The position numbers were made by a program, and so were the translations under genes. The notes under the pieces are model-generated. The model did not search any database, was not told the origin of the DNA, and saw only the letters and a program-made list of their open reading frames with translations. A DNA stretch of 64,000 nt from contig JBAXLI010000015.1 in the NCBI GenBank assembly GCA_037134895.1, positions 2,875 through 66,874 of the forward strand, written 5' to 3'. The DNA comes from Bacteroidota bacterium (lineage in GTDB: Bacteria > Bacteroidota > Bacteroidia > Bacteroidales > FEN-979). This document shows positions 1 to 64,000 of this stretch, in pieces; positions within the stretch are counted from its first letter, which is position 1; each line of letters begins with the position of its first letter.

Positions 1-1260
1 TCCTTTGGAATATTTTGAGCTTTTTTTGACGGTGTGAGGCGGAGCAGGACTGGCTCTTTTGCCGTTTACATATTTTGCAATGAAGGCATCGGGGATCTCT
101 TTTGAAGTCCTCAGCGAAGTCATCAGCTTCCTTGCATCATTAACATTCACGAAAGATCCAATGGTATACCGGTACCAGCCTCCTGAAAACTCTTTTGAAA
201 CGGCCTGGCTGAGTTTGAATTTCTCTTTTACCTGTTCGGCTGTGTATGTATTCTCTTTAAAAGCGTAAATCTGGACCCTGTAAGTGACCCCTTTTACAGC
301 TTTTACCGGGGATGACATTATATTCGTGTCGGGTATAAATTCTTCGGATATATTGGTATCGGGCAGAAGCAGGTTTTCCACTGGATGAAGACTGTCACTC
401 TGCTGGACTTTCGGTTTGGAATTGGCATTTGCAACTGCTGCTTTTGCAGCCAGTTCTTTTTGTCTTTCAGCTTCAATCTCTGCGGCCAGCAAAGGTTGAG
501 GAGGGGGCGGACCGATTTGTTTCTGGTATGAAGCCTGCCCGAGCTTATCATTTGAAGGTTTGTTGAAATTATAGGTAACATTAAAAGCCAGCAGGCTGTA
601 GGAGTCATACGGGAAGCCCCCGGGCGTAGCATCAAGGTTGTCGCTTAAAAGGCTTCTCAGGGTCCATTCCAATCCGAGATTTACTTTGTCTTTAATGCTG
701 AAATAAGCTCCAAGTCCGGCCGGCACCACAAGGTGAAGATTGAGGTTCTCCCAGCTTCCGTCCCTGCCGATAATTTCACCGGTGGTTATATCTTTCTTTT
801 TCGTGATCCAGTCAACAGCGCCTGCACCCAGGGTGCCGTAAACAAAGAAAAAACGTTTCGGATTGTATCGTCCAAAGAGATTGCTGAAGTTGATGGTTGT
901 GTTCACGTTTAATTCGAAAAGGGTGCTTTCGAAATATTGGTTACACGGGCTCCCATCCTTATATTTGGTCTTTTCACCGGCCAGCTGTCCGTAAAGGAAT
1001 TGTCCGCGTAACATGAAAACATGGCTCAGCTGCCGGTTAAGCGAGAGGGTTCCTGCAAAACGTAGTTCATTAATCGGGCTTGTAGCAGGAAAAAAATTGT
1101 TCTCTTTAAGGTCTCCGAAAAAAATGTTTGGCCCACCGCTCAGGCTCACCGACCAGTTGTCCCAAAAGCGTTTACCCAGGAGCCCGTTAGTCTGGGCCTG
1201 AGCACCGGAGCCAAAAAATAGCAAAAAGAGGATGATCAGCAGTGGAGTAGATTTATGCAT
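1..1260 (-). CDS. Outer-membrane beta-barrel protein with C-terminal SPOR-like peptidoglycan-binding domain (3' end runs off the window)
   Basis: Not in the ORF track because its stop lies outside the window. I checked every codon of the minus frame from 1260 to 1 and found no stop (420 codons). ATG at 1258-1260. The signal peptide is MHKSTPLLIILFLLFFGSGAQAQ. An aromatic/Gly-rich alternating beta-strand region ends in ...YSLLAFNVTYNF, followed by a Pro/Ala/Lys linker. The C-terminal segment YRVQIYAFKENTYTAEQVKEKF...GGWYRYTIGSFVNVNDARKL is typical of SPOR repeats. Confidence 0.6.
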   Translation of the reverse strand, partial: MHKSTPLLIILFLLFFGSGAQAQTNGLLGKRFWDNWSVSLSGGPNIFFGDLKENNFFPATSPINELRFAGTLSLNRQLSHVFMLRGQFLYGQLAGEKTKYKDGSPCNQYFESTLFELNVNTTINFSNLFGRYNPKRFFFVYGTLGAGAVDWITKKKDITTGEIIGRDGSWENLNLHLVVPAGLGAYFSIKDKVNLGLEWTLRSLLSDNLDATPGGFPYDSYSLLAFNVTYNFNKPSNDKLGQASYQKQIGPPPPQPLLAAEIEAERQKELAAKAAVANANSKPKVQQSDSLHPVENLLLPDTNISEEFIPDTNIMSSPVKAVKGVTYRVQIYAFKENTYTAEQVKEKFKLSQAVSKEFSGGWYRYTIGSFVNVNDARKLMTSLRTSKEIPDAFIAKYVNGKRASPAPPHTVKKSSKYSKG

Positions 1261-1351
1261 GCAGAGTGTGACAACTTGGATCCGGAGTAAAGATACGTGC
1301 ATAAGTTTTAGAAACACTCTCTGATGGAAGAACTTTATTAACAACCCATTG

Positions 1352-2458
1352 TTACTTTTTAAGTTGGAGAGCTTTAGAAAAATCGCTTACCGAATTGGCA
1401 TAATCACCCATGGCCTTGAGAGCAAATCCCCGGTAATAATACCCGTCGGAAAAATCGGGTTTAAGTTGAACCACAGTTGTGAAATCCGCCACCGATTTTT
1501 TGTACTCCTGCATTTTCAGGTATACCAATCCACGGTTGCAAAGTGCATCGACCCCGCCTTTGTTTTTACGTATTGCAGTTGTAAGGTCCGACAAGGCCCT
1601 GCTGTATTTTTCCATATAAGCAAAAAGGCACCCCCGGTTATTATAACCCATATACGATGGGTATTGGCCCAGCAACAGGTCAAAGGCTTTCATGGCCTGG
1701 ATATTATCCCCCGAAAGCCTGTATAGATAACCCAGATCAAGAAGGATCAGACTGTCATCGGCCGGTTTAAGTTCGTGCACCTTCACAAGCATGTCGATAG
1801 ATTTCTTGTACCTGCCGAAATTATAACTCCATGTCGCATAATTGTAATAGGCCTCAAGGAATTTCTGTTCCCTTGAGCAAAAACCATAAAGTGCATCAAT
1901 AAGCAGGGAATCGCTTGGCCTGGTTAACACCTGGTTGGTCCCAAGTATATATGAAATGAAAATCCTTTCCTGAGTAAACTCCGCATTGTTCCAGTAATCG
2001 GGCTTCATCAATTGCTGTGGAGGAACATTCAAGGTCGTACCGCATATATTAAGCACGCTGTCGTTCCAGTGAAGCTGCATATAAGAGAGTGCAATGAAAA
2101 AGTTACAGAAGTTCCTGTTGATGTTGCTATCGACCCTTGCAATTTTGAAATCGCGGATGGATTCGAAATACATTCCCTGTTTCAGAAGGCTGATGCCACG
2201 GTAGAAATGGATTGCGCTTTTGGCATTGCTCTTGGGGAAAAGATCCTCCTTGTATTTATCGGCAAGAGATGCAAAATCGGTTTTATATTTCAGGATACAG
2301 AGTTCCCTTAAGGGCGGAATCTGGTCTTTTCCCTGTTTATCACCTGGATTGACAGTTGCTGTCGGGCTTGTCTTTGGGGTCGCTTTCTTCTGAGCATGGC
2401 AAAATGCAGGCAGGACTAAAATTAGCAGGGCTGCAGCAATGTATGAACACTTTCTCAT
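1352..2458 (-). CDS. Secreted TPR-repeat protein
   Basis: ORF 1352..2509. The likely start is the ATG at 2456-2458 (MRKCSYIAAALLILVLPAFCHAQ signal peptide). The C-terminal half has repeated TPR-like 34-aa units (AMKAFDLLLGQYPSY..., YSRALSDLTTAIRKN..., YKKSVADFTTVVQLKPDF..., YANSVSDFSKALQLK). Confidence 0.7.
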   Translation of the reverse strand: MRKCSYIAAALLILVLPAFCHAQKKATPKTSPTATVNPGDKQGKDQIPPLRELCILKYKTDFASLADKYKEDLFPKSNAKSAIHFYRGISLLKQGMYFESIRDFKIARVDSNINRNFCNFFIALSYMQLHWNDSVLNICGTTLNVPPQQLMKPDYWNNAEFTQERIFISYILGTNQVLTRPSDSLLIDALYGFCSREQKFLEAYYNYATWSYNFGRYKKSIDMLVKVHELKPADDSLILLDLGYLYRLSGDNIQAMKAFDLLLGQYPSYMGYNNRGCLFAYMEKYSRALSDLTTAIRKNKGGVDALCNRGLVYLKMQEYKKSVADFTTVVQLKPDFSDGYYYRGFALKAMGDYANSVSDFSKALQLKK

Positions 2459-2536
2459 GAGAAGCAAATATAAAGCATTCGCATCTAATTTTACAACATA
2501 CCCGCTCAAGATATTACTGGATTATTAACAACGATT

Positions 2537-3910
2537 TCAATGAAATGCACTTGGTTTTTTACGATTGCGGATGAGGAACACCGGAGTCCATTCGATCGAG
2601 ACCCAGGCGTAACTTACAGGCTTCCCGTTCTGGAAGCTCCAGCCGTTAAAATTTTGCATGCCTGCACCGGGAAAGAGAAGTGAATAATCAAATATAAGTT
2701 CCAGGTTGGGTATGGGAAGCCAGCTGAAATTCAACTCGGCGATATGCATGAAGCTTGGAGGGACCTTGACAATCCTGACAAGCATGGAGTCGGGTACAAG
2801 CTGTCTTATATAAGGGTGTGGAAGACTTAACCAATGATAAGTCGCTTCGATAGAGACCTTCTCTGATAGAATGAAGATGGCCTTGAAGGAAAGGTTATTG
2901 AGTCCCTGGTGCTCATTACTTCGGGTCATCCCGGTAAACAGCCCGCCAGCGCCGATATTTTTTGCGGTATTGCCATAAAGCAGGCTGAAACCATGAACTG
3001 TGGTCTTCATTCCAATGGAATCAGACAGGTCGTTACCACCAAAATGTTCGAAAGCAGGCACCAGGTTAAACCATTCAAGCGGGTGAAAGGCAACATAAGC
3101 CGCATAGTAATTTGCAGAAAGCCTTCTGCCGTCAGGAATATGACCGAACTGATAGTACCCCACCAGGTTTACGTCCCATGAAGGCCAGGCGATCCAGGCA
3201 GTCCCTCCAATCGTATTCTTGATGTAAAGTGTACTCAGGTCGATCCCGTTGTCGTTTGCATCCCATGTGTCGCTGAATATCAGCGTGAGCTGACCGTCAA
3301 ACAGTTTTTTCATGCCATATAACCAGCCCATGTAACGGTAATTGTTTATATCGGGATCGGTGCTGAGTATAATATACTCTTTCCCCAGACGGTTGAATGC
3401 AAAACCAATGTCGGCCCAGAGTGAAGTGTCAGGTTTCAGGTAATGCAGAATAATGGCATTATGAGAAGTGACAAGCCGGTTCCAGTCCCTCGACTGAAAA
3501 AACAGGTTAGTCGTGTAATCGATCTGTATCCTTCCTGCCTGCAGAGACAGATTTTTATTAAAATTAAATCTAACCCAGGCTTCATAAACGTTGGCATTGA
3601 AATAAGCAGGAACGTTGATGCTATAGAGGTTGCTTCCTTTGGTGAAAGATCCTCCCAATGATAAATAAGCCCCGAACCTTCTGCTGTTATAACGCAGATC
3701 CAGTTCACCATATCCCAGCACATTGTACAAATTGCTTCTTGTAGAATCGGAAAACGTTCTTCTGAGGTTGTAGTATTCTCCCCTGAGGCTGAAATCTCCT
3801 GAAAAGATGAACTGTGCTTTCGCCGGTTCAGCCCAGGATGCCATCCGCAGTAAAACAAACAGGAATAAGATTCTGTACAGGAAAATTTTATGAGGAGAGG
3901 AAAGCGTCAT
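2537..3910 (-). CDS. Outer-membrane beta-barrel protein (porin / alginate-export-like)
   Basis: 457-aa ORF with a signal peptide ending AKAQ. The body shows an alternating aromatic/hydrophilic strand pattern rich in Tyr, Gly and Asn (FSLRGEYYNL, LDLRYNSRRFGAYLSLGG). The family assignment is by pattern only. Confidence 0.45.
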   Translation of the reverse strand: MTLSSPHKIFLYRILFLFVLLRMASWAEPAKAQFIFSGDFSLRGEYYNLRRTFSDSTRSNLYNVLGYGELDLRYNSRRFGAYLSLGGSFTKGSNLYSINVPAYFNANVYEAWVRFNFNKNLSLQAGRIQIDYTTNLFFQSRDWNRLVTSHNAIILHYLKPDTSLWADIGFAFNRLGKEYIILSTDPDINNYRYMGWLYGMKKLFDGQLTLIFSDTWDANDNGIDLSTLYIKNTIGGTAWIAWPSWDVNLVGYYQFGHIPDGRRLSANYYAAYVAFHPLEWFNLVPAFEHFGGNDLSDSIGMKTTVHGFSLLYGNTAKNIGAGGLFTGMTRSNEHQGLNNLSFKAIFILSEKVSIEATYHWLSLPHPYIRQLVPDSMLVRIVKVPPSFMHIAELNFSWLPIPNLELIFDYSLLFPGAGMQNFNGWSFQNGKPVSYAWVSIEWTPVFLIRNRKKPSAFH

Positions 3911-4034
3911 CCTGAAAATTTGAGCAAAAATAGTTTATTTGTTATAATGCAGATATCATTATCGCGTTATACTTTCCGATAATCAGCAGTCTTTTAGTAT
4001 TTTTACCGACTTCAAAGAACCCTAACATCATTTT

Positions 4035-7000
4035 ATGAAACAATTCCGCAAATATAATACGATTGCAGGATGGATAGTATTCGCAATCGCCGCTATTGTT
4101 TACATTAAAACCGTGGAGCCCACGGTTAGCTGGTGGGATCCGGGCGAGCATATCGCCACTTCATATAAGCTTCAGATCGGGCATCCTCCCGGGGCGCCTA
4201 CCTTCCAGCTTATGGCACGCTTTCTCTCGCTTTTTGCATTCGGAGATACCAGCAAAGCTGCGGTAATGATCAATATGGTTTCGGTGCTCAGCAGCGCTTT
4301 CGTGATCCTGTTCCTGTTCTGGATCATCACTATGATTGCCAAAAAGATGCTGATTAAACCCGGAGAGGATATGACGCAGGAGAACATGTGGACTATTCTT
4401 GCTGCAGGTTTTGTAGGGGCTATGACATTTACCTTCACCGATTCCTTCTGGTTCTCGGCCGTGGAAGCCAATGTGTTTGCCATGTCGTATTTCTGCACTT
4501 CCGTCGTGATCTGGGCCATTTTTAAGTGGGATGAGATGGCGGATGAAAAACACAGTTACCGATGGCTGATTTTCGTAGCTTTCATGATCGGGCTCTCAAT
4601 CGGGGTTCATCTTCTGAACCTTCTTACCATTCCTGCTCTGTCGATGGTTTATTATTTCAGGAAATATAGTCCGACAAAATGGGGAATAGTTACCGCCATG
4701 GGCATCTCATTCGCCCTGGTAGCCAGCATGATGTATTTTGTAATACCATGGATCCCTAAATTTGCAAGTTACTTTGAACTGGCTTTTGTAAACGGACTGG
4801 GAATGCCTTTTAATTCCGGGACAATCATTTATTTCCTGCTCTTTTTCGGACTGCTCATATGGGGTTTATGGTATACAAGAGCAAAAGGGAAGACGGTACT
4901 GAACACCATCCTGCTTTCACTATCATTTCTGCTGATCGGATATTCTTCCTTCGTTTCTCTTGTGATCAGGGCAAATGCCGACACACCAATAAATGAAAAC
5001 AAACCCAAGGATGCTATTACGCTTGTTTCTTTCCTGAACCGCGAGCAATATGGAACCTGGCCTTTCCTTTACGGACAGTATTATACAGCCCCTGTGATTG
5101 AATATAAGGACGGAAGCCCGATCTATAAAAAGAATGCGGCAACCGGGAAGTATGAGGTTATCGACGACCGCAAGGGAACAATCCCGGTGTACGACCCAAG
5201 ATTTACAACTCTCCTGCCCCGTATGTGGTGCACAAACCAGGACCGGCCCGGAAGTTCTGAATTTTTCAAAAACTGGGGAGGACCAGGTATCCCCATGGAC
5301 ATTACAGGACCCGATGGCAAGCCACAGACAGTAAGCAAACCGACCTTCGGCGAAAACCTGAAATTCATGTTCACATACCAGTTCAACTGGATGTACTTAA
5401 GGTATTTTCTCTGGAATTTTTCAGGGAGGCAGGATGATATACAGAGTTTCGGAAGTGTCAGGAACGGAAACTGGATCACAGGGATCCCTTTCATTGATAA
5501 ATATCATGTGGGAAACTCTCTCACCGACCTTCCCGACAGCGTGAAATCAAGAGCTTCTCATAAATATTTCATGCTTCCGCTAATCCTGGGATTAATTGGA
5601 TTCTTTTTTCAGATCAAAAAGGATTACAGGAACAGCATCATTGTCATCCTTCTGTTTCTGCTGACCGGGCTTGCGATAACATTTTATCTTAATCAGAAAC
5701 CTTTTGAACCGAGGGAACGGGATTACTCCTACGCCGGATCCTTTATGGCGTTTTCAATTTGGATAGGTCTCGGGGTGATAGCCCTGGTTGATTTCATCCG
5801 GGAAAAAGCAAAACTGAAAGGATTTCTGCCGATAATCCTGGTTACAGTCATTACAACCCTCCTTGTTCCGGGAGTTCTTGCCCAGCAGAACTGGAAAGAC
5901 CATGACCGCACCGGAAAATATTCGGCCAGGGATTTTGCTGCAAACTACCTGAATTCCTGTGATAAAAATGCCTTGCTGATAACAAACGGTGACAACGATA
6001 CCTTCCCCTTGTGGTATAACCAGGAGGTGGAAGCAGTGAGGCCCGATGTACGAATTATCAACAGGGAACTTGCTTCAGGCTCATGGTATATCGAACAACT
6101 GTATAAAAAAATGTATGATTCGGAGCCTGTGAAACTCACCATTCCCGTTGAACAATACCAGCCTGGAACCAATGATATTATAACGTATTATGATGTCGGA
6201 CTGAAAGGATATGTTGAGCTTAAAGATCTTGTCGACTTCATAAAAAGCAAGGATCCACAGACTTTTGTAACCATGCAGAACGGGGAAAAGATCAAATTCT
6301 TCCCTGCGAAAAAGATCAAGATCACGGTAAATAAGGAAAATTGCCTGAAATACGGGATTGTGCCTGAGTATTTCAAAGACAAGATGGTTGATTCAATCAC
6401 TTTCAATATCAAATCCAACCTGTTATACAAAAACGATATCATGACTCTTGACCTGATCGCCAGCAGCGACTGGACAAGGCCGGTGTATTTTGCAGCTCCG
6501 AATTCGGTACGCAATTTCCTCGATATTGAGAAATACTGTTATATGGAAGGCTGGGTCTATAAATTCATGCCGGTAGCTCCCGATTCGACCAATTACATAC
6601 CCTCGCTTGGAAGTATCGATGCAAAGGGTTCCTATGACATCATCATGAATAAGTGCAAATGGGGAAACCTCGATGCTCCTGGTGTTTACGTGGATCCTGA
6701 AAGCCTCAACAGTTCGATGAGGCCAAAGATGGATGCATTGTTTGTGGGACAGATGCTGCTCGACAAGGGAATGAAGAAAGAGTGTAAAGCCCTGGTAGAT
6801 CTTTACCTGTCGAAATTCCCTGATCCGAAATTCGTGTATGATATGTACAACCTCCCCTTTGTCGAAATGTACTACAAAACCGGAGATCCGGCAAGCGCTG
6901 TGAAGCTGAGCAACAGGATCGCCGAGGTGATGGGGCAGAACCTTGATTATTATGCTTCATTTTCGTCTGCATTAAAGCCTGATTTTCTTGAGGATGTTCA

Positions 7001-7112
7001 AACTGCACTGGAAGTGCTAAACCGACTGAAGGATGCAGCTGTGCAAAACAACCAACCCGGGCTTGCTCAAAAAATTGGGGTATTGATTAAGCAGAAGAAT
7101 CCCGGGATTTAG
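4035..7112 (+). CDS. DUF2723-family large polytopic membrane protein (PMT/ArnT-like glycosyltransferase fold)
   Basis: 1025-aa ORF. The N-terminal motif TVSWWDPGEHIATSYKLQIGHPPGAPTFQL is followed by about 10 hydrophobic helices and a large soluble C-terminal domain. This architecture is characteristic of Bacteroidota DUF2723 proteins. Confidence 0.75.
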   Translation: MKQFRKYNTIAGWIVFAIAAIVYIKTVEPTVSWWDPGEHIATSYKLQIGHPPGAPTFQLMARFLSLFAFGDTSKAAVMINMVSVLSSAFVILFLFWIITMIAKKMLIKPGEDMTQENMWTILAAGFVGAMTFTFTDSFWFSAVEANVFAMSYFCTSVVIWAIFKWDEMADEKHSYRWLIFVAFMIGLSIGVHLLNLLTIPALSMVYYFRKYSPTKWGIVTAMGISFALVASMMYFVIPWIPKFASYFELAFVNGLGMPFNSGTIIYFLLFFGLLIWGLWYTRAKGKTVLNTILLSLSFLLIGYSSFVSLVIRANADTPINENKPKDAITLVSFLNREQYGTWPFLYGQYYTAPVIEYKDGSPIYKKNAATGKYEVIDDRKGTIPVYDPRFTTLLPRMWCTNQDRPGSSEFFKNWGGPGIPMDITGPDGKPQTVSKPTFGENLKFMFTYQFNWMYLRYFLWNFSGRQDDIQSFGSVRNGNWITGIPFIDKYHVGNSLTDLPDSVKSRASHKYFMLPLILGLIGFFFQIKKDYRNSIIVILLFLLTGLAITFYLNQKPFEPRERDYSYAGSFMAFSIWIGLGVIALVDFIREKAKLKGFLPIILVTVITTLLVPGVLAQQNWKDHDRTGKYSARDFAANYLNSCDKNALLITNGDNDTFPLWYNQEVEAVRPDVRIINRELASGSWYIEQLYKKMYDSEPVKLTIPVEQYQPGTNDIITYYDVGLKGYVELKDLVDFIKSKDPQTFVTMQNGEKIKFFPAKKIKITVNKENCLKYGIVPEYFKDKMVDSITFNIKSNLLYKNDIMTLDLIASSDWTRPVYFAAPNSVRNFLDIEKYCYMEGWVYKFMPVAPDSTNYIPSLGSIDAKGSYDIIMNKCKWGNLDAPGVYVDPESLNSSMRPKMDALFVGQMLLDKGMKKECKALVDLYLSKFPDPKFVYDMYNLPFVEMYYKTGDPASAVKLSNRIAEVMGQNLDYYASFSSALKPDFLEDVQTALEVLNRLKDAAVQNNQPGLAQKIGVLIKQKNPGI

Positions 7113-7121
7113 TATATTAGC

Positions 7122-9263
7122 ATGCTGTTGAGGTCCTTATGCAACTTTTTAGTGGTAATAAGGGTCTTGAGTATTAAAGATGTCATTATGATCAGTAAAT
7201 TCTGGCTCTGCCAGATCATTTTCGTATTGTTATTCTGTTTCACCTGTTCAGCCAACGCTCAGGCCAGGACCCCCGATACACTTGGCGCAGACCTCAGGAG
7301 AGACTATATTCCTGTTACCAAAGAACAATACAATCTGCTGTTGATCTTTCAGAATGCCAGGTATGCCAGAAAACAGAATCCTGCCAAAGCAATTGAATTA
7401 TACCAGGAATTCTATGACAAATCGGTTAGGGAGAAGGAAATGTATTATGCCGCTACAGCCCTTTTTGAAATCTGCCGGGTATACATGGACCAACATCTGT
7501 ATTTCCAGGCGATGGAGTATTCCTTAAGGGCTTACCAGGTTCTTGCCGACAATGATCTTGAGAAAAAGTCGAACTACTTCATGATCGGGATAGGCAATTG
7601 CTATTTTCAAACGGGGAATTACCTGATTGCCGAAGGGGATTTTAAAAAGGCCGAACAGCTCTTCGTTCAGAACAATGACCATTTCGGGATTGCCGTTGCT
7701 CAGAATAATATAGGGCTATGCAAGCAAAAACTTAATCAGCAGGATTCTGCCCTGGTTTATTTTAAGAGAGCTTTATCGCATCGCAACAAAACAAGGCAGC
7801 CCGCAATTATCGGCCATTCCTATTATTACATCGGGACCGCATATGCAAACCTTGGAAAAGTTGAGGAAGCAAGGCGGTATTTCAACCTTGCCATACCACT
7901 CCTGAATCTGATAGTTGATGATATCTTCCTCAGGCATGATCTGAGTTCGACCCTCGGCGAAGTGTATTTTGAACTCGGAAAACTGAATGCCCGCGAGAAA
8001 GAACCAAAGGAGGCAATCCTTAATTTTACAAAAGCGCTTGAGATCTTTGACACAATTGCAGAGCAGGTCAAAGAACCCCCGGTATACATTGCCATCGGCT
8101 ATAGTTATCGTGACCTAAAGGATTTCCCTCTGGCGATGAAAGCATACAGGGATGCTTTAAGAATTGCGTACTCCAAAGAATTGCTTGACGTGGAAAAATC
8201 CTGTTATCAAAACATGATCCAGGTCTTCCAGCTGACCAATAGAACTGATTCGGTTTCGGTTTACCTGGAGAAATTCTATCATGTAACCGATACGATTCAA
8301 GCACAGATGATTAGCAGCCGTTTCAATGAAATCCGCCTGGCGCTTAAGATCAGGGAAGCAGAAAATGAATCCAGGACTCTTCAGCAAAAGAGCGATTACG
8401 CCATTGTTTTTTTCGTGACAGTTGGCTTCCTGATGCTTCTGCTGATCATTATTTCCCTGATATACATACGCAAGCAAAGAAAAAACGCAAAGATCGCTGC
8501 AGCTGAAATAAAAGCCAGGGTTCAGGCCGAAAAGGACTTGGAAAAGCTGAACCTCGAACTCAAGGAAGTCAATACCAATAAAGACCGTTTTATCTCAATA
8601 ATGTCTCATGACCTCCGTAGTCCGTTCAATGCCTTATTGGGGTTCGCAGATCTTCTTGTTGAAGAGACTGCGGATAAGAACATCCCTGAGATCAGACATT
8701 ATTCGAAAATTGTGCAGCAGATAGCCAGTGCGACCTTCCAGCTGCTCGAGAACCTGCTTACATGGTCGAGGCTTCAGATAGGAACAATACCTTTTCAACC
8801 TGCAAACCTTCATCTGTACGACGAAGTATCGGTTGTTATCGACACCATGATGGTTCTGGCTTCCCGCAAATCGATCCGTATCCGTAACCTGGTCAGCGCC
8901 GACGCCATGGTGATCGCCGATAATAACATGATCCAGGCAATATTTAGAAACCTGATCTCGAATGCCGTAAAATTTACAAAAGCTGAAGGCACAATAGAGA
9001 TCAGAAGTGAATATACGGAGGGCTTCTATATAATCAGAATTTCCGACAATGGGGTCGGGATACCTCCTGAGATCAGCGGGAAACTGTTTCTCGAAACTAA
9101 CGGACTGGTTTCTACCAATGGCACGGAAAATGAAAAGGGGCACGGATTAGGGTTGCTTTTATGCCGTCATATGGTTGAGAAGAACGGCGGGCGCATCTGG
9201 CTGGAATCGACTTCCGTTAAGGGAAGTACCTTTGCCTTTACATTGCCTCCGGTAAAAGATTAA
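7122..9263 (+). CDS. TPR-containing sensor histidine kinase (orphan)
   Basis: 713-aa ORF. The probable true start is the ATG at 7188 (MISKFWLCQIIFVLLFCFTCSANAQ signal). It has extracytoplasmic TPR repeats, a single TM segment (YAIVFFVTVGFLMLLLIIISLIYI) and a coiled coil. The HisKA H-box is FISIMSHDLRSPFNALLGF. The HATPase N, G1 and G2 boxes are NLISNAVKFT, DNGVGI and GHGLGL. Confidence 0.85.
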   Translation: MLLRSLCNFLVVIRVLSIKDVIMISKFWLCQIIFVLLFCFTCSANAQARTPDTLGADLRRDYIPVTKEQYNLLLIFQNARYARKQNPAKAIELYQEFYDKSVREKEMYYAATALFEICRVYMDQHLYFQAMEYSLRAYQVLADNDLEKKSNYFMIGIGNCYFQTGNYLIAEGDFKKAEQLFVQNNDHFGIAVAQNNIGLCKQKLNQQDSALVYFKRALSHRNKTRQPAIIGHSYYYIGTAYANLGKVEEARRYFNLAIPLLNLIVDDIFLRHDLSSTLGEVYFELGKLNAREKEPKEAILNFTKALEIFDTIAEQVKEPPVYIAIGYSYRDLKDFPLAMKAYRDALRIAYSKELLDVEKSCYQNMIQVFQLTNRTDSVSVYLEKFYHVTDTIQAQMISSRFNEIRLALKIREAENESRTLQQKSDYAIVFFVTVGFLMLLLIIISLIYIRKQRKNAKIAAAEIKARVQAEKDLEKLNLELKEVNTNKDRFISIMSHDLRSPFNALLGFADLLVEETADKNIPEIRHYSKIVQQIASATFQLLENLLTWSRLQIGTIPFQPANLHLYDEVSVVIDTMMVLASRKSIRIRNLVSADAMVIADNNMIQAIFRNLISNAVKFTKAEGTIEIRSEYTEGFYIIRISDNGVGIPPEISGKLFLETNGLVSTNGTENEKGHGLGLLLCRHMVEKNGGRIWLESTSVKGSTFAFTLPPVKD

Positions 9264-9928
9264 AAATCACACCTTGCCTGGTTGAAAACCCCGGTATCAA
9301 GATCCATTATGCTCAGGAAACGCCGGTGCCCTGCGCCTGTATCCATCATGAACACATTCGAAAGCCTTGCAGGCTCATCCTTGAAAATAAGCTGGGTTGG
9401 AGAATGTCCGATGTAGATCTCACGGAATTCCTTAAATATCCTGCCATCTTCGTGGTATTTTAATGCATCCTGGTAAAGCGAACGGTTCCAGAGAAGGGTC
9501 CGCTTGTCTCCCTTCTGCTCTTCAAAAGGCCTGTCGCTGTCAAATCCGCCGTGCACGAACAGCCTGTTTTGCTTATCAATATGGTATAGCCGGGCAGTAG
9601 CAAAGAAACCCAAATGACTTTTTGCGGATTGAGGATTTATTTCATAATCCTTGATCGTTGTATGTGCTCCCTGGTAAACCCAGTCGGGAGAGATAAACCC
9701 AGTCTTCAGGTATTCAGAACACCATAAATCATGGTTCCCCATGATAAAAACCAGGTTTCTGACCTTCATCATCTCATCCACCACCCTGACGGGTTCCGGC
9801 CCCCTGTCGACGAGGTCACCAAGACTTATCAGCCGATCATTCTTATAGTCGAATCTTACCTTGCCGAATAATTCAATAAGTGGTTTGAAATTCCCGTGAA
9901 TATCGCCGATTACAAAGGATCGGGGCAT
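9260..9928 (-). CDS. Metallophosphoesterase (PPP-family Ser/Thr phosphatase / ApaH-like)
   Basis: 222-aa ORF with the calcineurin-like motifs GDIHGN, GDLVDRGPEP and GNHD. Its stop overlaps the stop of the convergent kinase gene in a TTAA at 9260-9263. Confidence 0.8.
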   Translation of the reverse strand: MPRSFVIGDIHGNFKPLIELFGKVRFDYKNDRLISLGDLVDRGPEPVRVVDEMMKVRNLVFIMGNHDLWCSEYLKTGFISPDWVYQGAHTTIKDYEINPQSAKSHLGFFATARLYHIDKQNRLFVHGGFDSDRPFEEQKGDKRTLLWNRSLYQDALKYHEDGRIFKEFREIYIGHSPTQLIFKDEPARLSNVFMMDTGAGHRRFLSIMDLDTGVFNQARCDF

Positions 9929-9983
9929 AACCAGTGTTTAAGGCGGATGAGGTGACTACTCAAAGAAACCGGGAATTCCGGAG

Positions 9984-10058
9984 TGGGATGTACTGGATTC
10001 GAACCAGTGACCTCGCGCGTGTGAGGCGCGCGCTCTGAACCGGCTGAGCTAACATCCC
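9984..10058 (-). tRNA. tRNA-Val(CAC): tRNA-Val (anticodon CAC)
   Basis: I folded the reverse complement by hand: GGGATGT-TA-GCTC-AGCCGGTTCA-GAGC-G-CGCGC-CTCACAC-GCGCG-AGGTC-ACTGG-TTCGAAT-CCAGT-ACATCCC-A. This gives 75 nt with a 7-bp acceptor stem, a canonical T-loop (TTCGAAT) and anticodon loop CT-CAC-AC. CCA is not encoded. Confidence 0.9.
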
Positions 10059-10101
10059 GGATTGAGGCAAAGATAGAAATTTCCGGGACACGGGTAAAAA
10101 G

Positions 10102-10192
10102 GTGAATGTCGAATATCGAATAAAGAATAACGAATATTGAATGAAAATAATTCAATGTTCAATGTTCAATGTTCAAAATTTGATATTCAAAG
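10102..10192. repeat. Degenerate tandem heptanucleotide array (about 13 units, core TTCAATG x3 and NCGAATA x4)
   Basis: Parsed in one 7-nt phase: gtgaatg tcgaata tcgaata aagaata acgaata ttgaatg aaaataa ttcaatg ttcaatg ttcaatg ttcaaaa tttgata ttcaaag. Confidence 0.7.
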
Positions 10193-10404
10193 GCTTTCCT
10201 TTGTTCCTCTTCCAGGGGCTCGATCTTTTCGAAGTTTTTCCATTGGAAATTTACCCGACGGCCGTGTTCATCCCAGGAATAAACATTGTCGAACATCCGA
10301 CCGAACCTGAATTTTGTTGAATCGTAATACACTGCATGGGCAACCTGTTCGCCTGTGCTGATATCGTTACCGATGAATGCATATTTTACATGCAGAAGGA
10401 TTTT
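10159..10404 (-). other. In-frame continuation of the Kir-type channel cytoplasmic domain, downstream of the TGA at 10405-10407
   Basis: It reads in the same frame as ORF 10405..11127 (codon phase verified). The 81 codons are KILLHVKYAFIGNDISTGEQVAHAVYYDSTKFRFGRMFDNVYSWDEHGRRVNFQWKNFEKIEPLEEEQRKAFEYQILNIEH*. The segment has no ATG near its 5' end. Confidence 0.55.
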
Positions 10405-10998
10405 TCAGTCAAGTGAATCGACCAGGGCCTGCCTCAGCTTTAATGCCGCGGGCTCATCCAGGCAGATATCATAGTATAAAATGCTTTCCATATCAGCCAT
10501 CTCTTCATCGTACCTGAATATCCTGACCCTGGTGTTATCCTGAACGATCCATGCCTCGAATTTTCCTTTCATGTCGATGATAGCTCTGCCTTTGTTTCCG
10601 AGGCGGATTGAAAGAAACCATTTATCCTTCCGCAGACGAATATAAACATGATGGGTAGTAAAGATATCGTCTCTTCTGCGGATGACGAAGTACACAAGGA
10701 AGCCGGAGAAAATTGCCGTGAAGAACAGAGAAGTGAACGCTTCGGTCATAAGGATGAGCCTTCCCGAAGTGGTAAGCGGATATATGTCGCCGTAACCTAT
10801 GGTATGAAAAGAAACGATACTGAAATAAATGGCTTTTTCAAAATCGATGGGTTCGTACACCCTCTGTATTGGCCTGTAAAAACCTATGCTGTTGGTGTTG
10901 TAATACAGGATCGCAAACAGGAATATCAGGCATGTATAAATCACAATGGTTGAGACAAGGAACCAAAGGATCTCACGGGTTTTGGTTGTCAGTTGCAT
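10405..10998 (-). CDS. KirBac-type (inward-rectifier-like) 2-TM potassium channel, ending at an apparently premature TGA
   Basis: The selectivity filter is SFHTIGYGDIYP. It is flanked by M1 (ILWFLVSTIVIYTCLIFLFAILYY) and M2 (GRLILMTEAFTSLFFTAIFSGFLVYFVI), followed by a beta-rich cytoplasmic domain. The likely start is the ATG at 10996-10998 (MQLTTKTREI). The ORF-track N-terminal extension to 11127 overlaps the divergent promoter and repeat region. Confidence 0.75.
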   Translation of the reverse strand: MQLTTKTREILWFLVSTIVIYTCLIFLFAILYYNTNSIGFYRPIQRVYEPIDFEKAIYFSIVSFHTIGYGDIYPLTTSGRLILMTEAFTSLFFTAIFSGFLVYFVIRRRDDIFTTHHVYIRLRKDKWFLSIRLGNKGRAIIDMKGKFEAWIVQDNTRVRIFRYDEEMADMESILYYDICLDEPAALKLRQALVDSLD

Positions 10999-11110
10999 CT
11001 TGAAACTGCTTAGGTATTCCAAATATAAGAAAAAATCGTGAATCGGTTCCTGGTTCCTGGTGCTTGGATATTGGTAAGACTCACGGCCTCCAACATCTTC
11101 TTTTTCACAA

Positions 11111-11138
11111 CATTCGTCATTCGTCATTCGTCATTCGT
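11111..11138. repeat. Perfect tandem heptamer (CATTCGT)x4
   Basis: Read directly as cattcgt cattcgt cattcgt cattcgt. It lies 41-68 nt upstream of the EF-G start codon, in the divergent intergenic region. Confidence 0.95.
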
Positions 11139-11178
11139 AACTAAATTATTTGTACCTTTGCACCCCAATTTGAAAATC

Positions 11179-13245
11179 ATGGCTTTAAACAGAGTAAGAA
11201 ATATAGGGATTGCCGCTCACATCGACGCAGGCAAGACTACAGTAACAGAACGTATACTTTTTTTCACCGGCGAAACCCGTAAAATGGGAGAGGTGCATGA
11301 CGGTCAGGCAACCATGGACTTCATGAAGCAGGAACAGGAGAGAGGCATCACAATCGCATCTGCAGCTATTTCCTGCACATGGAATAATCATGCGATAAAC
11401 CTTATCGATACCCCGGGCCACGTGGATTTCACCATTGAAGTGGAGCGCTCGCTCCGCGTAATCGACGGTATGGTCGCCGTTTTCTGCGCCGTTGGAGGCG
11501 TTGAGCCCCAGAGTGAAACGGTATGGAACCAGGCCGACCGCTACCGGGTACCACGTATTGCTTTCATCAACAAGATGGATCGCGTTGGTGCCGACTTCCC
11601 TGCAGTCGTCGAACAGATGAACAAATACCTCGATGCCAATGCATTTCCTTTTCAGGTGCAGATGGGCGAAGAAGAACATTTCGACGGCATTATCGACGTG
11701 ATCGAGCGCAAGGCATACAGGTTCGAGGAAATGGAGAGGGTTGAGATCCCCATCCCCGAAGATTACAAAACAAAGGTTGAACAGGCCAGGGCAAAAGTTG
11801 TTGAAAAGGTGGCAGAATTCAACGAAGAGATCATGGAGATGTTCTTCGAAGAAAAGGACGTACCTTCAGACCTCCTGAAACGTGCTGCCCGCGAAGCTAC
11901 CCTGAAGCTGCTTATCACTCCCGTGTTCTGCGGTGCTGCATATAAAAACAAAGGCATTCAGCTTATCCTTGATGCCGTGACCGATTACCTTCCTTCCCCC
12001 ATCGACAAGGGAGCTGTCACCGGAACCGATCTTGATGATCCTGAAAAACTTCACACCTGCCATCCTTCACCCAAGGAATCTTTTTCGGCACTTGCGTTCA
12101 AACTCATCCATGACCCTTACGTCGGACAGCAGACCTTCACCCGGGTATTTTCAGGCACCCTGAGAAGCGGTATGCAGGTCTATAATTCCACCAAGAAAAA
12201 GCATGAGCGCATAGGCCGTATCATGAAGATCCATGCCAAAGAGAGGGAGGAAGTTGCCGAAGCCGGTCCGGGCGACATTGTAGCTCTTATCGGGCTCAAA
12301 CTCACTAAAACAGGGGATACCCTTTGTGCCGATGAACATCGGTTGCTGCTTGAGAACATCCATGTTCCGCCTTCAGTTATTGAATTGAAGATAACACCTG
12401 CTAAGCGTGGGGACCAGTCGAAACTCGGTGAAGCTCTTCATAAGCTGACTACCGAAGATCCTTCATTCAACGTTAGGTATGACGAGGAAACCGAAGAAAC
12501 CGTAATAGCCGGGATGGGCGAACTACACCTCGAAATAATCGTCGACCGGCTTAAACATGAATTTAAAGTCGATGCCATCGTTGGCGAGCCTTCTGTTGCA
12601 TTCCGCGAAACCATTACCATGGAAGTCGAATCCAACCACAGGCATGTAAAGCAGACCGGGGGCAAAGGTCAGTTCGCACATACCGTTATGCGCATAGAAC
12701 CGAATCCCGGCAAGGGCTTCGAATTTGTCGAACACATCAAAGGCGGTGCGATCCCTGCAGAATTTATCACTTCGGTAAGGAAAGGTCTCGAAAAGAGCCT
12801 TGAAAAAGGGATCATGGCTGGCTACCCGGTTGTAGACGTACGTGTAACCCTTCTCGACGGAAGTTTCCATGCAGTCGACTCATCCGATATGGCTTTCCAG
12901 ACCTGTGCAGCAGTAGGCTTCAAGCAGGGATTCATGAAAGCCAGTCCCATTCTTCTCGAGCCTATCATGAAGGTAGAAGTGAATACCCCCGACGAATACA
13001 TCGGCGATATCGTAGGCAACCTAAACCGCCGCCGCGGAAAGATCGAAGGCATGCGCCGCTACCGGAAAGGATCGCAGAAGATCAACGTATTTGTCCCGCT
13101 TATGGAAATGTTCGGTTATTCTAACCAGCTGCGCAATGTATCCTCGGGCCGGGCCAACTACGCTATGGAATTCTACCAGTATCAGCCGTTGCCGAAAGCA
13201 ACACAAGAGGAAATTCTGAAGAAGATTGCAGCGGAGAAGAAATAA
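11179..13245 (+). CDS. Elongation factor G family GTPase (paralog, not in an rpsL-rpsG-fusA context)
   Basis: The start is at ATG 11179 (MALNRVRNIGIAAHIDAGKTT). G motifs are AHIDAGKTT, DTPGHVDF and NKMDR. EF-G-type domains II-V continue through to ...GRANYAMEFYQYQPLP. The ORF-track extension 11038-11178 translates the heptamer repeat and is rejected. Confidence 0.9.
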   Translation: MALNRVRNIGIAAHIDAGKTTVTERILFFTGETRKMGEVHDGQATMDFMKQEQERGITIASAAISCTWNNHAINLIDTPGHVDFTIEVERSLRVIDGMVAVFCAVGGVEPQSETVWNQADRYRVPRIAFINKMDRVGADFPAVVEQMNKYLDANAFPFQVQMGEEEHFDGIIDVIERKAYRFEEMERVEIPIPEDYKTKVEQARAKVVEKVAEFNEEIMEMFFEEKDVPSDLLKRAAREATLKLLITPVFCGAAYKNKGIQLILDAVTDYLPSPIDKGAVTGTDLDDPEKLHTCHPSPKESFSALAFKLIHDPYVGQQTFTRVFSGTLRSGMQVYNSTKKKHERIGRIMKIHAKEREEVAEAGPGDIVALIGLKLTKTGDTLCADEHRLLLENIHVPPSVIELKITPAKRGDQSKLGEALHKLTTEDPSFNVRYDEETEETVIAGMGELHLEIIVDRLKHEFKVDAIVGEPSVAFRETITMEVESNHRHVKQTGGKGQFAHTVMRIEPNPGKGFEFVEHIKGGAIPAEFITSVRKGLEKSLEKGIMAGYPVVDVRVTLLDGSFHAVDSSDMAFQTCAAVGFKQGFMKASPILLEPIMKVEVNTPDEYIGDIVGNLNRRRGKIEGMRRYRKGSQKINVFVPLMEMFGYSNQLRNVSSGRANYAMEFYQYQPLPKATQEEILKKIAAEKK

Positions 13246-13284
13246 TAGTTATCCGGCATTCGTTTGGATAGAAACAAAAAACAT

Positions 13285-14307
13285 ATGCGTTACAATATAT
13301 TAGGAAACACAGGGGTCCTGGTATCAGAACTCTGTTTGGGAGCCATGACTTTTGGCGGAAGGGGTTTCTGGACCAATATCGGCAAACTTCCGCAGGAAGA
13401 AGTCACGAACCTCGTTAAGATCGCTGTTGAGAACGGCATCAATTTCATAGATACGGCGAACGTATATTCCGAAGGACTCTCAGAGATCATGCTGGGCCAG
13501 GCGCTGAAAGACCTTGGCATCAACCGACAGGATATCTTCATTGCCACCAAGGTAAGGGGACGGATGGGCGAAGGTGTAAACCAGGTAGGCTTGTCAAGGC
13601 TGCATATTCAGTACAGTGTGAATGACAGTCTGCAGAGGCTTGGCCTTGACCATATCGACCTGCTTTATATTCACGGCGTTGACCCTGCGACCTCTCTGGA
13701 AGACACCATGCGCGGACTCGAAGAGGTGGTTCAGTCGGGAAAGGTGCGTTACCTTGGCATCAGCAATCATCCTGCCTGGATGGTCGTAAAAGCCAATGCC
13801 ATCGCTTCCGCCATGGGATGGAATAAATTCGTCGCCCTTCAGAATTATTACAGTATCGCAGGCCGCGATATCGAACGGGAGATCGTTCCCATGGCTGTTT
13901 CAGAAAACCTGGGCATCATGCCATGGAGCCCACTCGCAGGAGGATTCCTTTCGGGCAAATTCACAAGGGAAACTCAAAAAGCCGGGAACAGCCGCAGGGA
14001 CGATTTCGATTTTCCGCCGGTAAATAAAGAAAAAGCCTACGATATCATTGAAGTGATGCAGGAGATTGCATCAGGGTACAATGTCAGCGTCGCAAGAATT
14101 GCTCTCGCCTGGATGCTCCGCAAGAAAGGAATTACCAGCATTATCATCGGCGCCAAAAATGAAAACCAGTTACGGGAAAACATTGCTTCAACAACATTAT
14201 CGCTGACTGCGGATGAGATGTCCCGTCTCGACGCTGTAAGTGAATTAAGCAAGGAATATCCCGGGTGGATGGTCGAACGCCAGGCGGACGGTCGCTTACC
14301 GAAGTAA
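13285..14307 (+). CDS. Aldo/keto reductase
   Basis: The start is MRYNILGNTGVLVSELCLGAMTFG, followed by GINFIDTANVYSEGLSE, the AKR active-site region ...IATKV... and LYIHGVD. The length of about 340 aa fits the family. The ORF-track TTG start at 13264 is less likely than the ATG at 13285. Confidence 0.9.
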   Translation: MRYNILGNTGVLVSELCLGAMTFGGRGFWTNIGKLPQEEVTNLVKIAVENGINFIDTANVYSEGLSEIMLGQALKDLGINRQDIFIATKVRGRMGEGVNQVGLSRLHIQYSVNDSLQRLGLDHIDLLYIHGVDPATSLEDTMRGLEEVVQSGKVRYLGISNHPAWMVVKANAIASAMGWNKFVALQNYYSIAGRDIEREIVPMAVSENLGIMPWSPLAGGFLSGKFTRETQKAGNSRRDDFDFPPVNKEKAYDIIEVMQEIASGYNVSVARIALAWMLRKKGITSIIIGAKNENQLRENIASTTLSLTADEMSRLDAVSELSKEYPGWMVERQADGRLPK

Positions 14308-14349
14308 CCGTGAGCCATGAGTCGTGAGCAGGATCACGAATCACGATTT
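14308..14349. repeat. Tandem heptamer array (CCGTGAG-like x3, then ACGAATC-like)
   Basis: ccgtgag ccatgag tcgtgag caggatc acgaatc acgattt. It starts immediately after the AKR stop codon. Confidence 0.7.
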
Positions 14350-14352
14350 TTT
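14322..14352 (+). terminator. Candidate intrinsic terminator of the aldo/keto reductase gene
   Basis: TCGTGA (14322-14327) can pair with TCACGA (14341-14346, or alternatively 14334-14339). A T6 run follows directly at 14347-14352. Confidence 0.45.
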
Positions 14353-14480
14353 CTTCGCAGCACCATTGCCATGACTGCTACGGTCTAAATGAGCTCACCA
14401 TTTGTTTTCCCTTAGTTTTAATTCAAATCTCTGTTCGCTCATGTAGCCCTGAGGCAGCCCTGGCAAGGTGCTGCGAATTA

Positions 14481-14508
14481 CTCACGGCTCACGGCTCACG
14501 ATTTACGC
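14481..14508. repeat. Tandem heptamer (CTCACGG)x2 plus CTCACGA plus TTTACGC, the inverted complement of the 14308 array
   Basis: ctcacgg ctcacgg ctcacga tttacgc. The reverse complement of CTCACGG is CCGTGAG. The array overlaps the stop codon (14496-14498) and last codons of the MFS gene. Confidence 0.85.
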
Positions 14509-15650
14509 AGGCTGTACAAACCAACTCCAAACAGATATACCATACACCCGATCAGGACATAGATGCCGGCGATCACAGAACTGACGTCGGTGACCCAGCC
14601 GATTAAGAGAGGGATTACAGCTCCGCCGCTGATGGCGCTCATCATGAGGCCTGAGATTTCGTTGGTACGGTCAGGGTATCTTTCAACAGCAATCGAGAAA
14701 ACAAGGGGCCAGATATTGGCTACGAACATCCCTACAAGAAAAACAAGAACCCAGGCTGCGGCAGCCGATGGAATTGCGATCATTGCCAGCAACGCAAGAA
14801 TTCCGAGAAAGGAAGTCCCCATCAGGAATTTCCTTGACGACATTTTTGTGAGCATGATAGCGCCTGCAAAAGTTCCAAGCATACGTCCGAAGAAATAAAC
14901 GCTTCGTCCCGATTCAGCTGCAGTCTGTTCGATACCGAAATGTTTGATCAGGATCTGTCCGGAGTTTGAATTGAAACCCACGTCAACCCCGACAACAACG
15001 AAGATCGCAAGAACCATAAGGAATATAAAACCATTGCCCAGCAGGCTGAATGCCGATCCGAAGGTTACATTGACAGATTCCAGCTTCCGCTCATCCACTT
15101 TGGTCATTCCCAGCCATACTGCAGTAAGTATGGAAACAATCCCGAAGACCAGGAACAGAAGCTTCCAATCGCCGAATTTCAGGGCGAAATAACCGGCAAG
15201 AGGAGCACCTATCATGGAGCCTATGGCCTTGATAAATTGTGAAAAACTCAGGAAACTCGAAGCCCGGTTTGAAGGCACCACATCCACGATCAGGGGATTT
15301 GCCGAGACCTGAACGATGGTGTTACCAATCCCAAGCAATGCAAACCCGAAGAGTACCATAGAGAACGAGTAGATGAAGAACGGGACCAGCAATCCGCAGG
15401 CAGTTACAAGAATACCGATGTTCAGCATATTGCGTTTACCTATCCTTGCCTGCATGATGCCAACCGGGACCGAGAGCAGCAGAAACCAGAGAAAGGCTGC
15501 TGAGGGGATCAATTGTCCGAGGGTGGCGCTCAGGCTCATGTCTTTGCTTACGCGGTCAACGCCAATTCCGACCAGGTCAACGAAACTCATGACGACAAAA
15601 GCCATCAGCACCGGCAGCAGTTTGGGGATATTCACTTTTTTTGTTTCCAT
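14496..15650 (-). CDS. MFS transporter (sugar / FucP-GluP-like)
   Basis: About 12 hydrophobic helices. The N-terminal region LPVLMAFVVMSFVDLVGIGVD...IPSAAFLWFLLLSVPVGIMQARIGKR resembles sugar MFS permeases. The likely start is the ATG at 15648-15650 (METKKVNIPK). Confidence 0.7.
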   Translation of the reverse strand: METKKVNIPKLLPVLMAFVVMSFVDLVGIGVDRVSKDMSLSATLGQLIPSAAFLWFLLLSVPVGIMQARIGKRNMLNIGILVTACGLLVPFFIYSFSMVLFGFALLGIGNTIVQVSANPLIVDVVPSNRASSFLSFSQFIKAIGSMIGAPLAGYFALKFGDWKLLFLVFGIVSILTAVWLGMTKVDERKLESVNVTFGSAFSLLGNGFIFLMVLAIFVVVGVDVGFNSNSGQILIKHFGIEQTAAESGRSVYFFGRMLGTFAGAIMLTKMSSRKFLMGTSFLGILALLAMIAIPSAAAAWVLVFLVGMFVANIWPLVFSIAVERYPDRTNEISGLMMSAISGGAVIPLLIGWVTDVSSVIAGIYVLIGCMVYLFGVGLYSLRKS

Positions 15651-15709
15651 GAAATTTTTGTTAGGGTGATCAATGAATGGCAAATATATAAAACTCCACC
15701 GACAGGAAT

Positions 15710-15741
15710 AAAAAAAAGCTGCCTCCCCAAAGGAAGGCAGC
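15710..15741 (-). terminator. Rho-independent terminator downstream of the 15784..16134 gene
   Basis: The minus-strand RNA reads GCUGCCUUCC-UUUG-GGGAGGCAGC followed by U8 (the plus strand has A8 at 15710-15717). It lies about 40 nt after the stop at 15784. Confidence 0.75.
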
Positions 15742-15783
15742 CATCAAGCAATCAAGTCAACTAATCAACGTATGACGTCTGAA

Positions 15784-16134
15784 CTAAATCAGGCGAAAAG
15801 ACAGTTTAATGCGGTAATACTGGTTCAGCGGGCTTTCAAGTTTGGTGAATTTGATCTGTGCAAGCTGATCCTTGATATAGTCCGAAAGCTCTTCGTTGCT
15901 GCTGATGATGCGCTTGACGAGCAATTTGCCTTCGGTAGTTACGGTGAACAATACATCTGCGCAGCAAAGATTATCCTGGACTTTAATATATCCCGGATGT
16001 TTTACCTGGTGCTGTATGGCTTCCCTGATTGTAGCTGCGGTATCTTTAATGGTTTTCCCGGCGAAGGACGAGCCTCCCAGGATCAGAAGGGTGGTCAGAA
16101 TGAGAATGAATTTTGAAAAGGTTTGCGGTTTCAT
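15784..16134 (-). CDS. Small secreted protein of unknown function
   Basis: 116-aa ORF with signal peptide MKPQTFSKFILILTTLLILGGSSFA. It is followed by its own terminator. The family was not recognised. Confidence 0.6.
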   Translation of the reverse strand: MKPQTFSKFILILTTLLILGGSSFAGKTIKDTAATIREAIQHQVKHPGYIKVQDNLCCADVLFTVTTEGKLLVKRIISSNEELSDYIKDQLAQIKFTKLESPLNQYYRIKLSFRLI

Positions 16135-16485
16135 GGTTGGTTCCTCCGATATATGTTGTGTGATATATGAGTCGTTTAATTTTTGGAAATGTTACAATGT
16201 TTTAAATATTTAACACATGTTTAACATTTCCTTAAGTATTGAAACAAAGATAATTCCATGCAAGTATCAGATCAAAAACCAATCGGTATTTTGATAGAAA
16301 GGAGTTGTAGGATTCAACTTATCGTCGCCCAAATCGTTAGGATGATATAATGGCAGGGGAAATCGTCGCCGAAATCGCTTTTTTAATGTGTGAAATTCAG
16401 CAGGCCTCAAAAGAAAGGCGATGGATATATAAAATGATTTTATTACTTTGTAGTCGGATTCTGAGCAATCATAAAATCAAACCAT

Positions 16486-16920
16486 ATGAAAAAGTCATTC
16501 CTGATTATTCTGATCGCCGCGCTGGCACTGGGCTCAACGGCAATTGTATCATGTAAAAAGAAAACAAATGACCCTACCTATCCTCAGTTGGTAGGAGCAT
16601 GGAAAGGGACTACCAATCAGAACATTCCCATCGAGGTTGATGTAGCCAATAACGACGGAGACCTTTATGTGACCTATGTCAACATGAAATGGTCGCACTC
16701 TGCCGGAGATACGGCATCAGTTACCAGGTATGCGAGTACAGGATTATACCAGATGTCAGGAACCACGTTTTATATTTTCCTGGATGGCACTGCCCCGAAC
16801 CAGACGACTATCGGCGGCACTTATAAGCTCGACACTCTGAAGCTTGTAGGGACTTTCATCGGGTATTCGGGCAATCCGCCTGTGGCGACCTCAGGAACCT
16901 ATACCGCGACCAAACAGTAA
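16486..16920 (+). CDS. Small lipoprotein of unknown function
   Basis: 144-aa ORF with a lipoprotein signal, MKKSFLIILIAALALGSTAIVSC. Confidence 0.6.
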   Translation: MKKSFLIILIAALALGSTAIVSCKKKTNDPTYPQLVGAWKGTTNQNIPIEVDVANNDGDLYVTYVNMKWSHSAGDTASVTRYASTGLYQMSGTTFYIFLDGTAPNQTTIGGTYKLDTLKLVGTFIGYSGNPPVATSGTYTATKQ

Positions 16921-16985
16921 TCCCTGAGCGTCGAGGTTTTTGGAAGGTTTTATAATGATCCTTCCACTGTAAAATGAGTATGTGG

Positions 16986-18482
16986 TCACTTCCCCTTCGC
17001 GGTATATTGCTCCATCACCTCAACCAGGCTGCGCTGGCAAACTTTGCAGAAATGGATGTGTCGGGTGTACATGATGCAGTCGAGCTGGGAACGGTAAAGG
17101 CCTTTTGGCGTATAACCTGCTCCTTCGAAAGCACCCACGACATCCTTGTACTTTTCTTTTGAGAAGTATTCGTCCTCCTGCTTGTATTGCTTCATAAACA
17201 AAGCCTCCATCTCGGCTTCGGGCACGTTGGCTTTGCGCATTTCCTGCCTCTTCTTCTGGATCTCATTCCCGAATTTATCAAACTCTTCCTTGTTCCATGG
17301 AGTTGGAAGCGGGGTGGACGGATCAACAAGGTCTTTCCATTTGAGGTTGTTCTTGTCGAGCATGGCAGTGATATTCGTTTCCCAGGGCTCGAGCTTGATA
17401 TCCGGCGCCTCGTAAGCAACTGCCGAACTGTAGTATTCATCGGCCAGTCCGGCCATATGATGCCCCAGCTCATGCACCATGATGTAATCGGCGAATTTGT
17501 TGTCGCTCGATACGGTTGTATAAAGGTTGTAGATGCCGCCTCCTCCGTAAGTGCGTTCGTTCACGAGGATCACCATGAAATCATAGGGTACCTGGGAAGC
17601 TACATTTCTCACGGTTTTATTGTCGAAAGTAAGCGCATAACGTTCTGAATCGAAAGCCCCGTACTGCACGCTCAGCGGGGTGCGTTTGAACACACCCGGA
17701 TGAGGTTTGCATACTCCCGAAACTTCCGAAGGGGTCTCAACGGCCCGGATATTGATATCTTTTTCATGACTGCGGAAGGGTTCCTGCGCCAATAGCACGG
17801 CCGACAAACGCTTTGCGTCGCTCCTGAATTTTGCCATTTCGGCTTTTGTATACCCGTCGCCAAGGATCACGATATCGACTTTTTCGGCAGCCGGACCGTT
17901 TTCCCGGATCACGTCAACAACATTGGTGTGTGTGAGATCTGCAGGGTTCACTTCTCTGGCCGACGGATCCACATCCGCAGTCCATATTGTTTTGAATTTA
18001 TTGGTCTGCGGATTGCGTTTTCCCATCAGCACAGTCACCGGTTTTTTCGGCCAGGGAAAACGAATGGATTCATTGAATGAACCCCAGGTCTGATCAGCTT
18101 CAGGAGTACTCTGCCATTCGCCGAAAATGCTTGCAAATCCGCGGGAAAAAAGCAGTGTTTTGCTATCCTTGTCGATGACCTGGAAAAAGTACGGACCGAG
18201 TTCAAGTTTATCGATCAAAACGAATTTGTTCCCGGGCCAGGCCCCGTCTGAAACAATTCGGTCGGTCGCAAAATGTTCTTCCTTGGAAGTGCCGCTGTGA
18301 TTGTAATCAAACCGCATGGTTTTATCGCTGAAATACTGGTCAAATGAGACATTGCCGTTGTCGACGACCTTGATCTCAGTTTTAATGGAATCGGATTTCA
18401 CCGAAGCAGTTTGTTGTTTTGCAGGCTGGTTGCATGAAGCCAGCATTCCAGCCAAAGCAAGAAAGAGGAAATACTTTTTCAT
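16986..18482 (-). CDS. M64-family (IgA-peptidase-like) zinc metallopeptidase lipoprotein
   Basis: The zinc motif is HELGHHMAGLADEY. The preceding region YGGGGIYNLYTTVSSDN is typical of peptidase M64. The start is at ATG 18480-18482 (MKKYFLFLALAGMLASC lipobox). Confidence 0.8.
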   Translation of the reverse strand: MKKYFLFLALAGMLASCNQPAKQQTASVKSDSIKTEIKVVDNGNVSFDQYFSDKTMRFDYNHSGTSKEEHFATDRIVSDGAWPGNKFVLIDKLELGPYFFQVIDKDSKTLLFSRGFASIFGEWQSTPEADQTWGSFNESIRFPWPKKPVTVLMGKRNPQTNKFKTIWTADVDPSAREVNPADLTHTNVVDVIRENGPAAEKVDIVILGDGYTKAEMAKFRSDAKRLSAVLLAQEPFRSHEKDINIRAVETPSEVSGVCKPHPGVFKRTPLSVQYGAFDSERYALTFDNKTVRNVASQVPYDFMVILVNERTYGGGGIYNLYTTVSSDNKFADYIMVHELGHHMAGLADEYYSSAVAYEAPDIKLEPWETNITAMLDKNNLKWKDLVDPSTPLPTPWNKEEFDKFGNEIQKKRQEMRKANVPEAEMEALFMKQYKQEDEYFSKEKYKDVVGAFEGAGYTPKGLYRSQLDCIMYTRHIHFCKVCQRSLVEVMEQYTAKGK

Positions 18483-18531
18483 ATAAAGTGATTTTGGGTT
18501 CGGGAATGTAAAGTTAATCATTCCCGTCTAA

Positions 18532-19845
18532 TCACTTCAGCTTTACCGATCCTTCATACATTTGAAGTTTTACTGCAGACGCTGTATTCTCATCCCCTCC
18601 CTGGGTTACACCCAGGTATTCGAAGTCTTCGTCTTCCTTATGATATTTGATTTCCCTGAATGCCGACTTAGGATAATCGAAGCTGGTGTATTTCATTTCG
18701 GCATCAAGCTTGTAGGGGGTGCCGTATTCGAAGAGCAGCTCGAGTTCGGTATACTTGCTGTTAATACTGATCCCTGTGAATTTTTTGCCCACCTGCAGCA
18801 CGGTGATCTTGTCTTCGAAGCTGTTTAGGAAATTCAGGTTGCCGTCGAGCCGTGAAATCCTGTAGGTGCTGTAATTTGAACTGGCTTTGAGGTCCCCTGT
18901 TTGCTCACAATTGAATTTATTTTCAAAGGAAGATGTAAACACGATAGCTTTACAGGAAATGAATTCCACTGAACTGTATTTTGCCGCTATGGCGATGATG
19001 TTCCCGTTTCCGGCTTTTAACTTGCACTCAAACAGGTCAAAGGTTGACTTGTTGAAATCGGACAGGTTCAGGGTAGTGTATTTCGCCCTCACATTGAGAT
19101 CTCCATGACGTTTCACGGTGACCTTGTCTTCATAGGAATCAATATTCAGCGAACCGGCAGTACCGATTTCGTTTTCGGAATACTTTGAATCGAGCTTGAT
19201 ATTCCCTGCATGCCTCAGCGTGAGATTATTCTCGTAAAGCTTGAGGCTGATATCCTGAACAGAGTCTATTTCGGTTTTCCCGTATTTCGCGGTGATGTCC
19301 CCGCAGTTCGGAAGCTTTCCGGCTGAGAAGTCAGTCTCGTACAGGTCGAGGATGATCTTTCCGTCCAGGTCTGGCAAAGTCGCGTTTTCATAAGCCTGGG
19401 TAAGGTTCAGCGCATTGCTTTTCGGCATTGTAAGAACAAAGGAAAGATCGAGTTTAGCCAATTTTGCAGTGCTGCCGTCAAGAAAAGTGATCTTAAACTT
19501 TCCGGGGATCATCCCGTTCATCATGCTATAGAACCTGGTGTTGAATTTCACTTTGTCTCCATCCTGAACGAAGGCCATTTTTTTAATTTCCTCCAGGGCT
19601 TTCTGCACCTGTTCTTCGTCCCCGTCGACCGAGATTGAAACGTCAACTTTAACAGAGTTTTTCTCCCAGGTTTCCACCTTGAGAGCGCCGAACTTGTTCT
19701 CAAATATGATCTGTGTTTCTGGTTTGACAACCCTTTCGAAAGAATAGGTTTCTTTTCTTTCTTTTAATTCGCTGGCGGATGTCATTAAGGGGAATGCCAG
19801 GCAGCCCAGCATCAGCAGGCTATAGAATATGCTTTTCGTTTTCAT
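18532..19845 (-). CDS. Secreted beta-strand-repeat protein (DUF4097 / putative adhesin-like), third gene of the ECF sigma operon
   Basis: Signal peptide [26 protein letters not shown]. The body is long, repetitive and beta-rich. Its position after the sigma and membrane-protein genes matches the common sigma / anti-sigma / DUF4097 arrangement. Confidence 0.55.
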   Translation of the reverse strand: MKTKSIFYSLLMLGCLAFPLMTSASELKERKETYSFERVVKPETQIIFENKFGALKVETWEKNSVKVDVSISVDGDEEQVQKALEEIKKMAFVQDGDKVKFNTRFYSMMNGMIPGKFKITFLDGSTAKLAKLDLSFVLTMPKSNALNLTQAYENATLPDLDGKIILDLYETDFSAGKLPNCGDITAKYGKTEIDSVQDISLKLYENNLTLRHAGNIKLDSKYSENEIGTAGSLNIDSYEDKVTVKRHGDLNVRAKYTTLNLSDFNKSTFDLFECKLKAGNGNIIAIAAKYSSVEFISCKAIVFTSSFENKFNCEQTGDLKASSNYSTYRISRLDGNLNFLNSFEDKITVLQVGKKFTGISINSKYTELELLFEYGTPYKLDAEMKYTSFDYPKSAFREIKYHKEDEDFEYLGVTQGGDENTASAVKLQMYEGSVKLK

Positions 19846-20458
19846 ACTTTTTGTTCTTTTCGATTTCATTCAGTGTTTTTTCAATCACCCTGATCTTTAA
19901 TTCATAGCAGCGGATAATGCCTTTTAATATTTTCGGCTGGCTGCCGAGTTCATGAAGGTCGCTCATGTAAGTCTGGTACTGCTTGTCTATCTGCTCCAGT
20001 TGCTGCATCATTTCATAATAGTTGTCGCGACTGGCCCCTGATTTTTTCACCTCCTCCATTTTCTGCAATACTGTAAGCCTGAAAAAATTCTCCTCTTCTC
20101 CCAGTTGCTTCGATACATTTTGAAGTGAAAAACTGAGTTCTGAAGTCTGCCTGTGTTTTATTACCAATGTAGCGGCTACGCCGGATGATATCAGCAGAAG
20201 AATCACGGCTGCGGCGCTGAGCAAGCGGATCCTCAGCCTCCGGCTTTTATTAAGCTCTGCTGAAATCCCTTTCCAGATCTTCTCATCATCAGGAACCTCC
20301 ACATCCTGCATCCCGCATCCCGCATCCTGCATCTTGCATCCTGCATCCTGCATCCCGCATCCCGCATCCTGCATCCCGAATCCCGCATCCTGCATCTTGT
20401 ATCTTGCATCTTGTATCTTGTATCTTGCATCCAACATCTCTTCAAACTTACTTTTCAT
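19820..20458 (-). CDS. Single-pass membrane protein (putative anti-sigma factor) with a heptamer-repeat-encoded N-terminal tract
   Basis: The start overlaps the sigma gene's stop region by 11 nt. The TM segment is [22 protein letters not shown], followed by a coiled-coil-like C-terminus. Residues about 7-53 are the periodic tract ...[33 protein letters not shown], encoded by the 7-bp array. Confidence 0.6.
20301..20440. repeat. 20-unit tandem heptanucleotide array (plus strand GCATCCY/GCATCTT/GTATCTT; coding strand RGGATGC)
   Basis: Parsed unit by unit from 20301 to 20440 in a single 7-nt phase. Every unit carries ATG or ATA on the coding (minus) strand. Two ORF-track entries (19820..20458 and 20233..20445) read through it in different frames. 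Confidence 0.95.
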
Positions 20459-21005
20459 ACACCTTTTTCATTAGCGATTCCTGAAGCAGGCTTACAGCCC
20501 TCCGGTATTGAGATTTCGACGTCGACTCCGAAATCCCCAACATCCCTGCGACATCCGAATGCCTGTATCCTTCGAGAAGGTGAAGTACGCATACCACTCT
20601 TGCACCTTCGGGAAGACGCAGGATAGCCTGGTGGATCTCATCCGCCGTGATATCATCAAAAGAAAACTCCGGATCCGCAGCATCCGCCATATCCTTATCC
20701 TTATCCTCAAACTCAACGAATACCGGTTTTTGTTTTCGTATATGGTTCAGGCATTGGTTGACAACAATCCTTCTCAGCCATGCACCCAGGGTACTCTGGA
20801 AGCGAAACGAGGGAAGTTCCCTGAACATCTTCACAAAAGCCTCCTGCAGAAGGTCTTCAGCTTCGGATTTGTTCGAAACCATTCGCAAACATAGGTTGTA
20901 CATGGTACGGGAATATTGCTTGTACAAACGATACTGGGCCACACGGTCGCCCCGGATACACGATCGTATAAGTTCCTGGTTGATATCCGGGATGTTTGAC
21001 TCCAA
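20448..21005 (-). CDS. ECF-type RNA polymerase sigma-70 family factor
   Basis: 185 aa. Region 2 is [41 protein letters not shown]. Region 4 is [40 protein letters not shown]. Confidence 0.9.
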
Positions 21006-21171
21006 TTCCGTGTTGTTTAATGAAAAGACACCTGTACTATGCGAAAGTTGGAATTAAAGGTAAAAAATCTTTTTCTCCGGAATACCGTTTAAATTACTTG
21101 TAACTCAGGAGACTTTATAACGTCCTACATTTATTCAATGATTTCACAATATTCAAAACAATAGTTGCCTT

Positions 21172-22374
21172 ATGAGAAAATTCACAGTTTCGTTTGCCAT
21201 GACTGGCTTGTTAATCCTGATGATGTTGACAGTTAAAAGCTTTGCTCAGTATACAACAATCGAGGGCGCAAAGGATTATATCAATGACAGACTTTCGCAC
21301 TCTATAATCCAGAAGGTTGATTCTGCCGGAACCGTGACTATCAGTGCCCCTGGTGAAAAAATTAAATTCAGATTACAGGATGTCTCCTTTAATTATAATG
21401 GTGGAAATAATGATGACCGTGTGAGGGTTTATTGTGATAATTGCATAGAGCATTATGAGCACAAAGAGCTCTCTGAAAAAACCAGCCGGCAGTCATTCCT
21501 GTGTGAATCAGAGAAAGAGGCTTATGAAGTGATCAATGCTTTCAGATATCTGAAAAAAATGACTGCCTCGAACAAAAAGGGTGTAATGACCTATGGAAAA
21601 AAATTGAAAGTTATCGATACAACATTCGGTACAAAAAGCATAGGAGAAGCCATTGATTTCATCAACGACAATCTGTCATTTTCGATGGTTATGGGCATAA
21701 ATGATGAGGGCCTTATGACAATCAATGCTCCTGATGAAGTATTCGAAATTGATTTGAGAGAAGCTGAATTCGGATATAATGATCTCGAGGATGCCTCGAA
21801 AGTGAGGATTTACGGAAATTTCTGCATTGATGTCAAGAACAATCACGGGAAGAAAGAATACCTTTCACGTAAATCATTTCAAACGCCGGGCAGGGTGAAA
21901 GCGTTTAAAGTTATAACAATTTTATACTACCTTAAATGCACTTATAACAATACGGATCCTTCGACTCTGTCCATATTAAAAAATCTTGGTAAAACCAGGA
22001 CCGAAGCTTACAAGAATACTACGGAAGCCATTGATTTTATCAATAGCCGTCTTTCTTATTCAATTATTATGGGGATCGATAACAGCGGGAATCTATCGAT
22101 TAACTCCCCCGATAATATATACGCATTTAACATTCATGATGTGAAGATGTCTAAAACAGATCACAGTAATCTGAGTACCGAATGGTTCAGCATACCGTAC
22201 AAACTTGAATATACACCTGGAGTTTTAATGGAATGCCAGGATTGTATTAAACAGTATGATGCACCAGGGACATTTCATACAATGCGTGAACAGGTATTTC
22301 AGTGTGGGAGCATGACAGAAGTGAAGGATGTGCTCAAAGCGTTTGCATATATTCAGGCCCTGGTAAAAAAGTGA
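21172..22374 (+). CDS. Secreted protein built from three copies of an unrecognised ~125-aa module
   Basis: Signal peptide ...LTVKSFAQ. The three modules start AKDYINDRLSHSIIQKVDSAGTVTISAPGE, IGEAIDFINDNLSFSMVMGINDEGLMTINAPDE and TTEAIDFINSRLSYSIIMGIDNSGNLSINSPDN. Each ends in a Cys-containing segment and an AF(R/A)Y(L/I) helix. Confidence 0.6.
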   Translation: MRKFTVSFAMTGLLILMMLTVKSFAQYTTIEGAKDYINDRLSHSIIQKVDSAGTVTISAPGEKIKFRLQDVSFNYNGGNNDDRVRVYCDNCIEHYEHKELSEKTSRQSFLCESEKEAYEVINAFRYLKKMTASNKKGVMTYGKKLKVIDTTFGTKSIGEAIDFINDNLSFSMVMGINDEGLMTINAPDEVFEIDLREAEFGYNDLEDASKVRIYGNFCIDVKNNHGKKEYLSRKSFQTPGRVKAFKVITILYYLKCTYNNTDPSTLSILKNLGKTRTEAYKNTTEAIDFINSRLSYSIIMGIDNSGNLSINSPDNIYAFNIHDVKMSKTDHSNLSTEWFSIPYKLEYTPGVLMECQDCIKQYDAPGTFHTMREQVFQCGSMTEVKDVLKAFAYIQALVKK

Positions 22375-22382
22375 GGGATCTC

Positions 22383-23732
22383 TTACAGTGTAATAATAAA
22401 GCTTGTGCTTTCGGCGGATGACTCAAGGTGTATATATCCGTGGTGCAGCCTGAGGATCTGGCGTGAAAGGCTCAAACCAATGCCCGAACCATTGTCTTTC
22501 GTGGTAAAGAAGGGGATGAAAATCTTTTCCTGCACATCTTCAGGGATAAAAGGTCCGTTATTGCTGATCCTGATCACCGGACGGTTCTGACGGGAGAGGT
22601 CAACCCATACTTTGATCTTCCTGTTTTCAGATATGTCTTCCAGGGCCTCCATTGCATTGTTCAGTATATTAATGACAACCTGGGTGAGGAGTTTTTTGTC
22701 ACCGGGAATATTCGTGATCCTCGATTCAATTTTCAATTCATGCTGAATATTCAGTTTTTCCATCCTTTCCTTTGAAAGCAGCCAGATCTGGTCAAGCCAT
22801 TCTTTCACCGGGAAGGGGGCAAACTCAGGCTTCGGGATCCTCGTAAGTTTGCGGTAACTGTCGACGAAATTGACCAGCCCTTTGCCCCGTTCTTCAATGG
22901 TATCAAGGCCCTGGATTACGTTCTCGATGGTTTCTTCATCGACTGTTGAGGGATTGACAGGGTTTCCTTCCTCGAGAAAAAATCTTCTGAGAGTCCCGGT
23001 AAGCGAAACTATAGGCGCTATGCTGTTCATGATTTCATGGGTAAGCACTCTGATCAGTTTCTGCCAGGAATCGAGCTCTTTCTCATCCAGCTCATGCCTT
23101 ATGTCCTGCAGGGATATGAGTTTAGACACTTTCCCGCCGTAATGAATCTCCTTTGAACGGATTAGCAGGTTGATCTGGGAATCCTTGCTGAACTGCTTGA
23201 ACGAAGAGGCCTCACCGGGTTTGATTGCTGCAAGCAAGGTGAAAAGTTCCGGATTTCTCATTGGGATCAGGTGAAGCGGAGTGAAAGAAGGGATACCGGC
23301 ATAATCAAAAGCCTTGTCATTCATGATCTCCACTTCATTATCCTGGTTGATGGCCATCAACCCGGTTGCTGCATGCTGGATAAACGTCCTGAAATATTTC
23401 TCAAGGTATTCATTCTGCAGCTTGATCTGGTTGATCTGTTCGTTCAGCTCGGTAAGGCTTTTATAGAGATGACGCAGGGATTTCTGGCGGATCTGGGTGG
23501 GAAATTTCAGGGATGAATCTTCGTTGCGTATCGCTTCGAAAAAGAAGGCGATCTGACGGTTCGACTGGTTGAAAGTGTAAATTATGGAATAGGCTGACAC
23601 AGGCACAGGAAGCAAAAACATCAGGTACCAGGAATCCATATGATAAGCTGTTAAAAATCCTGCCAGGAATACTGCAATCAATATGACTGCAATATGTATC
23701 ATTGCCCTTAGGGTGACATGTTTATAGCCCAT
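22383..23732 (-). CDS. Sensor histidine kinase with two adjacent TM helices and no periplasmic domain (NtrB/AtoS-like cytoplasmic part)
   Basis: TM1 is AMIHIAVILIAVFLAGFLTAY, the loop is HMDSW and TM2 is YLMFLLPVPVSAYSIIYTF. A PAS-like region follows. The H-box is LIRVLTHEIMNSIAPI, and the HATPase boxes are NILNNAMEAL, NNGPFI and GSGIGLSLSRQI. It overlaps the regulator gene by 11 nt. Confidence 0.85.
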   Translation of the reverse strand: MGYKHVTLRAMIHIAVILIAVFLAGFLTAYHMDSWYLMFLLPVPVSAYSIIYTFNQSNRQIAFFFEAIRNEDSSLKFPTQIRQKSLRHLYKSLTELNEQINQIKLQNEYLEKYFRTFIQHAATGLMAINQDNEVEIMNDKAFDYAGIPSFTPLHLIPMRNPELFTLLAAIKPGEASSFKQFSKDSQINLLIRSKEIHYGGKVSKLISLQDIRHELDEKELDSWQKLIRVLTHEIMNSIAPIVSLTGTLRRFFLEEGNPVNPSTVDEETIENVIQGLDTIEERGKGLVNFVDSYRKLTRIPKPEFAPFPVKEWLDQIWLLSKERMEKLNIQHELKIESRITNIPGDKKLLTQVVINILNNAMEALEDISENRKIKVWVDLSRQNRPVIRISNNGPFIPEDVQEKIFIPFFTTKDNGSGIGLSLSRQILRLHHGYIHLESSAESTSFIITL

Positions 23733-25095
23733 ATTTTTTCATTTTTTTGTACAGGGTGGTACGTGAAATGCCCAGGTTTTTAGCAGCAATACTTAAACTC
23801 TGGCTGTTGTTTTTTAGTTCATTTTCAACCATGCGTTTTTCCATTTCTTCAAGGGTGAGGTTTTCTCTGCTCACCGATTGAGATGACTGGAATAGGTTCA
23901 GGTCTTGTGGGGAAATTTCCCTGCCTTCGCAGAGGATCACCGCTTTTTCCATGGTATGCTGCAGCTCCCTCACATTCCCCGGCCATTCATATTTCCTTAG
24001 CCGGTCTAAGGCTTTTTGTTGCAACCTTACGCAGGTCTTTTTGTATTTCAGAGCATATTTGCTGATGAAAAAATTGGCCAGGATCTCAATATCCTCAGGA
24101 CGTTTGCGTAATGGAGGAAGTTCGATCTGAATGGTATTTATCCTGTAAAGCAGATCCTGCCTGAACTGCTTGTCCTGCACCATCTGCAAGAGGTTTTTAT
24201 TTGTAGTACATATCAGCCTGATATTTACCGGCAGTTCCTTGTTTGAACCGACAGGGATTACCACCCTGTTCTGAAGCATATTCAGCAGTTTCGACTGGAG
24301 ATGGAGAGGCAGGTTGCTGATCTCATCAAGAAGCAATGTCCCTTTATCGGCAAGAGCGATTTTCCCGGTACGTTCTTCATATGCGTTGGTGAATGAACCT
24401 TTGGCGTGCCCAAACATCTCGCTTTCAAACAGGCTTTCGGCTACCGATCCCAGGTCAATGGCAACCAGGAGTTCATTATACCGTTCCGACTGCCGGTGGA
24501 TCTCTTTGGCAATAAGTTCTTTTCCTGTGCCGTTCTCACCCGTGATCAGGATGTTGGCATCGGTGCGGGCAACTTTTTTCACAAGGTCAAGGATCTGTTG
24601 CATGGCCGGAGAAACACCGATGATCATCCGCTCATCCCGGTTCATCTCGGTTTTGAGATCCTGTTCTCGTTTTATCAGGTTCCCCACAGCCTGGTTCGAT
24701 CTGCGCAGTTTTAAGGCAGCTTTAAGAGTGGCCAGGAGTTTTTCATTTTCCCAGGGTTTCAGAACAAAATCTGCAGCGCCTTCATGGGTGGCTTTGACTG
24801 CAGTTTCTATGTCGCCGTATGCTGTAAACATCACAACCTCAACATCAGGTTTTCTTTGTTTGATTTCCCTGAGCCAGTACATCCCTTCATTCCCCGAACT
24901 TTCGCCTGCCTTGAAGTTCATATCGAGCAATACTACGTCGATTTCCCTGCCCTCTATCTCATGAGGCAGGGTATTGGGGTTTGAGAGTGTGATCACCTCA
25001 AGGAAATCGAACTTCAGGAATAAGCGCAGGGCATTAAGCACGCTTTTATTATCATCCACAATCAGTAAGCGGCCTTCTTTAATTCTTTCATCCAT
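23722..25095 (-). CDS. Sigma54-dependent response regulator (NtrC family enhancer-binding protein)
   Basis: The REC domain is LLIVDDNKSVL...VVLLDMNF...KPW. The AAA+ domain has Walker A (ITGENGTGKE), an ESEMFGHAKGSFTNA loop (a GAFTGA-motif variant) and LLLDEI. The C-terminal Fis-type HTH is AAKNLGISRTTLYKKMKKYGL. Confidence 0.9.
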   Translation of the reverse strand: MDERIKEGRLLIVDDNKSVLNALRLFLKFDFLEVITLSNPNTLPHEIEGREIDVVLLDMNFKAGESSGNEGMYWLREIKQRKPDVEVVMFTAYGDIETAVKATHEGAADFVLKPWENEKLLATLKAALKLRRSNQAVGNLIKREQDLKTEMNRDERMIIGVSPAMQQILDLVKKVARTDANILITGENGTGKELIAKEIHRQSERYNELLVAIDLGSVAESLFESEMFGHAKGSFTNAYEERTGKIALADKGTLLLDEISNLPLHLQSKLLNMLQNRVVIPVGSNKELPVNIRLICTTNKNLLQMVQDKQFRQDLLYRINTIQIELPPLRKRPEDIEILANFFISKYALKYKKTCVRLQQKALDRLRKYEWPGNVRELQHTMEKAVILCEGREISPQDLNLFQSSQSVSRENLTLEEMEKRMVENELKNNSQSLSIAAKNLGISRTTLYKKMKKYGL

Positions 25096-25298
25096 AATCT
25101 GAAAAGTTTATACCCCCAGGCGGCATTCTCCTCCAACTGAACTAAGTACGATGGAAGGTTTTGGCGCAAAGAGAGTGTAATATATCTCGTAAAAAGTTTT
25201 TAAATGTACAGAAAATTAACACCAAACTGTTCAGTATGTTTACAAAAAATCACATGAAACATATTATAAATAGTTATAAATCAATCATATAAAATTTT

Positions 25299-25314
25299 TG
25301 GCATAAATTTTGCA
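25299..25314 (+). promoter_or_regulatory. Sigma54 (-24/-12) promoter: TGGCAT-AAATT-TTGCA
   Basis: The sequence tTGGCATaaattTTGCAa matches the TGGCAC-N5-TTGCW consensus with exact GG/GC spacing. It lies 32 nt upstream of the ABC ATPase ATG (25346), next to a divergent sigma54 activator gene. Confidence 0.65.
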
Positions 25315-25345
25315 ATAGTATGTATCAAAATTAAACAATATACCA

Positions 25346-26038
25346 ATGATAAAAACAGTAAATCTAACCAAACGGTTTATCACCGACGAGATCGAAACCA
25401 CTGCACTCAACAATGTGAGCATGGAGGTTAAAAAAGGCGAATTCATTGCCATTATGGGTCCTTCGGGTTGCGGCAAATCAACTTTGCTTAACATCCTTGG
25501 AATGCTTGATAATCCAAGTGACGGCAATTACATCTTCAACGATGTTGATGTTTCAAAATACAAGGAAGGGAAGCGAACCCAATACCGCAAGGGAAACATT
25601 CAATTCGTGTTTCAGAGCTTTAATCTCATCGACGAACTGAACGTTTATGAAAACGTCGAGCTTCCCCTGCTGTATCTGAAGAAAACAACAGCCGAGCGCA
25701 AACAGATGGTAACCGATATCCTTGACCGGATGAAAATCGGTCATCGCAAAAAGCATTTTCCGCAGCAACTGTCGGGTGGACAGCAGCAGCGTGTTGCAAT
25801 TGCCCGTGCAGTGGTACCTGGCCCTCAGTTGATCCTTGCCGATGAACCAACCGGTAATCTCGACTCGAAAAACGGTATAGAGGTAATGAATCTCTTATCT
25901 GAACTGAATAAGCAGGGAACCACCATTGTGATGGTGACCCATTCGCAAAGGGATGCAGCATTTGCTCACAGAATTGTCAATTTGTTTGACGGACAGATCG
26001 TAAGTGAGGAAGTCGCCCATAGCCAGCAAGCCGTATAA
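25346..26038 (+). CDS. ABC transporter ATP-binding protein (MacB/LolD-type NBD)
   Basis: Walker A is GPSGCGKST, the signature is LSGGQQQRVAIARA, Walker B is LILADEPTGNLD and the H-loop is VTHS. 230 aa. Confidence 0.95.
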   Translation: MIKTVNLTKRFITDEIETTALNNVSMEVKKGEFIAIMGPSGCGKSTLLNILGMLDNPSDGNYIFNDVDVSKYKEGKRTQYRKGNIQFVFQSFNLIDELNVYENVELPLLYLKKTTAERKQMVTDILDRMKIGHRKKHFPQQLSGGQQQRVAIARAVVPGPQLILADEPTGNLDSKNGIEVMNLLSELNKQGTTIVMVTHSQRDAAFAHRIVNLFDGQIVSEEVAHSQQAV

Positions 26039-26039
26039 A

Positions 26040-27389
26040 ATGAAATGCCAAACGAACATACTGCTCCTGTTTTTGCTTGCATTCTCCTGCCAGGGAATTT
26101 TATTTGCCCAGAAGTCCTGGAACCTCGATCAATGCATAAACTATGCCTGGGAAAACAATTTCTCTGTTCACAACCAGGAGCTGGGTGTTAAAATCAAGAA
26201 GACCGATTACAGGCAGGCCAGGAATGATTTATTGCCCGACCTCGGTTTTTCAACTTCATACACCCAGAACTATGGACGCAGTATCGATCCGACTACAAAT
26301 TCATACATCGATGTACAGTTCTTTAACAATGGTTATGGGCTGGCGGCTTCAGTTGACCTCTTCAACGGGTTTATGAAGGTCAATACGATCAATATGCAGC
26401 GCTTGAATTATGAAGCGGAGAAGAACAGGCTTCAGCAAGTCAGGAACGAGGTTGCATTTACAGTGATTAACAGTTATTTCAACGTTTTGCTTCAGCAGGG
26501 GCTTTCGTCAATTGCAATGGAGAATTTCAAACTCTCACGCACCCAATTGGATTTTACTACTGAATACGTCAGGCTTGGTCGTAAACCGGGTACCGATTTG
26601 CTCGAAACAGAAGCCAACCTGGCCTCCGACAGTTTCCTGCTGGTTCAGTCTTATAACCTGCTTGAACAGGCAAGCCTGGGGCTGAAATACCAGATGAATT
26701 TTCCGGTTGCCGACAGCCTTGTCATTGATACTGTTGTGATGTCAATCTTCGCAGGTTCAATCGATACGCTTTCGATGGACGAGTTATACAGGGTTGCAGC
26801 TGTTGCACTGCCTGATATAGTATATGCAAAGAATAACATGCTGGCTGCAAAAAAAGCGGTACAGGTAAGCCAGGGCTCATTTTCACCCAGGCTTGGATTT
26901 TATGCCGGATGGAATTCGCAGTATATGCAAACAAGCCGAGACTCCCTGAACAGGATCATTCCTTATGGCGACCAGATGAAAAACAACTCAAGCGAATACC
27001 TGAGTCTTGATCTCCAGATACCATTGTTTTCGAGATTTTCTAAATACACTTCCCTGAGTAAATCCAAACTGAGATACCAGCAAGCCAGGATACAGTATGA
27101 TGACATCTCATATAAACTCATGATGGGCGTCGAAAAATCGCTTACCGAATGGAGAGCTTCAAGGGCGGAATATGAATCTTCACTCAGCCAGCTTGCAAAG
27201 AACCTTAAAGCATATCAGGCTGCTGAAAAGAAACTGGATAAAGGCCTGATCAATATCATAGAATTCGATATCCAGAAAAATAAATGGATCAGGGCAAAAG
27301 CCGAAGTTTTAAGAACCGGCTTGCAGGTATTGTTAAAGGAACGATATATCAGGTTCCTGATGACCGGATCACTGTTATCGGGGAAATAA
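26040..27389 (+). CDS. TolC-family outer-membrane efflux protein
   Basis: The start is at ATG 26040 (MKCQTNILLLFLLAFSCQGILFAQ), 1 nt after the ATPase stop. It has a two-fold repeated coiled-coil/beta architecture with typical OEP motifs (LDQCINYAWENNFSV, ARNDLLPDL, LDKGLINIIEF). Confidence 0.85.
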   Translation: MKCQTNILLLFLLAFSCQGILFAQKSWNLDQCINYAWENNFSVHNQELGVKIKKTDYRQARNDLLPDLGFSTSYTQNYGRSIDPTTNSYIDVQFFNNGYGLAASVDLFNGFMKVNTINMQRLNYEAEKNRLQQVRNEVAFTVINSYFNVLLQQGLSSIAMENFKLSRTQLDFTTEYVRLGRKPGTDLLETEANLASDSFLLVQSYNLLEQASLGLKYQMNFPVADSLVIDTVVMSIFAGSIDTLSMDELYRVAAVALPDIVYAKNNMLAAKKAVQVSQGSFSPRLGFYAGWNSQYMQTSRDSLNRIIPYGDQMKNNSSEYLSLDLQIPLFSRFSKYTSLSKSKLRYQQARIQYDDISYKLMMGVEKSLTEWRASRAEYESSLSQLAKNLKAYQAAEKKLDKGLINIIEFDIQKNKWIRAKAEVLRTGLQVLLKERYIRFLMTGSLLSGK

Positions 27390-27390
27390 A

Positions 27391-27432
27391 CGTAAATCGG
27401 GCTTCGTAAATCGTGAATCGTAAATCGTAAAT
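27391..27432. repeat. Tandem heptamer array (CGTAAAT/CGTGAAT, 6 units) inside the operon spacer
   Basis: cgtaaat cgggctt cgtaaat cgtgaat cgtaaat cgtaaat. It fills most of the 51-nt gap between the TolC-like and HlyD-like genes. Confidence 0.8.
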
Positions 27433-27440
27433 AACACAGT

Positions 27441-28715
27441 ATGGTAGCTAATGACACAACCGGGATGGATAAGGTAATCGTGGAAAAACGGTGGATTAAA
27501 AAAAAATACTGGAAATACATCATTGGCGGAGGTTTGCTCCTGGCGGTCGTTCTCTTTTTTCTTTTAAGGGATTGGACCAGCACGGTAAGGGTTGAAAGGG
27601 AGAGAATCAGTATTGCTCCTGTGATCAAGGGGATTTTTAATGATTATATCACCAATGACGGGATAGCCGCTCCCATCTCCACCGTATACCTGGATGCTTA
27701 CGAGGGCGGAAAAGTAGAAGAGATCCTGCTCGAAGAAGGAACCATGCTGAAAAAGGGAGACGTTATTATCCGGCTGATGAATAACGATATCAACCTGAAC
27801 ATCCTTAATAGCGAAGCCCAGCTGGCCGAGAAATCGAATTTCCTTAGGGAAGTCAGGATACGCATGGAACAGGAAAAACATTCCCTCGAAAGGGAAGTGC
27901 TTAATGCCCGTTTTGACCTTATTGCCAAAAAAAGGACCTATGAACAGAATAAAGAGCTTTATAAAGACCAGCTGATTTCCCGGGATGAATACCTTCGTTC
28001 GGAAGAAGCCTATCAGCTGGCCGATAAAACAAAAGAGCTGGTTTATCTCAGGCAAAGGCAGGATTCTTCCTTCCGGTCCCTTCAGATTGAGCAGATCAGC
28101 GACAACCTGAAGAACATGCAGCTGAACCTGGCTCTTGTAAAACAACAGCAGGATTACCTGAATGTAAAATCCCCGGTCGATGGACAGCTTGGCAGCCTTA
28201 TGGTAGAAATCGGGCAGTCGATCCCTCGTGGTTTCCGAATCGGGCAGATCAACATCCTCACTTCCTATAAAATTGAGGCGGATGTGGATGAACATTATAT
28301 CGACAGGATAAGAACAGGACTAAGCGCCTATATTGAAAGACCGAATGACACCCTGCCTCTTGAAATTAAAAAAGTGTATCCCGAAGTCCGGAACGGCAGG
28401 TTTAAAATAGACCTTGTGTTTACAGGAAAACTTCCTGAGAACATCAGGATAGGACAGTCCTATTTTATTAAGATCAAGCTCGGACAGGCTGTCGAAGCTA
28501 TACAGATTCCCCAGGGCGGATTTTATCAGACTACCGGTGGACAATGGATTTTTGTTGTTGATAAAAGTGGTCTGTTCGCTGTTAAAAGGAACATCAAGAT
28601 CGGAAGAAAAAATCCGCAGTATTATGAAATTCTCGACGGGCTTGCTCCCGGAGAAGAGGTCATTGTTTCGGATTACACGATTTTCGGAAACAATGATAAG
28701 GTTGAATTAAAGTAA
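27441..28715 (+). CDS. HlyD-family periplasmic adaptor (membrane fusion protein)
   Basis: N-terminal TM anchor (YIIGGGLLLAVVLFFLL), a lipoyl-like segment (GGKVEEILLEEGTMLKKGDVIIRL), a long coiled-coil hairpin and a beta-barrel C-terminus (SPVDGQLGSLMVEIGQSI). Confidence 0.85.
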   Translation: MVANDTTGMDKVIVEKRWIKKKYWKYIIGGGLLLAVVLFFLLRDWTSTVRVERERISIAPVIKGIFNDYITNDGIAAPISTVYLDAYEGGKVEEILLEEGTMLKKGDVIIRLMNNDINLNILNSEAQLAEKSNFLREVRIRMEQEKHSLEREVLNARFDLIAKKRTYEQNKELYKDQLISRDEYLRSEEAYQLADKTKELVYLRQRQDSSFRSLQIEQISDNLKNMQLNLALVKQQQDYLNVKSPVDGQLGSLMVEIGQSIPRGFRIGQINILTSYKIEADVDEHYIDRIRTGLSAYIERPNDTLPLEIKKVYPEVRNGRFKIDLVFTGKLPENIRIGQSYFIKIKLGQAVEAIQIPQGGFYQTTGGQWIFVVDKSGLFAVKRNIKIGRKNPQYYEILDGLAPGEEVIVSDYTIFGNNDKVELK

Positions 28716-28726
28716 ATCATGAAAAC

Positions 28727-31120
28727 ATGTTAAAGAACACCTTTAAAATAATATTCCGCAATATTTCCAGGCAGAAGGGCTTCACCTTTATAAATGTAGC
28801 CGGACTTGCAGTTGGCCTTGCAGCAGCTTTGCTGATCCTGATGTGGGTCATGGATGAATTGAGTTATGAAAACTTTAATGAGCATGCCGGTAATATCTAT
28901 ATGGTTCACCAGGACCAGTTCTATACAGGGGATCGTTATCGTGTACCTGTGACACCTCATCCCTGTGCCCCGGTCTGGAAGGAACGGATTCCTGGGATAA
29001 GGGAAACAACGCGGCTTGTCAGGCTTCCCAAGCTCCTGTTTCGCGTTGACGACAAGGTGTTCTTTGAAGACCACATCAAGGCAGCCGACCCGGGAATCTT
29101 AAAGATTTTTACATTTCCGTTGTTGTTAGGGGACGCAAACACGGCCTTGCTTGATCCACACTCAATAATTCTTACGGAAAAATTGGCAAGGAAATATTTT
29201 GGAGATAAAAATCCGGTCGGAAAGAACATAAGTCTCGAAAACAAGAATACATTTACGGTCAGCGCTGTGATGAAAGACATCCCGAAAAACTCTGTCTATT
29301 CTACCGCTGTTGAAAACGGAATTGGTATTGATGCGATTATTCCATACTCCTTTCTGAAGGAGATTGGAGTGTCAGATGACTCATGGGGCAATAACAGTAT
29401 TTTTACTTATGTATTACTTGATAATGGGGCCGATATAAAATCCGTTAATAAGAAACTAACCGACATTGTTGTTGAACATAGACCTGAGACCAGGACAAAA
29501 TTCTTCCTCTCACCATTATTGGATTTACGCCTTCACACTTCGTTCGGATTCCAGGTTGGCAAAGGGGCTATCGTTAACATTTACATATTTGTTTCCATTG
29601 CCATATTTATTCTTCTCATCGCCTGTATTAATTTTATAAATCTTGCCACTGCTAAAGCATCCTTAAGAGGGAAAGAGATAGGCATTAAAAAGGTTTCAGG
29701 GGCCAACCGGCTGAACATGATTGTCCAGTTCATGGTTGAATCACTGGTGATCGTAATGATTTCTTTATTTTTTGCACTGGTGCTGGTCGGCTTGTCTCTC
29801 GCGGTTTTTAATTCGATATCAGGGAAAAGCTTTACACTAACCGATATTTTCCAGGTAAAATTCATGGTAGGATTTATCATAACAGGCCTGGTAACCGGAA
29901 TCCTTGCCGGGATTTATCCTGCATTTTATTTATCCTCTCTGAAACCGGTCCTGGTGCTTAAAGGAGAAACGATATCCGGAAAAAGAAACAGCCTGTTAAG
30001 ACGAATCCTGGTAATCGTCCAGTTCTCTCTTTCGATATTTATTGCACTTGGTTCTATTTTCATGTACCTGCAATTAAAATTCATGCAAGGAAAGGAACTG
30101 GGATTTGATAAGGAAAACGTCATATGCATCAACATGCCCGACAACATGAAAACCAAATACTATTCACTGAAGAAAGAGTTGCTTCGGGAGTCTTCTGTAC
30201 TTGGTGTTACAGCTTCATCGCATAATCCTACAATGATCGGCAGTAATGGTGGTGGTGCATCATGGGCAGGAAAGGATCCGAAAAAGGAAGTACTGATAGG
30301 GCAGAACATCATCGATTACGATTACTTAAGTACCATGAAGATCAAACTGGTGTCGGGACGGGATTTTTCGCGCGATTTTCCCGGTGACATGGGTGATACC
30401 TTGGGTAATTTCCTGGTAAATGAAGAAGTCGCAAAACTGATGGGAGGAGGGGATGCGGTTGGTAAAAGTTTCAGGTTTATGGGACAGAAGGGAATTATTG
30501 TCGGGGTGATGAAAGATTTTCATTTCAGTGGAGCCCAGGAACCGATTCAACCCATGGCTTTTGCGGTTAGCGACAGCAAATCCTTTTCCAATGCGCTGAT
30601 AAGGTTGGCGCCGGGCAATCTCCCCGGCACCCTGGAGACCGTGGAGAAAATCTGGAAAAAAATTGTTCCTGATTATCCGCTCGAGTACAGTTTTCTTGAT
30701 AAAGATTATGAAAATCTTTACAGGACAGAGATGCGGATGAGCCTCTTGTTAAAGTATTTCACAATAGTTGCGTTAATTATTGCATGTCTCGGGCTCTACG
30801 GATTAAGTGCATATGCAGCCGGCAGGCGTACCCGCGAGATAGGTGTGCGTAAAGTGATGGGAGCAGGAGTGGTCTCGGTGATTTTCTCCCTGTCTAAGGA
30901 ATTTCTCCTGCTTGTGATCATTTCGATTGCACTGGCGTTTCCGCTTGGCTGGTATGCCGTAAATAAGATGCTGAATGAATTTGCATACCGCATAGACATA
31001 AACTGGCTGGTGTTTGGTGAGATCGGACTGGGTGCATTGATCGTTGCCCTGGCGACGGTAAGTTTCCAGGCATACAGGGCTGCTGCAATTAACCCGGCGG
31101 TGGCTTTGAAAACGGAATAA
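28727..31120 (+). CDS. MacB-like ABC permease, double FtsX/MacB_PCD architecture (paralog 1, 797 aa)
   Basis: The N-terminus is MLKNTFKIIFRNISRQKGFTFINVAGLAVGLAAALLILMWVMDELSYENF. There are two FtsX cytoplasmic-loop motifs, LRGKEIGIKKVSGANR and RRTREIGVRKVMGAG, each preceded by a large soluble (periplasmic) region. The C-terminus is INPAVALKTE. Confidence 0.9.
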   Translation: MLKNTFKIIFRNISRQKGFTFINVAGLAVGLAAALLILMWVMDELSYENFNEHAGNIYMVHQDQFYTGDRYRVPVTPHPCAPVWKERIPGIRETTRLVRLPKLLFRVDDKVFFEDHIKAADPGILKIFTFPLLLGDANTALLDPHSIILTEKLARKYFGDKNPVGKNISLENKNTFTVSAVMKDIPKNSVYSTAVENGIGIDAIIPYSFLKEIGVSDDSWGNNSIFTYVLLDNGADIKSVNKKLTDIVVEHRPETRTKFFLSPLLDLRLHTSFGFQVGKGAIVNIYIFVSIAIFILLIACINFINLATAKASLRGKEIGIKKVSGANRLNMIVQFMVESLVIVMISLFFALVLVGLSLAVFNSISGKSFTLTDIFQVKFMVGFIITGLVTGILAGIYPAFYLSSLKPVLVLKGETISGKRNSLLRRILVIVQFSLSIFIALGSIFMYLQLKFMQGKELGFDKENVICINMPDNMKTKYYSLKKELLRESSVLGVTASSHNPTMIGSNGGGASWAGKDPKKEVLIGQNIIDYDYLSTMKIKLVSGRDFSRDFPGDMGDTLGNFLVNEEVAKLMGGGDAVGKSFRFMGQKGIIVGVMKDFHFSGAQEPIQPMAFAVSDSKSFSNALIRLAPGNLPGTLETVEKIWKKIVPDYPLEYSFLDKDYENLYRTEMRMSLLLKYFTIVALIIACLGLYGLSAYAAGRRTREIGVRKVMGAGVVSVIFSLSKEFLLLVIISIALAFPLGWYAVNKMLNEFAYRIDINWLVFGEIGLGALIVALATVSFQAYRAAAINPAVALKTE

Positions 31121-31147
31121 CATCCGCCCACAAAACAAACGGAAATC

Positions 31148-33568
31148 ATGATAAAGAGTTATTTTAAAACCGCAGTGAGAAATTATTCCCGGAACAGGGG
31201 ATTCACTCTGATCAATATTGGAGGGTTATCTGTTGGCATGACATCTGCTTTAATACTCATTCTGTTTGTTGTAAACGAGCTTAGTTTCGACCGCTTTCAT
31301 AATAAAGCAGACCGTATCTACAGGGTTGAAGAGCAGCATGGCCCCGACCCCGCTAACCGTGGATTTTTCACCTCTCCTCCTCTTGCTCCGGCTTTGAAAT
31401 CGATGTTCCCTGAGATCCTTGATGTTACAAGAATCATGCTTTGGAAAAGGAATGTTCTTGTAAGCTACAAGGATAAAAAGTTTGTTGAATCAAATATTGC
31501 CCGGGCCGATTCTTCACTGTTTGATGTTTTTACTATTCCTTTTCTCGAGGGAAATCCGAAAGAGGCGTTAAGAAGGCCCAATACTGTTGTCATCACCGAT
31601 AAAATAGCGAAAAAATTCTTTGGAGATGAAGACCCCCTCGGGAAATCGATCAATATTAATTCAAAAACAGCTTACGAAATTACCGGAGTTGTGCACGAAT
31701 TACCCCAGAATTCTCATTTTTTCTTCGATTTTCTTATACCCGCGAATTACGAAGGGTTGAACTGGGGTGATGGATGTTTGCAGACTTACCTCACACTACC
31801 TGAAAATTATGATAAAGCACAGCTTGAACAAAAGTTCCCTGATTTTATTTTACGATATATGAGTCCCTGGCTGGAAAAGGAATATGGGCTTCCTGTTACC
31901 AGGATTTTTAAAGACAAAAACAACCAGATCAACTATTTCCTGGCTCCCCTTCGCAATGTCTATCTGCATCATAATATGGAAGGCCTCCCTGGTCTGGATG
32001 GCCTGATGATGAAATTCGGAAGTTTAAAAACGGTGATTCTTTTCTCGATCCTGGCTGTGTTTGTCCTGCTTATTGCCTGCATTAATTTTATCAATTTATC
32101 AATTGGAAGGTCGGTTAAACGAACATCGGAAATTTCGCTTCGGAAAGTAATGGGGGCAAGAAAGAGTTCCCTGATCAGGCAATTCCTTATTGAATCGGTA
32201 ATGATCAGTTCTGCCGCCTTGATACTGGCTTTTATCATTTTGAGAATTTCGATCCCGTTTTTCAATAATTATCTAAATACCTCCATCGGCTTTTCTAACA
32301 TTTCTTTGTTGTTTCCCGTTTTTGTGATTATCACCTTCCTGGTTGGAATCCTTTCGGGCTTGTACCCTGCATTCTACCTGTCGTCAATCAATCCCGCCGA
32401 AATCCTGGGTAAAAAGTCAGGACCCCCTTTGCTGAGGACCTGCCTCAATCATCTCCTGCTTACAGTCCAATTCATTATTTCCATCGGGTTGATTATTTCC
32501 ACTGCCACGATTTTTTTACAATTGAATTTCGTGAACAAAGTAAAACTCGGGTTCACGAAAGATCATGTCATGTTGATTGAAAGAGCCGGTGCATTGGGCG
32601 AAAACCAGCATTCATTTACTGAATCATTAAAAAGAAATCCGGGTGTACTGGAAACATCCTATTCTAACTCAGTTCCCGGGCGCCATTTTGAACCGACTGG
32701 TTACAACCTCGAAGGAGCCCCGAGATCAGAGTCATTTTTTTTAATGACCATGAATGCCGACCAGGATTTTCTTAAAACCCTCGACCTGAAACTTGTTAGA
32801 GGGAGGTACTTTTCCAAAGGAACAGCATCCGGGAATCTTGAAGCGGTAATCAATGAGAAAGCAGTGGAAAGATACCGGTGGAAGGAGCCTCTTGGGAAAA
32901 GGATAATCTATGAAACAAAGGAAAACGGGGAAAATGTCTATGCAGAAATCATCGGTGTGGTCAGGGATTTTAATTTTGAACCATTATACCAGGTCATCCA
33001 GCCAATGATGATCTGCAACCTGCCTTATCCTGGGAACCTGCTTGTCGTAAAACTCAGACCTGAGAATTTGAATAACACAATTGTTTATATACAAAATCAA
33101 TGGAGCCGAATGACGAATGCACAACCTTTCCAATACTGTTTTCTGGATGACGATTTCGGGAAATCCTATAAGCCTGATCAGAGAAGGGGAATCCTGTTTC
33201 TTCTTTTTTCCATTTTGGCAATATTTCTTTCATGTATGGGTATGCTGGGTCTCGTAATCTCATCAACAGAGCAAAGAACAAAAGAAATAGGTATCAGGAA
33301 AGTCAATGGTGCCACAAGCATGATTCTGCTGACTCTTTTTTCAAAAAATTATTTACGATGGATTGGCATTGCCTTTCTGGTGGCCTGCCCGGTTTCATAT
33401 TATGCAATGTACAGGTATCTTGAAAATTTTGCATTCAGGATAAACCTTAGCTTGTGGATTTTTGTTTTTGCCGGCCTTTTTACCATGCTGATCACCATTT
33501 TAACCATTACCTGGCAGAACTGGCTGATGGCTTCCAAAAATCCGGTGGAAATGCTCAGATATGAATAA
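31148..33568 (+). CDS. MacB-like ABC permease, double FtsX (paralog 2, 806 aa)
   Basis: The N-terminus is MIKSYFKTAVRNYSRNRGFTLINIGGLSVG...ELSFDRF. The motifs are KRTSEISLRKVMGARK and QRTKEIGIRKVNGAT. The C-terminus is KNPVEMLRYE. Confidence 0.9.
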   Translation: MIKSYFKTAVRNYSRNRGFTLINIGGLSVGMTSALILILFVVNELSFDRFHNKADRIYRVEEQHGPDPANRGFFTSPPLAPALKSMFPEILDVTRIMLWKRNVLVSYKDKKFVESNIARADSSLFDVFTIPFLEGNPKEALRRPNTVVITDKIAKKFFGDEDPLGKSININSKTAYEITGVVHELPQNSHFFFDFLIPANYEGLNWGDGCLQTYLTLPENYDKAQLEQKFPDFILRYMSPWLEKEYGLPVTRIFKDKNNQINYFLAPLRNVYLHHNMEGLPGLDGLMMKFGSLKTVILFSILAVFVLLIACINFINLSIGRSVKRTSEISLRKVMGARKSSLIRQFLIESVMISSAALILAFIILRISIPFFNNYLNTSIGFSNISLLFPVFVIITFLVGILSGLYPAFYLSSINPAEILGKKSGPPLLRTCLNHLLLTVQFIISIGLIISTATIFLQLNFVNKVKLGFTKDHVMLIERAGALGENQHSFTESLKRNPGVLETSYSNSVPGRHFEPTGYNLEGAPRSESFFLMTMNADQDFLKTLDLKLVRGRYFSKGTASGNLEAVINEKAVERYRWKEPLGKRIIYETKENGENVYAEIIGVVRDFNFEPLYQVIQPMMICNLPYPGNLLVVKLRPENLNNTIVYIQNQWSRMTNAQPFQYCFLDDDFGKSYKPDQRRGILFLLFSILAIFLSCMGMLGLVISSTEQRTKEIGIRKVNGATSMILLTLFSKNYLRWIGIAFLVACPVSYYAMYRYLENFAFRINLSLWIFVFAGLFTMLITILTITWQNWLMASKNPVEMLRYE

Positions 33569-33577
33569 AAACATCAT

Positions 33578-35971
33578 ATGATAAGAATTGCTTTCACAAC
33601 ACTTTCCCGGACGATCAGGAAAAACGTTGTTTTCTCGTTTATCAACATTTTTGGACTAACCTTGGGAATTGTCAGTTTTTTACTGATGATGATGTTTGTT
33701 TTCAGTGAACTAAGTTATGACCGGTTTAACCAGAACTCAGACCGGGTATACCGCCTGTGTATCAGGGCCGGGATAGGGGATACAAAGATCAACCAGACGT
33801 ATTCCTCGTCCAGAATTTTCAGGGAAATGCTGGCAAAATTTCCCGAGATTGAAACCGGTGTAAAATTTTCAGGTTGGCAGGATGTCCTGGTCAGAGTGGG
33901 AGAAAAAACGATCTCTGAACCGACAGTAATGTTCGTGGACTCAACTATATTTAAAGTTTTTACTTTGCCGTTGATTTCGGGTAATCCATCATCTGCGCTC
34001 GGTCGCCCAAATACTTTGGTGATCAGCGAATCCACTGCAAAAAAATATTTCGGTGAACAAAACCCGGTAGGTAAGATCATGGAGGTTGATACTGGTGGTT
34101 TCGGGCGGTTTGAAGTGACCGGCATATTTAAGGACATCCCGTCAAACGCTCATTTCCATTTCGGATTGATGGCTTCACTGGTTACATTCCCTCAAGGGCT
34201 AAGGGAGCAGGAATGGTCTGCAAACAACTTCGTCACCTATTTTCTTCTTAAACCCGGAAGTTCTGCAAAGGAGTTAGAAAATAAATTCAAAAAATATACC
34301 ATTGAAACGTATGGTGAAGAAAATTATAAAAAGCAGGTAGCCAAAGGAAACTTTTGGGAATTTTATCTTCAGCCCCTGACTTCCATCCACCTGCACTCCG
34401 ACATCAACGGGGAATTTGAACCAAACGGAAATATTAATTATGTCTATATTTTTATTGTAATCGCTTTCTTTGTCCTAATCATCGCCTGCATCAATTTCAT
34501 GAACCTTTCCACGGCAAAATCGATGCTGAGGGCCCGTGAGGTCGGGATCAAAAAGACCGCTGGATCGACCCGGGGTATATTGATAGGACAGTTCCTGTCG
34601 GAATCGGTGATATTCACATTCGTTTCGCTGATCCTTGCGATCATCATTATATATACTTTGCTTCCTGCCTACAATTCATGGCTGGGAAGGGAATTGTCGT
34701 TCAACATATTATCAACCCCCTTGACAATACCGGGCCTGGTAGCTTTTGGATTGGTAGTTGGAATGGCAGCAGGCATTTATCCCGCATTTGTACTCTCATC
34801 TTTCAACCCGGTTAAAGTCCTGAAAGCCCAGGCAATTTCTGAAACCAAAGGGATCGGATTCAGGAACATACTTGTCATCGTACAGTTCTCCGCGTCTATT
34901 TTTCTGATCATAGGGACTTTGGTTATAAGCAGGCAGATGGATTTCATCATGAAAAAAGATGTTGGTTTCACCAGGGAAAATATAATCATCCTTCGCACCC
35001 CACCTGCTTTTAGCAGGGTCAGTAAAGCGTTCAGCGATGTAATCAGGCAGCGTACGGGTGTTACCGCAGTTTCAGCATCGAATACAATACCGGGTTTTGG
35101 TTTTTCAAACTGGGGTTTTGGCGCAGAAGGGGTTGAAAAATGGTTTACCCTGAACCAGATCATCTGCGACACGGGGTTTTACCGGACGATGGGGTTCCAT
35201 ATGGCCGAAGGACGTTTCTTCTCCCGGGAGTTTCCCACTGATTCCTCAGGCATCATTTTAAACGAAACAGCAGTCAGGGTTTTAGGATTAAAACATCCAT
35301 TAGGAACTAAGATGTTTGCCGGCCGAACACCCCGGCGCAACTATCATGTGATTGGTGTTGTAAAAGATTTCAACTACGAATCGGTTCATTCCGAGATACG
35401 CCCGATGGGACTGGTTAACCTGAACTCACTAACAGGCAGTTATTTAAGCATACGGTTTGATCCGGGAAAATCAAAGGAGATCCTGCCACTGGTAAAAAGC
35501 ACCTGGGAGAAGCTGCTGCCTGCCACACCGTTCTCCTATAGCTTCATACAGGATGATTACGTGAATCTTTACCACAATGAAATTCAGACGAAGCAGGTAT
35601 TTACCATGCTGGCCGGTCTGGCTGTCATCGTTGCCATCCTCGGTATCCTGGGACTGGCTTCTTTCATGGCCCAGCGAAAGACCCGTGAGATCGCCATCCG
35701 TAAAGTTTCGGGTGCAGGTATCGGCACGATCATCATGCTACTCAACTGGAAATTCGTTAAATGGGTGTTGTTTTCCTTTCTCCTGGCAAGCCCTGTTGCA
35801 TGGTGGGTGATGAACCGCTGGCTGCAGGATTTTGCATACAGGGTATCCCTCAGCGCCTGGATCTTTTTACTGGCAGGTGCAATTGCCCTGTTACTGGTTA
35901 TCATCACGGTGAGCCTGGTCACTTTAAAAGCCGCATCGGTCAACCCTGCCGAAAGTATGAAATATGAATAA
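33578..35971 (+). CDS. MacB-like ABC permease, double FtsX (paralog 3, 797 aa)
   Basis: The N-terminus is ...FSFINIFGLTLGIVSFLLMMMFVFSELSYDRF. The motifs are LRAREVGIKKTAGSTR and RKTREIAIRKVSGAG. The C-terminus is VNPAESMKYE. Confidence 0.9.
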   Translation: MIRIAFTTLSRTIRKNVVFSFINIFGLTLGIVSFLLMMMFVFSELSYDRFNQNSDRVYRLCIRAGIGDTKINQTYSSSRIFREMLAKFPEIETGVKFSGWQDVLVRVGEKTISEPTVMFVDSTIFKVFTLPLISGNPSSALGRPNTLVISESTAKKYFGEQNPVGKIMEVDTGGFGRFEVTGIFKDIPSNAHFHFGLMASLVTFPQGLREQEWSANNFVTYFLLKPGSSAKELENKFKKYTIETYGEENYKKQVAKGNFWEFYLQPLTSIHLHSDINGEFEPNGNINYVYIFIVIAFFVLIIACINFMNLSTAKSMLRAREVGIKKTAGSTRGILIGQFLSESVIFTFVSLILAIIIIYTLLPAYNSWLGRELSFNILSTPLTIPGLVAFGLVVGMAAGIYPAFVLSSFNPVKVLKAQAISETKGIGFRNILVIVQFSASIFLIIGTLVISRQMDFIMKKDVGFTRENIIILRTPPAFSRVSKAFSDVIRQRTGVTAVSASNTIPGFGFSNWGFGAEGVEKWFTLNQIICDTGFYRTMGFHMAEGRFFSREFPTDSSGIILNETAVRVLGLKHPLGTKMFAGRTPRRNYHVIGVVKDFNYESVHSEIRPMGLVNLNSLTGSYLSIRFDPGKSKEILPLVKSTWEKLLPATPFSYSFIQDDYVNLYHNEIQTKQVFTMLAGLAVIVAILGILGLASFMAQRKTREIAIRKVSGAGIGTIIMLLNWKFVKWVLFSFLLASPVAWWVMNRWLQDFAYRVSLSAWIFLLAGAIALLLVIITVSLVTLKAASVNPAESMKYE

Positions 35972-36036
35972 AAGGTCTGATGGTTTGAAATAACTAATGT
36001 GTACGTAAGATCCGGACTAATCCAACAAACTGTATT

Positions 36037-38385
36037 ATGATAAAGAGTTATTTTAAAACAGCAATTGCCCATCTTTTCAGGAATAAAACCTATTCTTTGA
36101 TAAGCATTCTGAGCTTGACCATCGGATTGGCGGTTTGCATCCTGCTTTTATTGTACATCAGGATTGAACTAAGCTTCGACAGGTTCAATAAAAATGCAGA
36201 CAATATTTACAGGTTGTGCAATCCCGAACATCCTTGCCATTCACCCCAGACCGCGAAATTCCTGGCCGATAATATCCCTGAAATAAAAGGATATACAAGG
36301 ATCTTACCCCGGGTAAATGAAATTGTCGCATACAAGGATAAGAGGTTCAAGGAAAACCGGGTTGCTTTTAGCGATGCAGCTTTCTTCAGTATCTTCTCTT
36401 TTAAATTCAGACAGGGAAATCCGGAAAACGCTTTAAATCTGCCTTTCACCATCGTAATTTCTGAAAAGACCGCACATAAATATTTTGGAAACGAAGACCC
36501 GATAGGTAAGGTGCTGAAACTGAATAATGAATCCAATTATACCATAACGGGCGTAATGGACGACATGCCAGGGAATTCACATTTCTGTTACGACATGATC
36601 CTGACTCTTGCAGGCACCGATAAAGAAGAAGGAATGGACAACTGGGGATGGCAGAACTTCCTGATCTATTTTCTGTTTCCTGACCACTTCTCCAAAACTG
36701 TAGTGGAAGCAAAATGCAACAGCTTAATGAAAACCGTTAAAGACCCGAATAATCTTCCTTCTCAATATTCCCTGCAACCACTGAATGACATACACCTCTA
36801 TTCCTCTCATTTCAAGACTGACATCCAACCCCAGAACAGCATTTTATACGTCCTGATTTTTTCAGCAATTGCTTTCCTGGTCCTGCTCATTTCCTGCTTC
36901 AATTATATCAACCTGTTTACTGCCAGTACCACCACAAGAGTTGTGGAGATCGGCATGAGGAAAGCTTGCGGCGCATCACGCAAACAGCTCGCAGCACAAT
37001 ATATTTTCGAATCTTTTTTAATGGTTGTTGTCTCGTTTATTCTGTCACTTCTTGTTGTAGTTCTTAGTTTGCCTGTATTCAATGAGCTGTCGGGTAAAGA
37101 CCTCTCAATCCTCGCACTGATCGACGCTAAAACAATCTGGGGTATTTTCGGGATCCTGCTGCTCGTAGGGATTCTCGCAGGATGGTATCCCGCTTTTGTG
37201 CTTTCATCGTATAATCCCGTCAGGGTGTTTCAATCGTCCAAAACCACCAGGGAGCAGAAATTTCAATTCAGGAAGATCCTGGTAGGCGCCCAATTTACGA
37301 TCGTCATTGTCCTGATAACCATTTCAATTGTCATGTTCCGGCAGATAAGGTTCCTCCAATACGGAAACCTGGGATTCGACAAGGAATATGTCCTGGTATC
37401 CGAAGTCGGGAGCTTTGGGAATGAAGGAAAATACCTGACCCTGAAACGGGCGCTTCTTGACCAGGCTTCAGTGCTCAGCGTTTCGGCAGCCAGCCGTGTT
37501 CCTTCGGAAGGCCTGAACAATATCGGTGCGGTCAAACTCCAAGGACAAAAAACCGCTTCAAAGATTCCCTATGTCCATGTTCATTTCGATTATTTTAACA
37601 CATTGAACATTAAAGCTATAAAAGGACGATTATTCTCAAATGCATATAAAACAGATACCAGCCAGGCTCTGATTCTGAATGAAGCTGCGGTGAAAAGCCT
37701 GGGAATACAGGGAGATCCAATCGGGCAGTCGGTAAAATGCAACTGGCCAAGGTCTGAAAGGAAGATTATAGGAATTGTTGGCGATTTTCACTTCGAATCT
37801 CTGTATGAAAAGATCAAGCCCGCTGTTTTTGTGATAGATTTCAATGAATGCTGGGAGCTTATGGTCAAAGTGCAGCGGTCCAATATACCAAGCTCCATCA
37901 GTAAAATAAATGAGATCTGTAAGACCGTTTACCCCGACCATGTATTTGATTTTCATTTGTTGGACAAGCAACTTGAGCAGCTCTATCAATCCGATGAAAA
38001 GAGATTTCACCTGATGGGATATTTTACAGTGCTGGCAATTGTTCTTGCCTGTATGGGACTATTTGCGATGGCTTCTTTTATCATCACAAGCCGTACGAAG
38101 GAAATCGGGATACGAAAAGTCAACGGTGCAACTGTTCCTCAAATAATGCAGATGCTGAATTTAAGTTTTATTAAATGGATAGGCATCGCATTTGTAATTG
38201 CAAGTCCGGTTGCCTGGTATGTCATGTCCAGATGGCTCGGAGGCTTTGCCTACCGGACCAGCCTTTCGTGGTGGATTTTTGCAGTGACTGGGGTCATCAG
38301 CTATATTATAACAATGATTACCATCGGAATCCAGTCATACATGGCTGCAACGGTAAACCCGGTGAAAACACTTAAAACGGAATAA
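36037..38385 (+). CDS. MacB-like ABC permease, double FtsX (paralog 4, 782 aa)
   Basis: The N-terminus is MIKSYFKTAIAHLFRNKTYSLISILSLTIG...ELSFDRF. The motifs are TTRVVEIGMRKACGASR and SRTKEIGIRKVNGAT. The C-terminus is VNPVKTLKTE. Confidence 0.9.
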   Translation: MIKSYFKTAIAHLFRNKTYSLISILSLTIGLAVCILLLLYIRIELSFDRFNKNADNIYRLCNPEHPCHSPQTAKFLADNIPEIKGYTRILPRVNEIVAYKDKRFKENRVAFSDAAFFSIFSFKFRQGNPENALNLPFTIVISEKTAHKYFGNEDPIGKVLKLNNESNYTITGVMDDMPGNSHFCYDMILTLAGTDKEEGMDNWGWQNFLIYFLFPDHFSKTVVEAKCNSLMKTVKDPNNLPSQYSLQPLNDIHLYSSHFKTDIQPQNSILYVLIFSAIAFLVLLISCFNYINLFTASTTTRVVEIGMRKACGASRKQLAAQYIFESFLMVVVSFILSLLVVVLSLPVFNELSGKDLSILALIDAKTIWGIFGILLLVGILAGWYPAFVLSSYNPVRVFQSSKTTREQKFQFRKILVGAQFTIVIVLITISIVMFRQIRFLQYGNLGFDKEYVLVSEVGSFGNEGKYLTLKRALLDQASVLSVSAASRVPSEGLNNIGAVKLQGQKTASKIPYVHVHFDYFNTLNIKAIKGRLFSNAYKTDTSQALILNEAAVKSLGIQGDPIGQSVKCNWPRSERKIIGIVGDFHFESLYEKIKPAVFVIDFNECWELMVKVQRSNIPSSISKINEICKTVYPDHVFDFHLLDKQLEQLYQSDEKRFHLMGYFTVLAIVLACMGLFAMASFIITSRTKEIGIRKVNGATVPQIMQMLNLSFIKWIGIAFVIASPVAWYVMSRWLGGFAYRTSLSWWIFAVTGVISYIITMITIGIQSYMAATVNPVKTLKTE

Positions 38386-38419
38386 CGTTTTCCAAATTCA
38401 ATACAGGAAGTAAACCAAT

Positions 38420-40774
38420 ATGAATGATTTAAAATTTGTCCTGAGGATTTTAAGACGCAACCCGTTCATGCTTATTACAAACGTGACAGGGCTTGCAGTG
38501 GCATTGACCACTGTGATCTTCACTCTCACATACATTCGCTATGAGCTGAGTTATGACAGGCATTTTAAAACCAGTGACAGGGTTGTAAGACTGTACAGCC
38601 GGGTTACCGATAATACGAGAACCGAAGTATATGGCATCACCTTGCGCACAGCTTATACACAGCTTCCCGGGAGAGTTCCCGAAATTGAGTCAGCCGTTCA
38701 GTTGTATGGATTTAATCAGACTTCAGTTCAAACAAAAGAAAACAAAATTCAAAAAATCAGGATGTTCTATGCTGATCCTGAATTTTTTAAAGTATTCGGA
38801 CTTTCACTGAAAGCCGGCGATGATAAAACCGCATTGCTTGGAAGTAAAAGTGCGGTGATCTCGACTTCTGTTGCAGAAAAACTGTTCCACACGACCAACT
38901 GCATTGGAAAGGAAATTGAATCGGACGGTGAACATGTGCTGATTACAGGGATAATGGATGAAATTCCGAAAAACTCTCATCTGAGTGTCGATCTGTTGAT
39001 TTCCCTGTCAACCCTTAATATGAAATGGCTTGGGTCCTCTCTTGAATTTCAAACATACTATTTGCTAAAACCGAATATTGATTCAAAGGCTGCAGGCGCT
39101 AAGATTGCCAGTGCATATAATTCACTTATGCAGGACTGGGCCAGGACCTTTTACGCAAAGGTGCAATCGGGGGTTGAGCCACTGACCGATCTGTACCTTC
39201 ATTCTGTCGCAAAGGACTATATCCCGACCCATGGGAGCACGAAACAAATGCTGATCGTGGGATTGATCGCCTTGTTTGTCCTTCTCACGGCATTGCTCAG
39301 CTATATTAACCTGTTTATCATCCAGGGCGAAAAACGCATTACCGAAATATCAACCCGCACCATGTTCGGAGCCACAAAGGCAAGCATCGCCAAACTGTTT
39401 TTTCTGGAAACACTCATTGTCTTTCTTTTTTCAGCCATATTAGCATTTATGGTCATCTTTAAATCGATGCCATTCCTTTCGACTTTGTTGCAGTCGAAAG
39501 TTGATCTTTCGGATTTGTTTTCTGCAGGAGGTATTATTTCCTGCGCTATTTTGCTGGCAGTGCTTCTGGTGATTACATCCGGTTATCCAGTCCTTTATCT
39601 CTCCAGGATGAAATACGCACTGGGATTGAGGGGAAAAATCTCAAGTACAGGAAATAATAACTGGCTTTCTGCAGCCTCGGTATTGGTGCAGTTTACAGTA
39701 GCCTCGTTTTTTATCAGCTGTGTCGTAATTATATTGTCGCAACTGGCATATATGCACGAAATACCGATGGGATTCGACAAGAATAATGTCATCACTGTCA
39801 GCAATTGCAGCATGCCTGTATCCAGGAAGTATGAAAGCATTAAAACGGAATTGTTGAAACTGCCTTTCATTACTGCTGTTTGCGGAGGGGAGCATTTTAT
39901 GGGCGGCGGTTGCAGCGGACAGAGCATTAGAACCATGGCTGAGGGGGAAAGCAGCGACAAAGCCATCAATGAATACCGTGAAAAACCCGGTTTTGGAGAA
40001 CTCATGCAGTTTAAGCTGGTCGATGGGAGGTTTTTTCGCCAATCAATGGCCGACAGCCAGGCTGTTGTTTTAAACGAATCGGCAATCAGGTACCTGGGAA
40101 TAAAACCAAAAGCCGGACAAACAATCCTTTATAAGGATGAACCGGTTGAACTAATTGGTATAGTAAAGGATTTTTATTATATGAGCAATCCAGGCGAACC
40201 AATTGCTCCCCTTGTTATCGCGAATTGTTTCTGGGGAACTCCGAACATTTACATCCGCAGTAATAATAAATTGACAGGAAGTCAGCTGATGCAGATCAAA
40301 TCGGTTTTCCATCGCTTTGATGAGAATTTTATTTTCAACTATAATTTACTGGCGGATATCTTTGACGGGATGTACAGAAAAGAAAACCGGCTTGCTGAAT
40401 TGGTTTCCCTTGGCGGAGCTGAAGTGGTTTTCATCAGCCTGATCAGTTTACTGGCCCTGACCGTTCTGAAAATTTCGCGCCGTACCAGGGAAATCGGGAT
40501 CCGAAAAGTGAACGGGAGTTCAGTAAGCCGGATAATCGCTGTTTTGTTCAAGGATATCCTGGTCATTGTGGTCGTCGCAATTATCATTGCTTCAGCAGGC
40601 TCTTATATTGTCATGAGCCGATGGCTTTCAGATTATGTCCAACGTATCCTGCTGCACCCGGGATATTTTTTAGTTAGCGCTTTGTTTGTATTGGCGATAG
40701 CCGTTATTGCCACAACATGGCAGGCCTGGAAAGCAGCTACACAAAACCCGGTAGAAGCATTAAAGCATGAATGA
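38420..40774 (+). CDS. MacB-like ABC permease, double FtsX (paralog 5, 784 aa; most divergent first FtsX loop)
   Basis: The N-terminus is ...NPFMLITNVTGLAVALTTVIFTLTYIRYELSYDRHF. The first loop, GEKRITEISTRTMFGATK, is degenerate. The second is RRTREIGIRKVNGSS. The C-terminus is QNPVEALKHE. Confidence 0.85.
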   Translation: MNDLKFVLRILRRNPFMLITNVTGLAVALTTVIFTLTYIRYELSYDRHFKTSDRVVRLYSRVTDNTRTEVYGITLRTAYTQLPGRVPEIESAVQLYGFNQTSVQTKENKIQKIRMFYADPEFFKVFGLSLKAGDDKTALLGSKSAVISTSVAEKLFHTTNCIGKEIESDGEHVLITGIMDEIPKNSHLSVDLLISLSTLNMKWLGSSLEFQTYYLLKPNIDSKAAGAKIASAYNSLMQDWARTFYAKVQSGVEPLTDLYLHSVAKDYIPTHGSTKQMLIVGLIALFVLLTALLSYINLFIIQGEKRITEISTRTMFGATKASIAKLFFLETLIVFLFSAILAFMVIFKSMPFLSTLLQSKVDLSDLFSAGGIISCAILLAVLLVITSGYPVLYLSRMKYALGLRGKISSTGNNNWLSAASVLVQFTVASFFISCVVIILSQLAYMHEIPMGFDKNNVITVSNCSMPVSRKYESIKTELLKLPFITAVCGGEHFMGGGCSGQSIRTMAEGESSDKAINEYREKPGFGELMQFKLVDGRFFRQSMADSQAVVLNESAIRYLGIKPKAGQTILYKDEPVELIGIVKDFYYMSNPGEPIAPLVIANCFWGTPNIYIRSNNKLTGSQLMQIKSVFHRFDENFIFNYNLLADIFDGMYRKENRLAELVSLGGAEVVFISLISLLALTVLKISRRTREIGIRKVNGSSVSRIIAVLFKDILVIVVVAIIIASAGSYIVMSRWLSDYVQRILLHPGYFLVSALFVLAIAVIATTWQAWKAATQNPVEALKHE

Positions 40775-40787
40775 ATAATACTTTATT

Positions 40788-42344
40788 ATGACCAGCAAAT
40801 TAAGATTACCTGCCATCATGCTTTTTTCCTGGGTGTTGATACCGCTCTTCTCCTGCCAGGGAAACCGATTGAAAACCGATGAAAGGAAACTTGCAGAAGA
40901 CATGCTTGGAAAAGAAAAGGAGGCAGAGGAGGCTGAACGAAAGTCTGGCGAACAAAGGCTTTCAGATACCCTCAGAAAACTGCCCCCGGGATTCAGATTC
41001 AAAGAGGAGCGTAAGGCCGACCCGTCCAAGCCTCCTGTTGTGATTGATATTGCAGGAAGCCTTGGTAATATAAGGGAATTCAAGCTTTCAGATGTAGCCT
41101 CAAAAATAACTTACATCAGGATCCAGAAAGTTCCCGATACCGGCTTTGCAAGGGCAATGAAGTTCAAGTACTGCCTGATGGAAAAGAATATCGTTGCAGT
41201 AAATCCATCAGGCATACTGCTCTTCACAAGGGATGGGAAATTCATCAGTACGATCGTAAAAAATGAATTTACAGGCATTGAAGTCACATCGAAGATGATG
41301 GTAGTAAGGGCCGATAACACATTTATCGGGGGAGGGAATTCGGTTTGGGCGCAGGGCAATAACCTCTATTATAAATACAGGAATTCTCTTACCGGGCAAT
41401 CTTATATCATGGAGTACGATTGTTCCCAGGTTCCCATCAGCCTCAACACCGCGTTTGATCCTGAGAAACCCCGTCAGATCAGGGCCCTGGGCAATATTGC
41501 CGTTGATCTCAACCCGGGAAGCAAGTCTCCCCCGAAGAAAGGCCCTTCAAATGGGATGTGGAGCGCAGGATCAGATTATTTGTATAAAACCGTTGGAGCT
41601 TTCATGCTTGATAAAAATACCTACTCCCGGCAGCTTGGAGATATGTTTAATCTTAAAAGCAACTACATGCTGGGAATTTTTAATACAAGGGGCGATACAC
41701 TTACAACTTTCACCCAGTTTGAAAAACTCCAGTCTTTTAACAAAAGCCTGATGCGAAACACCGACGGGGGTGAACAATACGAACAAAACGGGAAGCTCTT
41801 CTTCCGGAATGCGTTTAATGATACGGTATTCAGGGTGATTCCCCCCAACCGGCTGATGCCTGTGTATGTTCTGAATCTCGGCAAATTCAAGCTTTCTAAA
41901 AAAGAAGGACTTGACCCTGATTTCAATCTCAATGGAAAGATCATCCCCCAAAGCTGGGCCGAGGGCAGGAACTATGTTTTTATAACATTTTCAAAAGACA
42001 GCTATGATTGCTTCAATACAAGAAAAAGCAAACAACTGAAAACCTATTTTGCCCTGTTTGAAAAAGCAAGCCGCAAACTGTACATTGTGAAAGGTGATCC
42101 GCATAACTATGAGGAGGAAATCCTGCTGAACAATATTGATGGCGGATTGCCGGTTTGGCCCTCCGCATATATGATCGGAAATAACGGCGAGATCATGGTT
42201 TCACTTAAGGGAAGTGACCTGAAAGCAAGGGTCAGGTCGGATCAGTTCAAAAGATCAGCAGCCCCTGCCAGTAAAAAAAATGAATTAAAGAAACTTGCTG
42301 ACTCTGTATCTGATTCAGAAGATATCCTGATGATCGTTGAATAA
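40788..42344 (+). CDS. Lipoprotein, probably six-bladed beta-propeller-like (BF3164/DUF4934-like), embedded in the permease array
   Basis: The lipoprotein signal is MTSKLRLPAIMLFSWVLIPLFSC. A charged low-complexity linker (KEKEAEEAERKSGEQ) follows. The segment KITYIRIQKVPDTGFARAMKFKYCLMEKNIVAVNPSGILLFTRDGKFISTI resembles the first blade of Bacteroidota 6-bladed propeller lipoproteins. The family call is by pattern only. Confidence 0.45.
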   Translation: MTSKLRLPAIMLFSWVLIPLFSCQGNRLKTDERKLAEDMLGKEKEAEEAERKSGEQRLSDTLRKLPPGFRFKEERKADPSKPPVVIDIAGSLGNIREFKLSDVASKITYIRIQKVPDTGFARAMKFKYCLMEKNIVAVNPSGILLFTRDGKFISTIVKNEFTGIEVTSKMMVVRADNTFIGGGNSVWAQGNNLYYKYRNSLTGQSYIMEYDCSQVPISLNTAFDPEKPRQIRALGNIAVDLNPGSKSPPKKGPSNGMWSAGSDYLYKTVGAFMLDKNTYSRQLGDMFNLKSNYMLGIFNTRGDTLTTFTQFEKLQSFNKSLMRNTDGGEQYEQNGKLFFRNAFNDTVFRVIPPNRLMPVYVLNLGKFKLSKKEGLDPDFNLNGKIIPQSWAEGRNYVFITFSKDSYDCFNTRKSKQLKTYFALFEKASRKLYIVKGDPHNYEEEILLNNIDGGLPVWPSAYMIGNNGEIMVSLKGSDLKARVRSDQFKRSAAPASKKNELKKLADSVSDSEDILMIVE

Positions 42345-42354
42345 TTATTGACCC

Positions 42355-44751
42355 ATGATCTGGCAACTGAAAGTACTGACCCGGAATTTCATCAATAAAC
42401 CTGTTTATTCCTTTATCACGTTTATGGGGTTCACGATTGGCGTGATGGCCAGCTTATTGATCTATTTGTGGGTTTACAACGAACTCAGTTACGAAAAATT
42501 CCATCCTGATCATGATAGGATATACAGGGTGCTCACCCTGGTAAGAGAGGGAGATGAAATTGTGAAATCGGCGGGTTGCTACCGTCCTTTGGCCAAAACC
42601 CTGAAGGCTTCGTTTCCACAGATCGAAAATGCCACATACCTTAGTTTTGATTCGGAAGATTCCCCTTTGTCGGTTGAAAAAGGAGGTGATAAAATTGAAG
42701 CCCGCGGACTGACTACCAACGATGATTTATTTGCTGTTTTCGGCGGATTTGCATTCATCGAAGGCACTCCTGAAAAGGCATTTTTGAACCCCTCAAATAT
42801 TGTGCTTTCTGAAGATGTTGCGAAAAAGCTTTTCGGGAATAAGCCAGCCCTTGGCAAAACGGTCATCAGTGATAAATATGACAAAGAGGTCTACACAGTA
42901 AGTGGTGTTGTGAGGATCCCCCGCCAAAGCCATATAGCCTTCGGGTTTATCCTTCCCGAAAGAAGCCGTCATTATGCAAGGTTTGCAAATGACTGGAGTG
43001 ACAAGGCTCATGTTCGCGTATATATTAAGCTAACAGAAAATGCAGTTATAGATGAGAAATTCCTCGGGGAGATCACCAATCATCTCAGCCGTGTTTCCCG
43101 GTTTCCCGATAAGCTTCTTTTTCAGCCTCTGACCGATATTCACCTTCATACCGATTACCCTACTTACTTCTATGACAAAAATATCAGCAGTTACAAATAT
43201 ATCGTGATATTTTCCTCCCTGGCATTCCTGATCATACTAATGGCGGCTCTTAATTTTTCAGTACTGTCGGTAGCAAGGTCTTCGGAGCGATCGACGGAAA
43301 TTGGTCTTAAAAAGGTCTGCGGAGCCGAACGCACAGAAATCACAATTCAGTTTATGGCAGAATCCATGCTGCAAACATTCGGTGCCACTGTACTTGCACT
43401 CTTCCTCATCTGGCTCATCCTTCCCTGGTTCAACGGATTTACCGGGCAGGATCTAAGCCTGCGTTTTTCATTCGGATTTCTTCTCACGTTGTTCATGTTA
43501 ACAATATTGGCAGGGGTTGTTGCAGGTATTTATCCATCCTTGTATCTTTCTTCCTTAAAACCTTTGAATATCTTCAGGGGAGGGAGCCAGACCGGATCCA
43601 AAGAGGGATTTACCCGTTTACTGGTCGTTTTCCAATTCGGCATAGCAGCCTTCTTCATCATAGCCGCAACAGTCTTTGTAAAACAGCTGAACTACATCAA
43701 TGGCAAGGACCTGGGGTTCGACAGGAATAACATAGTAGTTGTCCCCACAGGACTCTGGTATGAAAACAAAACTTTTAAAAATGAACTCCTCCGGAACCCG
43801 AACATCCTGAGTGTTTCAGCAACCACTTACGCTCCTGTTGACTTTGAATGGCAAAGTACATTTGCTGTGGAGCATGGTAACCGGATTGACAGCATAAGGG
43901 CTTCAATGTTTTGGGTGGATGAGGATTTTGCTAAAACATACCGGCTACAGGTAACCAAAGGACAGTTCCTGCAGATGGATTATGATGCTTTCTGGAAAAC
44001 CACGGAAAAGGATACCGCGAAAAAAGCACCTGGCAGCAGCGGCTTTTCTTTACCTGTCGTCATCAATGAAGCTGCCGAAAAAGCGCTGAGGTTTGAAAAC
44101 CCCATAGGGCAAAAAATAGGTGAGTACGTGATTGTTGGTGTAGTAAAGGACTTTAACTTTCGTCCCCTTCAGTATGCAATAGGGCCATTGATTATGACTA
44201 ATGACCCACAGAACATCATGACCATGAATATCAGGATTTCGGATAAAAATAAAGGGGAAACCCTTAAATTCATCCGCGATACATACAGGAAAAACAGGGA
44301 TTCCAGGAGCTTTTCATACAGCTATTTTGATGAGCTTATGTCACAGAAGTACCAGGATGAGATCCGTTTGAGAAACCTTACGCTGGTGTTTTCATTCCTT
44401 GCGATCATTATCTCGATGCTTGGAATACTTGGGATGGCAGTTTTTTCTTGTGAAAGGCGTACAAGGGAGATCGGCATCCGCAAGGTAAACGGGGCATCCG
44501 CAATCCAGATGGTATTCATGCTGAACAGGGATTTCCTCAAATGGGTTGCGATTGCCGTAATCATTGCCAGTCCGGTCGCATGGATTGTCCTTAACCGCTG
44601 GCTTGAAGGATTTGCCTACAGAACAGCCCTGAGCTGGTGGATCTTTGTTCTTGCAGCCATCTCCTCAATCGCCATAGCCATCACGGCGATCAGCTGGCAA
44701 ACCATCAGGGTAGCAACAGGAAATCCTGTCAATGCCTTGAGAAATGAATAA
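42355..44751 (+). CDS. MacB-like ABC permease, double FtsX (paralog 6, 798 aa)
   Basis: The N-terminus is ...KPVYSFITFMGFTIGVMASLLIYLWVYNELSYEKF. The motifs are ERSTEIGLKKVCGAER and RRTREIGIRKVNGAS. The C-terminus is GNPVNALRNE. Confidence 0.9.
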   Translation: MIWQLKVLTRNFINKPVYSFITFMGFTIGVMASLLIYLWVYNELSYEKFHPDHDRIYRVLTLVREGDEIVKSAGCYRPLAKTLKASFPQIENATYLSFDSEDSPLSVEKGGDKIEARGLTTNDDLFAVFGGFAFIEGTPEKAFLNPSNIVLSEDVAKKLFGNKPALGKTVISDKYDKEVYTVSGVVRIPRQSHIAFGFILPERSRHYARFANDWSDKAHVRVYIKLTENAVIDEKFLGEITNHLSRVSRFPDKLLFQPLTDIHLHTDYPTYFYDKNISSYKYIVIFSSLAFLIILMAALNFSVLSVARSSERSTEIGLKKVCGAERTEITIQFMAESMLQTFGATVLALFLIWLILPWFNGFTGQDLSLRFSFGFLLTLFMLTILAGVVAGIYPSLYLSSLKPLNIFRGGSQTGSKEGFTRLLVVFQFGIAAFFIIAATVFVKQLNYINGKDLGFDRNNIVVVPTGLWYENKTFKNELLRNPNILSVSATTYAPVDFEWQSTFAVEHGNRIDSIRASMFWVDEDFAKTYRLQVTKGQFLQMDYDAFWKTTEKDTAKKAPGSSGFSLPVVINEAAEKALRFENPIGQKIGEYVIVGVVKDFNFRPLQYAIGPLIMTNDPQNIMTMNIRISDKNKGETLKFIRDTYRKNRDSRSFSYSYFDELMSQKYQDEIRLRNLTLVFSFLAIIISMLGILGMAVFSCERRTREIGIRKVNGASAIQMVFMLNRDFLKWVAIAVIIASPVAWIVLNRWLEGFAYRTALSWWIFVLAAISSIAIAITAISWQTIRVATGNPVNALRNE

Positions 44752-44777
44752 ATCAGAACCTCTAACAATCTGAAATT

Positions 44778-47093
44778 ATGTTCAGGCACATTTTAAAGAT
44801 CACGTTCAGGAATTACAGCAAGAACTTGTTGTTTACCCTGATCATAGTATTCGGACTGGCCGTAAGCATGTCGACGATACTGGTTATTTCAAGGTATGTT
44901 ATACGGGAATACAGTACCGATAAATTCCATAAAGAGTATGATAACCTGTTTCTTCTGCTGAACATTGCCTCTGATGGCAACAGTTCAACGGTAAAAGAGG
45001 ATTGGGCCGAAAAACTCAAATCAGGCTATCCCGAGGTCAAAGAATATTGCCGCATCGACAGGATTGAACTCGATATGGTAAATCAGCAAGGACCAGTCAG
45101 GATGAATAAAGTCTTGTCAACAGATCCCTCATTTTTCAAATTGTTTTCCTTCCCTCTCGTAAAAGGGGATACATCGGGGCCACTGAAAGATATCCAATCA
45201 ATAATTCTCACCGAAAGCACCGCTAAAAAGTTTTTTGGAAAGGAGGATCCGATCGGTAAAACGATCAGAGTAAAAATGGAGAAAGAAGAAAGCATATTAA
45301 CTGTAACTGCCTTAGCCAAAGACCCGCCGGCCGAGTCGAGGATACAGTTTGAAGCCCTTGTTTCATTTGAAAACAAATCATTCCATTTCAGGATGATGTC
45401 TTTCGGTAACCCGAACAAACCAGGCGGTTACACAACGATCTTTATGTGTGATATATACCTGCTCCTCCACAGTAAAGCAAACATCCCTCTTATCGATAAT
45501 AAGCTGAAGAAAGAATCCTATACATCTTCGAAGGAACATGATTTTTTTTTCTACCTGAAACTTCAACCTTATTCAGATCTGTATTTTGACAAGTCGGGGA
45601 GCGACAGTTTCAAACATGGCGACAAGATGATGCTGTTTGTGTTTTTATCACTCGCGGTGCTTCTGATATTGCTGGCCTGTATAAATTACATAAACCTAAG
45701 CACGATCAAGGCATTTTCGAGGGCCAGGGAGATCGCCCTGAAAAAAGTTTCGGGTGCTTCACGCCCCATGCTTGTAAGGCAATTCCTGTTTGAATCGGTG
45801 GGATTATCATGCATTGCTTTCGCTCTTGCCCTTGCCTTTTCAGGCTACATGGCAAATGCATTTGGGAAAATGGTGAATACCGAGGTGGATGTTTCCTGGT
45901 TTTATCACTTTCCGCAGGGTTTATGGATCTTCATGATCACGGTGGTTCTCGGCCTTATTTCAGGATATTATCCGGCCATGTATTTGTCAAAATTCAAAAC
46001 TTCGGAATTATTCAAAAGGCAGAGATTCAGCGGGAAATTCAGCTTGTTCCTTCCGAAAAACCTCTTCATTTTTCAGTTCACTATTGCAATCGCACTCATC
46101 ATATCAGCAATTGTCATAAAAAACCAGCTGAGGTTTATCAATGACAAGGATCTTGGATTTGACAAGAACCAATTGTTGCATATCAGTCTTCCATCGGATA
46201 TCAAACCATTTGCATTGAAAGAGGAATTGCTGAAATACCCTGGCATTTCAGGGGTAACTTTATCTTATGGAATTCCCGGCAACCTGGCTGCAACAGATGG
46301 GACAAACTGGTTTATGTTCATCGATTCTTCATTTATTTCAAGCTTTGACATTAAGCTTATAGAGGGAAGGAACGTTGCACCCGGGGATAAGAATGTATGC
46401 CTGGTAAACGAGACTTTGGTAAAGGCAAATAAGTGGGAAAATTACCGGGGAAAACTTCTGGGCAACAATGAAGTGATAGGTGTTGTAAAAGATTTTCACA
46501 CCAGTTCCCTGTACGAAAAAATTGTACCTCTCGAAATGGATTTCAATACATCCTATCTCTCTGATATGACAATCAGGCTTGAAGGTAAGAGCGTTACAGG
46601 GACTATTAATCTCATCAAATCATCCTGGAAAAAAATGGCCCCATATTCTCCTATGGAGTATTTCTTTTATGACGATTGGTTCGACAAGCAATACAGGAAA
46701 GAAGAAGCCTTCGGATCGCTGATCTCGGTATTCACCCTGATCGCAATAATAATCTCCTGCCTGGGTTTGTTCGGCCTTCTGGCATACCTGATAGAGAGAA
46801 GATCAAAAGAAATTGGCATACGGAAGATCAACGGGGCAAAAATTATTGAGATTATGGTCATGCTCAATAAAGACTTTGCCAGGTGGGTTGGTATTTCCTT
46901 TATCCTGGCCACTCCCATTGCCTGGTTTGTAATGCATAAGTGGCTTGAGAATTTTGCTTACAAAACAAAGCTTGACTGGTGGTTCTTTGCATTTGCAGGC
47001 ATCATCGCCTTGCTGATCGCTTTATTCACCGTGAGCTGGAAAAGCTGGTTTGCTGCAAGCCGCAACCCTGCTGAAGTCATCAGGGAAGAGTAA
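44778..47093 (+). CDS. MacB-like ABC permease, double FtsX (paralog 7, 771 aa)
   Basis: The N-terminus is MFRHILKITFRNYSKNLLFTLIIVFGLAVS. The motifs are SRAREIALKKVSGASR and RRSKEIGIRKINGAK. The C-terminus is RNPAEVIREE. Confidence 0.9.
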   Translation: MFRHILKITFRNYSKNLLFTLIIVFGLAVSMSTILVISRYVIREYSTDKFHKEYDNLFLLLNIASDGNSSTVKEDWAEKLKSGYPEVKEYCRIDRIELDMVNQQGPVRMNKVLSTDPSFFKLFSFPLVKGDTSGPLKDIQSIILTESTAKKFFGKEDPIGKTIRVKMEKEESILTVTALAKDPPAESRIQFEALVSFENKSFHFRMMSFGNPNKPGGYTTIFMCDIYLLLHSKANIPLIDNKLKKESYTSSKEHDFFFYLKLQPYSDLYFDKSGSDSFKHGDKMMLFVFLSLAVLLILLACINYINLSTIKAFSRAREIALKKVSGASRPMLVRQFLFESVGLSCIAFALALAFSGYMANAFGKMVNTEVDVSWFYHFPQGLWIFMITVVLGLISGYYPAMYLSKFKTSELFKRQRFSGKFSLFLPKNLFIFQFTIAIALIISAIVIKNQLRFINDKDLGFDKNQLLHISLPSDIKPFALKEELLKYPGISGVTLSYGIPGNLAATDGTNWFMFIDSSFISSFDIKLIEGRNVAPGDKNVCLVNETLVKANKWENYRGKLLGNNEVIGVVKDFHTSSLYEKIVPLEMDFNTSYLSDMTIRLEGKSVTGTINLIKSSWKKMAPYSPMEYFFYDDWFDKQYRKEEAFGSLISVFTLIAIIISCLGLFGLLAYLIERRSKEIGIRKINGAKIIEIMVMLNKDFARWVGISFILATPIAWFVMHKWLENFAYKTKLDWWFFAFAGIIALLIALFTVSWKSWFAASRNPAEVIREE

Positions 47094-47138
47094 GATAATA
47101 ACATTAAAAACTGAAGGCTGAACATTCGGTTTCAAACT

Positions 47139-49475
47139 ATGATCCGGAATTTCTATACTACGGCGATAAGGAACCTGTTGCGCGACAAGATGGCAAATCT
47201 TGCCAACATCCTGGGCTTGTCGTTAGGGATGGCCACTTTTCTTGTAATCATCTTATGGGTTCACGACGAATTAAGCTATGACCGTTTTCATAAGGATTTC
47301 AGGCAGACCTATAAACTGGTCAACAATATGGGCAAGGGCTGGTTTGAGACCTCACCGTTTTTACTCACAGAACATCTTAAACAGGATTTCCCTGAGGTTG
47401 ATAAAACAACCAGGGATTTTTCAATGACGCGTTTGATCAGTTACAATGACAAGCACTTTCGTGAATCCTGCGGATTTGTTGACCCTGATTTTTTCAACAT
47501 TTTTTCTTTCCCGCTGGTTCGGGGGAGCACCGAACATATTTTCGATATCGAAAAATCTGTCGTTATAAGCGAGAATATGGCAAACAAACTTTTCGGGAAT
47601 GAAAGCCCGGTTGGGAAATACCTTGATGTCGCATTCAGGGGGAAATACCTTGTAAGCGGAATCATGAAAAACTTACCCGAAAATACAACATTTCAGTATG
47701 ACATTCTTTTTCCTTTGAAGGATATTCTAAAACAGAAAATCTTCAACGGCGACGATATTTGGGGATATGATGTCCAGTCCTATGTGAAACTTAAACATGG
47801 AACAGATGTCGATGCATTCAGGGCAAAAATGGCCGGTACATGCAATAAATATGATCCGCGCAAAGGTGATTTCACATGCATAAATGACATACAAAACATT
47901 GGAGAACTAAGGTTATACGCAAGGAACGGGACCCAGGGGATATTGTACGTAAAAATTTTTATACTCATTGCGATCTTCATTCTCGTGATCGCCTGCGTGA
48001 ATTTCATCAATTTCACAACAGCACGCTCCGGCATCCGCAATAAAGAAATCGGCATACACAAAGTCAACGGCGCCACAAGGTTTTCGCTGGTAAGAAAGTT
48101 GACCGGGGAAGCAGTTCTTATATCATTCCTTTCGATGTTCATAGCATTTTTGCTGGTCACCGCAATCCTTCCGGAAGTCAACACGATGATGGATAAAAAA
48201 TTGTCATTCGGATCGTTTTCCGGACTCTGGCTGGTATGTATTTTCGTCATTATCCCGCTGTTCACAGGTATCCTCTCAGGCATCTTCCCTTCCTTGATCC
48301 TTTCTTCACTGAACCCGGCCACAACGCTTTCATTAAAAGCACTACCTTCAAGTACTTCGGCATTTCTACGGAAATCACTCGTTGTTTTTCAATTCAGTAT
48401 CGCGATCATTATCATGATATGCTCATGGATAACTTACAGGCAACTCAACCTGATGCTTGACAAGGACCTTGGTTTTGATAAGGAAAATATCCTGGTCTTC
48501 AGCAACAACAGGTTACTTGGGAAAAATTATTATGCTTTCAGGACAGAACTTCTCAGGAACAGCAGGATCAGCCAGGTTACTTACGCAAGCAGTCTTCCCG
48601 TAAACATATCAAACAGCAATCCTGTGACAAAAAAAGGACAGTCGAAAGATGAAGGGATTTTCGTCAAGTATGCAAGAGTTGGAAATGATTATTTCAGTCT
48701 TTTCGGCATGAAGATCCTAGAAGGCCGTGATTTTAATGCAAATTTTAAGGGTGATTCGGCGAGTTGTATTGTCAATGAAGAATTCGTCAGGACCCTGGCG
48801 ATCAGTAACCCTGTTGGCTCTGAAATCGTCCTTTGGGGAGCAAATCTTAAGATCACAGGAGTTGTTAAGAATTTCAATGCCCAGTCCCTGCATTCTTCAA
48901 TTCTTCCTCTCTTGATTTTACCGGCAATGGATCCGTATACAAATTTCGTTTTTGTTAAAACTGCGGATAAGCCTGACCCGGAAACCATAAAGTTTATCCG
49001 CAAATGCTGGACCGGATTCTCAGGGGATTATCCGTTTGAATATACAATGCTCACCGACAGGTTCAGGCAGCAATACGGATTTGATGAGCGCCTGGTTAAT
49101 TTGTTACTGTATTTCACCCTTATATCGGTTTTTATTTCAATGCTGGGATTATACAGTTTATCAACTTTTATGATCAGGCAGCTCAGGAGGGAGCTTGCAA
49201 TACGAAAGGTTTTCGGAGCCCTGCCGGCAGGCAATGCCCGTTTGCTTGCCACCAGGATTGTAAGGCTGATCCTGTTATCGAACCTTATTGCATGGCCTCT
49301 TGCATGGTTGCTTGGTAATCGAATGCTTCAGACGTACTCTTTCAGGACAGAAATTTCACCCTGGATCTTTTTAATGTCCGGCATGTTGACTCTTTTATTG
49401 TCATTACTGATAATCGGGGGTCACACCCTGAAAGCTGCAAGGCAGAATCCTGCTGAAGTATTGAATAACCAGTAA
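47139..49475 (+). CDS. MacB-like ABC permease, double FtsX (paralog 8, 778 aa; divergent second FtsX loop)
   Basis: The N-terminus is MIRNFYTTAIRNLLRDKMANLANILGLSLG...ELSYDRF. The motifs are IRNKEIGIHKVNGATR and the divergent QLRRELAIRKVFGAL. The C-terminus is QNPAEVLNNQ. Confidence 0.85.
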   Translation: MIRNFYTTAIRNLLRDKMANLANILGLSLGMATFLVIILWVHDELSYDRFHKDFRQTYKLVNNMGKGWFETSPFLLTEHLKQDFPEVDKTTRDFSMTRLISYNDKHFRESCGFVDPDFFNIFSFPLVRGSTEHIFDIEKSVVISENMANKLFGNESPVGKYLDVAFRGKYLVSGIMKNLPENTTFQYDILFPLKDILKQKIFNGDDIWGYDVQSYVKLKHGTDVDAFRAKMAGTCNKYDPRKGDFTCINDIQNIGELRLYARNGTQGILYVKIFILIAIFILVIACVNFINFTTARSGIRNKEIGIHKVNGATRFSLVRKLTGEAVLISFLSMFIAFLLVTAILPEVNTMMDKKLSFGSFSGLWLVCIFVIIPLFTGILSGIFPSLILSSLNPATTLSLKALPSSTSAFLRKSLVVFQFSIAIIIMICSWITYRQLNLMLDKDLGFDKENILVFSNNRLLGKNYYAFRTELLRNSRISQVTYASSLPVNISNSNPVTKKGQSKDEGIFVKYARVGNDYFSLFGMKILEGRDFNANFKGDSASCIVNEEFVRTLAISNPVGSEIVLWGANLKITGVVKNFNAQSLHSSILPLLILPAMDPYTNFVFVKTADKPDPETIKFIRKCWTGFSGDYPFEYTMLTDRFRQQYGFDERLVNLLLYFTLISVFISMLGLYSLSTFMIRQLRRELAIRKVFGALPAGNARLLATRIVRLILLSNLIAWPLAWLLGNRMLQTYSFRTEISPWIFLMSGMLTLLLSLLIIGGHTLKAARQNPAEVLNNQ

Positions 49476-49594
49476 TTTGCCTGGTAATGCCTTCCCTTCA
49501 AAGTGTACACTGAAAATACCGCATATCTCCTCTTTTCAGATCAGCTCTTCCATATTAATATAAAAACAATCCTGTTCATTATTATTCACGGAGT

Positions 49595-50815
49595 TCATGA
49601 CTGTCTGATATCATAAGCCATCAGCACCTTCCCATGCCGTATAAACAACATGCCTTTTGCGATTGACATATGCGCCAGACAGGGACCTGATCCGATGGTA
49701 ACCCTGAAAGAACCTGCAACATCAACATTGTTACCGTTTGGTTTCAGCAAATAGACTTTCCCATCGTTCCCGTCATAGGAGTAGATCCGGTCTTTTGTGG
49801 CAATCAATGAAGATTCTTTAATGGTTTTATTTGAAAATACCAATTTACCGGTATTACGGTCGATGCAGTGAAATCCCATGGCAGCATTCCGGTTTGTCCC
49901 GAAGATATGGTCCCCAACAGCGACGGCCCCGCCCATATATGATCCGGGAACCGAATCGCACCAGGTGAAAGAAAAATCATTATTCTCCGGATTGTAGGAA
50001 AATAGTTTTCCGCGTTGCCCATCGTTGCAGTAAATGCTGGTTTTATTCACAAGGGTTGGAATAATTCCAGGCAAAGAAGTGGTCTTGAAAAATATTTTCC
50101 CTGTACTTAAATCAGCAGCAAAAAAGTATTTTCTTGTCCCGGCAAAAATCATTTTCTTATCCTTATATTCAATGAACACAGGTGATACGTAATCACAGGT
50201 ATCACTTAAGGATTCAGATTTCCATACGGTTTCACCATTTAAATAGTTGAGCGCTACCAACGTCGTTTGATTGCCAGCTGTAGTGAGAATTACCTTATCC
50301 TCAACAACCAAAGGGGATTCACAAAAAGCAAACTCGGGATTTCCAACTGCACCAAATTTTTCGGTACTGTTGAATCTCCACAAAATGCTACCCGTTTTAC
50401 TGTCGAGACATGCGAAATCTCCATATCCGGTAAAAGCGTAAAGCTTGTTTTTGTAATAAGTGGGTGTACACCGGCTCTCAGGCCATTCTCCTTTGTGTGC
50501 CCTGCCAAAAGCCTGTTGCCATAATACTTTTCCAGTAAAATCGATAGCTGTGAGATATTCCAGTGAATCAATCTTTCCAACAGTAAACACAGTATTCTCG
50601 CCTACAATTGCAGAGGTAAAACCATCCCCCACGCTGTTTACCGCCCATATGCGACGTGGTCCTGATACAGGCCACTCCTTCAGCAGATTTTCTTCGGTGC
50701 AGATGCCATCCCGGTTTACTCCCCGCCATTGAGGCCATTGGGCATTAATACTTTCCGTTACGCCGAGAACAAACAGGAAGAACAACAATAATTGACAATA
50801 TAGCTGATTTTTCAT
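49595..50815 (-). CDS. Secreted PQQ-like (BamB-type) beta-propeller repeat protein
   Basis: A signal peptide is followed by WPQWRGVNRDGI, the typical N-terminal motif of this family. Repeated ...G(K/E)..W... blade motifs run throughout the 406 aa. Confidence 0.7.
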   Translation of the reverse strand: MKNQLYCQLLLFFLFVLGVTESINAQWPQWRGVNRDGICTEENLLKEWPVSGPRRIWAVNSVGDGFTSAIVGENTVFTVGKIDSLEYLTAIDFTGKVLWQQAFGRAHKGEWPESRCTPTYYKNKLYAFTGYGDFACLDSKTGSILWRFNSTEKFGAVGNPEFAFCESPLVVEDKVILTTAGNQTTLVALNYLNGETVWKSESLSDTCDYVSPVFIEYKDKKMIFAGTRKYFFAADLSTGKIFFKTTSLPGIIPTLVNKTSIYCNDGQRGKLFSYNPENNDFSFTWCDSVPGSYMGGAVAVGDHIFGTNRNAAMGFHCIDRNTGKLVFSNKTIKESSLIATKDRIYSYDGNDGKVYLLKPNGNNVDVAGSFRVTIGSGPCLAHMSIAKGMLFIRHGKVLMAYDIRQS

Positions 50816-50905
50816 ATGATATTGGTTTTATGAATTGAATTATAAATTACGAATCATTGGCGTCGCTTTCTTTCTGACTGGATTAAGAGAAAAATGAACC
50901 TGCTG

Positions 50906-52480
50906 TCATTTACCCCATTTTGCATTCTTCTTCATTTCGTTCACAAAATCAGAACTCACCCAGAAAATATCCTGACTGCTTTCGGGAGTACGTCTTACGA
51001 AGAAGAAGAATTTTCCATCGGGGCTCAAGCCCGAAAACAATTCATTTGCAGGAGTGTTAATAGCTTCAACAGGAGCCGGAACAGACCAGATATTTTTTTG
51101 TTTATTATAAAAAGTGATATACAAATCCTGAACTTCAGCGTTTCTGAGTGTAAAAAACATATAGCTTTCATCCGGAGCAATTTGGAACTGATAATTCTGG
51201 CCAGCCGGATAGGCTATCCGGGTAATCGTATCGGGTTTCGAATAGACTCCGTTCTTCTGGGTAATGCGCAGGGTTTTCATGTCAAGGCTGTTGCAATATA
51301 TCGTTCCATCTTTTGTGACCGAAGCATAAATTCCATCGGCCACTTCCTGTGGATTTACCCATTCATTATTAACTTTGGTATAGCAGATGATCTTGCAATT
51401 TCCAGGCATACCATATTGGAATATTGGTGTTCCACGAAAAATATAGAGTTTTTTCCCATCGGCGGATATTTTCGGGTAACCTTCAAATTTATTTCCACTC
51501 GAAAAGGAGGCTCTTTGAGGTTCGGTCCAATTGTTTCCAACCTTTTTAGTAACCATAATTTCCTGATAAATTGAATCTCCTTCACGACGGATTATTGTCC
51601 AATAAACCTCCTTCATGTCAGGAGAGAAGCAGGGAGCTGAATTCTCAGTTTTATTGGTACACATATATTGCGGCGCAAATCTGACGGCCGTAGTCCCCGG
51701 ATCGATTTGATTAATATAGTCAGACAGTCCGGCTTGAGACGAAAAGGATTCTGATTTATTGGGAAATACAGGTTTACTGATTTTTCCTTCAAATTCTGCA
51801 TAAAGGCTGCCGATTTCATTCGGCTCCAGTGCACGGTTGAATATTTTCACCTCGTCAATATTCCCGTTGAACCAGGTGCAGTCATCTTTCTGATAGCCGA
51901 TATACAAGGGAAGTTCAGATCCGGTGATGTCGAATGCGATATCAAAGGATTCAATCTGCTTCCCGTTTAAATAGAGCACAATTTTTTTTGCTTTTTGACT
52001 GAATGTCGCTGCGACGAATGACCATTGCGAAGATGGAATGGAGTCGAGCGTGGTATAATAATCTGCTCTGTCCTTATTCCAGTTGCCAAACCCCCACTCG
52101 TTTGAACTGACATCTCCAAAACCGAACCGCCACTGCGAACAACGATTCGCTTTTGACACCCATGATTTGTAGATGCCTTTATTTTCCGGGGCAATCCAGC
52201 AACTGATGGTCAACGATTCGGTGAGGTTGATTGAAGGTGTGCTTTTCACCTCAATATACGCATTGGCCCCATTGAAGTAAAAGGAGCCATTTTCTTTTCC
52301 TTTCAGATCAGCGGTAAGAACCGCATTATAAATTCTCGACTTTAATTTGCTTCCGCTTGCATCTTCAGCGTTCCCGTTAAAGGGAAACCAGGCAACCAGG
52401 GATTTATCCGGTGGGTTCTTCTGGCCATATGCCGTAAAACAATAAAACAGAATAATGGGAATGATCAGCATTTTTCTCAT
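50906..52480 (-). CDS. Secreted LamG-like jelly-roll domain protein fused to a TolB/PD40-like beta-propeller
   Basis: After the signal peptide comes LVAWFPFNGNAEDASG...FYFNGANAYIEV...WSFVAATF...LYLNGK...GNIDEVKIFNRAL, a LamG pattern. The C-terminal half has PD40-like repeats (SPDMKEVYW, SADGKKLY, APDESYMFF, SPDGKFFFF). Confidence 0.7.
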   Translation of the reverse strand: MRKMLIIPIILFYCFTAYGQKNPPDKSLVAWFPFNGNAEDASGSKLKSRIYNAVLTADLKGKENGSFYFNGANAYIEVKSTPSINLTESLTISCWIAPENKGIYKSWVSKANRCSQWRFGFGDVSSNEWGFGNWNKDRADYYTTLDSIPSSQWSFVAATFSQKAKKIVLYLNGKQIESFDIAFDITGSELPLYIGYQKDDCTWFNGNIDEVKIFNRALEPNEIGSLYAEFEGKISKPVFPNKSESFSSQAGLSDYINQIDPGTTAVRFAPQYMCTNKTENSAPCFSPDMKEVYWTIIRREGDSIYQEIMVTKKVGNNWTEPQRASFSSGNKFEGYPKISADGKKLYIFRGTPIFQYGMPGNCKIICYTKVNNEWVNPQEVADGIYASVTKDGTIYCNSLDMKTLRITQKNGVYSKPDTITRIAYPAGQNYQFQIAPDESYMFFTLRNAEVQDLYITFYNKQKNIWSVPAPVEAINTPANELFSGLSPDGKFFFFVRRTPESSQDIFWVSSDFVNEMKKNAKWGK

Positions 52481-53107
52481 AAATTTTTTTTTAAAAACTG
52501 TTTTCGTTTCATATACTGATGTAGGTACGATTAAAGGAGGTGTTGACTACCCAAAGCAACAGAAAAAAAGCAGGCAGAGCCCGATTCCGGGGATTATTCG
52601 AGACATAACAGTGTTTTAATAACTACATTGACTACCCTTTCAAATATAAGGCTCTTAATGCAGCTCTGGTTTCAAATTTCGACCAATTGCCTATTTCGTC
52701 TGTAAATGGTACAATTCAATCGGCAAAGATTGCTTTACCTTTAAAAATGATCATCTATTTATTTTTCAGGAAAAGAGCGGCAAGATCGGAAACCTATACA
52801 TCCATGATACCAGTTCACACTTCGGATTAATCCCGGTGCCGGGGCGTTTAACAAAAGGTTTAGTTGACCAATCCATCTTGCCGTTTAACGAGTTTAAATG
52901 ACCTTTCGCCGATTGCCGATTTTTTTCTATAAATGATATATCGATTTTTGCTTTAACAACCTTAAAACAATTTCAGTACGAAAAATACACAGATATTTTT
53001 GTTGCAAGCTGGGGAGGAGGCGCTGGAACCACTGTACTGAAGATCACCCCCGGTGATTTCAAAATTTTTAAACAGACTCTAAATCGAAAAAATTAGCCAT
53101 TGAAGTA

Positions 53108-54169
53108 ATGCAACACTTCCTGACGAAAACTAAGATGAAAATCAATACAAAGATAACGCCCATAATACTTGCAAGTGTGATATTCACACTTCAGGCTTCT
53201 GCAGGTTGCGCTGGTGCCATTGATCCCGTTAAGATTAATGTAACCCAGGTGCTTGATAAATATATTCAGGCAATGGGGGGAATGGCTTTAAAACAAGTAA
53301 AAACGCTATCGCGTCAAGGCACTCTGGTAAAAGGAAATCAGGGCAAAGTTCCCTTCGAGGCGTACTCGGAAAATCCGGGAAAATGGAATTATAAACAAAT
53401 TTTTGCTTACGGGGACGTGGTCTGCTATGCAAGCGACGGAAAAGACTTTTGGGTGCAGGATACAAAAGGCGTTACTCAAATACAGGATAATGAGCGCATG
53501 GATCTTCAGCTGATGTTTGATATCATGTTTCCGTTAAAACTGCATGATCTCTATCCTGATTTGAGGATCAGGGAATCGGGTCCCTCCGACAAACTGAAAA
53601 CTGTTTCACTAATTGGCAAATCGGGCGGCATTGAAAAAGAATTTGAATTTGATCTGGAAACCGGGTTTTTGCTGCGGGCAGGGGATCTGTATTTCACCGA
53701 TTACCGCCAAAGCGGAAAACTAAAGCTGCCTTTCCGCATTTTCATTGGCGAATCCACAGATAAAGAAAGCCTGAGATTAAAAATGGAGGTTTCAGTAGTT
53801 GTTTGGGATTCAGCAATGGATCAATCCGAATTTGATAAACCATCCTGCCCGCTTAAGGCTCAGAAATCACAGCTTTACACCTTGAGAAAACAGGTTACGG
53901 TTGATGATGGAGCTATGGAAGCCTGCGTTGGAGTATACCGCAATACTTCCGACTCAACATTGAAATACATTGTCTCAAAGCAGGGGAAGCATTTAATGTA
54001 TGAAATACCAGGCAGATCTTCAAGGATTGAAATTAAACCCGAATCGGAATTGGATTATTTTGTCAGGTTTTTGAACCAGGAATATCATTTTGTTAAAGAC
54101 AGCAGGGGAAAGGTGGTTCAGCTTGAGTTTGGGTATGAAAGGAAAATAAAAGCAAAAAGGATTGATTAA
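53108..54169 (+). CDS. Secreted hypothetical protein
   Basis: 353-aa ORF. The more likely start is the ATG at 53135 (MKINTKITPIILASVIFTLQASA signal). The C-terminal part (CVGVYRNTSDSTLKYIVSKQGKHLMYEIPG...KDSRGKVVQLEF) resembles the small beta domains found at the C-termini of beta-lactamase-like or peptidase proteins. The family was not securely recognised. Confidence 0.55.
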   Translation: MQHFLTKTKMKINTKITPIILASVIFTLQASAGCAGAIDPVKINVTQVLDKYIQAMGGMALKQVKTLSRQGTLVKGNQGKVPFEAYSENPGKWNYKQIFAYGDVVCYASDGKDFWVQDTKGVTQIQDNERMDLQLMFDIMFPLKLHDLYPDLRIRESGPSDKLKTVSLIGKSGGIEKEFEFDLETGFLLRAGDLYFTDYRQSGKLKLPFRIFIGESTDKESLRLKMEVSVVVWDSAMDQSEFDKPSCPLKAQKSQLYTLRKQVTVDDGAMEACVGVYRNTSDSTLKYIVSKQGKHLMYEIPGRSSRIEIKPESELDYFVRFLNQEYHFVKDSRGKVVQLEFGYERKIKAKRID

Positions 54170-54190
54170 AATTGTTAACAGGAACAGGTT

Positions 54191-54835
54191 ATGGATCGTA
54201 AGCAGTTTTTATTGAAATCAGCCCATACCTGCCTGTTTTGTTGCAGTGCGGTTGCCGGTTTCGGATCAGTTCCTCCCGGCCATATCCCCGCTGATGATAA
54301 ACTCAGTTCTGATCTTGGAAAGCGAATGTTGGATGGAGCAAAAAGCCCTGACTGGCGGAGGGCCGAAAAATCTCTTTCGTGGATCAGGAACATGCTCGAT
54401 GTAATGGATGAGCATCTTGATGAAGAAACGAAAATAAAGCTTTTAAACGCTTGCGGACGTTCCTGCTATCTTTTCGCTGTTGGAGTGGCAGATGAAAAGA
54501 AACCGACAGCAGGGGAAGCAGAAGAATATCTTGCATGGCTTGATGTGAATGGCTTTAAAGTTGAACGCAATAAGGGAATGACGGTAATTAATTTCGGCTG
54601 GCATGGCAAACAAAGTCCGCTGGGATTAAGCATAAAAGAAGGTTTCTGCCTTTGCCCGATTGTTGAAAATGACTTGCAGGGTTTATCAAAATCATACTGT
54701 AATTGTTCTGCAGGATATGTGAAAGAGATTGTCGAACGAAGTACCGGAAGGAAAGTTATACGGGTCGAGGTCGTGGAATCAATCAAACGGGGCGGGAAGG
54801 ATTGCCGCTTCAGGGTTGAATTAAACAATGCGTAA
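54191..54835 (+). CDS. Cys-rich hypothetical protein with Tat-like (RK variant) signal
   Basis: The N-terminus is MDRKQFLLKSAHTCLFCCSAVAG. Conserved-looking Cys clusters are CGRSCYLF, CLCPIV, YCNCSAGY and DCRF. Function unknown. Confidence 0.55.
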   Translation: MDRKQFLLKSAHTCLFCCSAVAGFGSVPPGHIPADDKLSSDLGKRMLDGAKSPDWRRAEKSLSWIRNMLDVMDEHLDEETKIKLLNACGRSCYLFAVGVADEKKPTAGEAEEYLAWLDVNGFKVERNKGMTVINFGWHGKQSPLGLSIKEGFCLCPIVENDLQGLSKSYCNCSAGYVKEIVERSTGRKVIRVEVVESIKRGGKDCRFRVELNNA

Positions 54836-54882
54836 GTGGAGGCGGGGATGCACTATTCGTGATAATCATAAAAACAACCAAC

Positions 54883-55389
54883 ATGAAAAAGCAAATAAAA
54901 TTAGCCGCGATCAGCCTGTTTTTCATTTATCAGGCGAATGTTTTCAGCCAGACAATGAATGAAAAGTTAACATTCCTTAAACCGATTTTGGGGAAAAGCT
55001 GGACAGCCGATTTTAAGTCACCCAATGGTCAGACAACAACGAAGGTCAGCCGCAGCTATGAACTCATGTGGAATGGGGAAGTGATAAAATTCACGAATTC
55101 AAATCCGCAGCTCAAATATTTCGAAGAAGGATATTTTTATGTGGAAGACGGCACCAATAAAGTAATGTTTTTTTCGGTTTGCAACAAAGGAGGGGCACAG
55201 AAAGGCGAAGTCCTTCCTGAGGAGGGGAAAATTACTATCCAGGGGCAAACAACGATACGGGATAAAACCTTTGATTATAAAGACACCTATGAATTTACTG
55301 CTGATGGCAAAATGACTGATCGCTGGTTCCAGAATGCCAGCGGTTCATGGAGGCCAGGTCACGTTGTTGAATTCACCAAATCGATGTGA
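54883..55389 (+). CDS. Small secreted hypothetical protein
   Basis: The start is ATG 54883 (MKKQIKLAAISLFFIYQANVFSQ). The ORF-track GTG start at 54859 is less likely. The rest is beta-rich over about 145 aa. Confidence 0.55.
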   Translation: MKKQIKLAAISLFFIYQANVFSQTMNEKLTFLKPILGKSWTADFKSPNGQTTTKVSRSYELMWNGEVIKFTNSNPQLKYFEEGYFYVEDGTNKVMFFSVCNKGGAQKGEVLPEEGKITIQGQTTIRDKTFDYKDTYEFTADGKMTDRWFQNASGSWRPGHVVEFTKSM

Positions 55390-55443
55390 AATGAAACATG
55401 TCACATCAATTTCTTTTCCGGGCGAATTTTTATGTCTTTCGTC

Positions 55444-56718
55444 TTATAGCTTCTGCCTGTATAGTAACCTGTTGTCTCCGCCGCCCGGAGTTTCGTAGAG
55501 ATAGTAAAGATAATTTTTATGCACCCTTACCTTTTGAGGAAAGCCGTGTTCAGCGCCGAGTATTTGCTTCAATTCGCCGGTATTCAGGTTGATCCTGTAC
55601 AAGGTAAAGTAGCCCCCGCTTTTTAAAAATGAAGTGTACGCCCTATGATCTATCTTATCAATGTAGATATCAGAAGTCCATTGATTTGCACCAATATCGG
55701 GGATGGGCATTTTCAACCTGGAAGTGAAAACTCCACCCATGGTAAAGAGTTCCAGGGTATAATCCGCAGTATTGAAAATACACAAGAGTTCATCTATCCT
55801 GTGCAAAGAGGATGTGTTTTTTCCGTATATAATTTTTTTCAGCCATTGCCAAGCGAGTACATCCTCATAATTGCGGGGAGGGTTTTCCATGACCAGGTAA
55901 CGGTAATCCTCCGGATTACGGCTCAGCATCTTTAGTTTTTCCTTATCACTGACGGAAGACAGGATCTGCCTTCGGCTGGTTTGGCGGTTGACCTGGTAAA
56001 ATTCAACGCTGAGCTGATCAGGGCTTTCGGTACGAAAAAACAGCAGGCTTTCGGTTGATGCCACGCAATCGGCCAGGAATGACCTGAACCGTCCGATTTC
56101 GGCCGTACAGCAGAGATCGAGTGTATCGCCATGACGGTATACCTGGTAAGACGAATCTTCGTTCAGTACATGTACGTTGCCCATGCAATCGAGGAAAAGG
56201 CCTGAAGGTTTGAAGGGTAAGCTTCCTGAACGGGCAATTGTATCTCCATCCAGCGATTTATAAAGGAGTTCCGATTTTTTTAACCTGAAACGATAGATCA
56301 GGAGATAGACCCGGTTGCTATCGACTTCATAATCAAGCACAGTGTATTTATTATCCTTGAAGAAAGGCTGGGGCTCACTTTTCGCTTTGACTTCAACCTC
56401 CTGTAAAAGGCGAACAGATTGAATCAGCAATACTGTAATTGATTTCGAGGTGCTATCCAGCCAGATCTTCTGGGTTTCATACCCGACATGGCTAACGTTC
56501 ATATAAACCGGCGGATAATAGAAAACGAGTGAAAATTCACCATCCTTATTGGTTACGCAACCACGCCGGGTTCCTGCAATGCTTATGTTGGCACCTGAAA
56601 CAGCAGCCTGTGTTTGCCGGTCAAGCACTTTCCCTTTCAATTGCATACGATGATTCTGGGCTGTAACTGCCATACAGCAGAAAACAACAACAGAAGCCAC
56701 CGTAATAAATTTAACCAT
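55444..56718 (-). CDS. Secreted protein with N-terminal carboxypeptidase-regulatory-like (CarboxypepD_reg) domain
   Basis: After the signal peptide comes LKGKVLDRQTQAAVSGANISIAGTRRGCVTNKDGEFSL, the classic CarboxypepD_reg pattern. The remainder was not recognised. Confidence 0.6.
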   Translation of the reverse strand: MVKFITVASVVVFCCMAVTAQNHRMQLKGKVLDRQTQAAVSGANISIAGTRRGCVTNKDGEFSLVFYYPPVYMNVSHVGYETQKIWLDSTSKSITVLLIQSVRLLQEVEVKAKSEPQPFFKDNKYTVLDYEVDSNRVYLLIYRFRLKKSELLYKSLDGDTIARSGSLPFKPSGLFLDCMGNVHVLNEDSSYQVYRHGDTLDLCCTAEIGRFRSFLADCVASTESLLFFRTESPDQLSVEFYQVNRQTSRRQILSSVSDKEKLKMLSRNPEDYRYLVMENPPRNYEDVLAWQWLKKIIYGKNTSSLHRIDELLCIFNTADYTLELFTMGGVFTSRLKMPIPDIGANQWTSDIYIDKIDHRAYTSFLKSGGYFTLYRINLNTGELKQILGAEHGFPQKVRVHKNYLYYLYETPGGGDNRLLYRQKL

Positions 56719-56735
56719 GTTAATTAAGACAAACC

Positions 56736-58184
56736 CTACTTACTGATCAGTTTCCCGCTTGAAACATTTCCCATTTCATCAGTAATCCGGTAAATATAGC
56801 AACCAGGATGCAGTTTTACATTATTTATTTTTGGGTTGGATCCTGTCAATAAAGAGGTAAAGACAACTTCGCCCCGGGGGTTTAAGATTGTGAATGTCGT
56901 CTTTCCGTAAATTCCTTCCACAACAAGAAAATCATTCATGGGATTGGGATATACCAAAACCTTAAGGTCCGTGTTTGCTGTACGGGGCACAAAGGTATAT
57001 AATGATGATTTGATATCCAGCAAAGCGCTCTCAATAACAGTAAGTGAATAGGGGATCTGCTGAGGCGGCAATGTGTACCAGCCATTAGCCGATCCTCCCC
57101 ACCCGAAATTAAAATGATAGAACTCATCTGTGTTGTACCCGTCGACAACAACATTATGCCCGCCTGAACCGGTCGAACTCAGTAATCCCAGGTGGACAGG
57201 AAGAGCCTTTTTAACATTGTCGGCGATAAGAGTGTTTAATGTGGTATCCTTGGGATATACGAGCCTGGATTCGTCAAACCCAAACCTCTGAAATGCCATT
57301 GCGGCCTGTTCCATCCCGAATGTCCCGGATACAGATTTACTGTAAACCTGGTGGGCTGCAACCCCACAGGCAAAAGACAAAGCGGCTTTCTCTGAATTTG
57401 ACAAGGTACCGTTTACTGCAAATGTTTCTTCGAGAGTGTCGAGCCAAAGGTTTAAAGTATCAAAGGATGGGAAATCATGTTCAAGATGATCATCATCTAT
57501 CCAGTAACTGTTCCCCGAACCGAAATTATGGTAATAGTCGTCAGTGGAATCAAACCTGGTATGGTTGATCTCACGATGATAATTGATTATCTGGGCCATT
57601 GCAATGGCCGGACATCCTGCGACGCTCCTTGAGCCTGCATTCAGGTCTAGCGGGCACATGATGTTATAAGGAGCCGACTGGGTGTAGTTTGTCACAATCC
57701 ATCCACCCGTTGGGGTTGATCCCTGTGGAGGCCATTGTTCGAACAAGCGGTTTTGACCAAGGCCGATATGGGAAACACCGGCCAGAAAATCAGACCAATC
57801 TTTTGAGATCCCGGCAGCATTGTAACTGGTGTTATATGCAGAAGCCTTTACCCGGTAATCAAGATCTGCCGACATGATTCCTTTCATTACTTTTTCCTCA
57901 TCCGCTGAAAGTTTAACATTCCCTTCAACAGAATAGGCATAAACCGGGTTAACATCCGCAGAAGAGGAAACGATCAGAAACCCGGAAGGCGAGTAGCGGA
58001 ATAAATAACCAACGGTTTCTTTTTGCCCATTGAACAAGGTATCGGTTTTTTCAAGAGAGCTTCCCTGAAGCCGCATTTGCATAAAAGCATTGGCGGCTTC
58101 TGTAATTGAAGGCAAAGGGACTTCTGCAGAAATTCCGGTTAGAGTGATCCACAGCAGAGACAATAAAAGAATCAAACGTTTCAT
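56736..58184 (-). CDS. C10-family (streptopain-like) cysteine peptidase with T9SS C-terminal sorting domain
   Basis: The start is ATG 58182-58184 (MKRLILLLSLLWITLTG). The catalytic Cys region is VAGCPAIAMAQIINYH and the His region is GGHNVVVDGY...FNFGWGGSANGWY. The C-terminal part, VLVYPNPMNDFLVVEG...GCYIYRITDEMGNVSSGKLISK, matches the Por/T9SS tail pattern. Confidence 0.85.
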   Translation of the reverse strand: MKRLILLLSLLWITLTGISAEVPLPSITEAANAFMQMRLQGSSLEKTDTLFNGQKETVGYLFRYSPSGFLIVSSSADVNPVYAYSVEGNVKLSADEEKVMKGIMSADLDYRVKASAYNTSYNAAGISKDWSDFLAGVSHIGLGQNRLFEQWPPQGSTPTGGWIVTNYTQSAPYNIMCPLDLNAGSRSVAGCPAIAMAQIINYHREINHTRFDSTDDYYHNFGSGNSYWIDDDHLEHDFPSFDTLNLWLDTLEETFAVNGTLSNSEKAALSFACGVAAHQVYSKSVSGTFGMEQAAMAFQRFGFDESRLVYPKDTTLNTLIADNVKKALPVHLGLLSSTGSGGHNVVVDGYNTDEFYHFNFGWGGSANGWYTLPPQQIPYSLTVIESALLDIKSSLYTFVPRTANTDLKVLVYPNPMNDFLVVEGIYGKTTFTILNPRGEVVFTSLLTGSNPKINNVKLHPGCYIYRITDEMGNVSSGKLISK

Positions 58185-58328
58185 GGCAGGAATAGTTTTA
58201 TTAGAGTTCGCCCGCAGAATTCTAAAGCAAAGGGAAAAGCCGACAAATGCAACTATTAATGGAAGGCTTATTAGATTTGTCATTGGTTTATAATTTTCTG
58301 TTATTGTAAATATTGTTGATCTTATTTT

Positions 58329-59588
58329 TTACTTTTTCAATTTCTTCAATTGATCTACCGCATTGGCATTTTGAGGATTTAGCTCCAAAGATTTTTCGTA
58401 GTTCTTAATGGCAAATTCTTTATTGCCTGCCAGCATATAGGCTTCGGCAAGGCTATCGAAGGCATTGGCCGATTGCGGATACAAATTTGTATTCTTTATA
58501 AATATGTTGATCGCAGATGCAATTTGATCGTCTCCAAGAAGTGAATATCCTAAAGTGTTTAAGAATCGCTCGTCATTGTTCTTTTCGATTAATTTATCAA
58601 AAATAATTTCAATTGTTTTATCGAGTGCATCTTTACTTTCTGTTTTGATGTCCGGTTCAACACCAATACCTTCACAACTGATTTTTGTAACCGGGCTGAT
58701 AACATCCGATATTGGCATATCAACCACATAATAATCATTTAATATTTTTGGACCTCCTGTTCCGTGAGCTCCAAAATTTGATTTTTCCCCAACAACCACT
58801 GCCCTGCCAAGTTTTTGTAAACTATAAGCAAAAATTTCTCCGGCGGAATAGGTGTTTGAACTAATTAGTATATAAAGTGGGATTTTATCCATTCGCTTAC
58901 CTGGGATATAAGGTAATGAACGATATTGGACGATCTCGTTGTTTTTTCTAAAATGTTCTTCAAATAAAATAATATTATCAGTTTCTTGATAAAAATAGCT
59001 CGCTAAAAACTGTATCATCGATTCCCATCCACCTCTAAAATTTCTCAAATCAAAGATTACAAAATCTGAATTTGAAAGAAATTTCATTGCCGAAATAGCC
59101 GTCTCACTTGCTAAATCTAGTCGTTCCATTCTTTTCAATCGCAAATAACCTATATTGCCCGGAAGTATTTTAATATTCTGAAACCAATAATTAACTGGTC
59201 TTCCATCGTCTAGTATATCTTTTACCCAGTCCTCTCCTTTTTCGGAAATAGCTTTTTTAATGATCGCTACGGTAGAAGGATTATAATATATACGAAAATG
59301 TCGATCATGTGCTATTTGGAACATATCGTCTGTAAGTACTCTGCCTAATTGACCAAAATTATCAATCGAATCATATTTCCCATTTTGCAGATTAATAGTT
59401 AATTGATTTGACATTTTTGTTGCAATATCCGGATTGACATAAAGATCGTTAACCATTACGCTGAGTTGTTTAATTGTTTCAGACCGTAATGAAGAGGTTA
59501 ATTTAATGCTTGATTGAGCGAACGCCAAGTTTGACAGAATCACTAATTGCATAGATAGCATCAATATTAGACCAATTTTCGGTTTCAT
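58329..59588 (-). CDS. S41-family peptidase with C-terminal TPR repeats
   Basis: Signal peptide, then the S41 core with ILISSNTYSAGEIFAYSLQKLGRAVVVGE (catalytic Ser context). The TPR tail is AFDSLAEAYMLAGNKEFAIKNYEKSLELNPQNANA. Confidence 0.8.
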   Translation of the reverse strand: MKPKIGLILMLSMQLVILSNLAFAQSSIKLTSSLRSETIKQLSVMVNDLYVNPDIATKMSNQLTINLQNGKYDSIDNFGQLGRVLTDDMFQIAHDRHFRIYYNPSTVAIIKKAISEKGEDWVKDILDDGRPVNYWFQNIKILPGNIGYLRLKRMERLDLASETAISAMKFLSNSDFVIFDLRNFRGGWESMIQFLASYFYQETDNIILFEEHFRKNNEIVQYRSLPYIPGKRMDKIPLYILISSNTYSAGEIFAYSLQKLGRAVVVGEKSNFGAHGTGGPKILNDYYVVDMPISDVISPVTKISCEGIGVEPDIKTESKDALDKTIEIIFDKLIEKNNDERFLNTLGYSLLGDDQIASAINIFIKNTNLYPQSANAFDSLAEAYMLAGNKEFAIKNYEKSLELNPQNANAVDQLKKLKK

Positions 59589-59612
59589 TTTAACTTCCTT
59601 TTGATTTGTTTT

Positions 59613-59768
59613 CTAATATTTTTGCTTTACTCTCAACTTTTTTAATTGCTCCACAGCATTAGTGTTTTGCGGATAACTCAAACGATTTTTCGTAGTGCTT
59701 AATTGCAAGTTCTTTATCGCCGGCTTTCATGTAGGCTTCACCAAGACTGTCAAATTCGCCTGGCTGCT
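59613..59768 (-). pseudogene. Frameshifted, 5'-truncated remnant of a paralogous S41/TPR gene 3' end
   Basis: The minus strand reads QPGEFDSLGEAYMKAGDKELAIKHYEKSFEL, then a frameshift, then PQNTNAVEQLKKL. This parallels the intact neighbour's tail, AFDSLAEAYMLAGNKEFAIKNYEKSLELNPQNANAVDQLKKL. DNA similarity to 58329-58480 is visible by eye. Confidence 0.7.
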
Positions 59769-59839
59769 AAAAACAGCGCCTTGGCTAACAGTTTTAAGTT
59801 AGTTTTGTTGCAATAAGCGTCAGGTTGGTTCGTGCATTT

Positions 59840-60028
59840 TTATGTCATTCCTGTTCTTATCCATTTCGCCCAATCATCGTCGTATGCTGGACATCCCACA
59901 CTGCCCGGATTAATAATGGTTTTATTACCTGTCTCGACTATTCTTGAAACGTGGCTATGTCCGCAAACAACAATTTTTTGCCTGACATTTTTTAATATGT
60001 CATCAATTTCTGTTGTTTTGCCATTCAT
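59840..60028 (-). pseudogene. C-terminal fragment of a YfcE/MJ0936-type metallophosphoesterase (N-terminal two thirds missing)
   Basis: The 62-aa ORF contains only the distal motifs VVCGHSHV and INPGSVG. TAA and TGA stops sit immediately upstream of its ATG, and no GDxHG or GNHD motifs are present. Confidence 0.6.
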
Positions 60029-60064
60029 TATGTGTTGTTTTTATTTAATGAAACATAACGCCTG

Positions 60065-60131
60065 GCCTGCAAACGAAACAAAGTCAGAGGCTTTGGCAGC
60101 AAATTGCGTTAGCATTGTTTCGTTTGCAGGC
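60065..60131. repeat. 17-bp perfect inverted repeat (GCCTGCAAACGAAACAA / TTGTTTCGTTTGCAGGC) with a 33-nt loop
   Basis: The arms are 60065-60081 and 60115-60131. Complementarity was checked base by base. It lies 49 nt downstream of the M16 peptidase stop, on the minus strand. Confidence 0.9.
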
Positions 60132-60179
60132 TCATTATGGCCACTAAAATTCATTGAATCATCTTCTGATAAGTTACCC

Positions 60180-63170
60180 TTAATCAAATTTCACAAGGTC
60201 TTTGAAAAGGTCTTTAGACGCGTTGATCTTGTCGGCATTACCATAAACACAGACTGCTCTCTGCTGCAGCATGTCGTTGATCATCTTTGAAAATCCTTTA
60301 ATGTCGGAGGCTTTGGTAGTTAAAATTGCGTCCCTGTCCTTTTGGATTTCCTCCGGTTTCCTTTTGGAGAAATAATAGTTCATTGCCGATTCTCCCTTCT
60401 GGCTGTTGGTCTGGGGAATGTCAAGAGTGGAGATTGTCCCGATAATATATCTTGTCATTGCAGTTTCATCGGCATCGAATTTATTCAGAAAATCAACAGT
60501 GGCGGAATACACATCGAATGTTTCCTTAAGGTTCGGATCACGGTAAGAAGAAAACGAGATTAATCCGGTAGCAGAGATATTTGCAGATGCGCCATAAGCA
60601 CCCCCCACAACACGGATTCGCTGTCTCAGCCAGTCCCTCGATAAGATCAGGTTAAGCACCCTCATTTTACCGTCCCATGCATAACCCAGATTTTTGAAAT
60701 TGTAACCTTCATAAACATACTGGACTTTTGAAGCAGTAAGAATCCCCTCGTTCTTCTTTTCGAAATTGAAAGTCCAGGTTTGTATCGGGTTCTTTGCCTG
60801 GGGCAAGGTGTTTGTAAAAATTCCAAGTTCCTTTTTAAAGGTTTCCAGTTCCTTTGTGCCGCTTGTGGTTGCTGCAATCAGGTTTTCTTTTGAGAAGAGC
60901 AGGGCTGAAACTTTTTTCAGGTTGGCAATGGTCATTTCATAATTCTTATCGAACCCTTTGGTAAGATCATTCACAAACCAGTAATAATCGAGGCCTGAAG
61001 TCAGTTCATTAAACATGCCCGAATTACTGTAGTACGATGGCAAACGGGTTGCAGCCACCTGCGCCCCTTCCTGTTTTTTCGAGGCTTCTAGCTGTGACTG
61101 GTGCCTTGTAAGCAATGTTTTTAGGCGGGATGTATCAGAGAAATCAGTTTTGCTGATGATCTCTGAAGTCAGTTCAAAAGCCTTGCCAAGTTTATCACTC
61201 ATGGCAGATGAAACGACAACAAACTTCGGCAGAAGCTGTTTGTCGTCAAGGTTTTCTGAGTAGGTCCTGAGGGTTGTATAGAGATTACCGGTATTGATAT
61301 TCATGGCTTTATTCAAGTCTCCGTAGCTGTAATTTTTTGTATTCATTGAGCCGAGAAGGTTAGAAAGCAGGGAGGCCCAGGGGATCATCTCCTTTGGGAG
61401 GGTGCGAACGTCAAAGTACAGGCTGGTGTAAACCACACCATTTGTAAATTCCTCATGGAACAACACAGGCACTCCATTGACCTGGTTTTGAGCGACCCCA
61501 TACCAGGTTGCTTTGGGATCAATATCTTTTAAGGTAAGCATTGGAATTTTTGCCAGGGCTTCAGTTGTGTTTTCCCTTTTCTGAAAAGCCACAAGGTCTT
61601 TTGTTTCTTTTACCAGTCCATCAACAGCCTCGGGGCTGAGTTTTGATTTATAGGCAGCAAGATTTTCCTGAACTTTTGCATTTTTTTCCTTATCCAGTCC
61701 TGGTTTTGGAATAAGTGTGAGCAATACTGAATGGTTGTTGCCGATAAAATATTTTTTGAGAATGGATTCAAAATAATTGCCTTTCAGCGCTTTTTTTACC
61801 TCTGCAAGCGGTTTTTCATATTCCAGTCCCTGGAAGGGGTTGCCTGCAAACAACCATCCCGGTTCGATCCAGCTTATATAAGAGATTCCTTTCTGGGCAT
61901 CATTACCTTCTCTGAGACGGAATTCAGTACGGTTTATAACCCCCTGGATCTCGCCTTTGTCGAAACCTTTCACACTGACGTCGCGGATGGTGTTCATCAC
62001 TGTTTCATAGAACCTTGCTTTGTCATTGGGATTAGCATTCTGAACGGTGATCTGAATAACATTCTGATGGTAATTGTTGACAGAGGCATTGACATCCTGC
62101 CCGATCCCGGCTTTTTGCAAAGCAAGCCTTACCGGGGCTGTTTCCTGGTTAACCAGCAGGTCGGTAATCATTCCCAGTGCCCATGTCAGCGATTCATCGG
62201 TATTATATCCTGCAACAAGACTCAGTGAAAGGAATGTCTGGTTTGCTGTATCTGCACCTTCCATCACCGGGTAATAACCCGTGATATCCTTCATCGCTTT
62301 AAAAGGTTTCTGGTCAGGCAATGCCGGTTTGAAACCTGAGCGGGTAAATGCTGAAAGGTATTCCCTGTCTATGAACTCGAGTTCCTTATCGAGGTCGGCA
62401 TTTCCGTAAAGAAGGATATAACTGTTTTCAGGGTGGTAATACTTTTTGTGGAAGGCGACAAATGCTTCCTGGGTAAGTGTTGGAATTGCTGCCGGAAGGC
62501 CGCCTGATTCAAAACCATACCCGTTGTCGGGGAACAAATTTTTATAGATCTGGTAACTCAGTTCTTCTTCAGGATTTGAAAATACTCCTCTCATCTCGCC
62601 GTAAACCACGCCCTTGTATGTGATCGCGTCATCTTTTCCTGCCAGGTCATAGTGCCATCCCTCCTGTTTTAATATCCGGGGATCAGAATAGAGCAGGGGA
62701 TGGAAGACAGCATCGAGATAAACATTCATCAGGTTGAAATAATCCTTATTGTTCATGCTTGCGACCGGGTAAGCTGTAAAATCCTTACTGGTAAATGCAT
62801 TCAGGAAGGTTTTCAGGGATCCTTTTGCAAGGACGTCGAACGGACTCTTAACCGGGAATTTTGTCGATCCGTTCAAGACGGAATGTTCCAGGATATGAGG
62901 AGCGCCATTGTCGGAATCAGGAATCGTCTTGAAAGAGATTGCGAACGTTTTATTCGGATCGTTTGCTGCTATTTTAAACAGCTTTGCCCCGCTTTTAATA
63001 TGTTCATAATAGTAACAATCGGCATTTACTTCTTTGACGAATCTCTTTTCAATCAGTTTGAAGCCATATGTGACTGTCTGGCCTTGAGAAGCCTGAGTAA
63101 ATGCAAAAATGAACATCGATGCCAGGATAGACAGCCCGGTCAATGAATGTAAGAATCCGATTTTTTTCAT
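60180..63170 (-). CDS. M16-family insulinase-like zinc peptidase (PreP / M16C type, 996 aa)
   Basis: The inverted zinc motif HILEHSVLNGSTKFP (HxxEH) lies near the N-terminus after a signal peptide. The roughly 1000-aa four-domain length is typical of PreP-like M16C enzymes. Confidence 0.85.
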   Translation of the reverse strand: MKKIGFLHSLTGLSILASMFIFAFTQASQGQTVTYGFKLIEKRFVKEVNADCYYYEHIKSGAKLFKIAANDPNKTFAISFKTIPDSDNGAPHILEHSVLNGSTKFPVKSPFDVLAKGSLKTFLNAFTSKDFTAYPVASMNNKDYFNLMNVYLDAVFHPLLYSDPRILKQEGWHYDLAGKDDAITYKGVVYGEMRGVFSNPEEELSYQIYKNLFPDNGYGFESGGLPAAIPTLTQEAFVAFHKKYYHPENSYILLYGNADLDKELEFIDREYLSAFTRSGFKPALPDQKPFKAMKDITGYYPVMEGADTANQTFLSLSLVAGYNTDESLTWALGMITDLLVNQETAPVRLALQKAGIGQDVNASVNNYHQNVIQITVQNANPNDKARFYETVMNTIRDVSVKGFDKGEIQGVINRTEFRLREGNDAQKGISYISWIEPGWLFAGNPFQGLEYEKPLAEVKKALKGNYFESILKKYFIGNNHSVLLTLIPKPGLDKEKNAKVQENLAAYKSKLSPEAVDGLVKETKDLVAFQKRENTTEALAKIPMLTLKDIDPKATWYGVAQNQVNGVPVLFHEEFTNGVVYTSLYFDVRTLPKEMIPWASLLSNLLGSMNTKNYSYGDLNKAMNINTGNLYTTLRTYSENLDDKQLLPKFVVVSSAMSDKLGKAFELTSEIISKTDFSDTSRLKTLLTRHQSQLEASKKQEGAQVAATRLPSYYSNSGMFNELTSGLDYYWFVNDLTKGFDKNYEMTIANLKKVSALLFSKENLIAATTSGTKELETFKKELGIFTNTLPQAKNPIQTWTFNFEKKNEGILTASKVQYVYEGYNFKNLGYAWDGKMRVLNLILSRDWLRQRIRVVGGAYGASANISATGLISFSSYRDPNLKETFDVYSATVDFLNKFDADETAMTRYIIGTISTLDIPQTNSQKGESAMNYYFSKRKPEEIQKDRDAILTTKASDIKGFSKMINDMLQQRAVCVYGNADKINASKDLFKDLVKFD

Positions 63171-63203
63171 GTTTAATAAGTGTTTGAATAAATATTTAAT
63201 GGT

Positions 63204-64000
63204 TTACTGTTTTGCAAGTTTGAACTGAAAGATAGCGTAAGCGATAAGATACGTGAGCAGGCCGGTAAGAAGGGCAAAGCTATAACCATAGGAAGAGGCG
63301 ATGAGGATGATCCCCACAGATCCTATGACTGAAGCGCTTCCGGTGACAGCAAAGGCCCAGTCAACCTGTGAGCTGATCCTGGCAGCAGCTTTCGGAAAAG
63401 GCATGCCCATGAAGTATCCAAGGGGAGCAATCAGAATTGCGCTCAGGAACATCCTTGGGAACAGGTCCCAATCACCGAATAAACAAAATAGTTGCCGGAA
63501 AAGAAAAATATCTGCCAGCAGCCATACAGCAATCGATATAAAGACCACATTCGGAGAAAACTTTTCAGAATGCAGGCTGCCAAGGCCGCTTGAAACAAGC
63601 ATTATCATCAGGACCAAAGCTATACTGTAGATTGAAGACCCAATGAACAAAGTATATTGCTGGATCAGTATCACTTCAAGGATCATATAGCCCATTCCGA
63701 TAAAAAAGAAATACAGCCAGGGAAGAAGTTTTAATTTCTCTCCTTTAAAAAGGTACGGCAGGAGGTTAAGCGGGATAATCAGGACAACACAAACAATGAG
63801 AATGATGATCATGATCACCCGGCTCAGGGGAAATCCTGTGAATTCATATAACGGGATCTGGTCGAGGCCCGATAATTTGATATTTCGGAGCAGTCCCTGC
63901 TGGGCAATGAACGGACGGTCATCGGTACATGGGGAAATATCGACTTTGGCATTTATTGCCATTGGTCTCCATCCAAACAGAACAATGCGGTTGTAAATGT
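63204..64000 (-). CDS. Polytopic membrane protein, C-terminal part (5' end outside the window); possibly the membrane module of a spermidine-synthase-like fusion
   Basis: The frame stays open upstream of the track's Met at 63962 up to the window edge (IYNRIVLFGWRPMAINAK...). The CTDDRPF motif is followed by about 6 TM helices. Confidence 0.5.
   Translation of the reverse strand, partial: IYNRIVLFGWRPMAINAKVDISPCTDDRPFIAQQGLLRNIKLSGLDQIPLYEFTGFPLSRVIMIIILIVCVVLIIPLNLLPYLFKGEKLKLLPWLYFFFIGMGYMILEVILIQQYTLFIGSSIYSIALVLMIMLVSSGLGSLHSEKFSPNVVFISIAVWLLADIFLFRQLFCLFGDWDLFPRMFLSAILIAPLGYFMGMPFPKAAARISSQVDWAFAVTGSASVIGSVGIILIASSYGYSFALLTGLLTYLIAYAIFQFKLAKQ

Follow-up and report, generated by a model that had tools for sequence, protein, structure and literature searches.

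Tandem heptamer and octamer arrays of an uncultured Bacteroidales genome share their units with the hairpin arms of PF05635 cassettes

About 850 tandem heptamer and octamer arrays are scattered through the genome of an uncultured Bacteroidales bacterium (G000), and the array units are the hairpin-arm units of cassettes that carry a gene of the PF05635 family (23S-IVS/S23p, Avd-like). The repeat kind itself is already known as heptanucleotide long SSRs (Mrazek 2007; Rehm 2015) and is STRR-like, and the new observation is the agreement with the cassette arms, by which the origin of the arrays becomes testable. We consider it somewhat probable that the arrays in the window, by which we mean the whole analysed stretch of 64,000 nucleotides, are gene-less relatives of PF05635 cassette arms, seeded from them or kept uniform with them and resized by slippage.

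The arrays are confined to two periods. When we counted perfect arrays of at least three copies over the whole genome, 460 had period 7, 95 period 8 and 5 period 6, with none at periods 9 to 11; self-similarity blocks numbered 614 at lag 7, 134 at lag 8, one at lag 6 and none at lag 9. Period 7 is thus about 90 times commoner than period 6 and about five times commoner than period 8, which refutes the possibility that it is no commoner than either. The periodicity of exactly 7 given in an earlier note on this DNA needs to be corrected to 7 or 8, since the octamer arrays belong to the same family as the heptamer arrays, and the restriction to these two periods recurs in 13 other genomes of the order. 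Counted at a score of at least 40, the arrays cover 1.0% of the genome. Only 54 units, from about 1,170 possible unit classes, account for 682 arrays, and a single-substitution network joins 50 of the 54 (655 arrays), so that the description of the units as different but related holds throughout the genome.

The placement of the arrays is also specific. Based on gene calls from a crude ORF-based proxy, 78% of the arrays are intergenic compared with 9% for random placement, 167 are flush with a stop codon compared with 101±7.5 expected from random placement inside the same gaps, and divergent gaps are depleted twofold. The bias toward gene boundaries, which had been proposed as a test, is therefore present genome-wide. 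In the window, arrays lie within a few nucleotides of the aldo/keto-reductase stop, the OEP stop and the HlyD ATG as described, both the MFS stop and the end of the K+ channel ORF lie inside arrays, and the flanking genes had been named correctly (Pfam; tRNA-Val).

All six loci claimed in the window are period-7 arrays by both TRF and direct reading of the sequence (Table 1). The window itself contains gene-less array forms only, and the PF05635 cassettes lie outside it.

Table 1. Repeat features of the window, with TRF period-7 calls
Feature	Position	Strand	TRF call	Context
Locus 1, inverted array pair without gene	10102-10192			tRNA-Val / 3' end of K+ channel C-terminal ORF
Locus 1 left arm, (CGAATAT/GAATATC)x5.6	10104-10142		10104-10142	
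Locus 1 right arm, (TTCAATG)x3.7	10151-10176		10151-10176	degenerate units up to 10192
Short (GGTTCCT)x2.4	11045-11061			same divergent gap as locus 2
Locus 2, (CATTCGT)x4, or (ACGAATG)x4 on the opposite strand	11111-11138		11111-11138	divergent gap, K+ channel / EF-G
Locus 3, (CCGTGAG)x3 then ACGAATC-type units	14308-14349		14308-14329	left arm of ~200-nt palindromic composite
Dispersed imperfect palindrome, 125-131 nt	14350-14480			between loci 3 and 4
Locus 4, (CTCACGG)x3, inverted relative to locus 3 array	14481-14508		14481-14500	right arm of composite
Locus 5, (GCAGGAT/GCGGGAT/GCAAGAT) x ~19	20301-20440	-	20302-20432 (18.7 copies)	translated, within ORF 19820-20458 (anti-sigma-like)
Locus 6, (CGTAAAT/CGTGAAT)x6	27391-27432		27391-27432	51-nt OEP-HlyD spacer, efflux operon

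Two of the earlier descriptions changed on closer examination. First, locus 1, reported as one tract of about 13 units, is instead an inverted pair, and the region 10095-10200 with its flanks folds into one long hairpin of -43 kcal/mol. The K+ channel C-terminal ORF (10159-10332, minus strand) ends inside the TTCAATG array of this pair, which provides ~9 terminal codons together with the TGA stop (10159-10161), and relatives lack any equivalent of the final nine residues. Over 19 nt, gaatgtcgaatatcgaata, this locus is identical to a PF05635 cassette arm elsewhere in the genome (C28:802-847). Second, loci 3 and 4 are not separate but are arms flanking one dispersed palindrome of 125 nt. The palindrome family has about 25 copies (~30 BLAST hits; a 17-member flank cluster), most with 7/8-mer arrays on one flank; its hairpin reaches -50.3 kcal/mol, and the 14350-14480 copy has no family match in Rfam. 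The CCGTGAG array of locus 3 directly follows the aldo/keto-reductase stop (TAA, 14305-14307), the MFS (MFS_1) stop (TCA on the plus strand, 14496-14498) lies within the third CTCACGG unit of locus 4, and the gap orthologous to locus 3 ranges from 14 to 283 nt among congeners, with other units or none.

Arrays turn over between species, and both the unit and the copy number differ between congeners at orthologous gaps. Locus 2 lies just upstream of a conserved Bacteroidota-type TAccTTTG box (11153-11160), and EF-G most likely starts at the ATG at 11179; in congeners the promoter-proximal 30 nt of this gap are kept while the array is missing or different, with CTTTTCG-type units in one species (G002). 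Locus 6 begins 1 nt after the OEP stop (27387-27389) and ends 8 nt before the HlyD ATG (27441). The same gap, 54-60 nt long, also has period 7 in G007, G008 and G002, with CCGTGAA or TTGTACA units, and in G007 and G008 the OEP stop lies inside the array. Inside coding sequence the arrays keep the frame. The array of locus 5 is translated into MQDAGCG-type heptads within an ORF that shares 11 nt with the ECF sigma gene (20448-21005), and all orthologues of this ORF conserve MKSKFEE before the array and a 13-residue stretch after it. Their lengths (177, 184, 184, 191, 191, 191, 198 and 212 aa) differ in steps of 7 aa, which correspond to 21 nt or three units.

Outside the window, six of the seven PF05635 genes of this genome lie between inverted 7/8-nt arrays, each with its own unit. 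Among 697 small genes, arrays flank both sides in only 5.2%, which puts the chance probability of this bracketing at about 1e-7. About 30 of 48 further PF05635 genes from relatives (~60% of the sample) are likewise bracketed, and such bracketing also occurs in an Anaerolineae MAG. The cassettes share the layout [array U]n, 12-100 nt, ORF and [array rcU]m flush with the stop, where the ORF encodes a small four-helix-bundle protein. One protein clade is tied to one arm unit: the TAGGCAN arms of the C37 copy recur in each of six homologues (59-74% identical to it), every one at a locus of its own in other taxa, which gives seven different loci in total. Moreover, one and the same site occurs with and without the gene. 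Between genes A and B, G000 and a genome of another genus (G011) carry the gene with its arms, and G006 and G004 have a TAGGCAA hairpin that lacks the gene.

The arms and the dispersed arrays agree in a species-specific manner in three cassette lineages. First, both arms of a cassette switch units together between species, and orthologous arms are CGTAAAT in G000, CGTACAT in G003 and GGTACAT in G010; dispersed threefold repeats of these units number 14, 552 and 93, respectively, and the non-matching variants of this trio number 0 in G000 and G010, with 8 CGTAAAT in G003. The unit of locus 6 is that of the arms of a PF05635 cassette in this genome (C12:70503-71010). Second, the AAAAGCG cassette arms of G002 match a dispersed TTTCGCTx25. 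Third, the TGAAATGG cassette arms of G003 match a dispersed GAAATGGTx17.5. In this genome, 317 of 844 arrays are at most one substitution from one of the six arm units. Two genomes devoid of PF05635 show no arrays in 74 and 100 kb. The earlier view that no annotated feature explains the arrays needs a qualification, in that PF05635 cassettes outside the window use the same units as arms. The suggestion of a possibly actively spreading system fits the species-specific bursts, namely 130 matches of (AGGATGC)x3 in this genome versus at most 38 in congeners, and 552 matches of (CGTACAT)x3 in G003 versus 0-10 in congeners.

Based on these observations, we propose that the same few units occur at hundreds of loci because they are the inverted arms bracketing PF05635 genes. 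The published arrays at XCC0516, XAC0531 and alr0549 and the heptamers in the Coxiella IVS stem, described below, speak for the same reading. The arrays themselves are elements at the DNA level, neither RNA genes nor strand-specific signals. Locus 1 and loci 3 and 4 together would be whole hairpins minus the gene, and loci 2, 5 and 6 would be single arms. Gene-less arrays may be seeded from, or kept uniform with, a cassette that shares their unit class. Local resizing would follow, with copy number probably changing by unit-wise slippage; both the direction of the cassette-array relationship and the route of spreading are what we infer. The hairpins might be processed by RNase III, by analogy with the 23S intervening sequences. 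Arrays would persist where they are harmless, that is, after stops, in operon spacers and less often in promoter gaps, and inside genes they would survive only if the total length keeps the frame, hence the steps of 21 nt.

Several observations count against the derivation from cassette arms. For AGGATGC, the largest class (~170 arrays, locus 5 among them), this assembly contains no cassette, and in other phyla only 1 of 107 loci with this unit has a PF05635 gene, which is not adjacent. The PF05635 subfamily of C4:57442 and its orthologues lack arms. Array flanks are mostly unique sequence. The correlation between PF05635 gene count and array density is weak (Spearman 0.55, P=0.05, n=13), and G023, with 10 PF05635 genes, has no array in 100 kb. 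No recent movement of cassettes was seen, in that paralogous cassettes are less than 60% identical and similar cassettes within the family lie at orthologous loci. Our searches revealed no enzyme, no target-site duplications and no defined element ends, and arrays are absent from the neighbourhood of the one Y1 transposase gene in this genome. Finally, the agreement between arm and dispersed units could come from genome-wide conversion in which the cassette is uninvolved.

An alternative that we regard as unlikely, but as the most serious of the rivals, is that the arrays are plain long microsatellites of local origin, growing and shrinking by polymerase slippage, and that pre-existing array hairpins are simply places where PF05635 genes tend to land or survive, without a role for the genes in how the arrays arose or spread. 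Copy number decays smoothly, up to 33 copies, and unit variants are grouped in blocks inside the array at 20301-20440; together with the rapid turnover at orthologous gaps, the unique flanks, the missing mobility enzyme and the AGGATGC class without a cassette, these features suit slippage. The idea of slippage with a polymerase footprint is already published, and the preference for 7-8 nt would be a property of the replisome, as proposed by Mrazek. However, local origin leaves unexplained why so few unit classes serve 682 arrays, and does not account for hundreds of loci sharing a variant that congeners lack, for the variant being that of the species' own cassette arms in three lineages, or for the TAGGCAN arms of one protein clade at seven loci.

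It is rather improbable that selection maintains the arrays as cis-elements at gene ends, where hairpin pairs would serve in RNase III processing, transcript stabilisation or termination and single arrays as spacers or protein-binding platforms tuning the expression of neighbours. The stop-flush excess and divergent-gap depletion would fit this, as would the 48 inverted neighbouring array pairs of the genome (stems of -42 to -57 kcal/mol), the OEP-HlyD gap with its length and 7-nt period constant in four species while the unit changes, the joint change of both cassette arms, the RNase III cleavage of the heptamer-bearing stem of the Coxiella IVS, and the transcription of the Xanthomonas repeats. 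On the contrary, arrays are gained and lost among congeners beside conserved genes. The strand bias relative to transcription is at most 2:1 for the 13 commoner units, although the small AACCCCC class shows 8:0. Terminator-like sites are not above shuffles and do not coincide with arrays, arrays show no less structure than shuffled versions of themselves, and GGG-containing units show no preference for four units. A role as contingency loci, in which 7-nt slips switch genes on and off (for example, loss of the anti-sigma-like ORF 19820-20458 releasing the ECF sigma factor), is highly improbable: the unit length is not divisible by 3, that array lies 18 nt into an ORF coupled to the sigma gene and copy numbers differ widely between species, but all eight orthologous sequences (seven distinct) are in frame and differ by multiples of 21 nt only, and most arrays are intergenic, beside housekeeping genes.

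With the arm-derived reading in mind, we compared the arrays with known systems. The STRR1-3 repeats of heterocystous cyanobacteria (Calothrix PCC 7601) are, as summarised in PMC4692102, also dispersed tandem heptamers; since their units (CCCCAGT, TTGGTCA, CAACAGT) are absent from the arrays of this genome and the host is a member of the Bacteroidales, the STRR likeness drawn earlier stands as an analogy and not as membership. TAACTGA repeats are intergenic and patchy across phyla (Beggiatoaceae, Cyanobacteria, some Bacteroidetes) and lie close upstream of start codons, with a single orientation (PMC4679880); this unit is absent from the genome. The heptanucleotide SSRs of Mrazek, Guo and Shah (2007), according to PMC4679880 and PMC4692102, are the dominant long SSR class, sporadic across phyla, with tandem 7-nt units that are non-coding unless the frame is kept, as here. 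Relative to those accounts, the present arrays differ in being strictly of period 7 or 8, in their number (~850, or 1% of the genome) and ~54 related heptamer units, and in matching PF05635 cassette arms.

IS/MITE and RAYT/REP-REPIN systems likewise have gene-bearing and gene-less forms with common ends, derivative ends that match the master copy, and lineage-specific bursts, but here there is no transposase or nuclease and no target duplication, and the ends consist of tandem arrays that vary in length. bAvd, a DGR accessory protein (PF05635/PF22296) and pentameric nucleic-acid binder (PMC10053308), belongs to the same protein family as the cassette proteins; unlike bAvd systems, no reverse transcriptase was found in G000 or G003, and there are no template or variable repeats. 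In Coxiella burnetii helix 45 and the Leptospira 23S IVS, a long stem likewise carries a PF05635 (S23p) ORF in its loop, the Coxiella stem around the ORF contains tandem heptamers in strain-variable number, and a selfish or formerly mobile nature has been suggested for ORF-bearing 23S IVSs (PMC4990558). In contrast, the present cassettes lie between protein genes and not in rRNA, their arms are long arrays, and the genome also contains, in dispersed form, hundreds of arrays that have the same units but no gene, the only form present in the window.

The placement also resembles that of the GGGAATC repeats of Xanthomonas and the GGGGA(C/T)T repeats of Nostoc PCC 7120 (Rehm et al. 2015; PMC4692102), which are ~90% intergenic, close behind the upstream ORF and rare between divergent ORFs, form many convergent inverted pairs, and vary in length and sequence between close species. 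The GGGGATT unit also occurs here, at 21 loci, but the present units are mostly not G-rich, show no four-unit peak and include octamers. Rehm et al. named no gene family at the arrays, although in their tables XAC0531 and XCC0516 (the PF05635 protein of PDB 2GSC) each have a GGGAATC array overlapping their start, and a GGGGATT array of 129 nt precedes Nostoc alr0549, whose annotation is that of a four-helix-bundle protein, by 55 nt (PMC4692102).

Tandem Repeats Finder and direct reading of the sequence both revealed period-7 arrays at all of the loci that the earlier note had listed in the window. The neighbouring genes it had named (ion channel, EF-G, aldo/keto reductase, MFS, ECF sigma, OEP and HlyD) agreed as well, and the gene ends that it had placed in or beside repeats were found there (see the table). 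In the whole genome, G000 (assembly of 4.72 Mb, 191 contigs, 45.6% G+C), perfect arrays of at least three copies numbered 460 at period 7 and 95 at period 8, with 5 each at periods 5 and 6 and none at periods 9-11, which bears out the proposed excess of period 7 over periods 6 and 8. A scan tolerating unit changes detected self-similarity mainly at lag 7 (614 blocks) and lag 8 (134), with a single block at lag 6 and none at lag 9. Arrays with a Tandem Repeats Finder score of at least 40 together spanned 48.5 kb (1.03% of the genome); their copy numbers decayed smoothly up to 33, and they were clumped (variance-to-mean ratio of 3.3 per 20 kb; 48 of 158 bins empty). Since 92 of the 382 contig ends lay inside arrays, the genome count is a lower bound, and such arrays fragment short-read assemblies. 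They also displace start and stop calls and append repeat peptides to proteins. The sole Rfam match was the tRNA. No 16S gene was found in the assembly, and the closest named relatives were Bacteroidota/Bacteroidales MAGs at 74-82% nucleotide identity. The arrays are a real and very dense case of a repeat class that is known but lacks an explanation: tandem heptamers have been known from cyanobacteria since 1990 and from many bacteria since 2007, and to our knowledge no origin or function has been assigned to them.

Positions of the arrays, neighbouring gene ends and related features (window positions, or contigs of G000)
Feature	Sequence	Position	Remarks
tRNA-Val	window	9983-10058	
Locus 1	window	10102-10192	TTCAATG array; the K+ channel C-terminal ORF ends in it (final ~9 codons plus stop, with no equivalent in relatives)
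In-frame TGA of K+ channel gene	window, minus strand	10405-10407	glycine codon in relatives
Locus 2	window	11111-11138	
Bacteroidota-type -7 box	window	11153-11160	TAccTTTG, upstream of EF-G
EF-G start (most likely)	window	11179	ATG
Reductase stop	window	14305-14307	CCGTGAG units follow without a gap
Locus 3	window	14308-14349	
Locus 4	window	14481-14508	
MFS stop	window	14496-14498	inside a CTCACGG unit
Locus 5	window	20301-20440	AGGATGC class; coding
Longest window array	window	20302-20432	18.7 copies (Tandem Repeats Finder)
Locus 6	window	27391-27432	CGTAAAT; starts 1 nt past the OEP stop, finishes 8 nt ahead of the HlyD start
Stretch where 7/8-nt arrays are absent	window	27500-64000	second half of the window
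Y1_Tnp gene	C2	111891-112235	unique flanks, no arrays or cores
Arm-less PF05635 gene	C4	57442-57756	conserved locus
Spacer-less palindrome	C17	62654-62729	AGGATGC type
Spacer-less palindrome	C27	35055-35110	AGGATGC type
Spacer-less palindrome	C143	1210-1260	AGGATGC type

The units were few and related. The 682 period-7 arrays fell into 54 consensus units of ~1,170 possible classes, and a network of single substitutions joined 50 of them, comprising 655 arrays, so the earlier description of different but related units was accurate. Octamer units were often a heptamer plus one base, above all in inverted neighbours, and adjacent 7/8 array pairs frequently differed by a single insertion. The array ends were variable. 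Inverted neighbouring pairs, 48 in number, folded almost perfectly into hairpins at -42 to -57 kcal/mol, and several of these were loop-less at GAT/ATC. Locus 1 is such an inverted pair (-43 kcal/mol), and loci 3 and 4 flank, as inverted arms, a 125-nt palindrome with ~25 dispersed copies. Apart from this palindrome family the array flanks were unique, and a conserved MITE was rejected as the carrier. Spacer-less inverted AGGATGC-type arrays joined at GAT/ATC were also observed as perfect palindromes of 50-75 nt at three sites. Long perfect palindromes are usually unstable in bacteria.

We then compared array positions with a crude ORF-based gene set, on which all of the following placement figures rest. 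The gene-boundary bias asserted by the earlier note was evident: 78% of the arrays were wholly or mostly intergenic (9% under random placement), and 167 were flush with a stop codon against 101±7.5 when arrays were placed randomly within the same gaps. Among 476 array-adjoining gene 3' ends, 35% carried an array within -10 to +6 nt of the stop. Divergent gaps held 61 arrays, half of the ~120 expected by gap length, and convergent gaps held 1.4 times the expectation (chi-square of ~43 over gap classes). Strand bias relative to transcription did not exceed 2:1 in the 13 commoner units, and a small class, AACCCCC, was biased 8:0. Similar placement, convergent inverted pairs and between-species variation were described for GGGAATC and GGGGAYT repeats by Rehm et al. 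(PMC4692102). Several accounts of the arrays failed. A creep of arrays into gene ends through the stop codons they supply was rejected, as flush arrays showed no enrichment of stop-containing units (37% vs 30%, P=0.12); (AGGATGC)n as a frame-proof Shine-Dalgarno-plus-ATG array was rejected on the commoner antisense orientation at 5' ends; structure-free spacers were rejected since arrays were slightly more structured than shuffles (-3.8 vs -2.6 kcal/mol per 42 nt); and as for intrinsic terminators, 24 terminator-like sites were counted vs 19.3±5.1 in shuffles, none of them on arrays.

The arrays turn over rapidly among relatives. In ten congeners, whose EF-G was 93-95% identical and which were syntenic from 9 to 29 kb of the window, the orthologous gaps contained different units, different copy numbers or no array. 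The reductase-MFS gap measured 194 nt in G000 and 14 to 283 nt in congeners, and the EF-G-reductase gap measured 21 nt in G000 and 193 nt in the relative G003, where it consisted entirely of (GAAATGGT)x17.5 and (AAATCGT)x5. The OEP-HlyD gap (54 nt, CGTAAAT in G000) was 56-60 nt long in congeners, with period 7 kept and CCGTGAA or TTGTACA as the unit. Locus 5 lay in one frame between residues conserved on both sides in all orthologues; the protein lengths (177, 184, 184, 191, 191, 191, 198 and 212 aa) differed by three-unit steps, and in a contingency-locus test 8 of 8 orthologous sequences, compared across species, were in frame with 21-nt steps. The locus 5 class had a patchy distribution: (AGGATGC)x3 occurred in 14 of 61 family genomes including G000, which had 130 matches, followed by G003 with 38, and in none of 300 other genomes of the order (148 families). 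Among the matches listed, (AGGATGC)x4 arrays occurred in MAGs of more than ten other phyla, often many per genome; the phyla represented among those matches included Chloroflexota, Acidobacteriota, Gemmatimonadota, Planctomycetota, Verrucomicrobiota, several Proteobacteria, Desulfobacterota, Actinomycetes, Armatimonadota and Bacteroidota. AGGATGC loci of other phyla showed lags 7 and 8 only. A separate observation concerns (CGTACAT)x3, with 552 word matches in G003 against 0-10 in ten congeners, which looks like a recent burst of a single unit variant.

When we compared the arrays with known repeat systems, they agreed with the heptanucleotide long SSRs of Mrazek 2007 and Rehm 2015, as far as the Mrazek class is presented in PMC4679880 and PMC4692102. 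First, the head-to-tail 7-nt excess is shared. Second, both show a non-coding excess, positions near the upstream ORF end and rarity between divergent ORFs. Third, length and sequence differ between close relatives. The G-quadruplex repeats of Rehm 2015, with GGG and a preference for four units, are different: GGG units made up 161 of the 682 arrays here, and their copy numbers peaked broadly at 5-7 with no four-unit peak. The STRR likeness proposed by the earlier note stood as an analogy but not as membership, since the STRR1 (CCCCAGT), STRR2 (TTGGTCA) and STRR3 (CAACAGT) units had no locus of at least three copies, and the host, unlike the heterocystous cyanobacteria, has Bacteroidales relatives and a TAnnTTTG box upstream of EF-G. 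The STRR1-3, TAACTGA and GGGAATC units were absent from G000, and the Nostoc unit GGGGATT was present at 21 loci. The REP/REPIN-RAYT system, in which a Y1 transposase gene is flanked by its repeats, was dismissed on the single Y1_Tnp gene, and copying by a reverse transcriptase, as in diversity-generating retroelements with their Avd-like gene, on the lack of any RVT_1 match in G000 or G003.

A further candidate was the PF05635 cassette, in which a 23S intervening-sequence (S23p, Avd-like four-helix-bundle) gene lies between inverted 7/8-nt arrays, its arms. Seven PF05635 genes were found in G000, and 6 of the 7 had such arrays on both sides (arm units TAGGCAC, GTAACARA, AGGGGTT, CGTAAAT, GCGAAATA and GAATATC, one per gene); among small genes generally, 5.2% had arrays on both sides. 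In gene orientation, the upstream arm stopped 12-100 nt ahead of the start, the downstream arm ran from the stop codon on, and G equalled or exceeded C in the upstream arm in 19 of 19 cases. When 48 additional PF05635 genes from relatives were inspected, about 30 likewise had both arms, and an Anaerolineae MAG had one PF05635 gene within arrays. None of the seven G000 genes is on the window contig and the window arrays are all gene-less, but locus 1 and loci 3 and 4 have the inverted heptamer arms that can form a long stem.

The cassettes and gene-less forms could be followed across genomes. In the gap between two genes, A and B, G000 and G011 (another genus) had the gene with arms, G006 and G004 had a gene-less hairpin with the unit of the gene-bearing form, and G007 and G008 were empty. 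Six homologues of the C37 copy from other taxa (59-74% identical) occupied six different loci, namely kinase/regulator (two different operons), CheR/CheB, sigma/anti-sigma, RlmL/MFS and carB/purF, and TAGGCAN arms abutting the upstream stop were present at all six. Within the family, cassettes resembling each other were orthologous, and paralogues were less than 60% identical. Several further points were noted in passing. The armed genes at loci L181-L190 were co-oriented within operons and lay between functionally paired genes (sensor kinase/response regulator, CheR/CheB, ECF sigma/anti-sigma, carB/purF). The arm-less gene in C4 and its orthologues (L151, L152, L153 and L165) form a subfamily at a conserved locus that had arms in no case and was 87-99% identical across the genus, and the orthologous copies of armed paralogues were just 62-76% identical. 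Many homologues of the armed four-helix-bundle protein were found only on 500-2500-nt contigs, which would follow from assembly breaks in both flanking arms.

In three cassette lineages the arm units agreed with units dispersed in the same species. One orthologous cassette had CGTAAAT arms in G000, CGTACAT arms in G003 and GGTACAT arms in G010, and the three-copy matches to CGTAAAT, CGTACAT and KGTACAT were 14, 0 and 0 in G000, 8, 552 and 0 in G003, and 0, 0 and 93 in G010. In a second lineage, the AAAAGCG arms of G002 agreed with a dispersed TTTCGCTx25, and in a third, the TGAAATGG arms of G003 agreed with a dispersed GAAATGGTx17.5. In G000, 317 of 844 arrays differed from an arm unit by at most one substitution. 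In the window, a 19-base stretch of locus 1 was identical to part of the C28 arm and the locus 6 unit was the C12 arm unit, but locus 5 shared its unit with no gene-bearing cassette of the same genome; for its AGGATGC class no cassette was found in the G000 assembly or adjoining the AGGATGC loci listed from other phyla, which may reflect assembly loss, because cassettes are often at contig ends.

On balance, we favour a reading in which the arrays are related to the arms of PF05635 hairpin cassettes but have no gene: slippage would resize them, and selection at gene ends would filter those that survive. A more far-reaching proposal is that PF05635 proteins are unit-specific partners acting in trans, each paralogue recognising its own unit, sitting between its arrays and seeding or homogenising gene-less arrays genome-wide; we regard this as tentative. 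If true, it would unite the STRR/GGGGAYT heptamers of cyanobacteria, the GGGAATC heptamers of Xanthomonas and those of Bacteroidota, Chloroflexota and others with the S23p-bearing 23S intervening sequences as footprints of one two-part system lacking transposase and reverse transcriptase. PF05635 gene count and array density were weakly correlated (rho 0.55, P=0.05), and a simple dose relation was rejected on that weakness; the two genomes lacking PF05635 had no arrays in 74 and 100 kb, and G023 had ten genes and no array in 100 kb. Neither an enzyme nor a target duplication nor recent movement came to light; the congeners have diverged too far to offer base-exact empty sites. It was also rejected that the protein clade sets period 7 or 8, since cognate cassettes switch between species (e.g. 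GAATATC/GAATAATC and AAAAGCG/GCGAAATA). Local slippage alone seems a less likely maker of the arrays: it accounts for their resizing but leaves the narrow unit repertoire and the species-specific match to cassette arms without explanation.

Published loci also showed arrays beside such genes. The closest solved structure was XCC0516 of Xanthomonas campestris (2GSC, E=6e-29), and a table of Rehm et al. (PMC4692102) gives a GGGAATC array that overlaps the XCC0516 start, 6 nt from bccP, and the same at XAC0531. It also gives a 129-nt GGGGATT array 1 nt past alr0548 and 55 nt ahead of alr0549, which is annotated as a four-helix-bundle protein. In the Coxiella intervening sequence (PMC4990558), strain-variable tandem heptamers lie in the stem around the S23p ORF, and RNase III cuts the stem. 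In the literature searched, no paper was found that ties genome-wide heptamer arrays to the PF05635 family. The other puzzle, the proteins of the 23S rRNA intervening sequences, dates from 1993, and we know of no function assigned to them. G000 and its relatives join these two decades-old puzzles, because the arms around the genes and hundreds of gene-end arrays use the same units, agreeing within species. Both are now open to experiment, as the laboratory strains of Xanthomonas campestris with XCC0516 and of Nostoc with alr0549 own both parts.

Two further observations were made in the window. The K+ channel frame runs for 81 codons, conserved in relatives, past its in-frame TGA; this TGA stems from a nonsense mutation, from splitting of the gene or from an erroneous base in the MAG. 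Upstream of EF-G, the -7 box and the next 20 nt were kept in all congeners, and all sequence beyond them, including the arrays, differed.

Follow-up and report, generated by a model that had tools for sequence, protein, structure and literature searches.

A heptanucleotide array in a putative anti-sigma factor gene of a freshwater Bacteroidales lineage: probably a frame-locked coding VNTR

Near the 5' end of a gene for a putative anti-sigma factor, the window (the whole 64-kb stretch of DNA that was analysed) carries a tandem array of heptanucleotide units. The array is probably a hypermutable, translated, frame-locked coding VNTR that grew out of a heptanucleotide microsatellite and supplies a disordered linker to its protein. 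Tandem repeats whose unit length is not a multiple of 3 are, when they lie in a 5' coding region, routinely read as phase-variation switches, and the sequence-only reading of this locus took the same line. The alleles compared below, as far as sequence can tell, do not support an on/off frameshift switch.

The array-bearing gene belongs to a compact module (Table 1). Upstream lies the ECF sigma gene: its open reading frame (ORF) matches Pfam Sigma70_r2 (2.7e-18) and Sigma70_r4_2 (3.7e-11), contains the sigma-2 and sigma-4 domains only, and reaches 92.8 bits (cutoff 42.9) for the sigma70-ECF superfamily of NCBIfam. The array gene, whose start overlaps the last 11 nt of the sigma ORF, is translationally coupled to it; gene order and overlap are common to 43 homologue clusters, judged at the loci where the upstream gene is visible. 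Downstream, a third gene overlaps the end of the array gene; L050, L052-L054, L058 and L059 have this 437-aa gene in the same place, with counterparts of 426 aa in L049 and of 301 aa in L048 (a contig-truncated call), and it matches no Pfam family above threshold. A literature search turned up no prior description of the locus or of repeat-bearing ECF anti-sigma genes.

Table 1. Features of the sigma factor module and its array (window coordinates)
Feature	Position	Strand	Basis or remark
ECF-type sigma-70 family factor, 185 aa	20448-21005	-	Pfam and NCBIfam
Single-pass membrane protein, 212 aa, putative anti-sigma factor, array-bearing	19820-20458	-	ORF and context
Codons 1-10, conserved N-terminal peptide	20429-20458	-	Conservation; AlphaFold helix 5-20
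Array including degenerate edge units	20301-20440	-	20 units; limits given by the sequence-only reading
Array core	20303-20428	-	18 units, residues 11-52
Perfect 21-nt higher-order repeat tract, 38 nt, array 5' end	20394-20431	-	Site of the 21-nt deletion in L054/L055
Perfect 42-nt higher-order repeat tract, 74 nt, array 3' end	20302-20375	-	Site of the 42-nt duplication in L052/L053/L058
Codons 52-69, conserved juxtamembrane helix after the array	20252-20305	-	Conservation
Codons 79-100, predicted transmembrane helix	20159-20224	-	Hydrophobic stretch after KSRRLRIR
Downstream co-directional gene, 437 aa, from MKTKSIF, signal-peptide-like N-terminus	18532-19845	-	ORF, module conservation

The 212-aa product of the array gene has conserved segments on either side of the repeat. 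In the juxtamembrane segment D52, E54, P56, D57, D58, W62, G64, I65 and S66 are either invariant or conserved to 90% or more. An AlphaFold2 model begins with a helix at residues 5-20, drops below pLDDT 50 at residues 25-53 and continues as one long helix over residues 58-139, of which the predicted transmembrane helix is a part; the model indicates that residues 25-53 would form a disordered linker, and the positive-inside rule would place the N-terminus inside. No family in Pfam, in NCBIfam or by PDB sequence profile rises above threshold for this protein, Foldseek with the model gives no match at E<=0.001, and DUF5345 (in 5 of 38 family members, best E 0.056) and DUF3379 (in 1 of 38, E 0.0056) appear below threshold only; by these searches a recognisable anti-sigma domain (zf-HC2/RskA-type ASD or another curated family) is absent. 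Because no family match clears its threshold, the anti-sigma label stays contextual: it is gene order and conservation that suggest the role.

The array itself is the strongest tandem repeat of the window by far. On the minus strand ATGAAAAGTAAGTTTGAA makes up the 18 nt from the ATG at 20458 to the first heptamer unit, and 20 consecutive units with the consensus RGGATGC/AAGATRC follow, from 20440 down to 20301: GAGATGT, TGGATGC, AAGATAC (three times), AAGATGC (three times), AGGATGC (six times), GGGATGC (five times), GGGATTC and AGGATGT. TRF delimits it as 20302-20432 (period 7, 18.7 copies, 87% matches, no indels, score 150). Its translation has a 7-aa period, and 17 matches to the pattern GATGCRRGATGC with at most one mismatch, against 1.2 expected, all fall within it. 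The limits of the array, its distance from the start codon, its periodic translation and the 11-nt overlap with the sigma gene had all been read correctly at the outset, as had the near-ubiquity of ATG (16 of the 20 units, with all three frames covered). It had also been said that the three frames stay open because 7 is not a multiple of 3: the array is indeed stop-free in all three coding-strand frames, but the cause is the composition of the units and not their length. In the 7-nt register no perfect tract within the array exceeds 21 nt (three units); for period 21 the maximum is 38 nt, for period 42 it is 74 nt.

(Some further properties of the nucleic acid can be disposed of here. RNA structure in the array region is not distinctive, with an MFE of -36.8 kcal/mol and z = -1.34, and a promoter and terminator scan gave nothing informative. 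For the GGGATGC/DAGCGMQ tract, roles as a G-quadruplex or in Cys redox chemistry were considered and dropped, G-poor and Cys-free units being found at the same site in other lineages.)

Unit number is anything but invariant among related strains, and the expectation of a hypermutable slipped-strand locus is borne out: contigs 99.4-99.9% identical to the window over 5-15 kb carry 15, 18 or 24 units, with two or more independent assemblies behind every one of these alleles, and indels between these strain contigs and the window are confined to heptamer arrays. Relative to the window the coding array has lost 21 nt in L054, which is without the units ACAAGAT GCAAGAT ACAAGAT, and gained 42 nt in L053 and L058; in the 24-unit allele the duplicated block is GCAGGAT GCAAGAT GCAGGAT GCGGGAT GCGGGAT GCAGGAT. 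Both observed coding indels map exactly onto the perfect tracts of period 21 and period 42. The intergenic heptamer array at 14308-14331 differs by -14 nt between L058 and the window: steps that are not multiples of 3 may be free where unconstrained, a statement that draws on this one intergenic indel (n = 1) and on the L050 allele described below.

Across the family, protein lengths follow 177+7k (184, 191, 198, 205, 212, 219 and 226 aa). Inserts in the repeat-bearing N-termini, of which 27 are distinct, measure 1-7 times 7 aa (7-49 residues), that is, heptamers in multiples of three, and the extra units in related lineages number from 3 to 21; the repeat-bearing clusters beyond those looked up have one or two members each. 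In the DNA each insert is an array of heptamers, placed at one and the same codon position, whose unit depends on the lineage: GCRGGAT, CCCGGYT, CACGGTT, TCGGCAG, CACGTGM and GACGGAT/ATCAGAT. Stepwise mutation does not fully account for such unlike units at a shared position in separate lineages.

Period-7 arrays dominate the tandem repeats of this freshwater Bacteroidales clade. They make up 51 of the 79 TRF arrays in the window and all related loci (592 kb), and in the window alone 4 period-7 arrays reach 3 copies or more, as against 0.25 expected from Markov shuffles. Its other heptamer arrays are all intergenic, several of them just upstream of start codons, and their units are unrelated to those of the coding array; intergenic arrays lie at 10104-10176, 11111-11138, 14308-14331 and 27404-27432. 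Heptanucleotide repeats are, in the summary that PMC4679880 gives of Mrazek 2007, the commonest class of long SSR in prokaryotes.

How might such an array have come to lie inside a coding sequence? It would have begun as a heptamer, GCTGGAT, lying across ancestral Leu-Asp codons between the N-terminal and juxtamembrane helices, and would have expanded by replication slippage or unequal recombination in a clade that seems prone to 7-nt tandem repeats. The product is probably a disordered linker with a 7-residue period; its length changes fast between strains, and its unit sequence turns over between lineages. Why, then, do the persisting length changes all come as multiples of three units (21 nt), with an exception only in the decayed L050/L051 module? 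Two reasons can be offered: 1) Selection may keep the N-terminal peptide fused in frame to the membrane body. 2) Mutation is itself biased, as the mapping of the observed indels shows: point-mutated units have generated perfect 21- and 42-nt higher-order repeats, so that the best-matched misalignments are in frame, and the frame-locked behaviour would follow in part from this bias that degenerate units impose on slippage. The resulting differences in linker length are judged to be mostly tolerated variation, neutral or perhaps with a mild effect on sigma sequestration.

One can also suppose that linker length is put to use. The N-terminal and juxtamembrane helices might clamp the ECF sigma factor with an efficiency tuned by the in-frame length of what lies between them, and rapid 21-nt steps would then give each strain a heritable yet adjustable set-point for its regulon. 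The array does lie between two conserved, probably cytoplasmic, segments; its length is the fastest-evolving feature of the locus; and alleles with 90% or more identity to the window protein cover all steps from +7 to +49 aa. Tuning of this kind is nevertheless improbable: tract composition, which ranges from Cys-rich to Cys-free, is wholly different between lineages, hardly what a specific role would predict, many close relatives (177 aa) have no insert whatever, and the same tract is tolerated in unrelated enzymes, as expected of neutral loop insertions. In other Bacteroidota it stands in frame inside chorismate synthase, MiaA and an LpxH-like enzyme, housekeeping proteins in which a switch function is implausible. 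It is doubtful, to the same degree, that the array is a selected evolvability device, with 21- and 42-nt steps re-setting the tether between sigma-contacting segments and thereby an adjustable, heritable ECF threshold for each strain; were it one, rare slips that are not multiples of 3 (the -14 nt allele, for example) would add an OFF or isoform state of low frequency. GGATGCR-type repeats are dispersed in a contig of another Bacteroidota organism (L056), and in the 64 kb of the window none was found outside 20301-20431; arrays of this type may constitute a repeat family that is spreading through freshwater Bacteroidota and enters protein loops, in frame, time and again.

The proposal of the sequence-only reading was that gain or loss of a single heptamer uncouples the start from the membrane body, turning the anti-sigma factor off or into an internally initiated isoform and so toggling the ECF regulon; as classical contingency-locus phase variation this would happen at appreciable frequency and in subpopulations. 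Its attractions are evident: a 7-nt unit in a 5' coding region, stop-free frames with ATGs in each, a known route of activation through anti-sigma frameshifting (as in mucA), and a natural out-of-frame allele, L050/L051, in which an array-borne ATG heads the ORF of the body (P0071). It is unlikely all the same. Of the 27 distinct repeat-bearing N-termini, 26 are in frame, and so is every intact module; at the DNA level, with the juxtamembrane motif (codons 52-69) as frame anchor, the upstream start is in frame with the body at 32 of 32 loci (two collection scans plus L001, restricted to loci with a readable start), and it is so in L048, L049 and L052-L054 as well, these being comparisons of consensus assemblies and contigs, in which minority frameshifted cells within a population are invisible. 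Length changes that arose independently number at least 12, each of them a multiple of 21 nt, an outcome with a probability of about (1/3)^12 if frame were unconstrained, and array length taken modulo 3, a comparison suggested when the switch was proposed, comes out as a multiple of three units in all intact alleles. The units are moreover imperfect, with at most 3 perfect ones in the 7-nt register.

(A point of method: protein lengths congruent to 177 modulo 7 were rejected as proof of frame, since bodies begun at array-internal ATGs also measure 163+7k; length being insufficient, frame was checked on DNA. P0007, which starts MQDD, was taken up as a candidate out-of-frame allele and rejected on these grounds: its DNA (L048) is in frame upstream, and the internal start is the gene caller's choice.)

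The sole out-of-frame allele differs by -14 nt in a 14-nt higher-order array, and its surroundings are telling: the L050 contig has also lost 237 nt from sigma region 2 (79 aa) and 138 nt, with a change of frame, at the C-terminus of the array gene, this last deletion being bounded by an imperfect 7-nt direct repeat, ATC[A/C]GGG. An out-of-frame array that keeps company with two further disabling deletions, the whole identical in two sequencing runs, points to decay and not to switching, and its count of units, not a multiple of three, reflects relaxed selection. Collapse during assembly was considered for L050 and set aside, the perfect 14-nt-period stretch (27 nt) being too short to cycle at k=31; the allele is treated as real, with its uncertainty flagged.

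Whether the array is translated at all turns on the start codon. An array that served as a 5' leader or intercistronic spacer, with translation beginning at or after its last unit, would resemble the window's intergenic arrays, and would agree with the internal starts that gene callers have sometimes chosen (P0007, P0014, P0074). It is nonetheless highly improbable. The sequence-only reading let the conserved protein begin right after the array, but the preceding 9-10 residues (MKSKFEEML) are conserved family-wide too: M-x-x-[KR]-[FI]-E-[ED]-[FY]-[LI] is kept in all family members, distant repeat-free ones included, the repeat-free 177-aa homologues retain MKSKFEEFLE before the juxtamembrane motif, and in these M..[FI]EE[FY][LI] stands 20 codons before the P of PDDEKIW. 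Since the N-terminal peptide is kept where there is no repeat, the start must lie upstream of the array, and the array is translated; MKSKFEE.L before it and the juxtamembrane motif after it are conserved coding sequence in one frame. An untranslated array gives no reason for the multiple-of-3 length of every intact allele, and unit variants in L048 avoid the in-frame TGA that a uniform CACGTGA array would bring. Nor is the tract a conserved protein domain, a possibility that had been raised against the switch. That the array or its length differences arose by mis-assembly of repeats is scarcely credible: short-k de Bruijn assemblies readily collapse tandem repeats and some of the loci are Logan contigs, but L001 (GCA_005795825.1) and L059 (ERZ27300010) have an array identical to the window's, which excludes artefact for the array itself, each of the 15-, 18- and 24-unit alleles recurs in assemblies made with different assemblers, and the perfect tracts (at most 74 nt, period 42) would be too short to cycle at k=141, the value given in MEGAHIT-style contig names (k141_...), or in the contig with a SPAdes name.

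A frame-locked coding VNTR at this site has consequences beyond the locus. It counsels caution in the SSR-based prediction of contingency genes from metagenomes: the same architecture is here one of frame-locked polymorphism in protein length. It fixes the start of a gene family for which callers vary between MKSKFEE, ML and array-internal starts. The array is a ready VNTR marker for strain typing of an uncultured freshwater Bacteroidales lineage, and the insertion tolerance of the region between the N-terminal and juxtamembrane helices offers a handle for dissecting the putative binding of sigma by this family.

Where does the array stand among known systems? The SSR contingency loci are the obvious comparison, for example the tetranucleotide tracts of Haemophilus influenzae lic/lgtC and the CTCTT pentamers of Neisseria opa, which lie in 5' coding sequence. 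Shared with them are a unit not divisible by 3 in a 5' coding region and a copy number that varies between strains by slipped-strand mispairing. The contingency loci have long perfect tracts, however, and both ON and OFF frames are common, whereas the present array, with degenerate units, never has more than 3 perfect ones, is built up of higher-order repeats of 21 and 42 nt and keeps the frame in all its intact alleles.

It also resembles in-frame coding VNTRs such as the Ser-Asp region of Staphylococcus aureus ClfA and the repeats of the group B Streptococcus alpha C protein: the effective step is 21 or 42 nt, the repeated segment is of low complexity and lies between functional parts, and in-frame length polymorphism between strains is rapid. 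It departs from them in that the underlying unit is 7 nt, each 7-aa repeat being made of three heptamers read in all three phases; that the protein is a small regulator with a presumably cytoplasmic N-terminus and not a surface adhesin; and that the unit sequence is replaced wholesale between lineages.

In Pseudomonas aeruginosa a frameshift in mucA inactivates an anti-sigma factor and releases AlgU; such changes are losses of function at a short homopolymer, selected in chronic infection. The outcome at first proposed for the present locus, an anti-sigma frameshift de-repressing an ECF regulon, is the same, but no frameshifted allele was found here in an otherwise intact module. A heptanucleotide SSR of variable copy number is also known from Haemophilus influenzae hmw1A/hmw2A, where 7-bp repeats in the promoter/5'-UTR grade expression by copy number (PMC12721329); those repeats, which are not translated, exert their effect on transcription and mRNA processing, in contrast to an array that is in frame and constrained to multiples of 3.

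The last comparison is with heptanucleotide long SSRs as such: the cyanobacterial STRR, and TAACTGA of Beggiatoaceae, Cyanobacteria and some Bacteroidetes (MacGregor 2015, PMC4679880). There as here, 7-nt arrays are in excess, are mostly intergenic, often adjoin start or stop codons and may be of mixed units. Where the present window differs is in having many different units, with no one dominant family. Occasional copies inside ORFs are translated as 7-aa repeats in both cases, LSVISYQ for TAACTGA (PMC4679880) and DAGCGMQ in the window; the reported TAACTGA copies are mostly at ORF ends, unlike the present array, which occupies one internal codon position of a conserved family.

The array-bearing ORF starts at 20458 (ATGAAAAGTAAGTTTGAA), and heptamers run from its nucleotide 19 onward: GAGATGT, TGGATGC, then AAGATAC, AAGATGC, AGGATGC, GGGATGC and GGGATTC variants, the last unit being AGGATGT at 20301. 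Unit-by-unit reading bears out the 20 head-to-tail heptamers (18 in the core) that the sequence-only reading placed inside the 5' end of the ORF, and its other structural claims stand: the ORF overlaps the stop of the sigma gene by 11 nt, stop codons are absent from the array in every coding-strand frame, and 16 of the 20 units supply an ATG, spread over all three frames. The array, which outscores every other tandem repeat in the window, is not a product of chance: the window holds 4 period-7 arrays of at least three copies (0.25 expected) and 17 matches to the two-unit pattern (1.2 expected). Nor is it an assembly accident, since two other assemblies (L001 and L059) carry it base for base. 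(The sigma gene has a small repeat of its own, a perfect hexamer, TATCCT x3, encoding KDKDKD within the acidic and basic stretch that joins the sigma-2 domain to the sigma-4 domain.)

Protein database searching yields 43 clusters of true homologues, the most distant of which, and many close ones, have 177 aa and no repeat. Their N-terminus, M-x-x-[KR]-[FI]-E-[ED]-[FY]-[LI]-E, is followed 10 residues on by a conserved body segment, and the repeat of the other members is inserted exactly between these two pieces. Because repeat-free homologues keep the N-terminal peptide, the true start must be the ATG overlapping the sigma gene, and the array must be translated. An AlphaFold2 model (input, the family alignment) has a helix at residues 5-20, pLDDT below 50 at 25-53, a long helix from 58 that includes a hydrophobic segment (79-100), and then a confident helical C-terminal domain. 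Pfam, NCBIfam, PDB-sequence and Foldseek searches gave the protein neither a curated family nor a solved structure or matching fold; "anti-sigma factor" is a putative label, suggested by the conserved pairing and overlap with the sigma gene and by the single-pass topology. (The family alignment gives sub-threshold Pfam hits to DUF5345, in 5/38 members with best E 0.056, and to DUF3379, in one member with E 0.0056; the name "tetrahydromethanopterin S-methyltransferase subunit G" that some JGI records give to members is apparently spurious, a transmembrane-plus-coiled-coil match. No family is recognisable for either of two conserved neighbours: a 437-aa secreted-looking protein encoded downstream, present in those fetched loci that reach far enough in that direction, and a 400-aa protein, transcribed divergently, that has three internal repeats, each about 125 aa long.)

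Homologue lengths fall on a 177+7k series (184, 191, 198, 205, 212, 219 and 226 aa). ORFs called from array-internal ATGs would share that series, and frame was therefore judged on DNA. At all 32 loci with the body's PDDEKIW motif and a readable start (genome and metagenome scans, L001), the body is read in the same frame as the MKSKFEE-type start, and so it is in L048, L049 and L052-L054 (for L048 the gene call had used an internal ATG). The array is translated and highly polymorphic in length, and every intact allele has a unit number divisible by three; checked in this way over strains and MAGs, the claim of a frameshift switch is not supported. The 27 distinct repeat-bearing N-termini have inserts of 1 to 7 x 7 aa, all heptamer arrays at the DNA level, with units that differ by lineage (GCRGGAT in the window's; CCCGGYT, CACGGTT, TCGGCAG, CACGTGM and GACGGAT/ATCAGAT) and frequently two types per array. 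Repeat-free alleles read ...GCTGGAT GTNGAG... (Leu-Asp-Val-Glu) at the insertion site; every array is preceded by CTGGAT/CTTGAA-type codons and ends ...GGAT GTNGAGG. These shared borders and the repeat-free sequence make an ancestral GCTGGAT the likely seed, from which the array would have arisen by slippage.

The 90% cluster of the window's protein holds three alleles with identical bodies, each in at least two independent assemblies. Over 5-15 kb the strain contigs match the window at 99.4-99.9% identity, and the indels in these alignments are confined to heptamer arrays: -21 nt and +42 nt in the coding one, -14 nt in the intergenic one at 14308-14331. Such arrays are thus more prone to indels than any other site of this genome. 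Why, then, are the coding steps in frame? At the 7-nt register the coding array is degenerate (longest perfect tract, 21 nt); the 21-nt deletion and the 42-nt duplication, that is, the recent length changes, map precisely onto its perfect period-21 and period-42 tracts. Higher-order structure therefore biases misalignment to in-frame steps, besides any selection. Changes not divisible by three occurred in that one intergenic array (two units), where there is no reading frame, and in one decayed copy of the module.

Features of the array, its module and related loci (window positions unless a contig is named)
Feature	Location or carriers	Strand	Details
Array-bearing ORF	19820-20458	-	212 aa
Upstream ORF	20448-21005	-	Sigma70_r2 + Sigma70_r4_2 domains, ECF superfamily model match
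Heptamer array (TRF)	20302-20432		period 7, 18.7 copies, 87% matches, no indels
Perfect period-21 tract	20394-20431		38 nt
Perfect period-42 tract	20302-20375		74 nt
Hexamer in sigma gene	20690-20707		TATCCT x3
437-aa protein gene	18532-19845
400-aa protein gene	21172-22374
Other 7-nt arrays	10104-10142, 10151-10176, 11045-11061, 11111-11138, 14308-14329, 14481-14500, 27391-27432
15-unit allele	L054, L055
18-unit allele	window, L001, L059
24-unit allele	L052/L058, L053
Decayed module copy	L050 692-1450		same sequence in L051
GGATGCR arrays, L056	821-951, 1828-1934, 6397-6539, 10491-10521	both	four separate sites
Proteins with GGATGCR array/DAGCGMQ tract	P0049, P0056, P0057, P0061, P0063, P0065, P0067, P0068

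The array is probably a frame-locked VNTR. Purifying selection would keep the N-terminal helix and the body in one fusion, and the tract may be a disordered tether, its length neutral or at most modulatory; that the polymorphic length serves as a functional rheostat is possible but unlikely. Genuine frameshift phase variation at low frequency, a form of the proposed slipped-strand toggling of the ECF regulon, is quite doubtful. The out-of-frame state foreseen for it does exist, in L050 and L051 (Logan contigs from two runs, with 100% identical sequences): the ATG-to-motif distance is shortened from 102 nt to 88 nt by the absence of a single 14-nt higher-order unit (CACGTGC CACGTGA), the upstream frame meets a TGA within the array, and the body ORF is called from an array-borne ATG. 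However, this only out-of-frame allele sits in a decaying module with two further deletions: an in-frame 237-nt deletion takes 79 residues of regions 2-3 from the sigma gene, and a 138-nt deletion between ATC[A/C]GGG direct repeats truncates the anti-sigma-like protein at residue 106. Its array length is the outcome predicted by relaxed selection and no evidence for a switch. (L050 also has a nucleotidyltransferase/HEPN gene pair inserted between the 437-aa gene and an M64 peptidase.) An array that is mere 5' UTR, with the real start downstream, is ruled out by the conserved start that homologue N-termini place upstream of it, and the probability of this or of an artefact is negligible.

The window's further 7-nt arrays are all intergenic, mostly adjoining start or stop codons. 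Those at 10104-10176, 11045-11061, 11111-11138 and 27391-27432 have unrelated units (GAATATC, TTCAATG, GGTTCCT, CATTCGT, TCGTAAA/CGTGAAT): CATTCGT x4 precedes an EF-G-like start at 11180 by about 40 nt, TCGTAAA x4 ends 9 nt ahead of an ATG at 27441, and the 10104-10176 arrays adjoin a putative tRNA gene (about 9960-10060). The short arrays 14308-14331 (CCGTGAG-like; 14 nt shorter in L058, a strain with 99.4% identity to the window across 10.5 kb) and 14481-14500 (CTCACGG) are mutual reverse complements, each adjoining the stop codon of one of the convergent genes 13264-14307 (+) and 14496-15683 (-). Of the 79 tandem arrays in the 592 kb made up of the window and all fetched loci, 51 have period 7, and these include arrays of relatives whose anti-sigma-like gene is insert-free. 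Weak hits of a first protein search place DAGCGMQ-type tracts, like that of the window's protein, in frame in unrelated enzymes of other metagenomic Bacteroidota: chorismate synthase, MiaA, an SDR, radical-SAM proteins and an LpxH-like phosphatase; arrays inside housekeeping enzymes are arguably tolerated mutational products and not dedicated switches. The LpxH-like gene has 11 x GATGCAG, then about 8 x AATCCCC, and its 11.5-kb contig (L056) has three more GGATGCA arrays between genes; that organism may thus have a single heptamer unit dispersed as a family, comparable to TAACTGA/STRR.

The array belongs to kinds already known: it behaves like other in-frame coding VNTRs, though built from a heptanucleotide SSR. 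Its interest lies in the lock on multiples of three through higher-order repeats, in the turnover of unit sequence between lineages at one fixed codon position, and in its host, an unclassified membrane protein whose gene is coupled to that of an ECF sigma factor. Two defining features of contingency loci were looked for and are lacking: the array has no long tract of perfect units, and intact genes do not come in both ON and OFF alleles. Long heptanucleotide SSRs are known to be in excess in prokaryotes, and heptamer families occur in Cyanobacteria, Beggiatoaceae and some Bacteroidetes, their in-ORF copies being translated as 7-aa repeats (PMC4679880); the heptamer bias of the window's clade is consistent with both.

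Follow-up and report, generated by a model that had tools for sequence, protein, structure and literature searches.

For the ADOP family of permeases (NCBIfam TIGR03434) the definition stresses the absence of an adjacent ATPase, and in other phyla permeases of this type are typically orphans. Psychroflexus torquis carries on genomic island 43 a highly expressed 42-kb cluster of unknown function in which ten ADOP-type paralogs lie beside other transporter genes (PMC3914696), and Dyadobacter genomes hold 28-33 ADOP copies (PMC11573002). In Porphyromonas gingivalis, PG0679-PG0685 comprise a TolC-family gene, an adaptor, a hypothetical protein, three genes annotated as 'ABC transporter permease' and a single ATPase; the heme efflux role given to them is a hypothesis of the review in question (PMC12094164). 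MacB, which belongs to the tripartite MacAB-TolC system, has its ATPase fused to a single four-helix unit and forms a homodimer (PMC5985334). In the E. coli complex YbbAP-TesA (PDB 9GE6-9GE8), of composition YbbA2:YbbP1:TesA1, a separate ATPase is bound 2:1 by the permease via two coupling helices, located after TM2 and TM8 (PMC12646458).

Here we describe an operon of about 24 kb from an uncultured freshwater Bacteroidales bacterium. It lies in a 64 kb window, by which we mean the whole stretch of DNA analysed, of a metagenome-assembled genome. The ORF map and translations place twelve + strand genes in one direction (25346-49475), bearing out the co-directional run with tiny gaps reported in a preliminary description of this DNA. 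Successive gaps measure 1, 51, 11, 27, 9, 65, 34, 13, 10, 26 and 45 nt when the TolC gene is taken to start at ATG 26040, the start assigned to it in four metagenome copies. When every ORF of the window was searched with profiles, exactly eight permeases, one ABC ATPase (NBD), one HlyD-type adaptor and one TolC-like duct were found within the 64 kb, so the earlier claim of one ATPase, adaptor and duct for eight permeases holds within this operon; further ATPase genes may lie elsewhere in the genome. These make up eleven genes; the twelfth, overlooked in the earlier inventory, encodes a DUF4933 lipoprotein. Its reading frame (40788-42344), with a DUF4933 domain and a lipoprotein-type signal, is not that of a permease. 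No terminator-like site was found on the + strand inside the intergenic gaps of the operon, and the 150 nt ahead of each internal gene are free of the Bacteroidetes -7 box TAnnTTTG. The gene 3' of the last permease (49595-50815) lies on the opposite strand. All twelve genes may well be carried on a single transcript. The flanks encode EF-G, an aldo-keto reductase, peptidases and an ECF sigma factor, and rpoN is absent from the 64 kb window.

Divergent from the transporter genes, on the - strand, are genes for a sensor histidine kinase (22383-23732; 449 aa, HATPase_c at residues 344-449) and a sigma-54-dependent response regulator (23722-25095; 457 aa), overlapping by 11 nt. The regulator combines receiver, AAA+ and Fis-type helix-turn-helix domains (Response_reg; Sigma54_activat, 213 bits; AAA_lid_14; HTH_8). 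The best NCBIfam match of the kinase is AtoS-like and below cutoff. This kinase has no periplasmic sensor domain: its hydrophobic stretches are limited to one at residues ~10-28 and a weaker one at ~35-53, with some 5 residues between them, and a cytoplasmic region of roughly 150 residues precedes the catalytic core. Thirty-one nucleotides upstream of the NBD start codon lies a sigma-54 -24/-12 promoter element (TGGCATAAATTTTGCA; 25299-25314, + strand), and TGGCAYN5TTGCW has no other match in the window. Tandem TGT-N11-ACA palindromes, a probable enhancer (UAS) and the single site of its kind in the window, are found 94 bp further upstream (TGTACAGAAAATTAACA-CCAAAC-TGTTCAGTATGTTTACA; 25205-25244, + strand). 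Among 46 related regions between the regulator and first genes, a TGGCAY-N5-TNG element occurs at the equivalent place in 40 (1.2 expected) and the tandem palindrome pattern in 30 (0.8 expected), the palindrome being 91-96 bp, or 103-104 bp (one helical turn more), upstream of the -24 element. Because related loci preserve both the element and the palindrome, in sequence as well as in spacing, sigma-54 control of the operon, earlier attributed to the adjacent kinase and activator, is well supported at the sequence level, and the activator probably binds the tandem palindromes. A sigma-54-type regulator accompanies 40 of the 42 related loci with full flanks, and a histidine kinase 36.

The first three genes of the operon encode the parts of a tripartite pump other than its permease. 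The ATPase (25346-26038, + strand; 230 aa; ABC_tran, 123 bits) is of the MacB/LolD/FtsE type, has Walker A (GPSGCGKST), signature (LSGGQQQR) and Walker B (ILADEPT) motifs, and finds its best NCBIfam matches in DarD, the MacB N-terminal domain, LolD and FtsE. The TolC-family outer-membrane factor (26040-27389, + strand; OEP, two stretches, 134 bits) has an ORF that opens at GTG 26004, and 449 aa are counted from ATG 26040, the length at which the protein is called in related loci L001-L004. The periplasmic adaptor, or membrane fusion protein (27441-28715, + strand; 424 aa; HlyD_3 and HlyD_D23), has one N-terminal TM segment at residues 24-42; it scores above the NCBIfam RND_mfp cutoff, and its best specific match, DarC, is below cutoff. 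As in MacAB-TolC, a transporter of the MacB/FtsX type, an N-terminally anchored adaptor and a TolC-family duct are thus encoded together.

The permeases, all on the + strand, are P1 (28727-31120; 797 aa), P2 (31148-33568; 806 aa), P3 (33578-35971; 797 aa), P4 (36037-38385; 782 aa), P5 (38420-40774; 784 aa), P6 (42355-44751; 798 aa, the DUF4933-linked type), P7 (44778-47093; 771 aa) and P8 (47139-49475; 778 aa), the last gene of the operon. Pfam detects two FtsX stretches in every one of them (771-806 aa), as the preliminary description had predicted, and two MacB_PCD stretches in all except P7, whose second periplasmic domain is shorter and was missed. Eight hydrophobic segments were counted in six paralogs, P1 among them, and seven in the other two. 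The N-terminal anchor, paired FtsX loops and C-terminal tail noted earlier proved to be real motifs, with invariant columns in the paralog alignment (P6 numbering), among others, at E43 and S45, at R312/E315/G323 and E705/R709/K710/G713 in the loops after TM2 and TM6, and at N790/P791. Each of the 16 half-units has an intact coupling loop, R-x-x-E-[IVL]-[GAS]-x-[RKH]-[KT]-x-x-G-[AS].

An AF2 model of P6 (pLDDT 76) supports a type VII (MacB/FtsX) fold in which the double unit is covalent: its best Foldseek match in the PDB is the E. coli YbbAP permease (12-13% sequence identity in the structural alignment), followed by MacB, LolCDE and BceAB, and MacB structures strongly match each half of the model. 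Like YbbP, the window permeases would be single-chain pseudo-dimers with two periplasmic domains, served by an ATPase that is a separate protein, and in both systems a periplasmic partner is encoded beside the transporter (PMC12646458). YbbP differs in having ten helices, two of them linkers, where the window permeases have eight and no linkers; YbbAP also operates without adaptor or TolC, and with one permease per ATPase instead of eight. Relative to MacB, the window system keeps its ATPase separate, joins two units in one chain and has a choice of eight permeases. PG0679-PG0685, compared by published annotation, likewise has several permeases per ATPase, but three to the eight found here. 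Four window permeases were scanned against NCBIfam, with ADOP as the top model for each, and members of that family resemble them in length (~800 aa), in their two FtsX units and MacB-type periplasmic domains, and in forming large paralogous families. Permease scores of 213-290 bits are, however, far under the family cutoff of 622 bits, and the window locus, contrary to the ADOP definition, holds an ATPase, along with adaptor, duct and two-component genes.

The paralogs are 25-35% identical to one another, and the earlier view that they are old duplicates is right because of this low overall identity. P5 is the most divergent (25-27% to the others in the identity matrix). The periplasmic segments had been called barely alignable, which is not so: their mean pairwise identity is 27%, against 34-38% in the membrane blocks. 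Being just modestly more divergent than the membrane parts, they are not clearly the seat of specificity that they had been proposed to be. Seven of the eight paralogs have orthologs at 68-94% identity elsewhere. P1, P2 and P3 have orthologs in related locus L010 (91%, 90% and 86%; dN/dS 0.11, 0.11 and 0.12), and P4 in L007, L009 and L089 (90-92%; dN/dS 0.12-0.15), with unusually high synonymous-site identity (73-84%). P5 orthologs (82-89%; dN/dS 0.08-0.14) occupy different positions in different arrays, and those of P7 (68-71%) are in L015, L016 and L089. P8 is the rarest type, with one close ortholog (94%; dN/dS 0.07) and the next at 55% and lower. In the seven paralogs with unsaturated dS, P7 being left out, dN/dS of 0.07-0.15 indicates that the measurable paralogs are under purifying selection, in keeping with the claim that they are maintained. 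There are also signs of recent exchange of permease blocks between lineages.

The DUF4933 gene (40788-42344, + strand; 518 aa; PF16287) lies between P5 and P6. Its product has a lipoprotein-type signal sequence ending ..LIPLFSC, and an AF2 model (pLDDT 83) predicts a long helix at residues 32-64, which would serve as a tether, followed by a beta-propeller, with 4raa (BF0058, function unknown) as the best PDB match. The gene directly precedes a P6 ortholog in 15 of 15 loci. P6 orthologs are 59-85% identical even where all other permeases are only ~30% identical to any window paralog, and the pairing keeps 59-63% identity at long range. An insertion of ~20 aa in the second periplasmic domain is found in P6 orthologs (shorter in L087) and is absent from the other paralogs. 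By gene order and conservation, DUF4933 appears as a conserved partner of the P6-type permease, and physical contact between the two proteins seems plausible.

In adaptor-anchored loci from many Bacteroidota the regulator and pump genes are accompanied by anything from one permease to at least 11; array sizes of 4, 8 and at least 11 were encountered. The permease count therefore varies as the preliminary description had anticipated, but the other genes are not always single-copy: nine of the 42 full-length related loci hold two NBD genes, the second inside the array, so that a lone ATPase for all permeases does not hold throughout and was overstated as a property of the class. A TolC gene is missing within 10 kb in seven of the 42 full-flank loci, and L091, L019 and L026 are without TolC in the locus. 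Literature searches turned up no experimentally determined function or stoichiometry of multi-permease arrays like this one; on this operon and its close homologues they yielded neither transcript nor protein data, and no phenotypes.

We favour, with moderate confidence, the reading that the operon, under sigma-54 control, encodes an envelope export machine resembling MacAB-TolC (type VII ABC), whose eight permeases share one ATPase pool. The sensor-domain-less kinase would presumably phosphorylate the NtrC-type activator, which would bind its tandem sites and open the promoter ahead of the ATPase gene, and all twelve products would then be made together. By analogy with known type VII transporters, each permease may form a covalent pseudo-dimer in which the helices follow a 1+3+1+3 order and the two periplasmic domains are of the Porter/Sabre type. 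Its two conserved coupling loops would receive two copies of the single ATPase, in the manner of YbbA2-YbbP. Eight alternative motors would thereby compete for one pool of ATPase, and at least some permeases may also engage one hexameric adaptor and one TolC-like duct. Mechanotransmission could expel different compounds located in the membrane or periplasm, such as antimicrobial peptides, amphiphiles or lipids. The DUF4933 lipoprotein would probably be the periplasmic partner of P6, as TesA, EnvC and LolA are for other type VII transporters.

It is possible, if unlikely, that only one or a few permeases, for example the adaptor-adjacent one, form the tripartite TolC pump, and that the rest are duct-independent mechanotransducers like LolCDE, FtsEX and YbbAP. 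The common ATPase would then drive extraction, hand-over or activation of periplasmic or lipoprotein partners, P6 with DUF4933 being the clearest example. The strict adjacency of that pair, the unusual conservation of P6 and the insertion particular to its orthologs agree with such a division, as do the loci that have no TolC and the duct-independent mode of the closest solved structure, YbbAP-TesA, which has a genomically adjacent partner. Against it, the window array offers no further candidate partner genes, the other eleven genes all being pump parts, and an adaptor accompanies all the arrays examined, the survey having been anchored on that gene.

We think it rather unlikely that the permeases act like BceAB, removing envelope-active antimicrobial peptides and reporting flux to the sensor-less kinase, through which the sigma-54 activator would raise operon expression. 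The kinase has no extracytoplasmic domain, two-component genes nearly always stand beside the pump genes, BceAB is among the structural matches of the P6 model, and homologues in some sources are annotated 'ABC-type antimicrobial peptide transport system permease'. These annotations are automatic and non-experimental, however, the cytoplasmic region of the kinase could sense a cytoplasmic signal instead, and BceS-type kinases are known to work with OmpR-type regulators rather than with sigma-54 activators. BceB, moreover, has ten helices and one extracellular domain (PMC5985334), as opposed to eight helices and two domains here.

Export of a dedicated ribosomal peptide or other natural product of the organism, in the manner of the darobactin exporter DarBCD, is improbable. 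DarBCD also joins a double-FtsX permease (~777 aa) to a separate ATPase and an adaptor, and after ADOP its components give the best specific NCBIfam matches, but with scores far under the cutoffs: DarB 83-131 against 700 bits for the permeases, DarD 270 against 375 for the ATPase and DarC 202 against 450 for the adaptor. The flanks of the operon are free of genes for a precursor peptide, a radical-SAM enzyme or other biosynthetic steps, dar biosynthetic context is absent, and eight different permeases, where DarBCD has one, are hard to square with one product. That the array consists of redundant or decaying duplicates of a selfishly expanding family, without individual function, is largely refuted: the family does run to 21,058 clusters at E <= 1e-30, a very large number, and copy number differs between relatives, yet all eight reading frames are intact, both coupling loops are conserved, seven of these mutually dissimilar paralogs have close orthologs in other lineages, and the dN/dS values measured are low.

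The impression that this layout is rare was wrong. It is real and common in Bacteroidota, where clusters are already on record (PMC3914696, PMC11573002, PMC12094164), and the locus is a member of a known, uncharacterised class, to which the DUF4933-P6 pairing and the exchange of permease blocks are new details added by the present analysis.

The transporter operon occupies positions 25346-49475 of the plus strand, where the ORF map and translations place twelve genes divergent from a two-component pair. The histidine kinase gene (22383-23732, minus strand) overlaps by 11 nt the gene for the response regulator (23722-25095, minus strand), which carries the Pfam domains Response_reg, Sigma54_activat, AAA_lid_14 and HTH_8. 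The array itself opens with a 230-residue ABC ATPase, or NBD (25346-26038, plus strand; ABC_tran), and continues with a 449-residue TolC-like duct protein (26040-27389, plus strand; OEP) and a 424-residue adaptor (27441-28715, plus strand; HlyD_3 and HlyD_D23, with a further match to RND_mfp), both encoded ahead of the first permease. Five permeases of 782-806 residues, P1 to P5 (28727-40774, plus strand), are separated by a gene for a 518-residue DUF4933 protein (X518; 40788-42344, plus strand) from three more of 771-798 residues, P6 to P8 (42355-49475, plus strand); the Pfam matches of the permeases are FtsX, twice, and MacB_PCD. Successive genes lie 1, 51, 11, 27, 9, 65, 34, 13, 10, 26 and 45 nt apart. 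The first start of the TolC-like ORF is a GTG at 26004, and four metagenome copies use the ATG at 26040. The 51-nt spacer between the TolC-like and adaptor genes (27390-27440) consists of short direct repeats of CGTAAATCG and CGTAAAT: ACGTAAATCGGGCTTCGTAAATCGTGAATCGTAAATCGTAAATAACACAGT. Profiles run against every six-frame ORF of the window matched exactly eight permeases and a single copy each of NBD, adaptor and TolC-like protein. The preliminary description was therefore correct in reporting a multi-permease array with a single set of partners; it overlooked the nature of the twelfth gene, which encodes the DUF4933 protein, with a signal sequence ending in LIPLFSC, and not a permease.

Pfam finds two FtsX stretches in each of the eight permeases, in agreement with the proposal that every one is a double unit, and two MacB_PCD stretches in seven of them, P7 having one. 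Hydropathy analysis gives eight hydrophobic segments in the order 1+3+1+3 in six paralogs and seven, at the same threshold, in P2 and P7, with stretches of about 230 residues setting apart segments 1 and 2 and segments 5 and 6. All eight can be aligned end to end, and the shared motifs noted earlier are real: invariant residues lie in the N-terminal anchor, in both loops (the one following TM2 and the one following TM6) and in the NP tail at the C-terminus. The coupling-loop motif R-x-x-E-[IVL]-[GAS]-x-[RKH]-[KT]-x-x-G is kept in 16/16 half-units, at the position of the ATPase-contacting coupling helix of type VII transporters (PMC12646458; PMC5985334). In the NBD, the Walker A, signature and Walker B motifs are all intact, and the proteins it matches best are DarD, MacB, LolD and FtsE. 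By sequence, the permeases and their ATPase fit the type VII ABC transporter superfamily (MacB/FtsX fold), whose FtsX-type units have four helices with a large extracytoplasmic domain separating the first two, and contact of the loops with the ATPase is predicted. An AF2 model of P6 built from the eight-paralog alignment (pLDDT 76) has the fused permease of E. coli YbbAP (9ge6) as its best match in the PDB, followed by MacB, a pneumococcal MacB-like transporter, LolCDE, YtrEF, BceAB and HrtBA; the match probability to YbbP, MacB, LolC/E and BceB was 1.00.

The eight paralogs share 25-35% pairwise identity. Their periplasmic domains, described earlier as barely alignable, are only modestly more diverged than the membrane blocks (27% versus 34-38% identity). 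Seven of the eight have an ortholog with 68-94% identity in related MAG loci, whereas paralogs inside any single genome are about 30% identical, and dN/dS is 0.07-0.15 for each of the seven paralogs with unsaturated synonymous divergence (all but P7). The permease copies are thus old and individually constrained, as had been supposed, and decay of redundant duplicates is rejected on the same dN/dS values and ortholog conservation.

An operon dependent on sigma-54 has a -24 GG and a -12 GC ahead of its first gene and activator sites about 80-150 bp upstream. The sole match in the 64-kb window to the consensus TGGCAYN5TTGCW is TGGCATAAATTTTGCA, at 25299-25314, 31 nt upstream of the ATPase start. 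The strict consensus matches 7 of 58 related intergenic regions; since the -12 box in relatives is more commonly TGGC or TTGA than TTGC, the pattern was relaxed. The relaxed form, TGGCAY-N5-TNG, was sought in 46 related loci whose first transporter gene points away from a full-length sigma-54 activator gene, and it occurs between the two genes in 40, against 1.2 expected. Tandem 17-bp palindromes, TGTACAGAAAATTAACA and TGTTCAGTATGTTTACA, separated by 6 nt, lie at 25205-25244, 94 bp upstream of the -24 element, and a TGT-N11-ACA pair is present in 30 of the same 46 loci (0.8 expected). Where both elements occur (24 loci), the pair lies 91-96 bp from the -24 element in 21 and 103-104 bp, one helical turn further, in three. 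This layout is as expected for an enhancer-binding protein at a sigma-54 promoter, and from it we infer both binding and transcription. The unique -24/-12 element and the enhancer geometry kept among relatives give good support to the predicted sigma-54/two-component control of the operon. The intergenic gaps of the array contain no plus-strand terminator-like sites, scans of the array for sigma-70-type promoters and terminators stayed at chance level, and the 150 nt ahead of each internal gene contain no Bacteroidetes-type TAnnTTTG -7 box. The absence of internal terminators and -7 boxes is weakly consistent with one long transcript. The kinase has hydrophobic stretches only at residues ~10-28 and, weaker, ~35-53, a predicted topology that has no room for a periplasmic sensor. 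In a Draconibacterium-labelled MAG (L013, ~7250-7700), the region between activator and ATPase genes has grown to about 580 bp with ~45-bp tandem repeats (CTGACCTCAACCCCCGACCCCTGGTGGTGGTTTTATCCTTA) and an assembly gap; the palindrome pair is retained and the -24 element reads CGGCAC.

Several other genes lie near the locus. A 400-aa secreted protein with three internal repeats of ~125 residues (AIDFINDRLS.S.I....D..G...I.AP) is encoded at 21172-22374 on the plus strand; neither Pfam nor PADLOC gives it a match, and it turned up in a contig of the same species (L001) alone, not beside the loci of relatives. Because it is not conserved there, we left it out of the system. Further upstream on the minus strand (18532-21005) is an ECF sigma factor gene (20448-21005), followed by two genes without a Pfam match (19820-20458 and 18532-19869) that may be an anti-sigma or partner set, and this trio is kept upstream of the kinase gene in two related loci (L007 and L009). 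An M64 peptidase is encoded upstream of the operon at 16986-18521, and the downstream side is rich in secreted proteases (56736-58283 and 60180-63170, minus strand): one C10 peptidase, which bears a type IX secretion tail, and one peptidase each of the S41 and M16 (PreP-like) types. No link between these proteases and the operon was found.

A DUF4933 homologue with a permease after it occurs in 15 loci, and in every one the permease is the ortholog of P6. Three distant loci (L091, L093 and L094) retain P6 orthologs that are 59-63% identical, while their remaining permeases are only ~30-37% identical to any window paralog. P6 and its orthologs share some 20 inserted residues, (Y/F)WK...DTG.K, within the second periplasmic domain (43975-44050, approximately residues 541-565), with strongly conserved flanks (WVDEDFAKTY and KGQFLQMD); the insertion is absent from the other seven paralogs and shorter in the ortholog of L087. 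It could be a docking site for the DUF4933 protein. In a model of the latter (pLDDT 83), a lipoprotein signal is followed by a long helix (residues 32-64) and then a beta-propeller. A sequence search of the PDB gave no match; only the fold search did, with the uncharacterized protein BF0058 of Bacteroides fragilis as the best match and ligand-binding propeller lipoproteins of Bacteroides at lower ranks. Our search of the literature on DUF4933 found nothing. Type VII transporters typically act together with a periplasmic partner, often encoded by a neighboring gene, of which YbbAP-TesA is the latest example (PMC12646458). From gene linkage, the DUF4933 protein is a candidate partner of the P6-type permease. 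One Bacteroidales MAG (L094, 8366-11524) has two tandem DUF4933 genes before the P6-type permease, and genes for a lipid A deacylase, PMT_2 and a glycosyltransferase downstream of this region.

Close relatives of the locus draw on the same ortholog groups in differing subsets and orders. With X for the DUF4933 gene, the window reads P1 P2 P3 P4 P5 X P6 P7 P8, while L010 begins P1 P2 P3 P5, L009 begins P4 P5 X P6, L089 reads P4 P5 X P6 P7, L008 reads P1 P2 X P6 P5, L015 reads P1 X P6 P7 P5, and L087, with a permease of a new type, reads P1 Pnew X P6 P5. At four-fold sites the window is 73-84% identical to L089, L007 and L009 in P4 and 61-68% in P5 (the two spanning 36037-40774), against 33-48% in the activator, ATPase, duct, adaptor, DUF4933, P6 and P7 genes of L089 and L007; in L009 the matching core genes reach up to 58%, well under P4. 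In the comparison with L010, synonymous-site identity is 61-70% across P1-P3 (28727-35971) and 41-58% in the core genes. Some permease blocks thus exceed the adjacent core genes by far in synonymous identity; the best explanation, and the one these values suggest, is recent exchange of permease blocks by recombination between lineages whose core pump genes diverged anciently. The array of the window has the appearance of a fusion between a front of L010 type and a back of L009 type.

Freshwater metagenomes contain a protein identical to the adaptor, as do MAGs that carry the label Bacteroidota or Bacteroidales. A genome survey anchored on the adaptor, with one genome per species, yielded 80 loci from Prolixibacteraceae, Labilibaculum, Marinifilum, Sunxiuqinia and Puteibacter, and further from Alistipes, Rikenellaceae, Segatella copri and its relatives, Flavivirga and Confluentibacter. 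Survey ORFs were sorted with profiles from the window proteins and counted in the 42 loci with full 10-kb flanks. The sigma-54 activator was found in 40 of these, the kinase in 36 and TolC in 35; 32 held three or four permease ORFs, the maximum that fits in the flank. At least one NBD gene was present in 40/42, with one copy in 31 and two in nine. Complete arrays in L087 and L089 have four permeases each, and two exactly overlapping loci of a Prolixibacteraceae MAG together hold at least 11 permeases and two NBD genes. The permease number therefore varies (4, 8, at least 11), and a single ATPase is no rule of the class, given the nine loci with two NBD genes. In two related loci (L091, 8537-8929, and L092) the adaptor and ATPase genes have between them a small 23S_rRNA_IVP gene, whose product is a four-helix-bundle protein.

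A search of 1.84 billion representative proteins with P1 returned 21,058 clusters (50% identity) at E <= 1e-30, and the top 150 were nearly all full-length double permeases. Double-FtsX permeases are abundant in Bacteroidota, the gut genera Segatella and Alistipes included. In Psychroflexus torquis, ten 'ADOP' paralogs and other transporter genes form a 42-kb cluster with high expression and no assigned function (PMC3914696), Dyadobacter genomes carry 28-33 copies (PMC11573002), and in P. gingivalis a single ATPase shares a locus with three permeases, TolC, an adaptor and a hypothetical protein (PMC12094164). Given this distribution and the published clusters, arrays of this kind are already known at genome level; the layout is common in the phylum and already in print. 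A broader literature search for such arrays found no functional study and no array member with a tested substrate, and a search for sigma-54 together with FtsX in Bacteroides found nothing. To what is in print, our analysis adds the conserved enhancer-promoter geometry, the DUF4933-P6 pair and the probable cartridge-like exchange of permease blocks.

The operon resembles MacAB-TolC, a pump in which the permease assembles with a hexameric adaptor and a trimeric duct, in that transporter, membrane-fusion adaptor and TolC-family duct are encoded together. MacB, however, is a homodimer of an N-terminal ATPase fused to one 4-helix unit, whereas here a separate 230-aa ATPase accompanies fused double-unit permeases. 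An internally duplicated permease of ~800 aa and large paralogous families, represented by eight paralogs at this locus, recall the ADOP permeases (NCBIfam TIGR03434), which are typically 'orphan' in having no adjacent ABC ATPase gene; the window operon is instead headed by an NBD gene, 40/42 related loci contain at least one such gene, and P1, P2, P5 and P8 score 213-290 bits against that model, under its 622.3-bit cutoff. In the most likely mechanism, the sigma-54-driven operon would produce a MacAB-TolC-like machine in which any of eight alternative single-chain permeases takes up two copies of the single ATPase. Coupling to the adaptor and duct is expected for at least some, and the permeases would export different envelope-located compounds by mechanotransmission.

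The main rival holds that only some permeases use the duct and that the others, P6 with its candidate DUF4933 partner foremost, are duct-independent mechanotransducers. It draws on YbbAP, the closest structural match of P6, which works with TesA; the window operon has no TesA-like gene, and its adjacent partner candidate is the DUF4933 protein. YbbP differs in having ten helices, two of them linkers (PMC12646458), against eight segments and no linker pair in the window permeases. Flux sensing through the sensor-less kinase, as in BceAB-BceRS, would be compatible with both the MacAB-TolC-like mechanism and this rival. Only that kinase resembles BceS, for the Bce permease has 10 helices and one extracellular domain and its regulator is of OmpR type, in contrast to eight segments, two periplasmic domains and an NtrC/sigma-54 regulator here. 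Export of a natural product in the manner of DarBCD is unlikely: DarD heads the ATPase matches, but scores fall under the cutoffs (DarB 83-131 versus 700 bits, DarD 270 versus 375, DarC 202 versus 450), and the operon flanks contain no biosynthetic genes. Anti-phage defence gains no support from PADLOC, which had only generic ABC matches for the ATPase and none for a permease, the DUF4933 protein or the upstream 400-aa protein.

The MacAB-TolC-like mechanism could be extended to a sigma-54-controlled chassis of ATPase, adaptor and duct that serves a library of permease cartridges. Recombination would pass these cartridges between lineages, so that each strain has its own repertoire against different envelope-active compounds, and P6 would work alongside DUF4933 as its periplasmic partner. 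We hold this full picture to be possible but rather doubtful. If it is true, DUF4933 would be a new class of type VII partner beside EnvC, LolA, MacA and TesA. The locus offers a clean case, with one promoter and a recognizable enhancer, one ATPase, and the specific DUF4933-P6 pair; if the ATPase is shared, its deletion should silence all eight permeases. Should sharing and exchange not be confirmed, the locus would be another annotated multi-permease ABC operon. If both are confirmed, they would explain why permeases pile up in such arrays and would show how envelope defence diversifies in this phylum.
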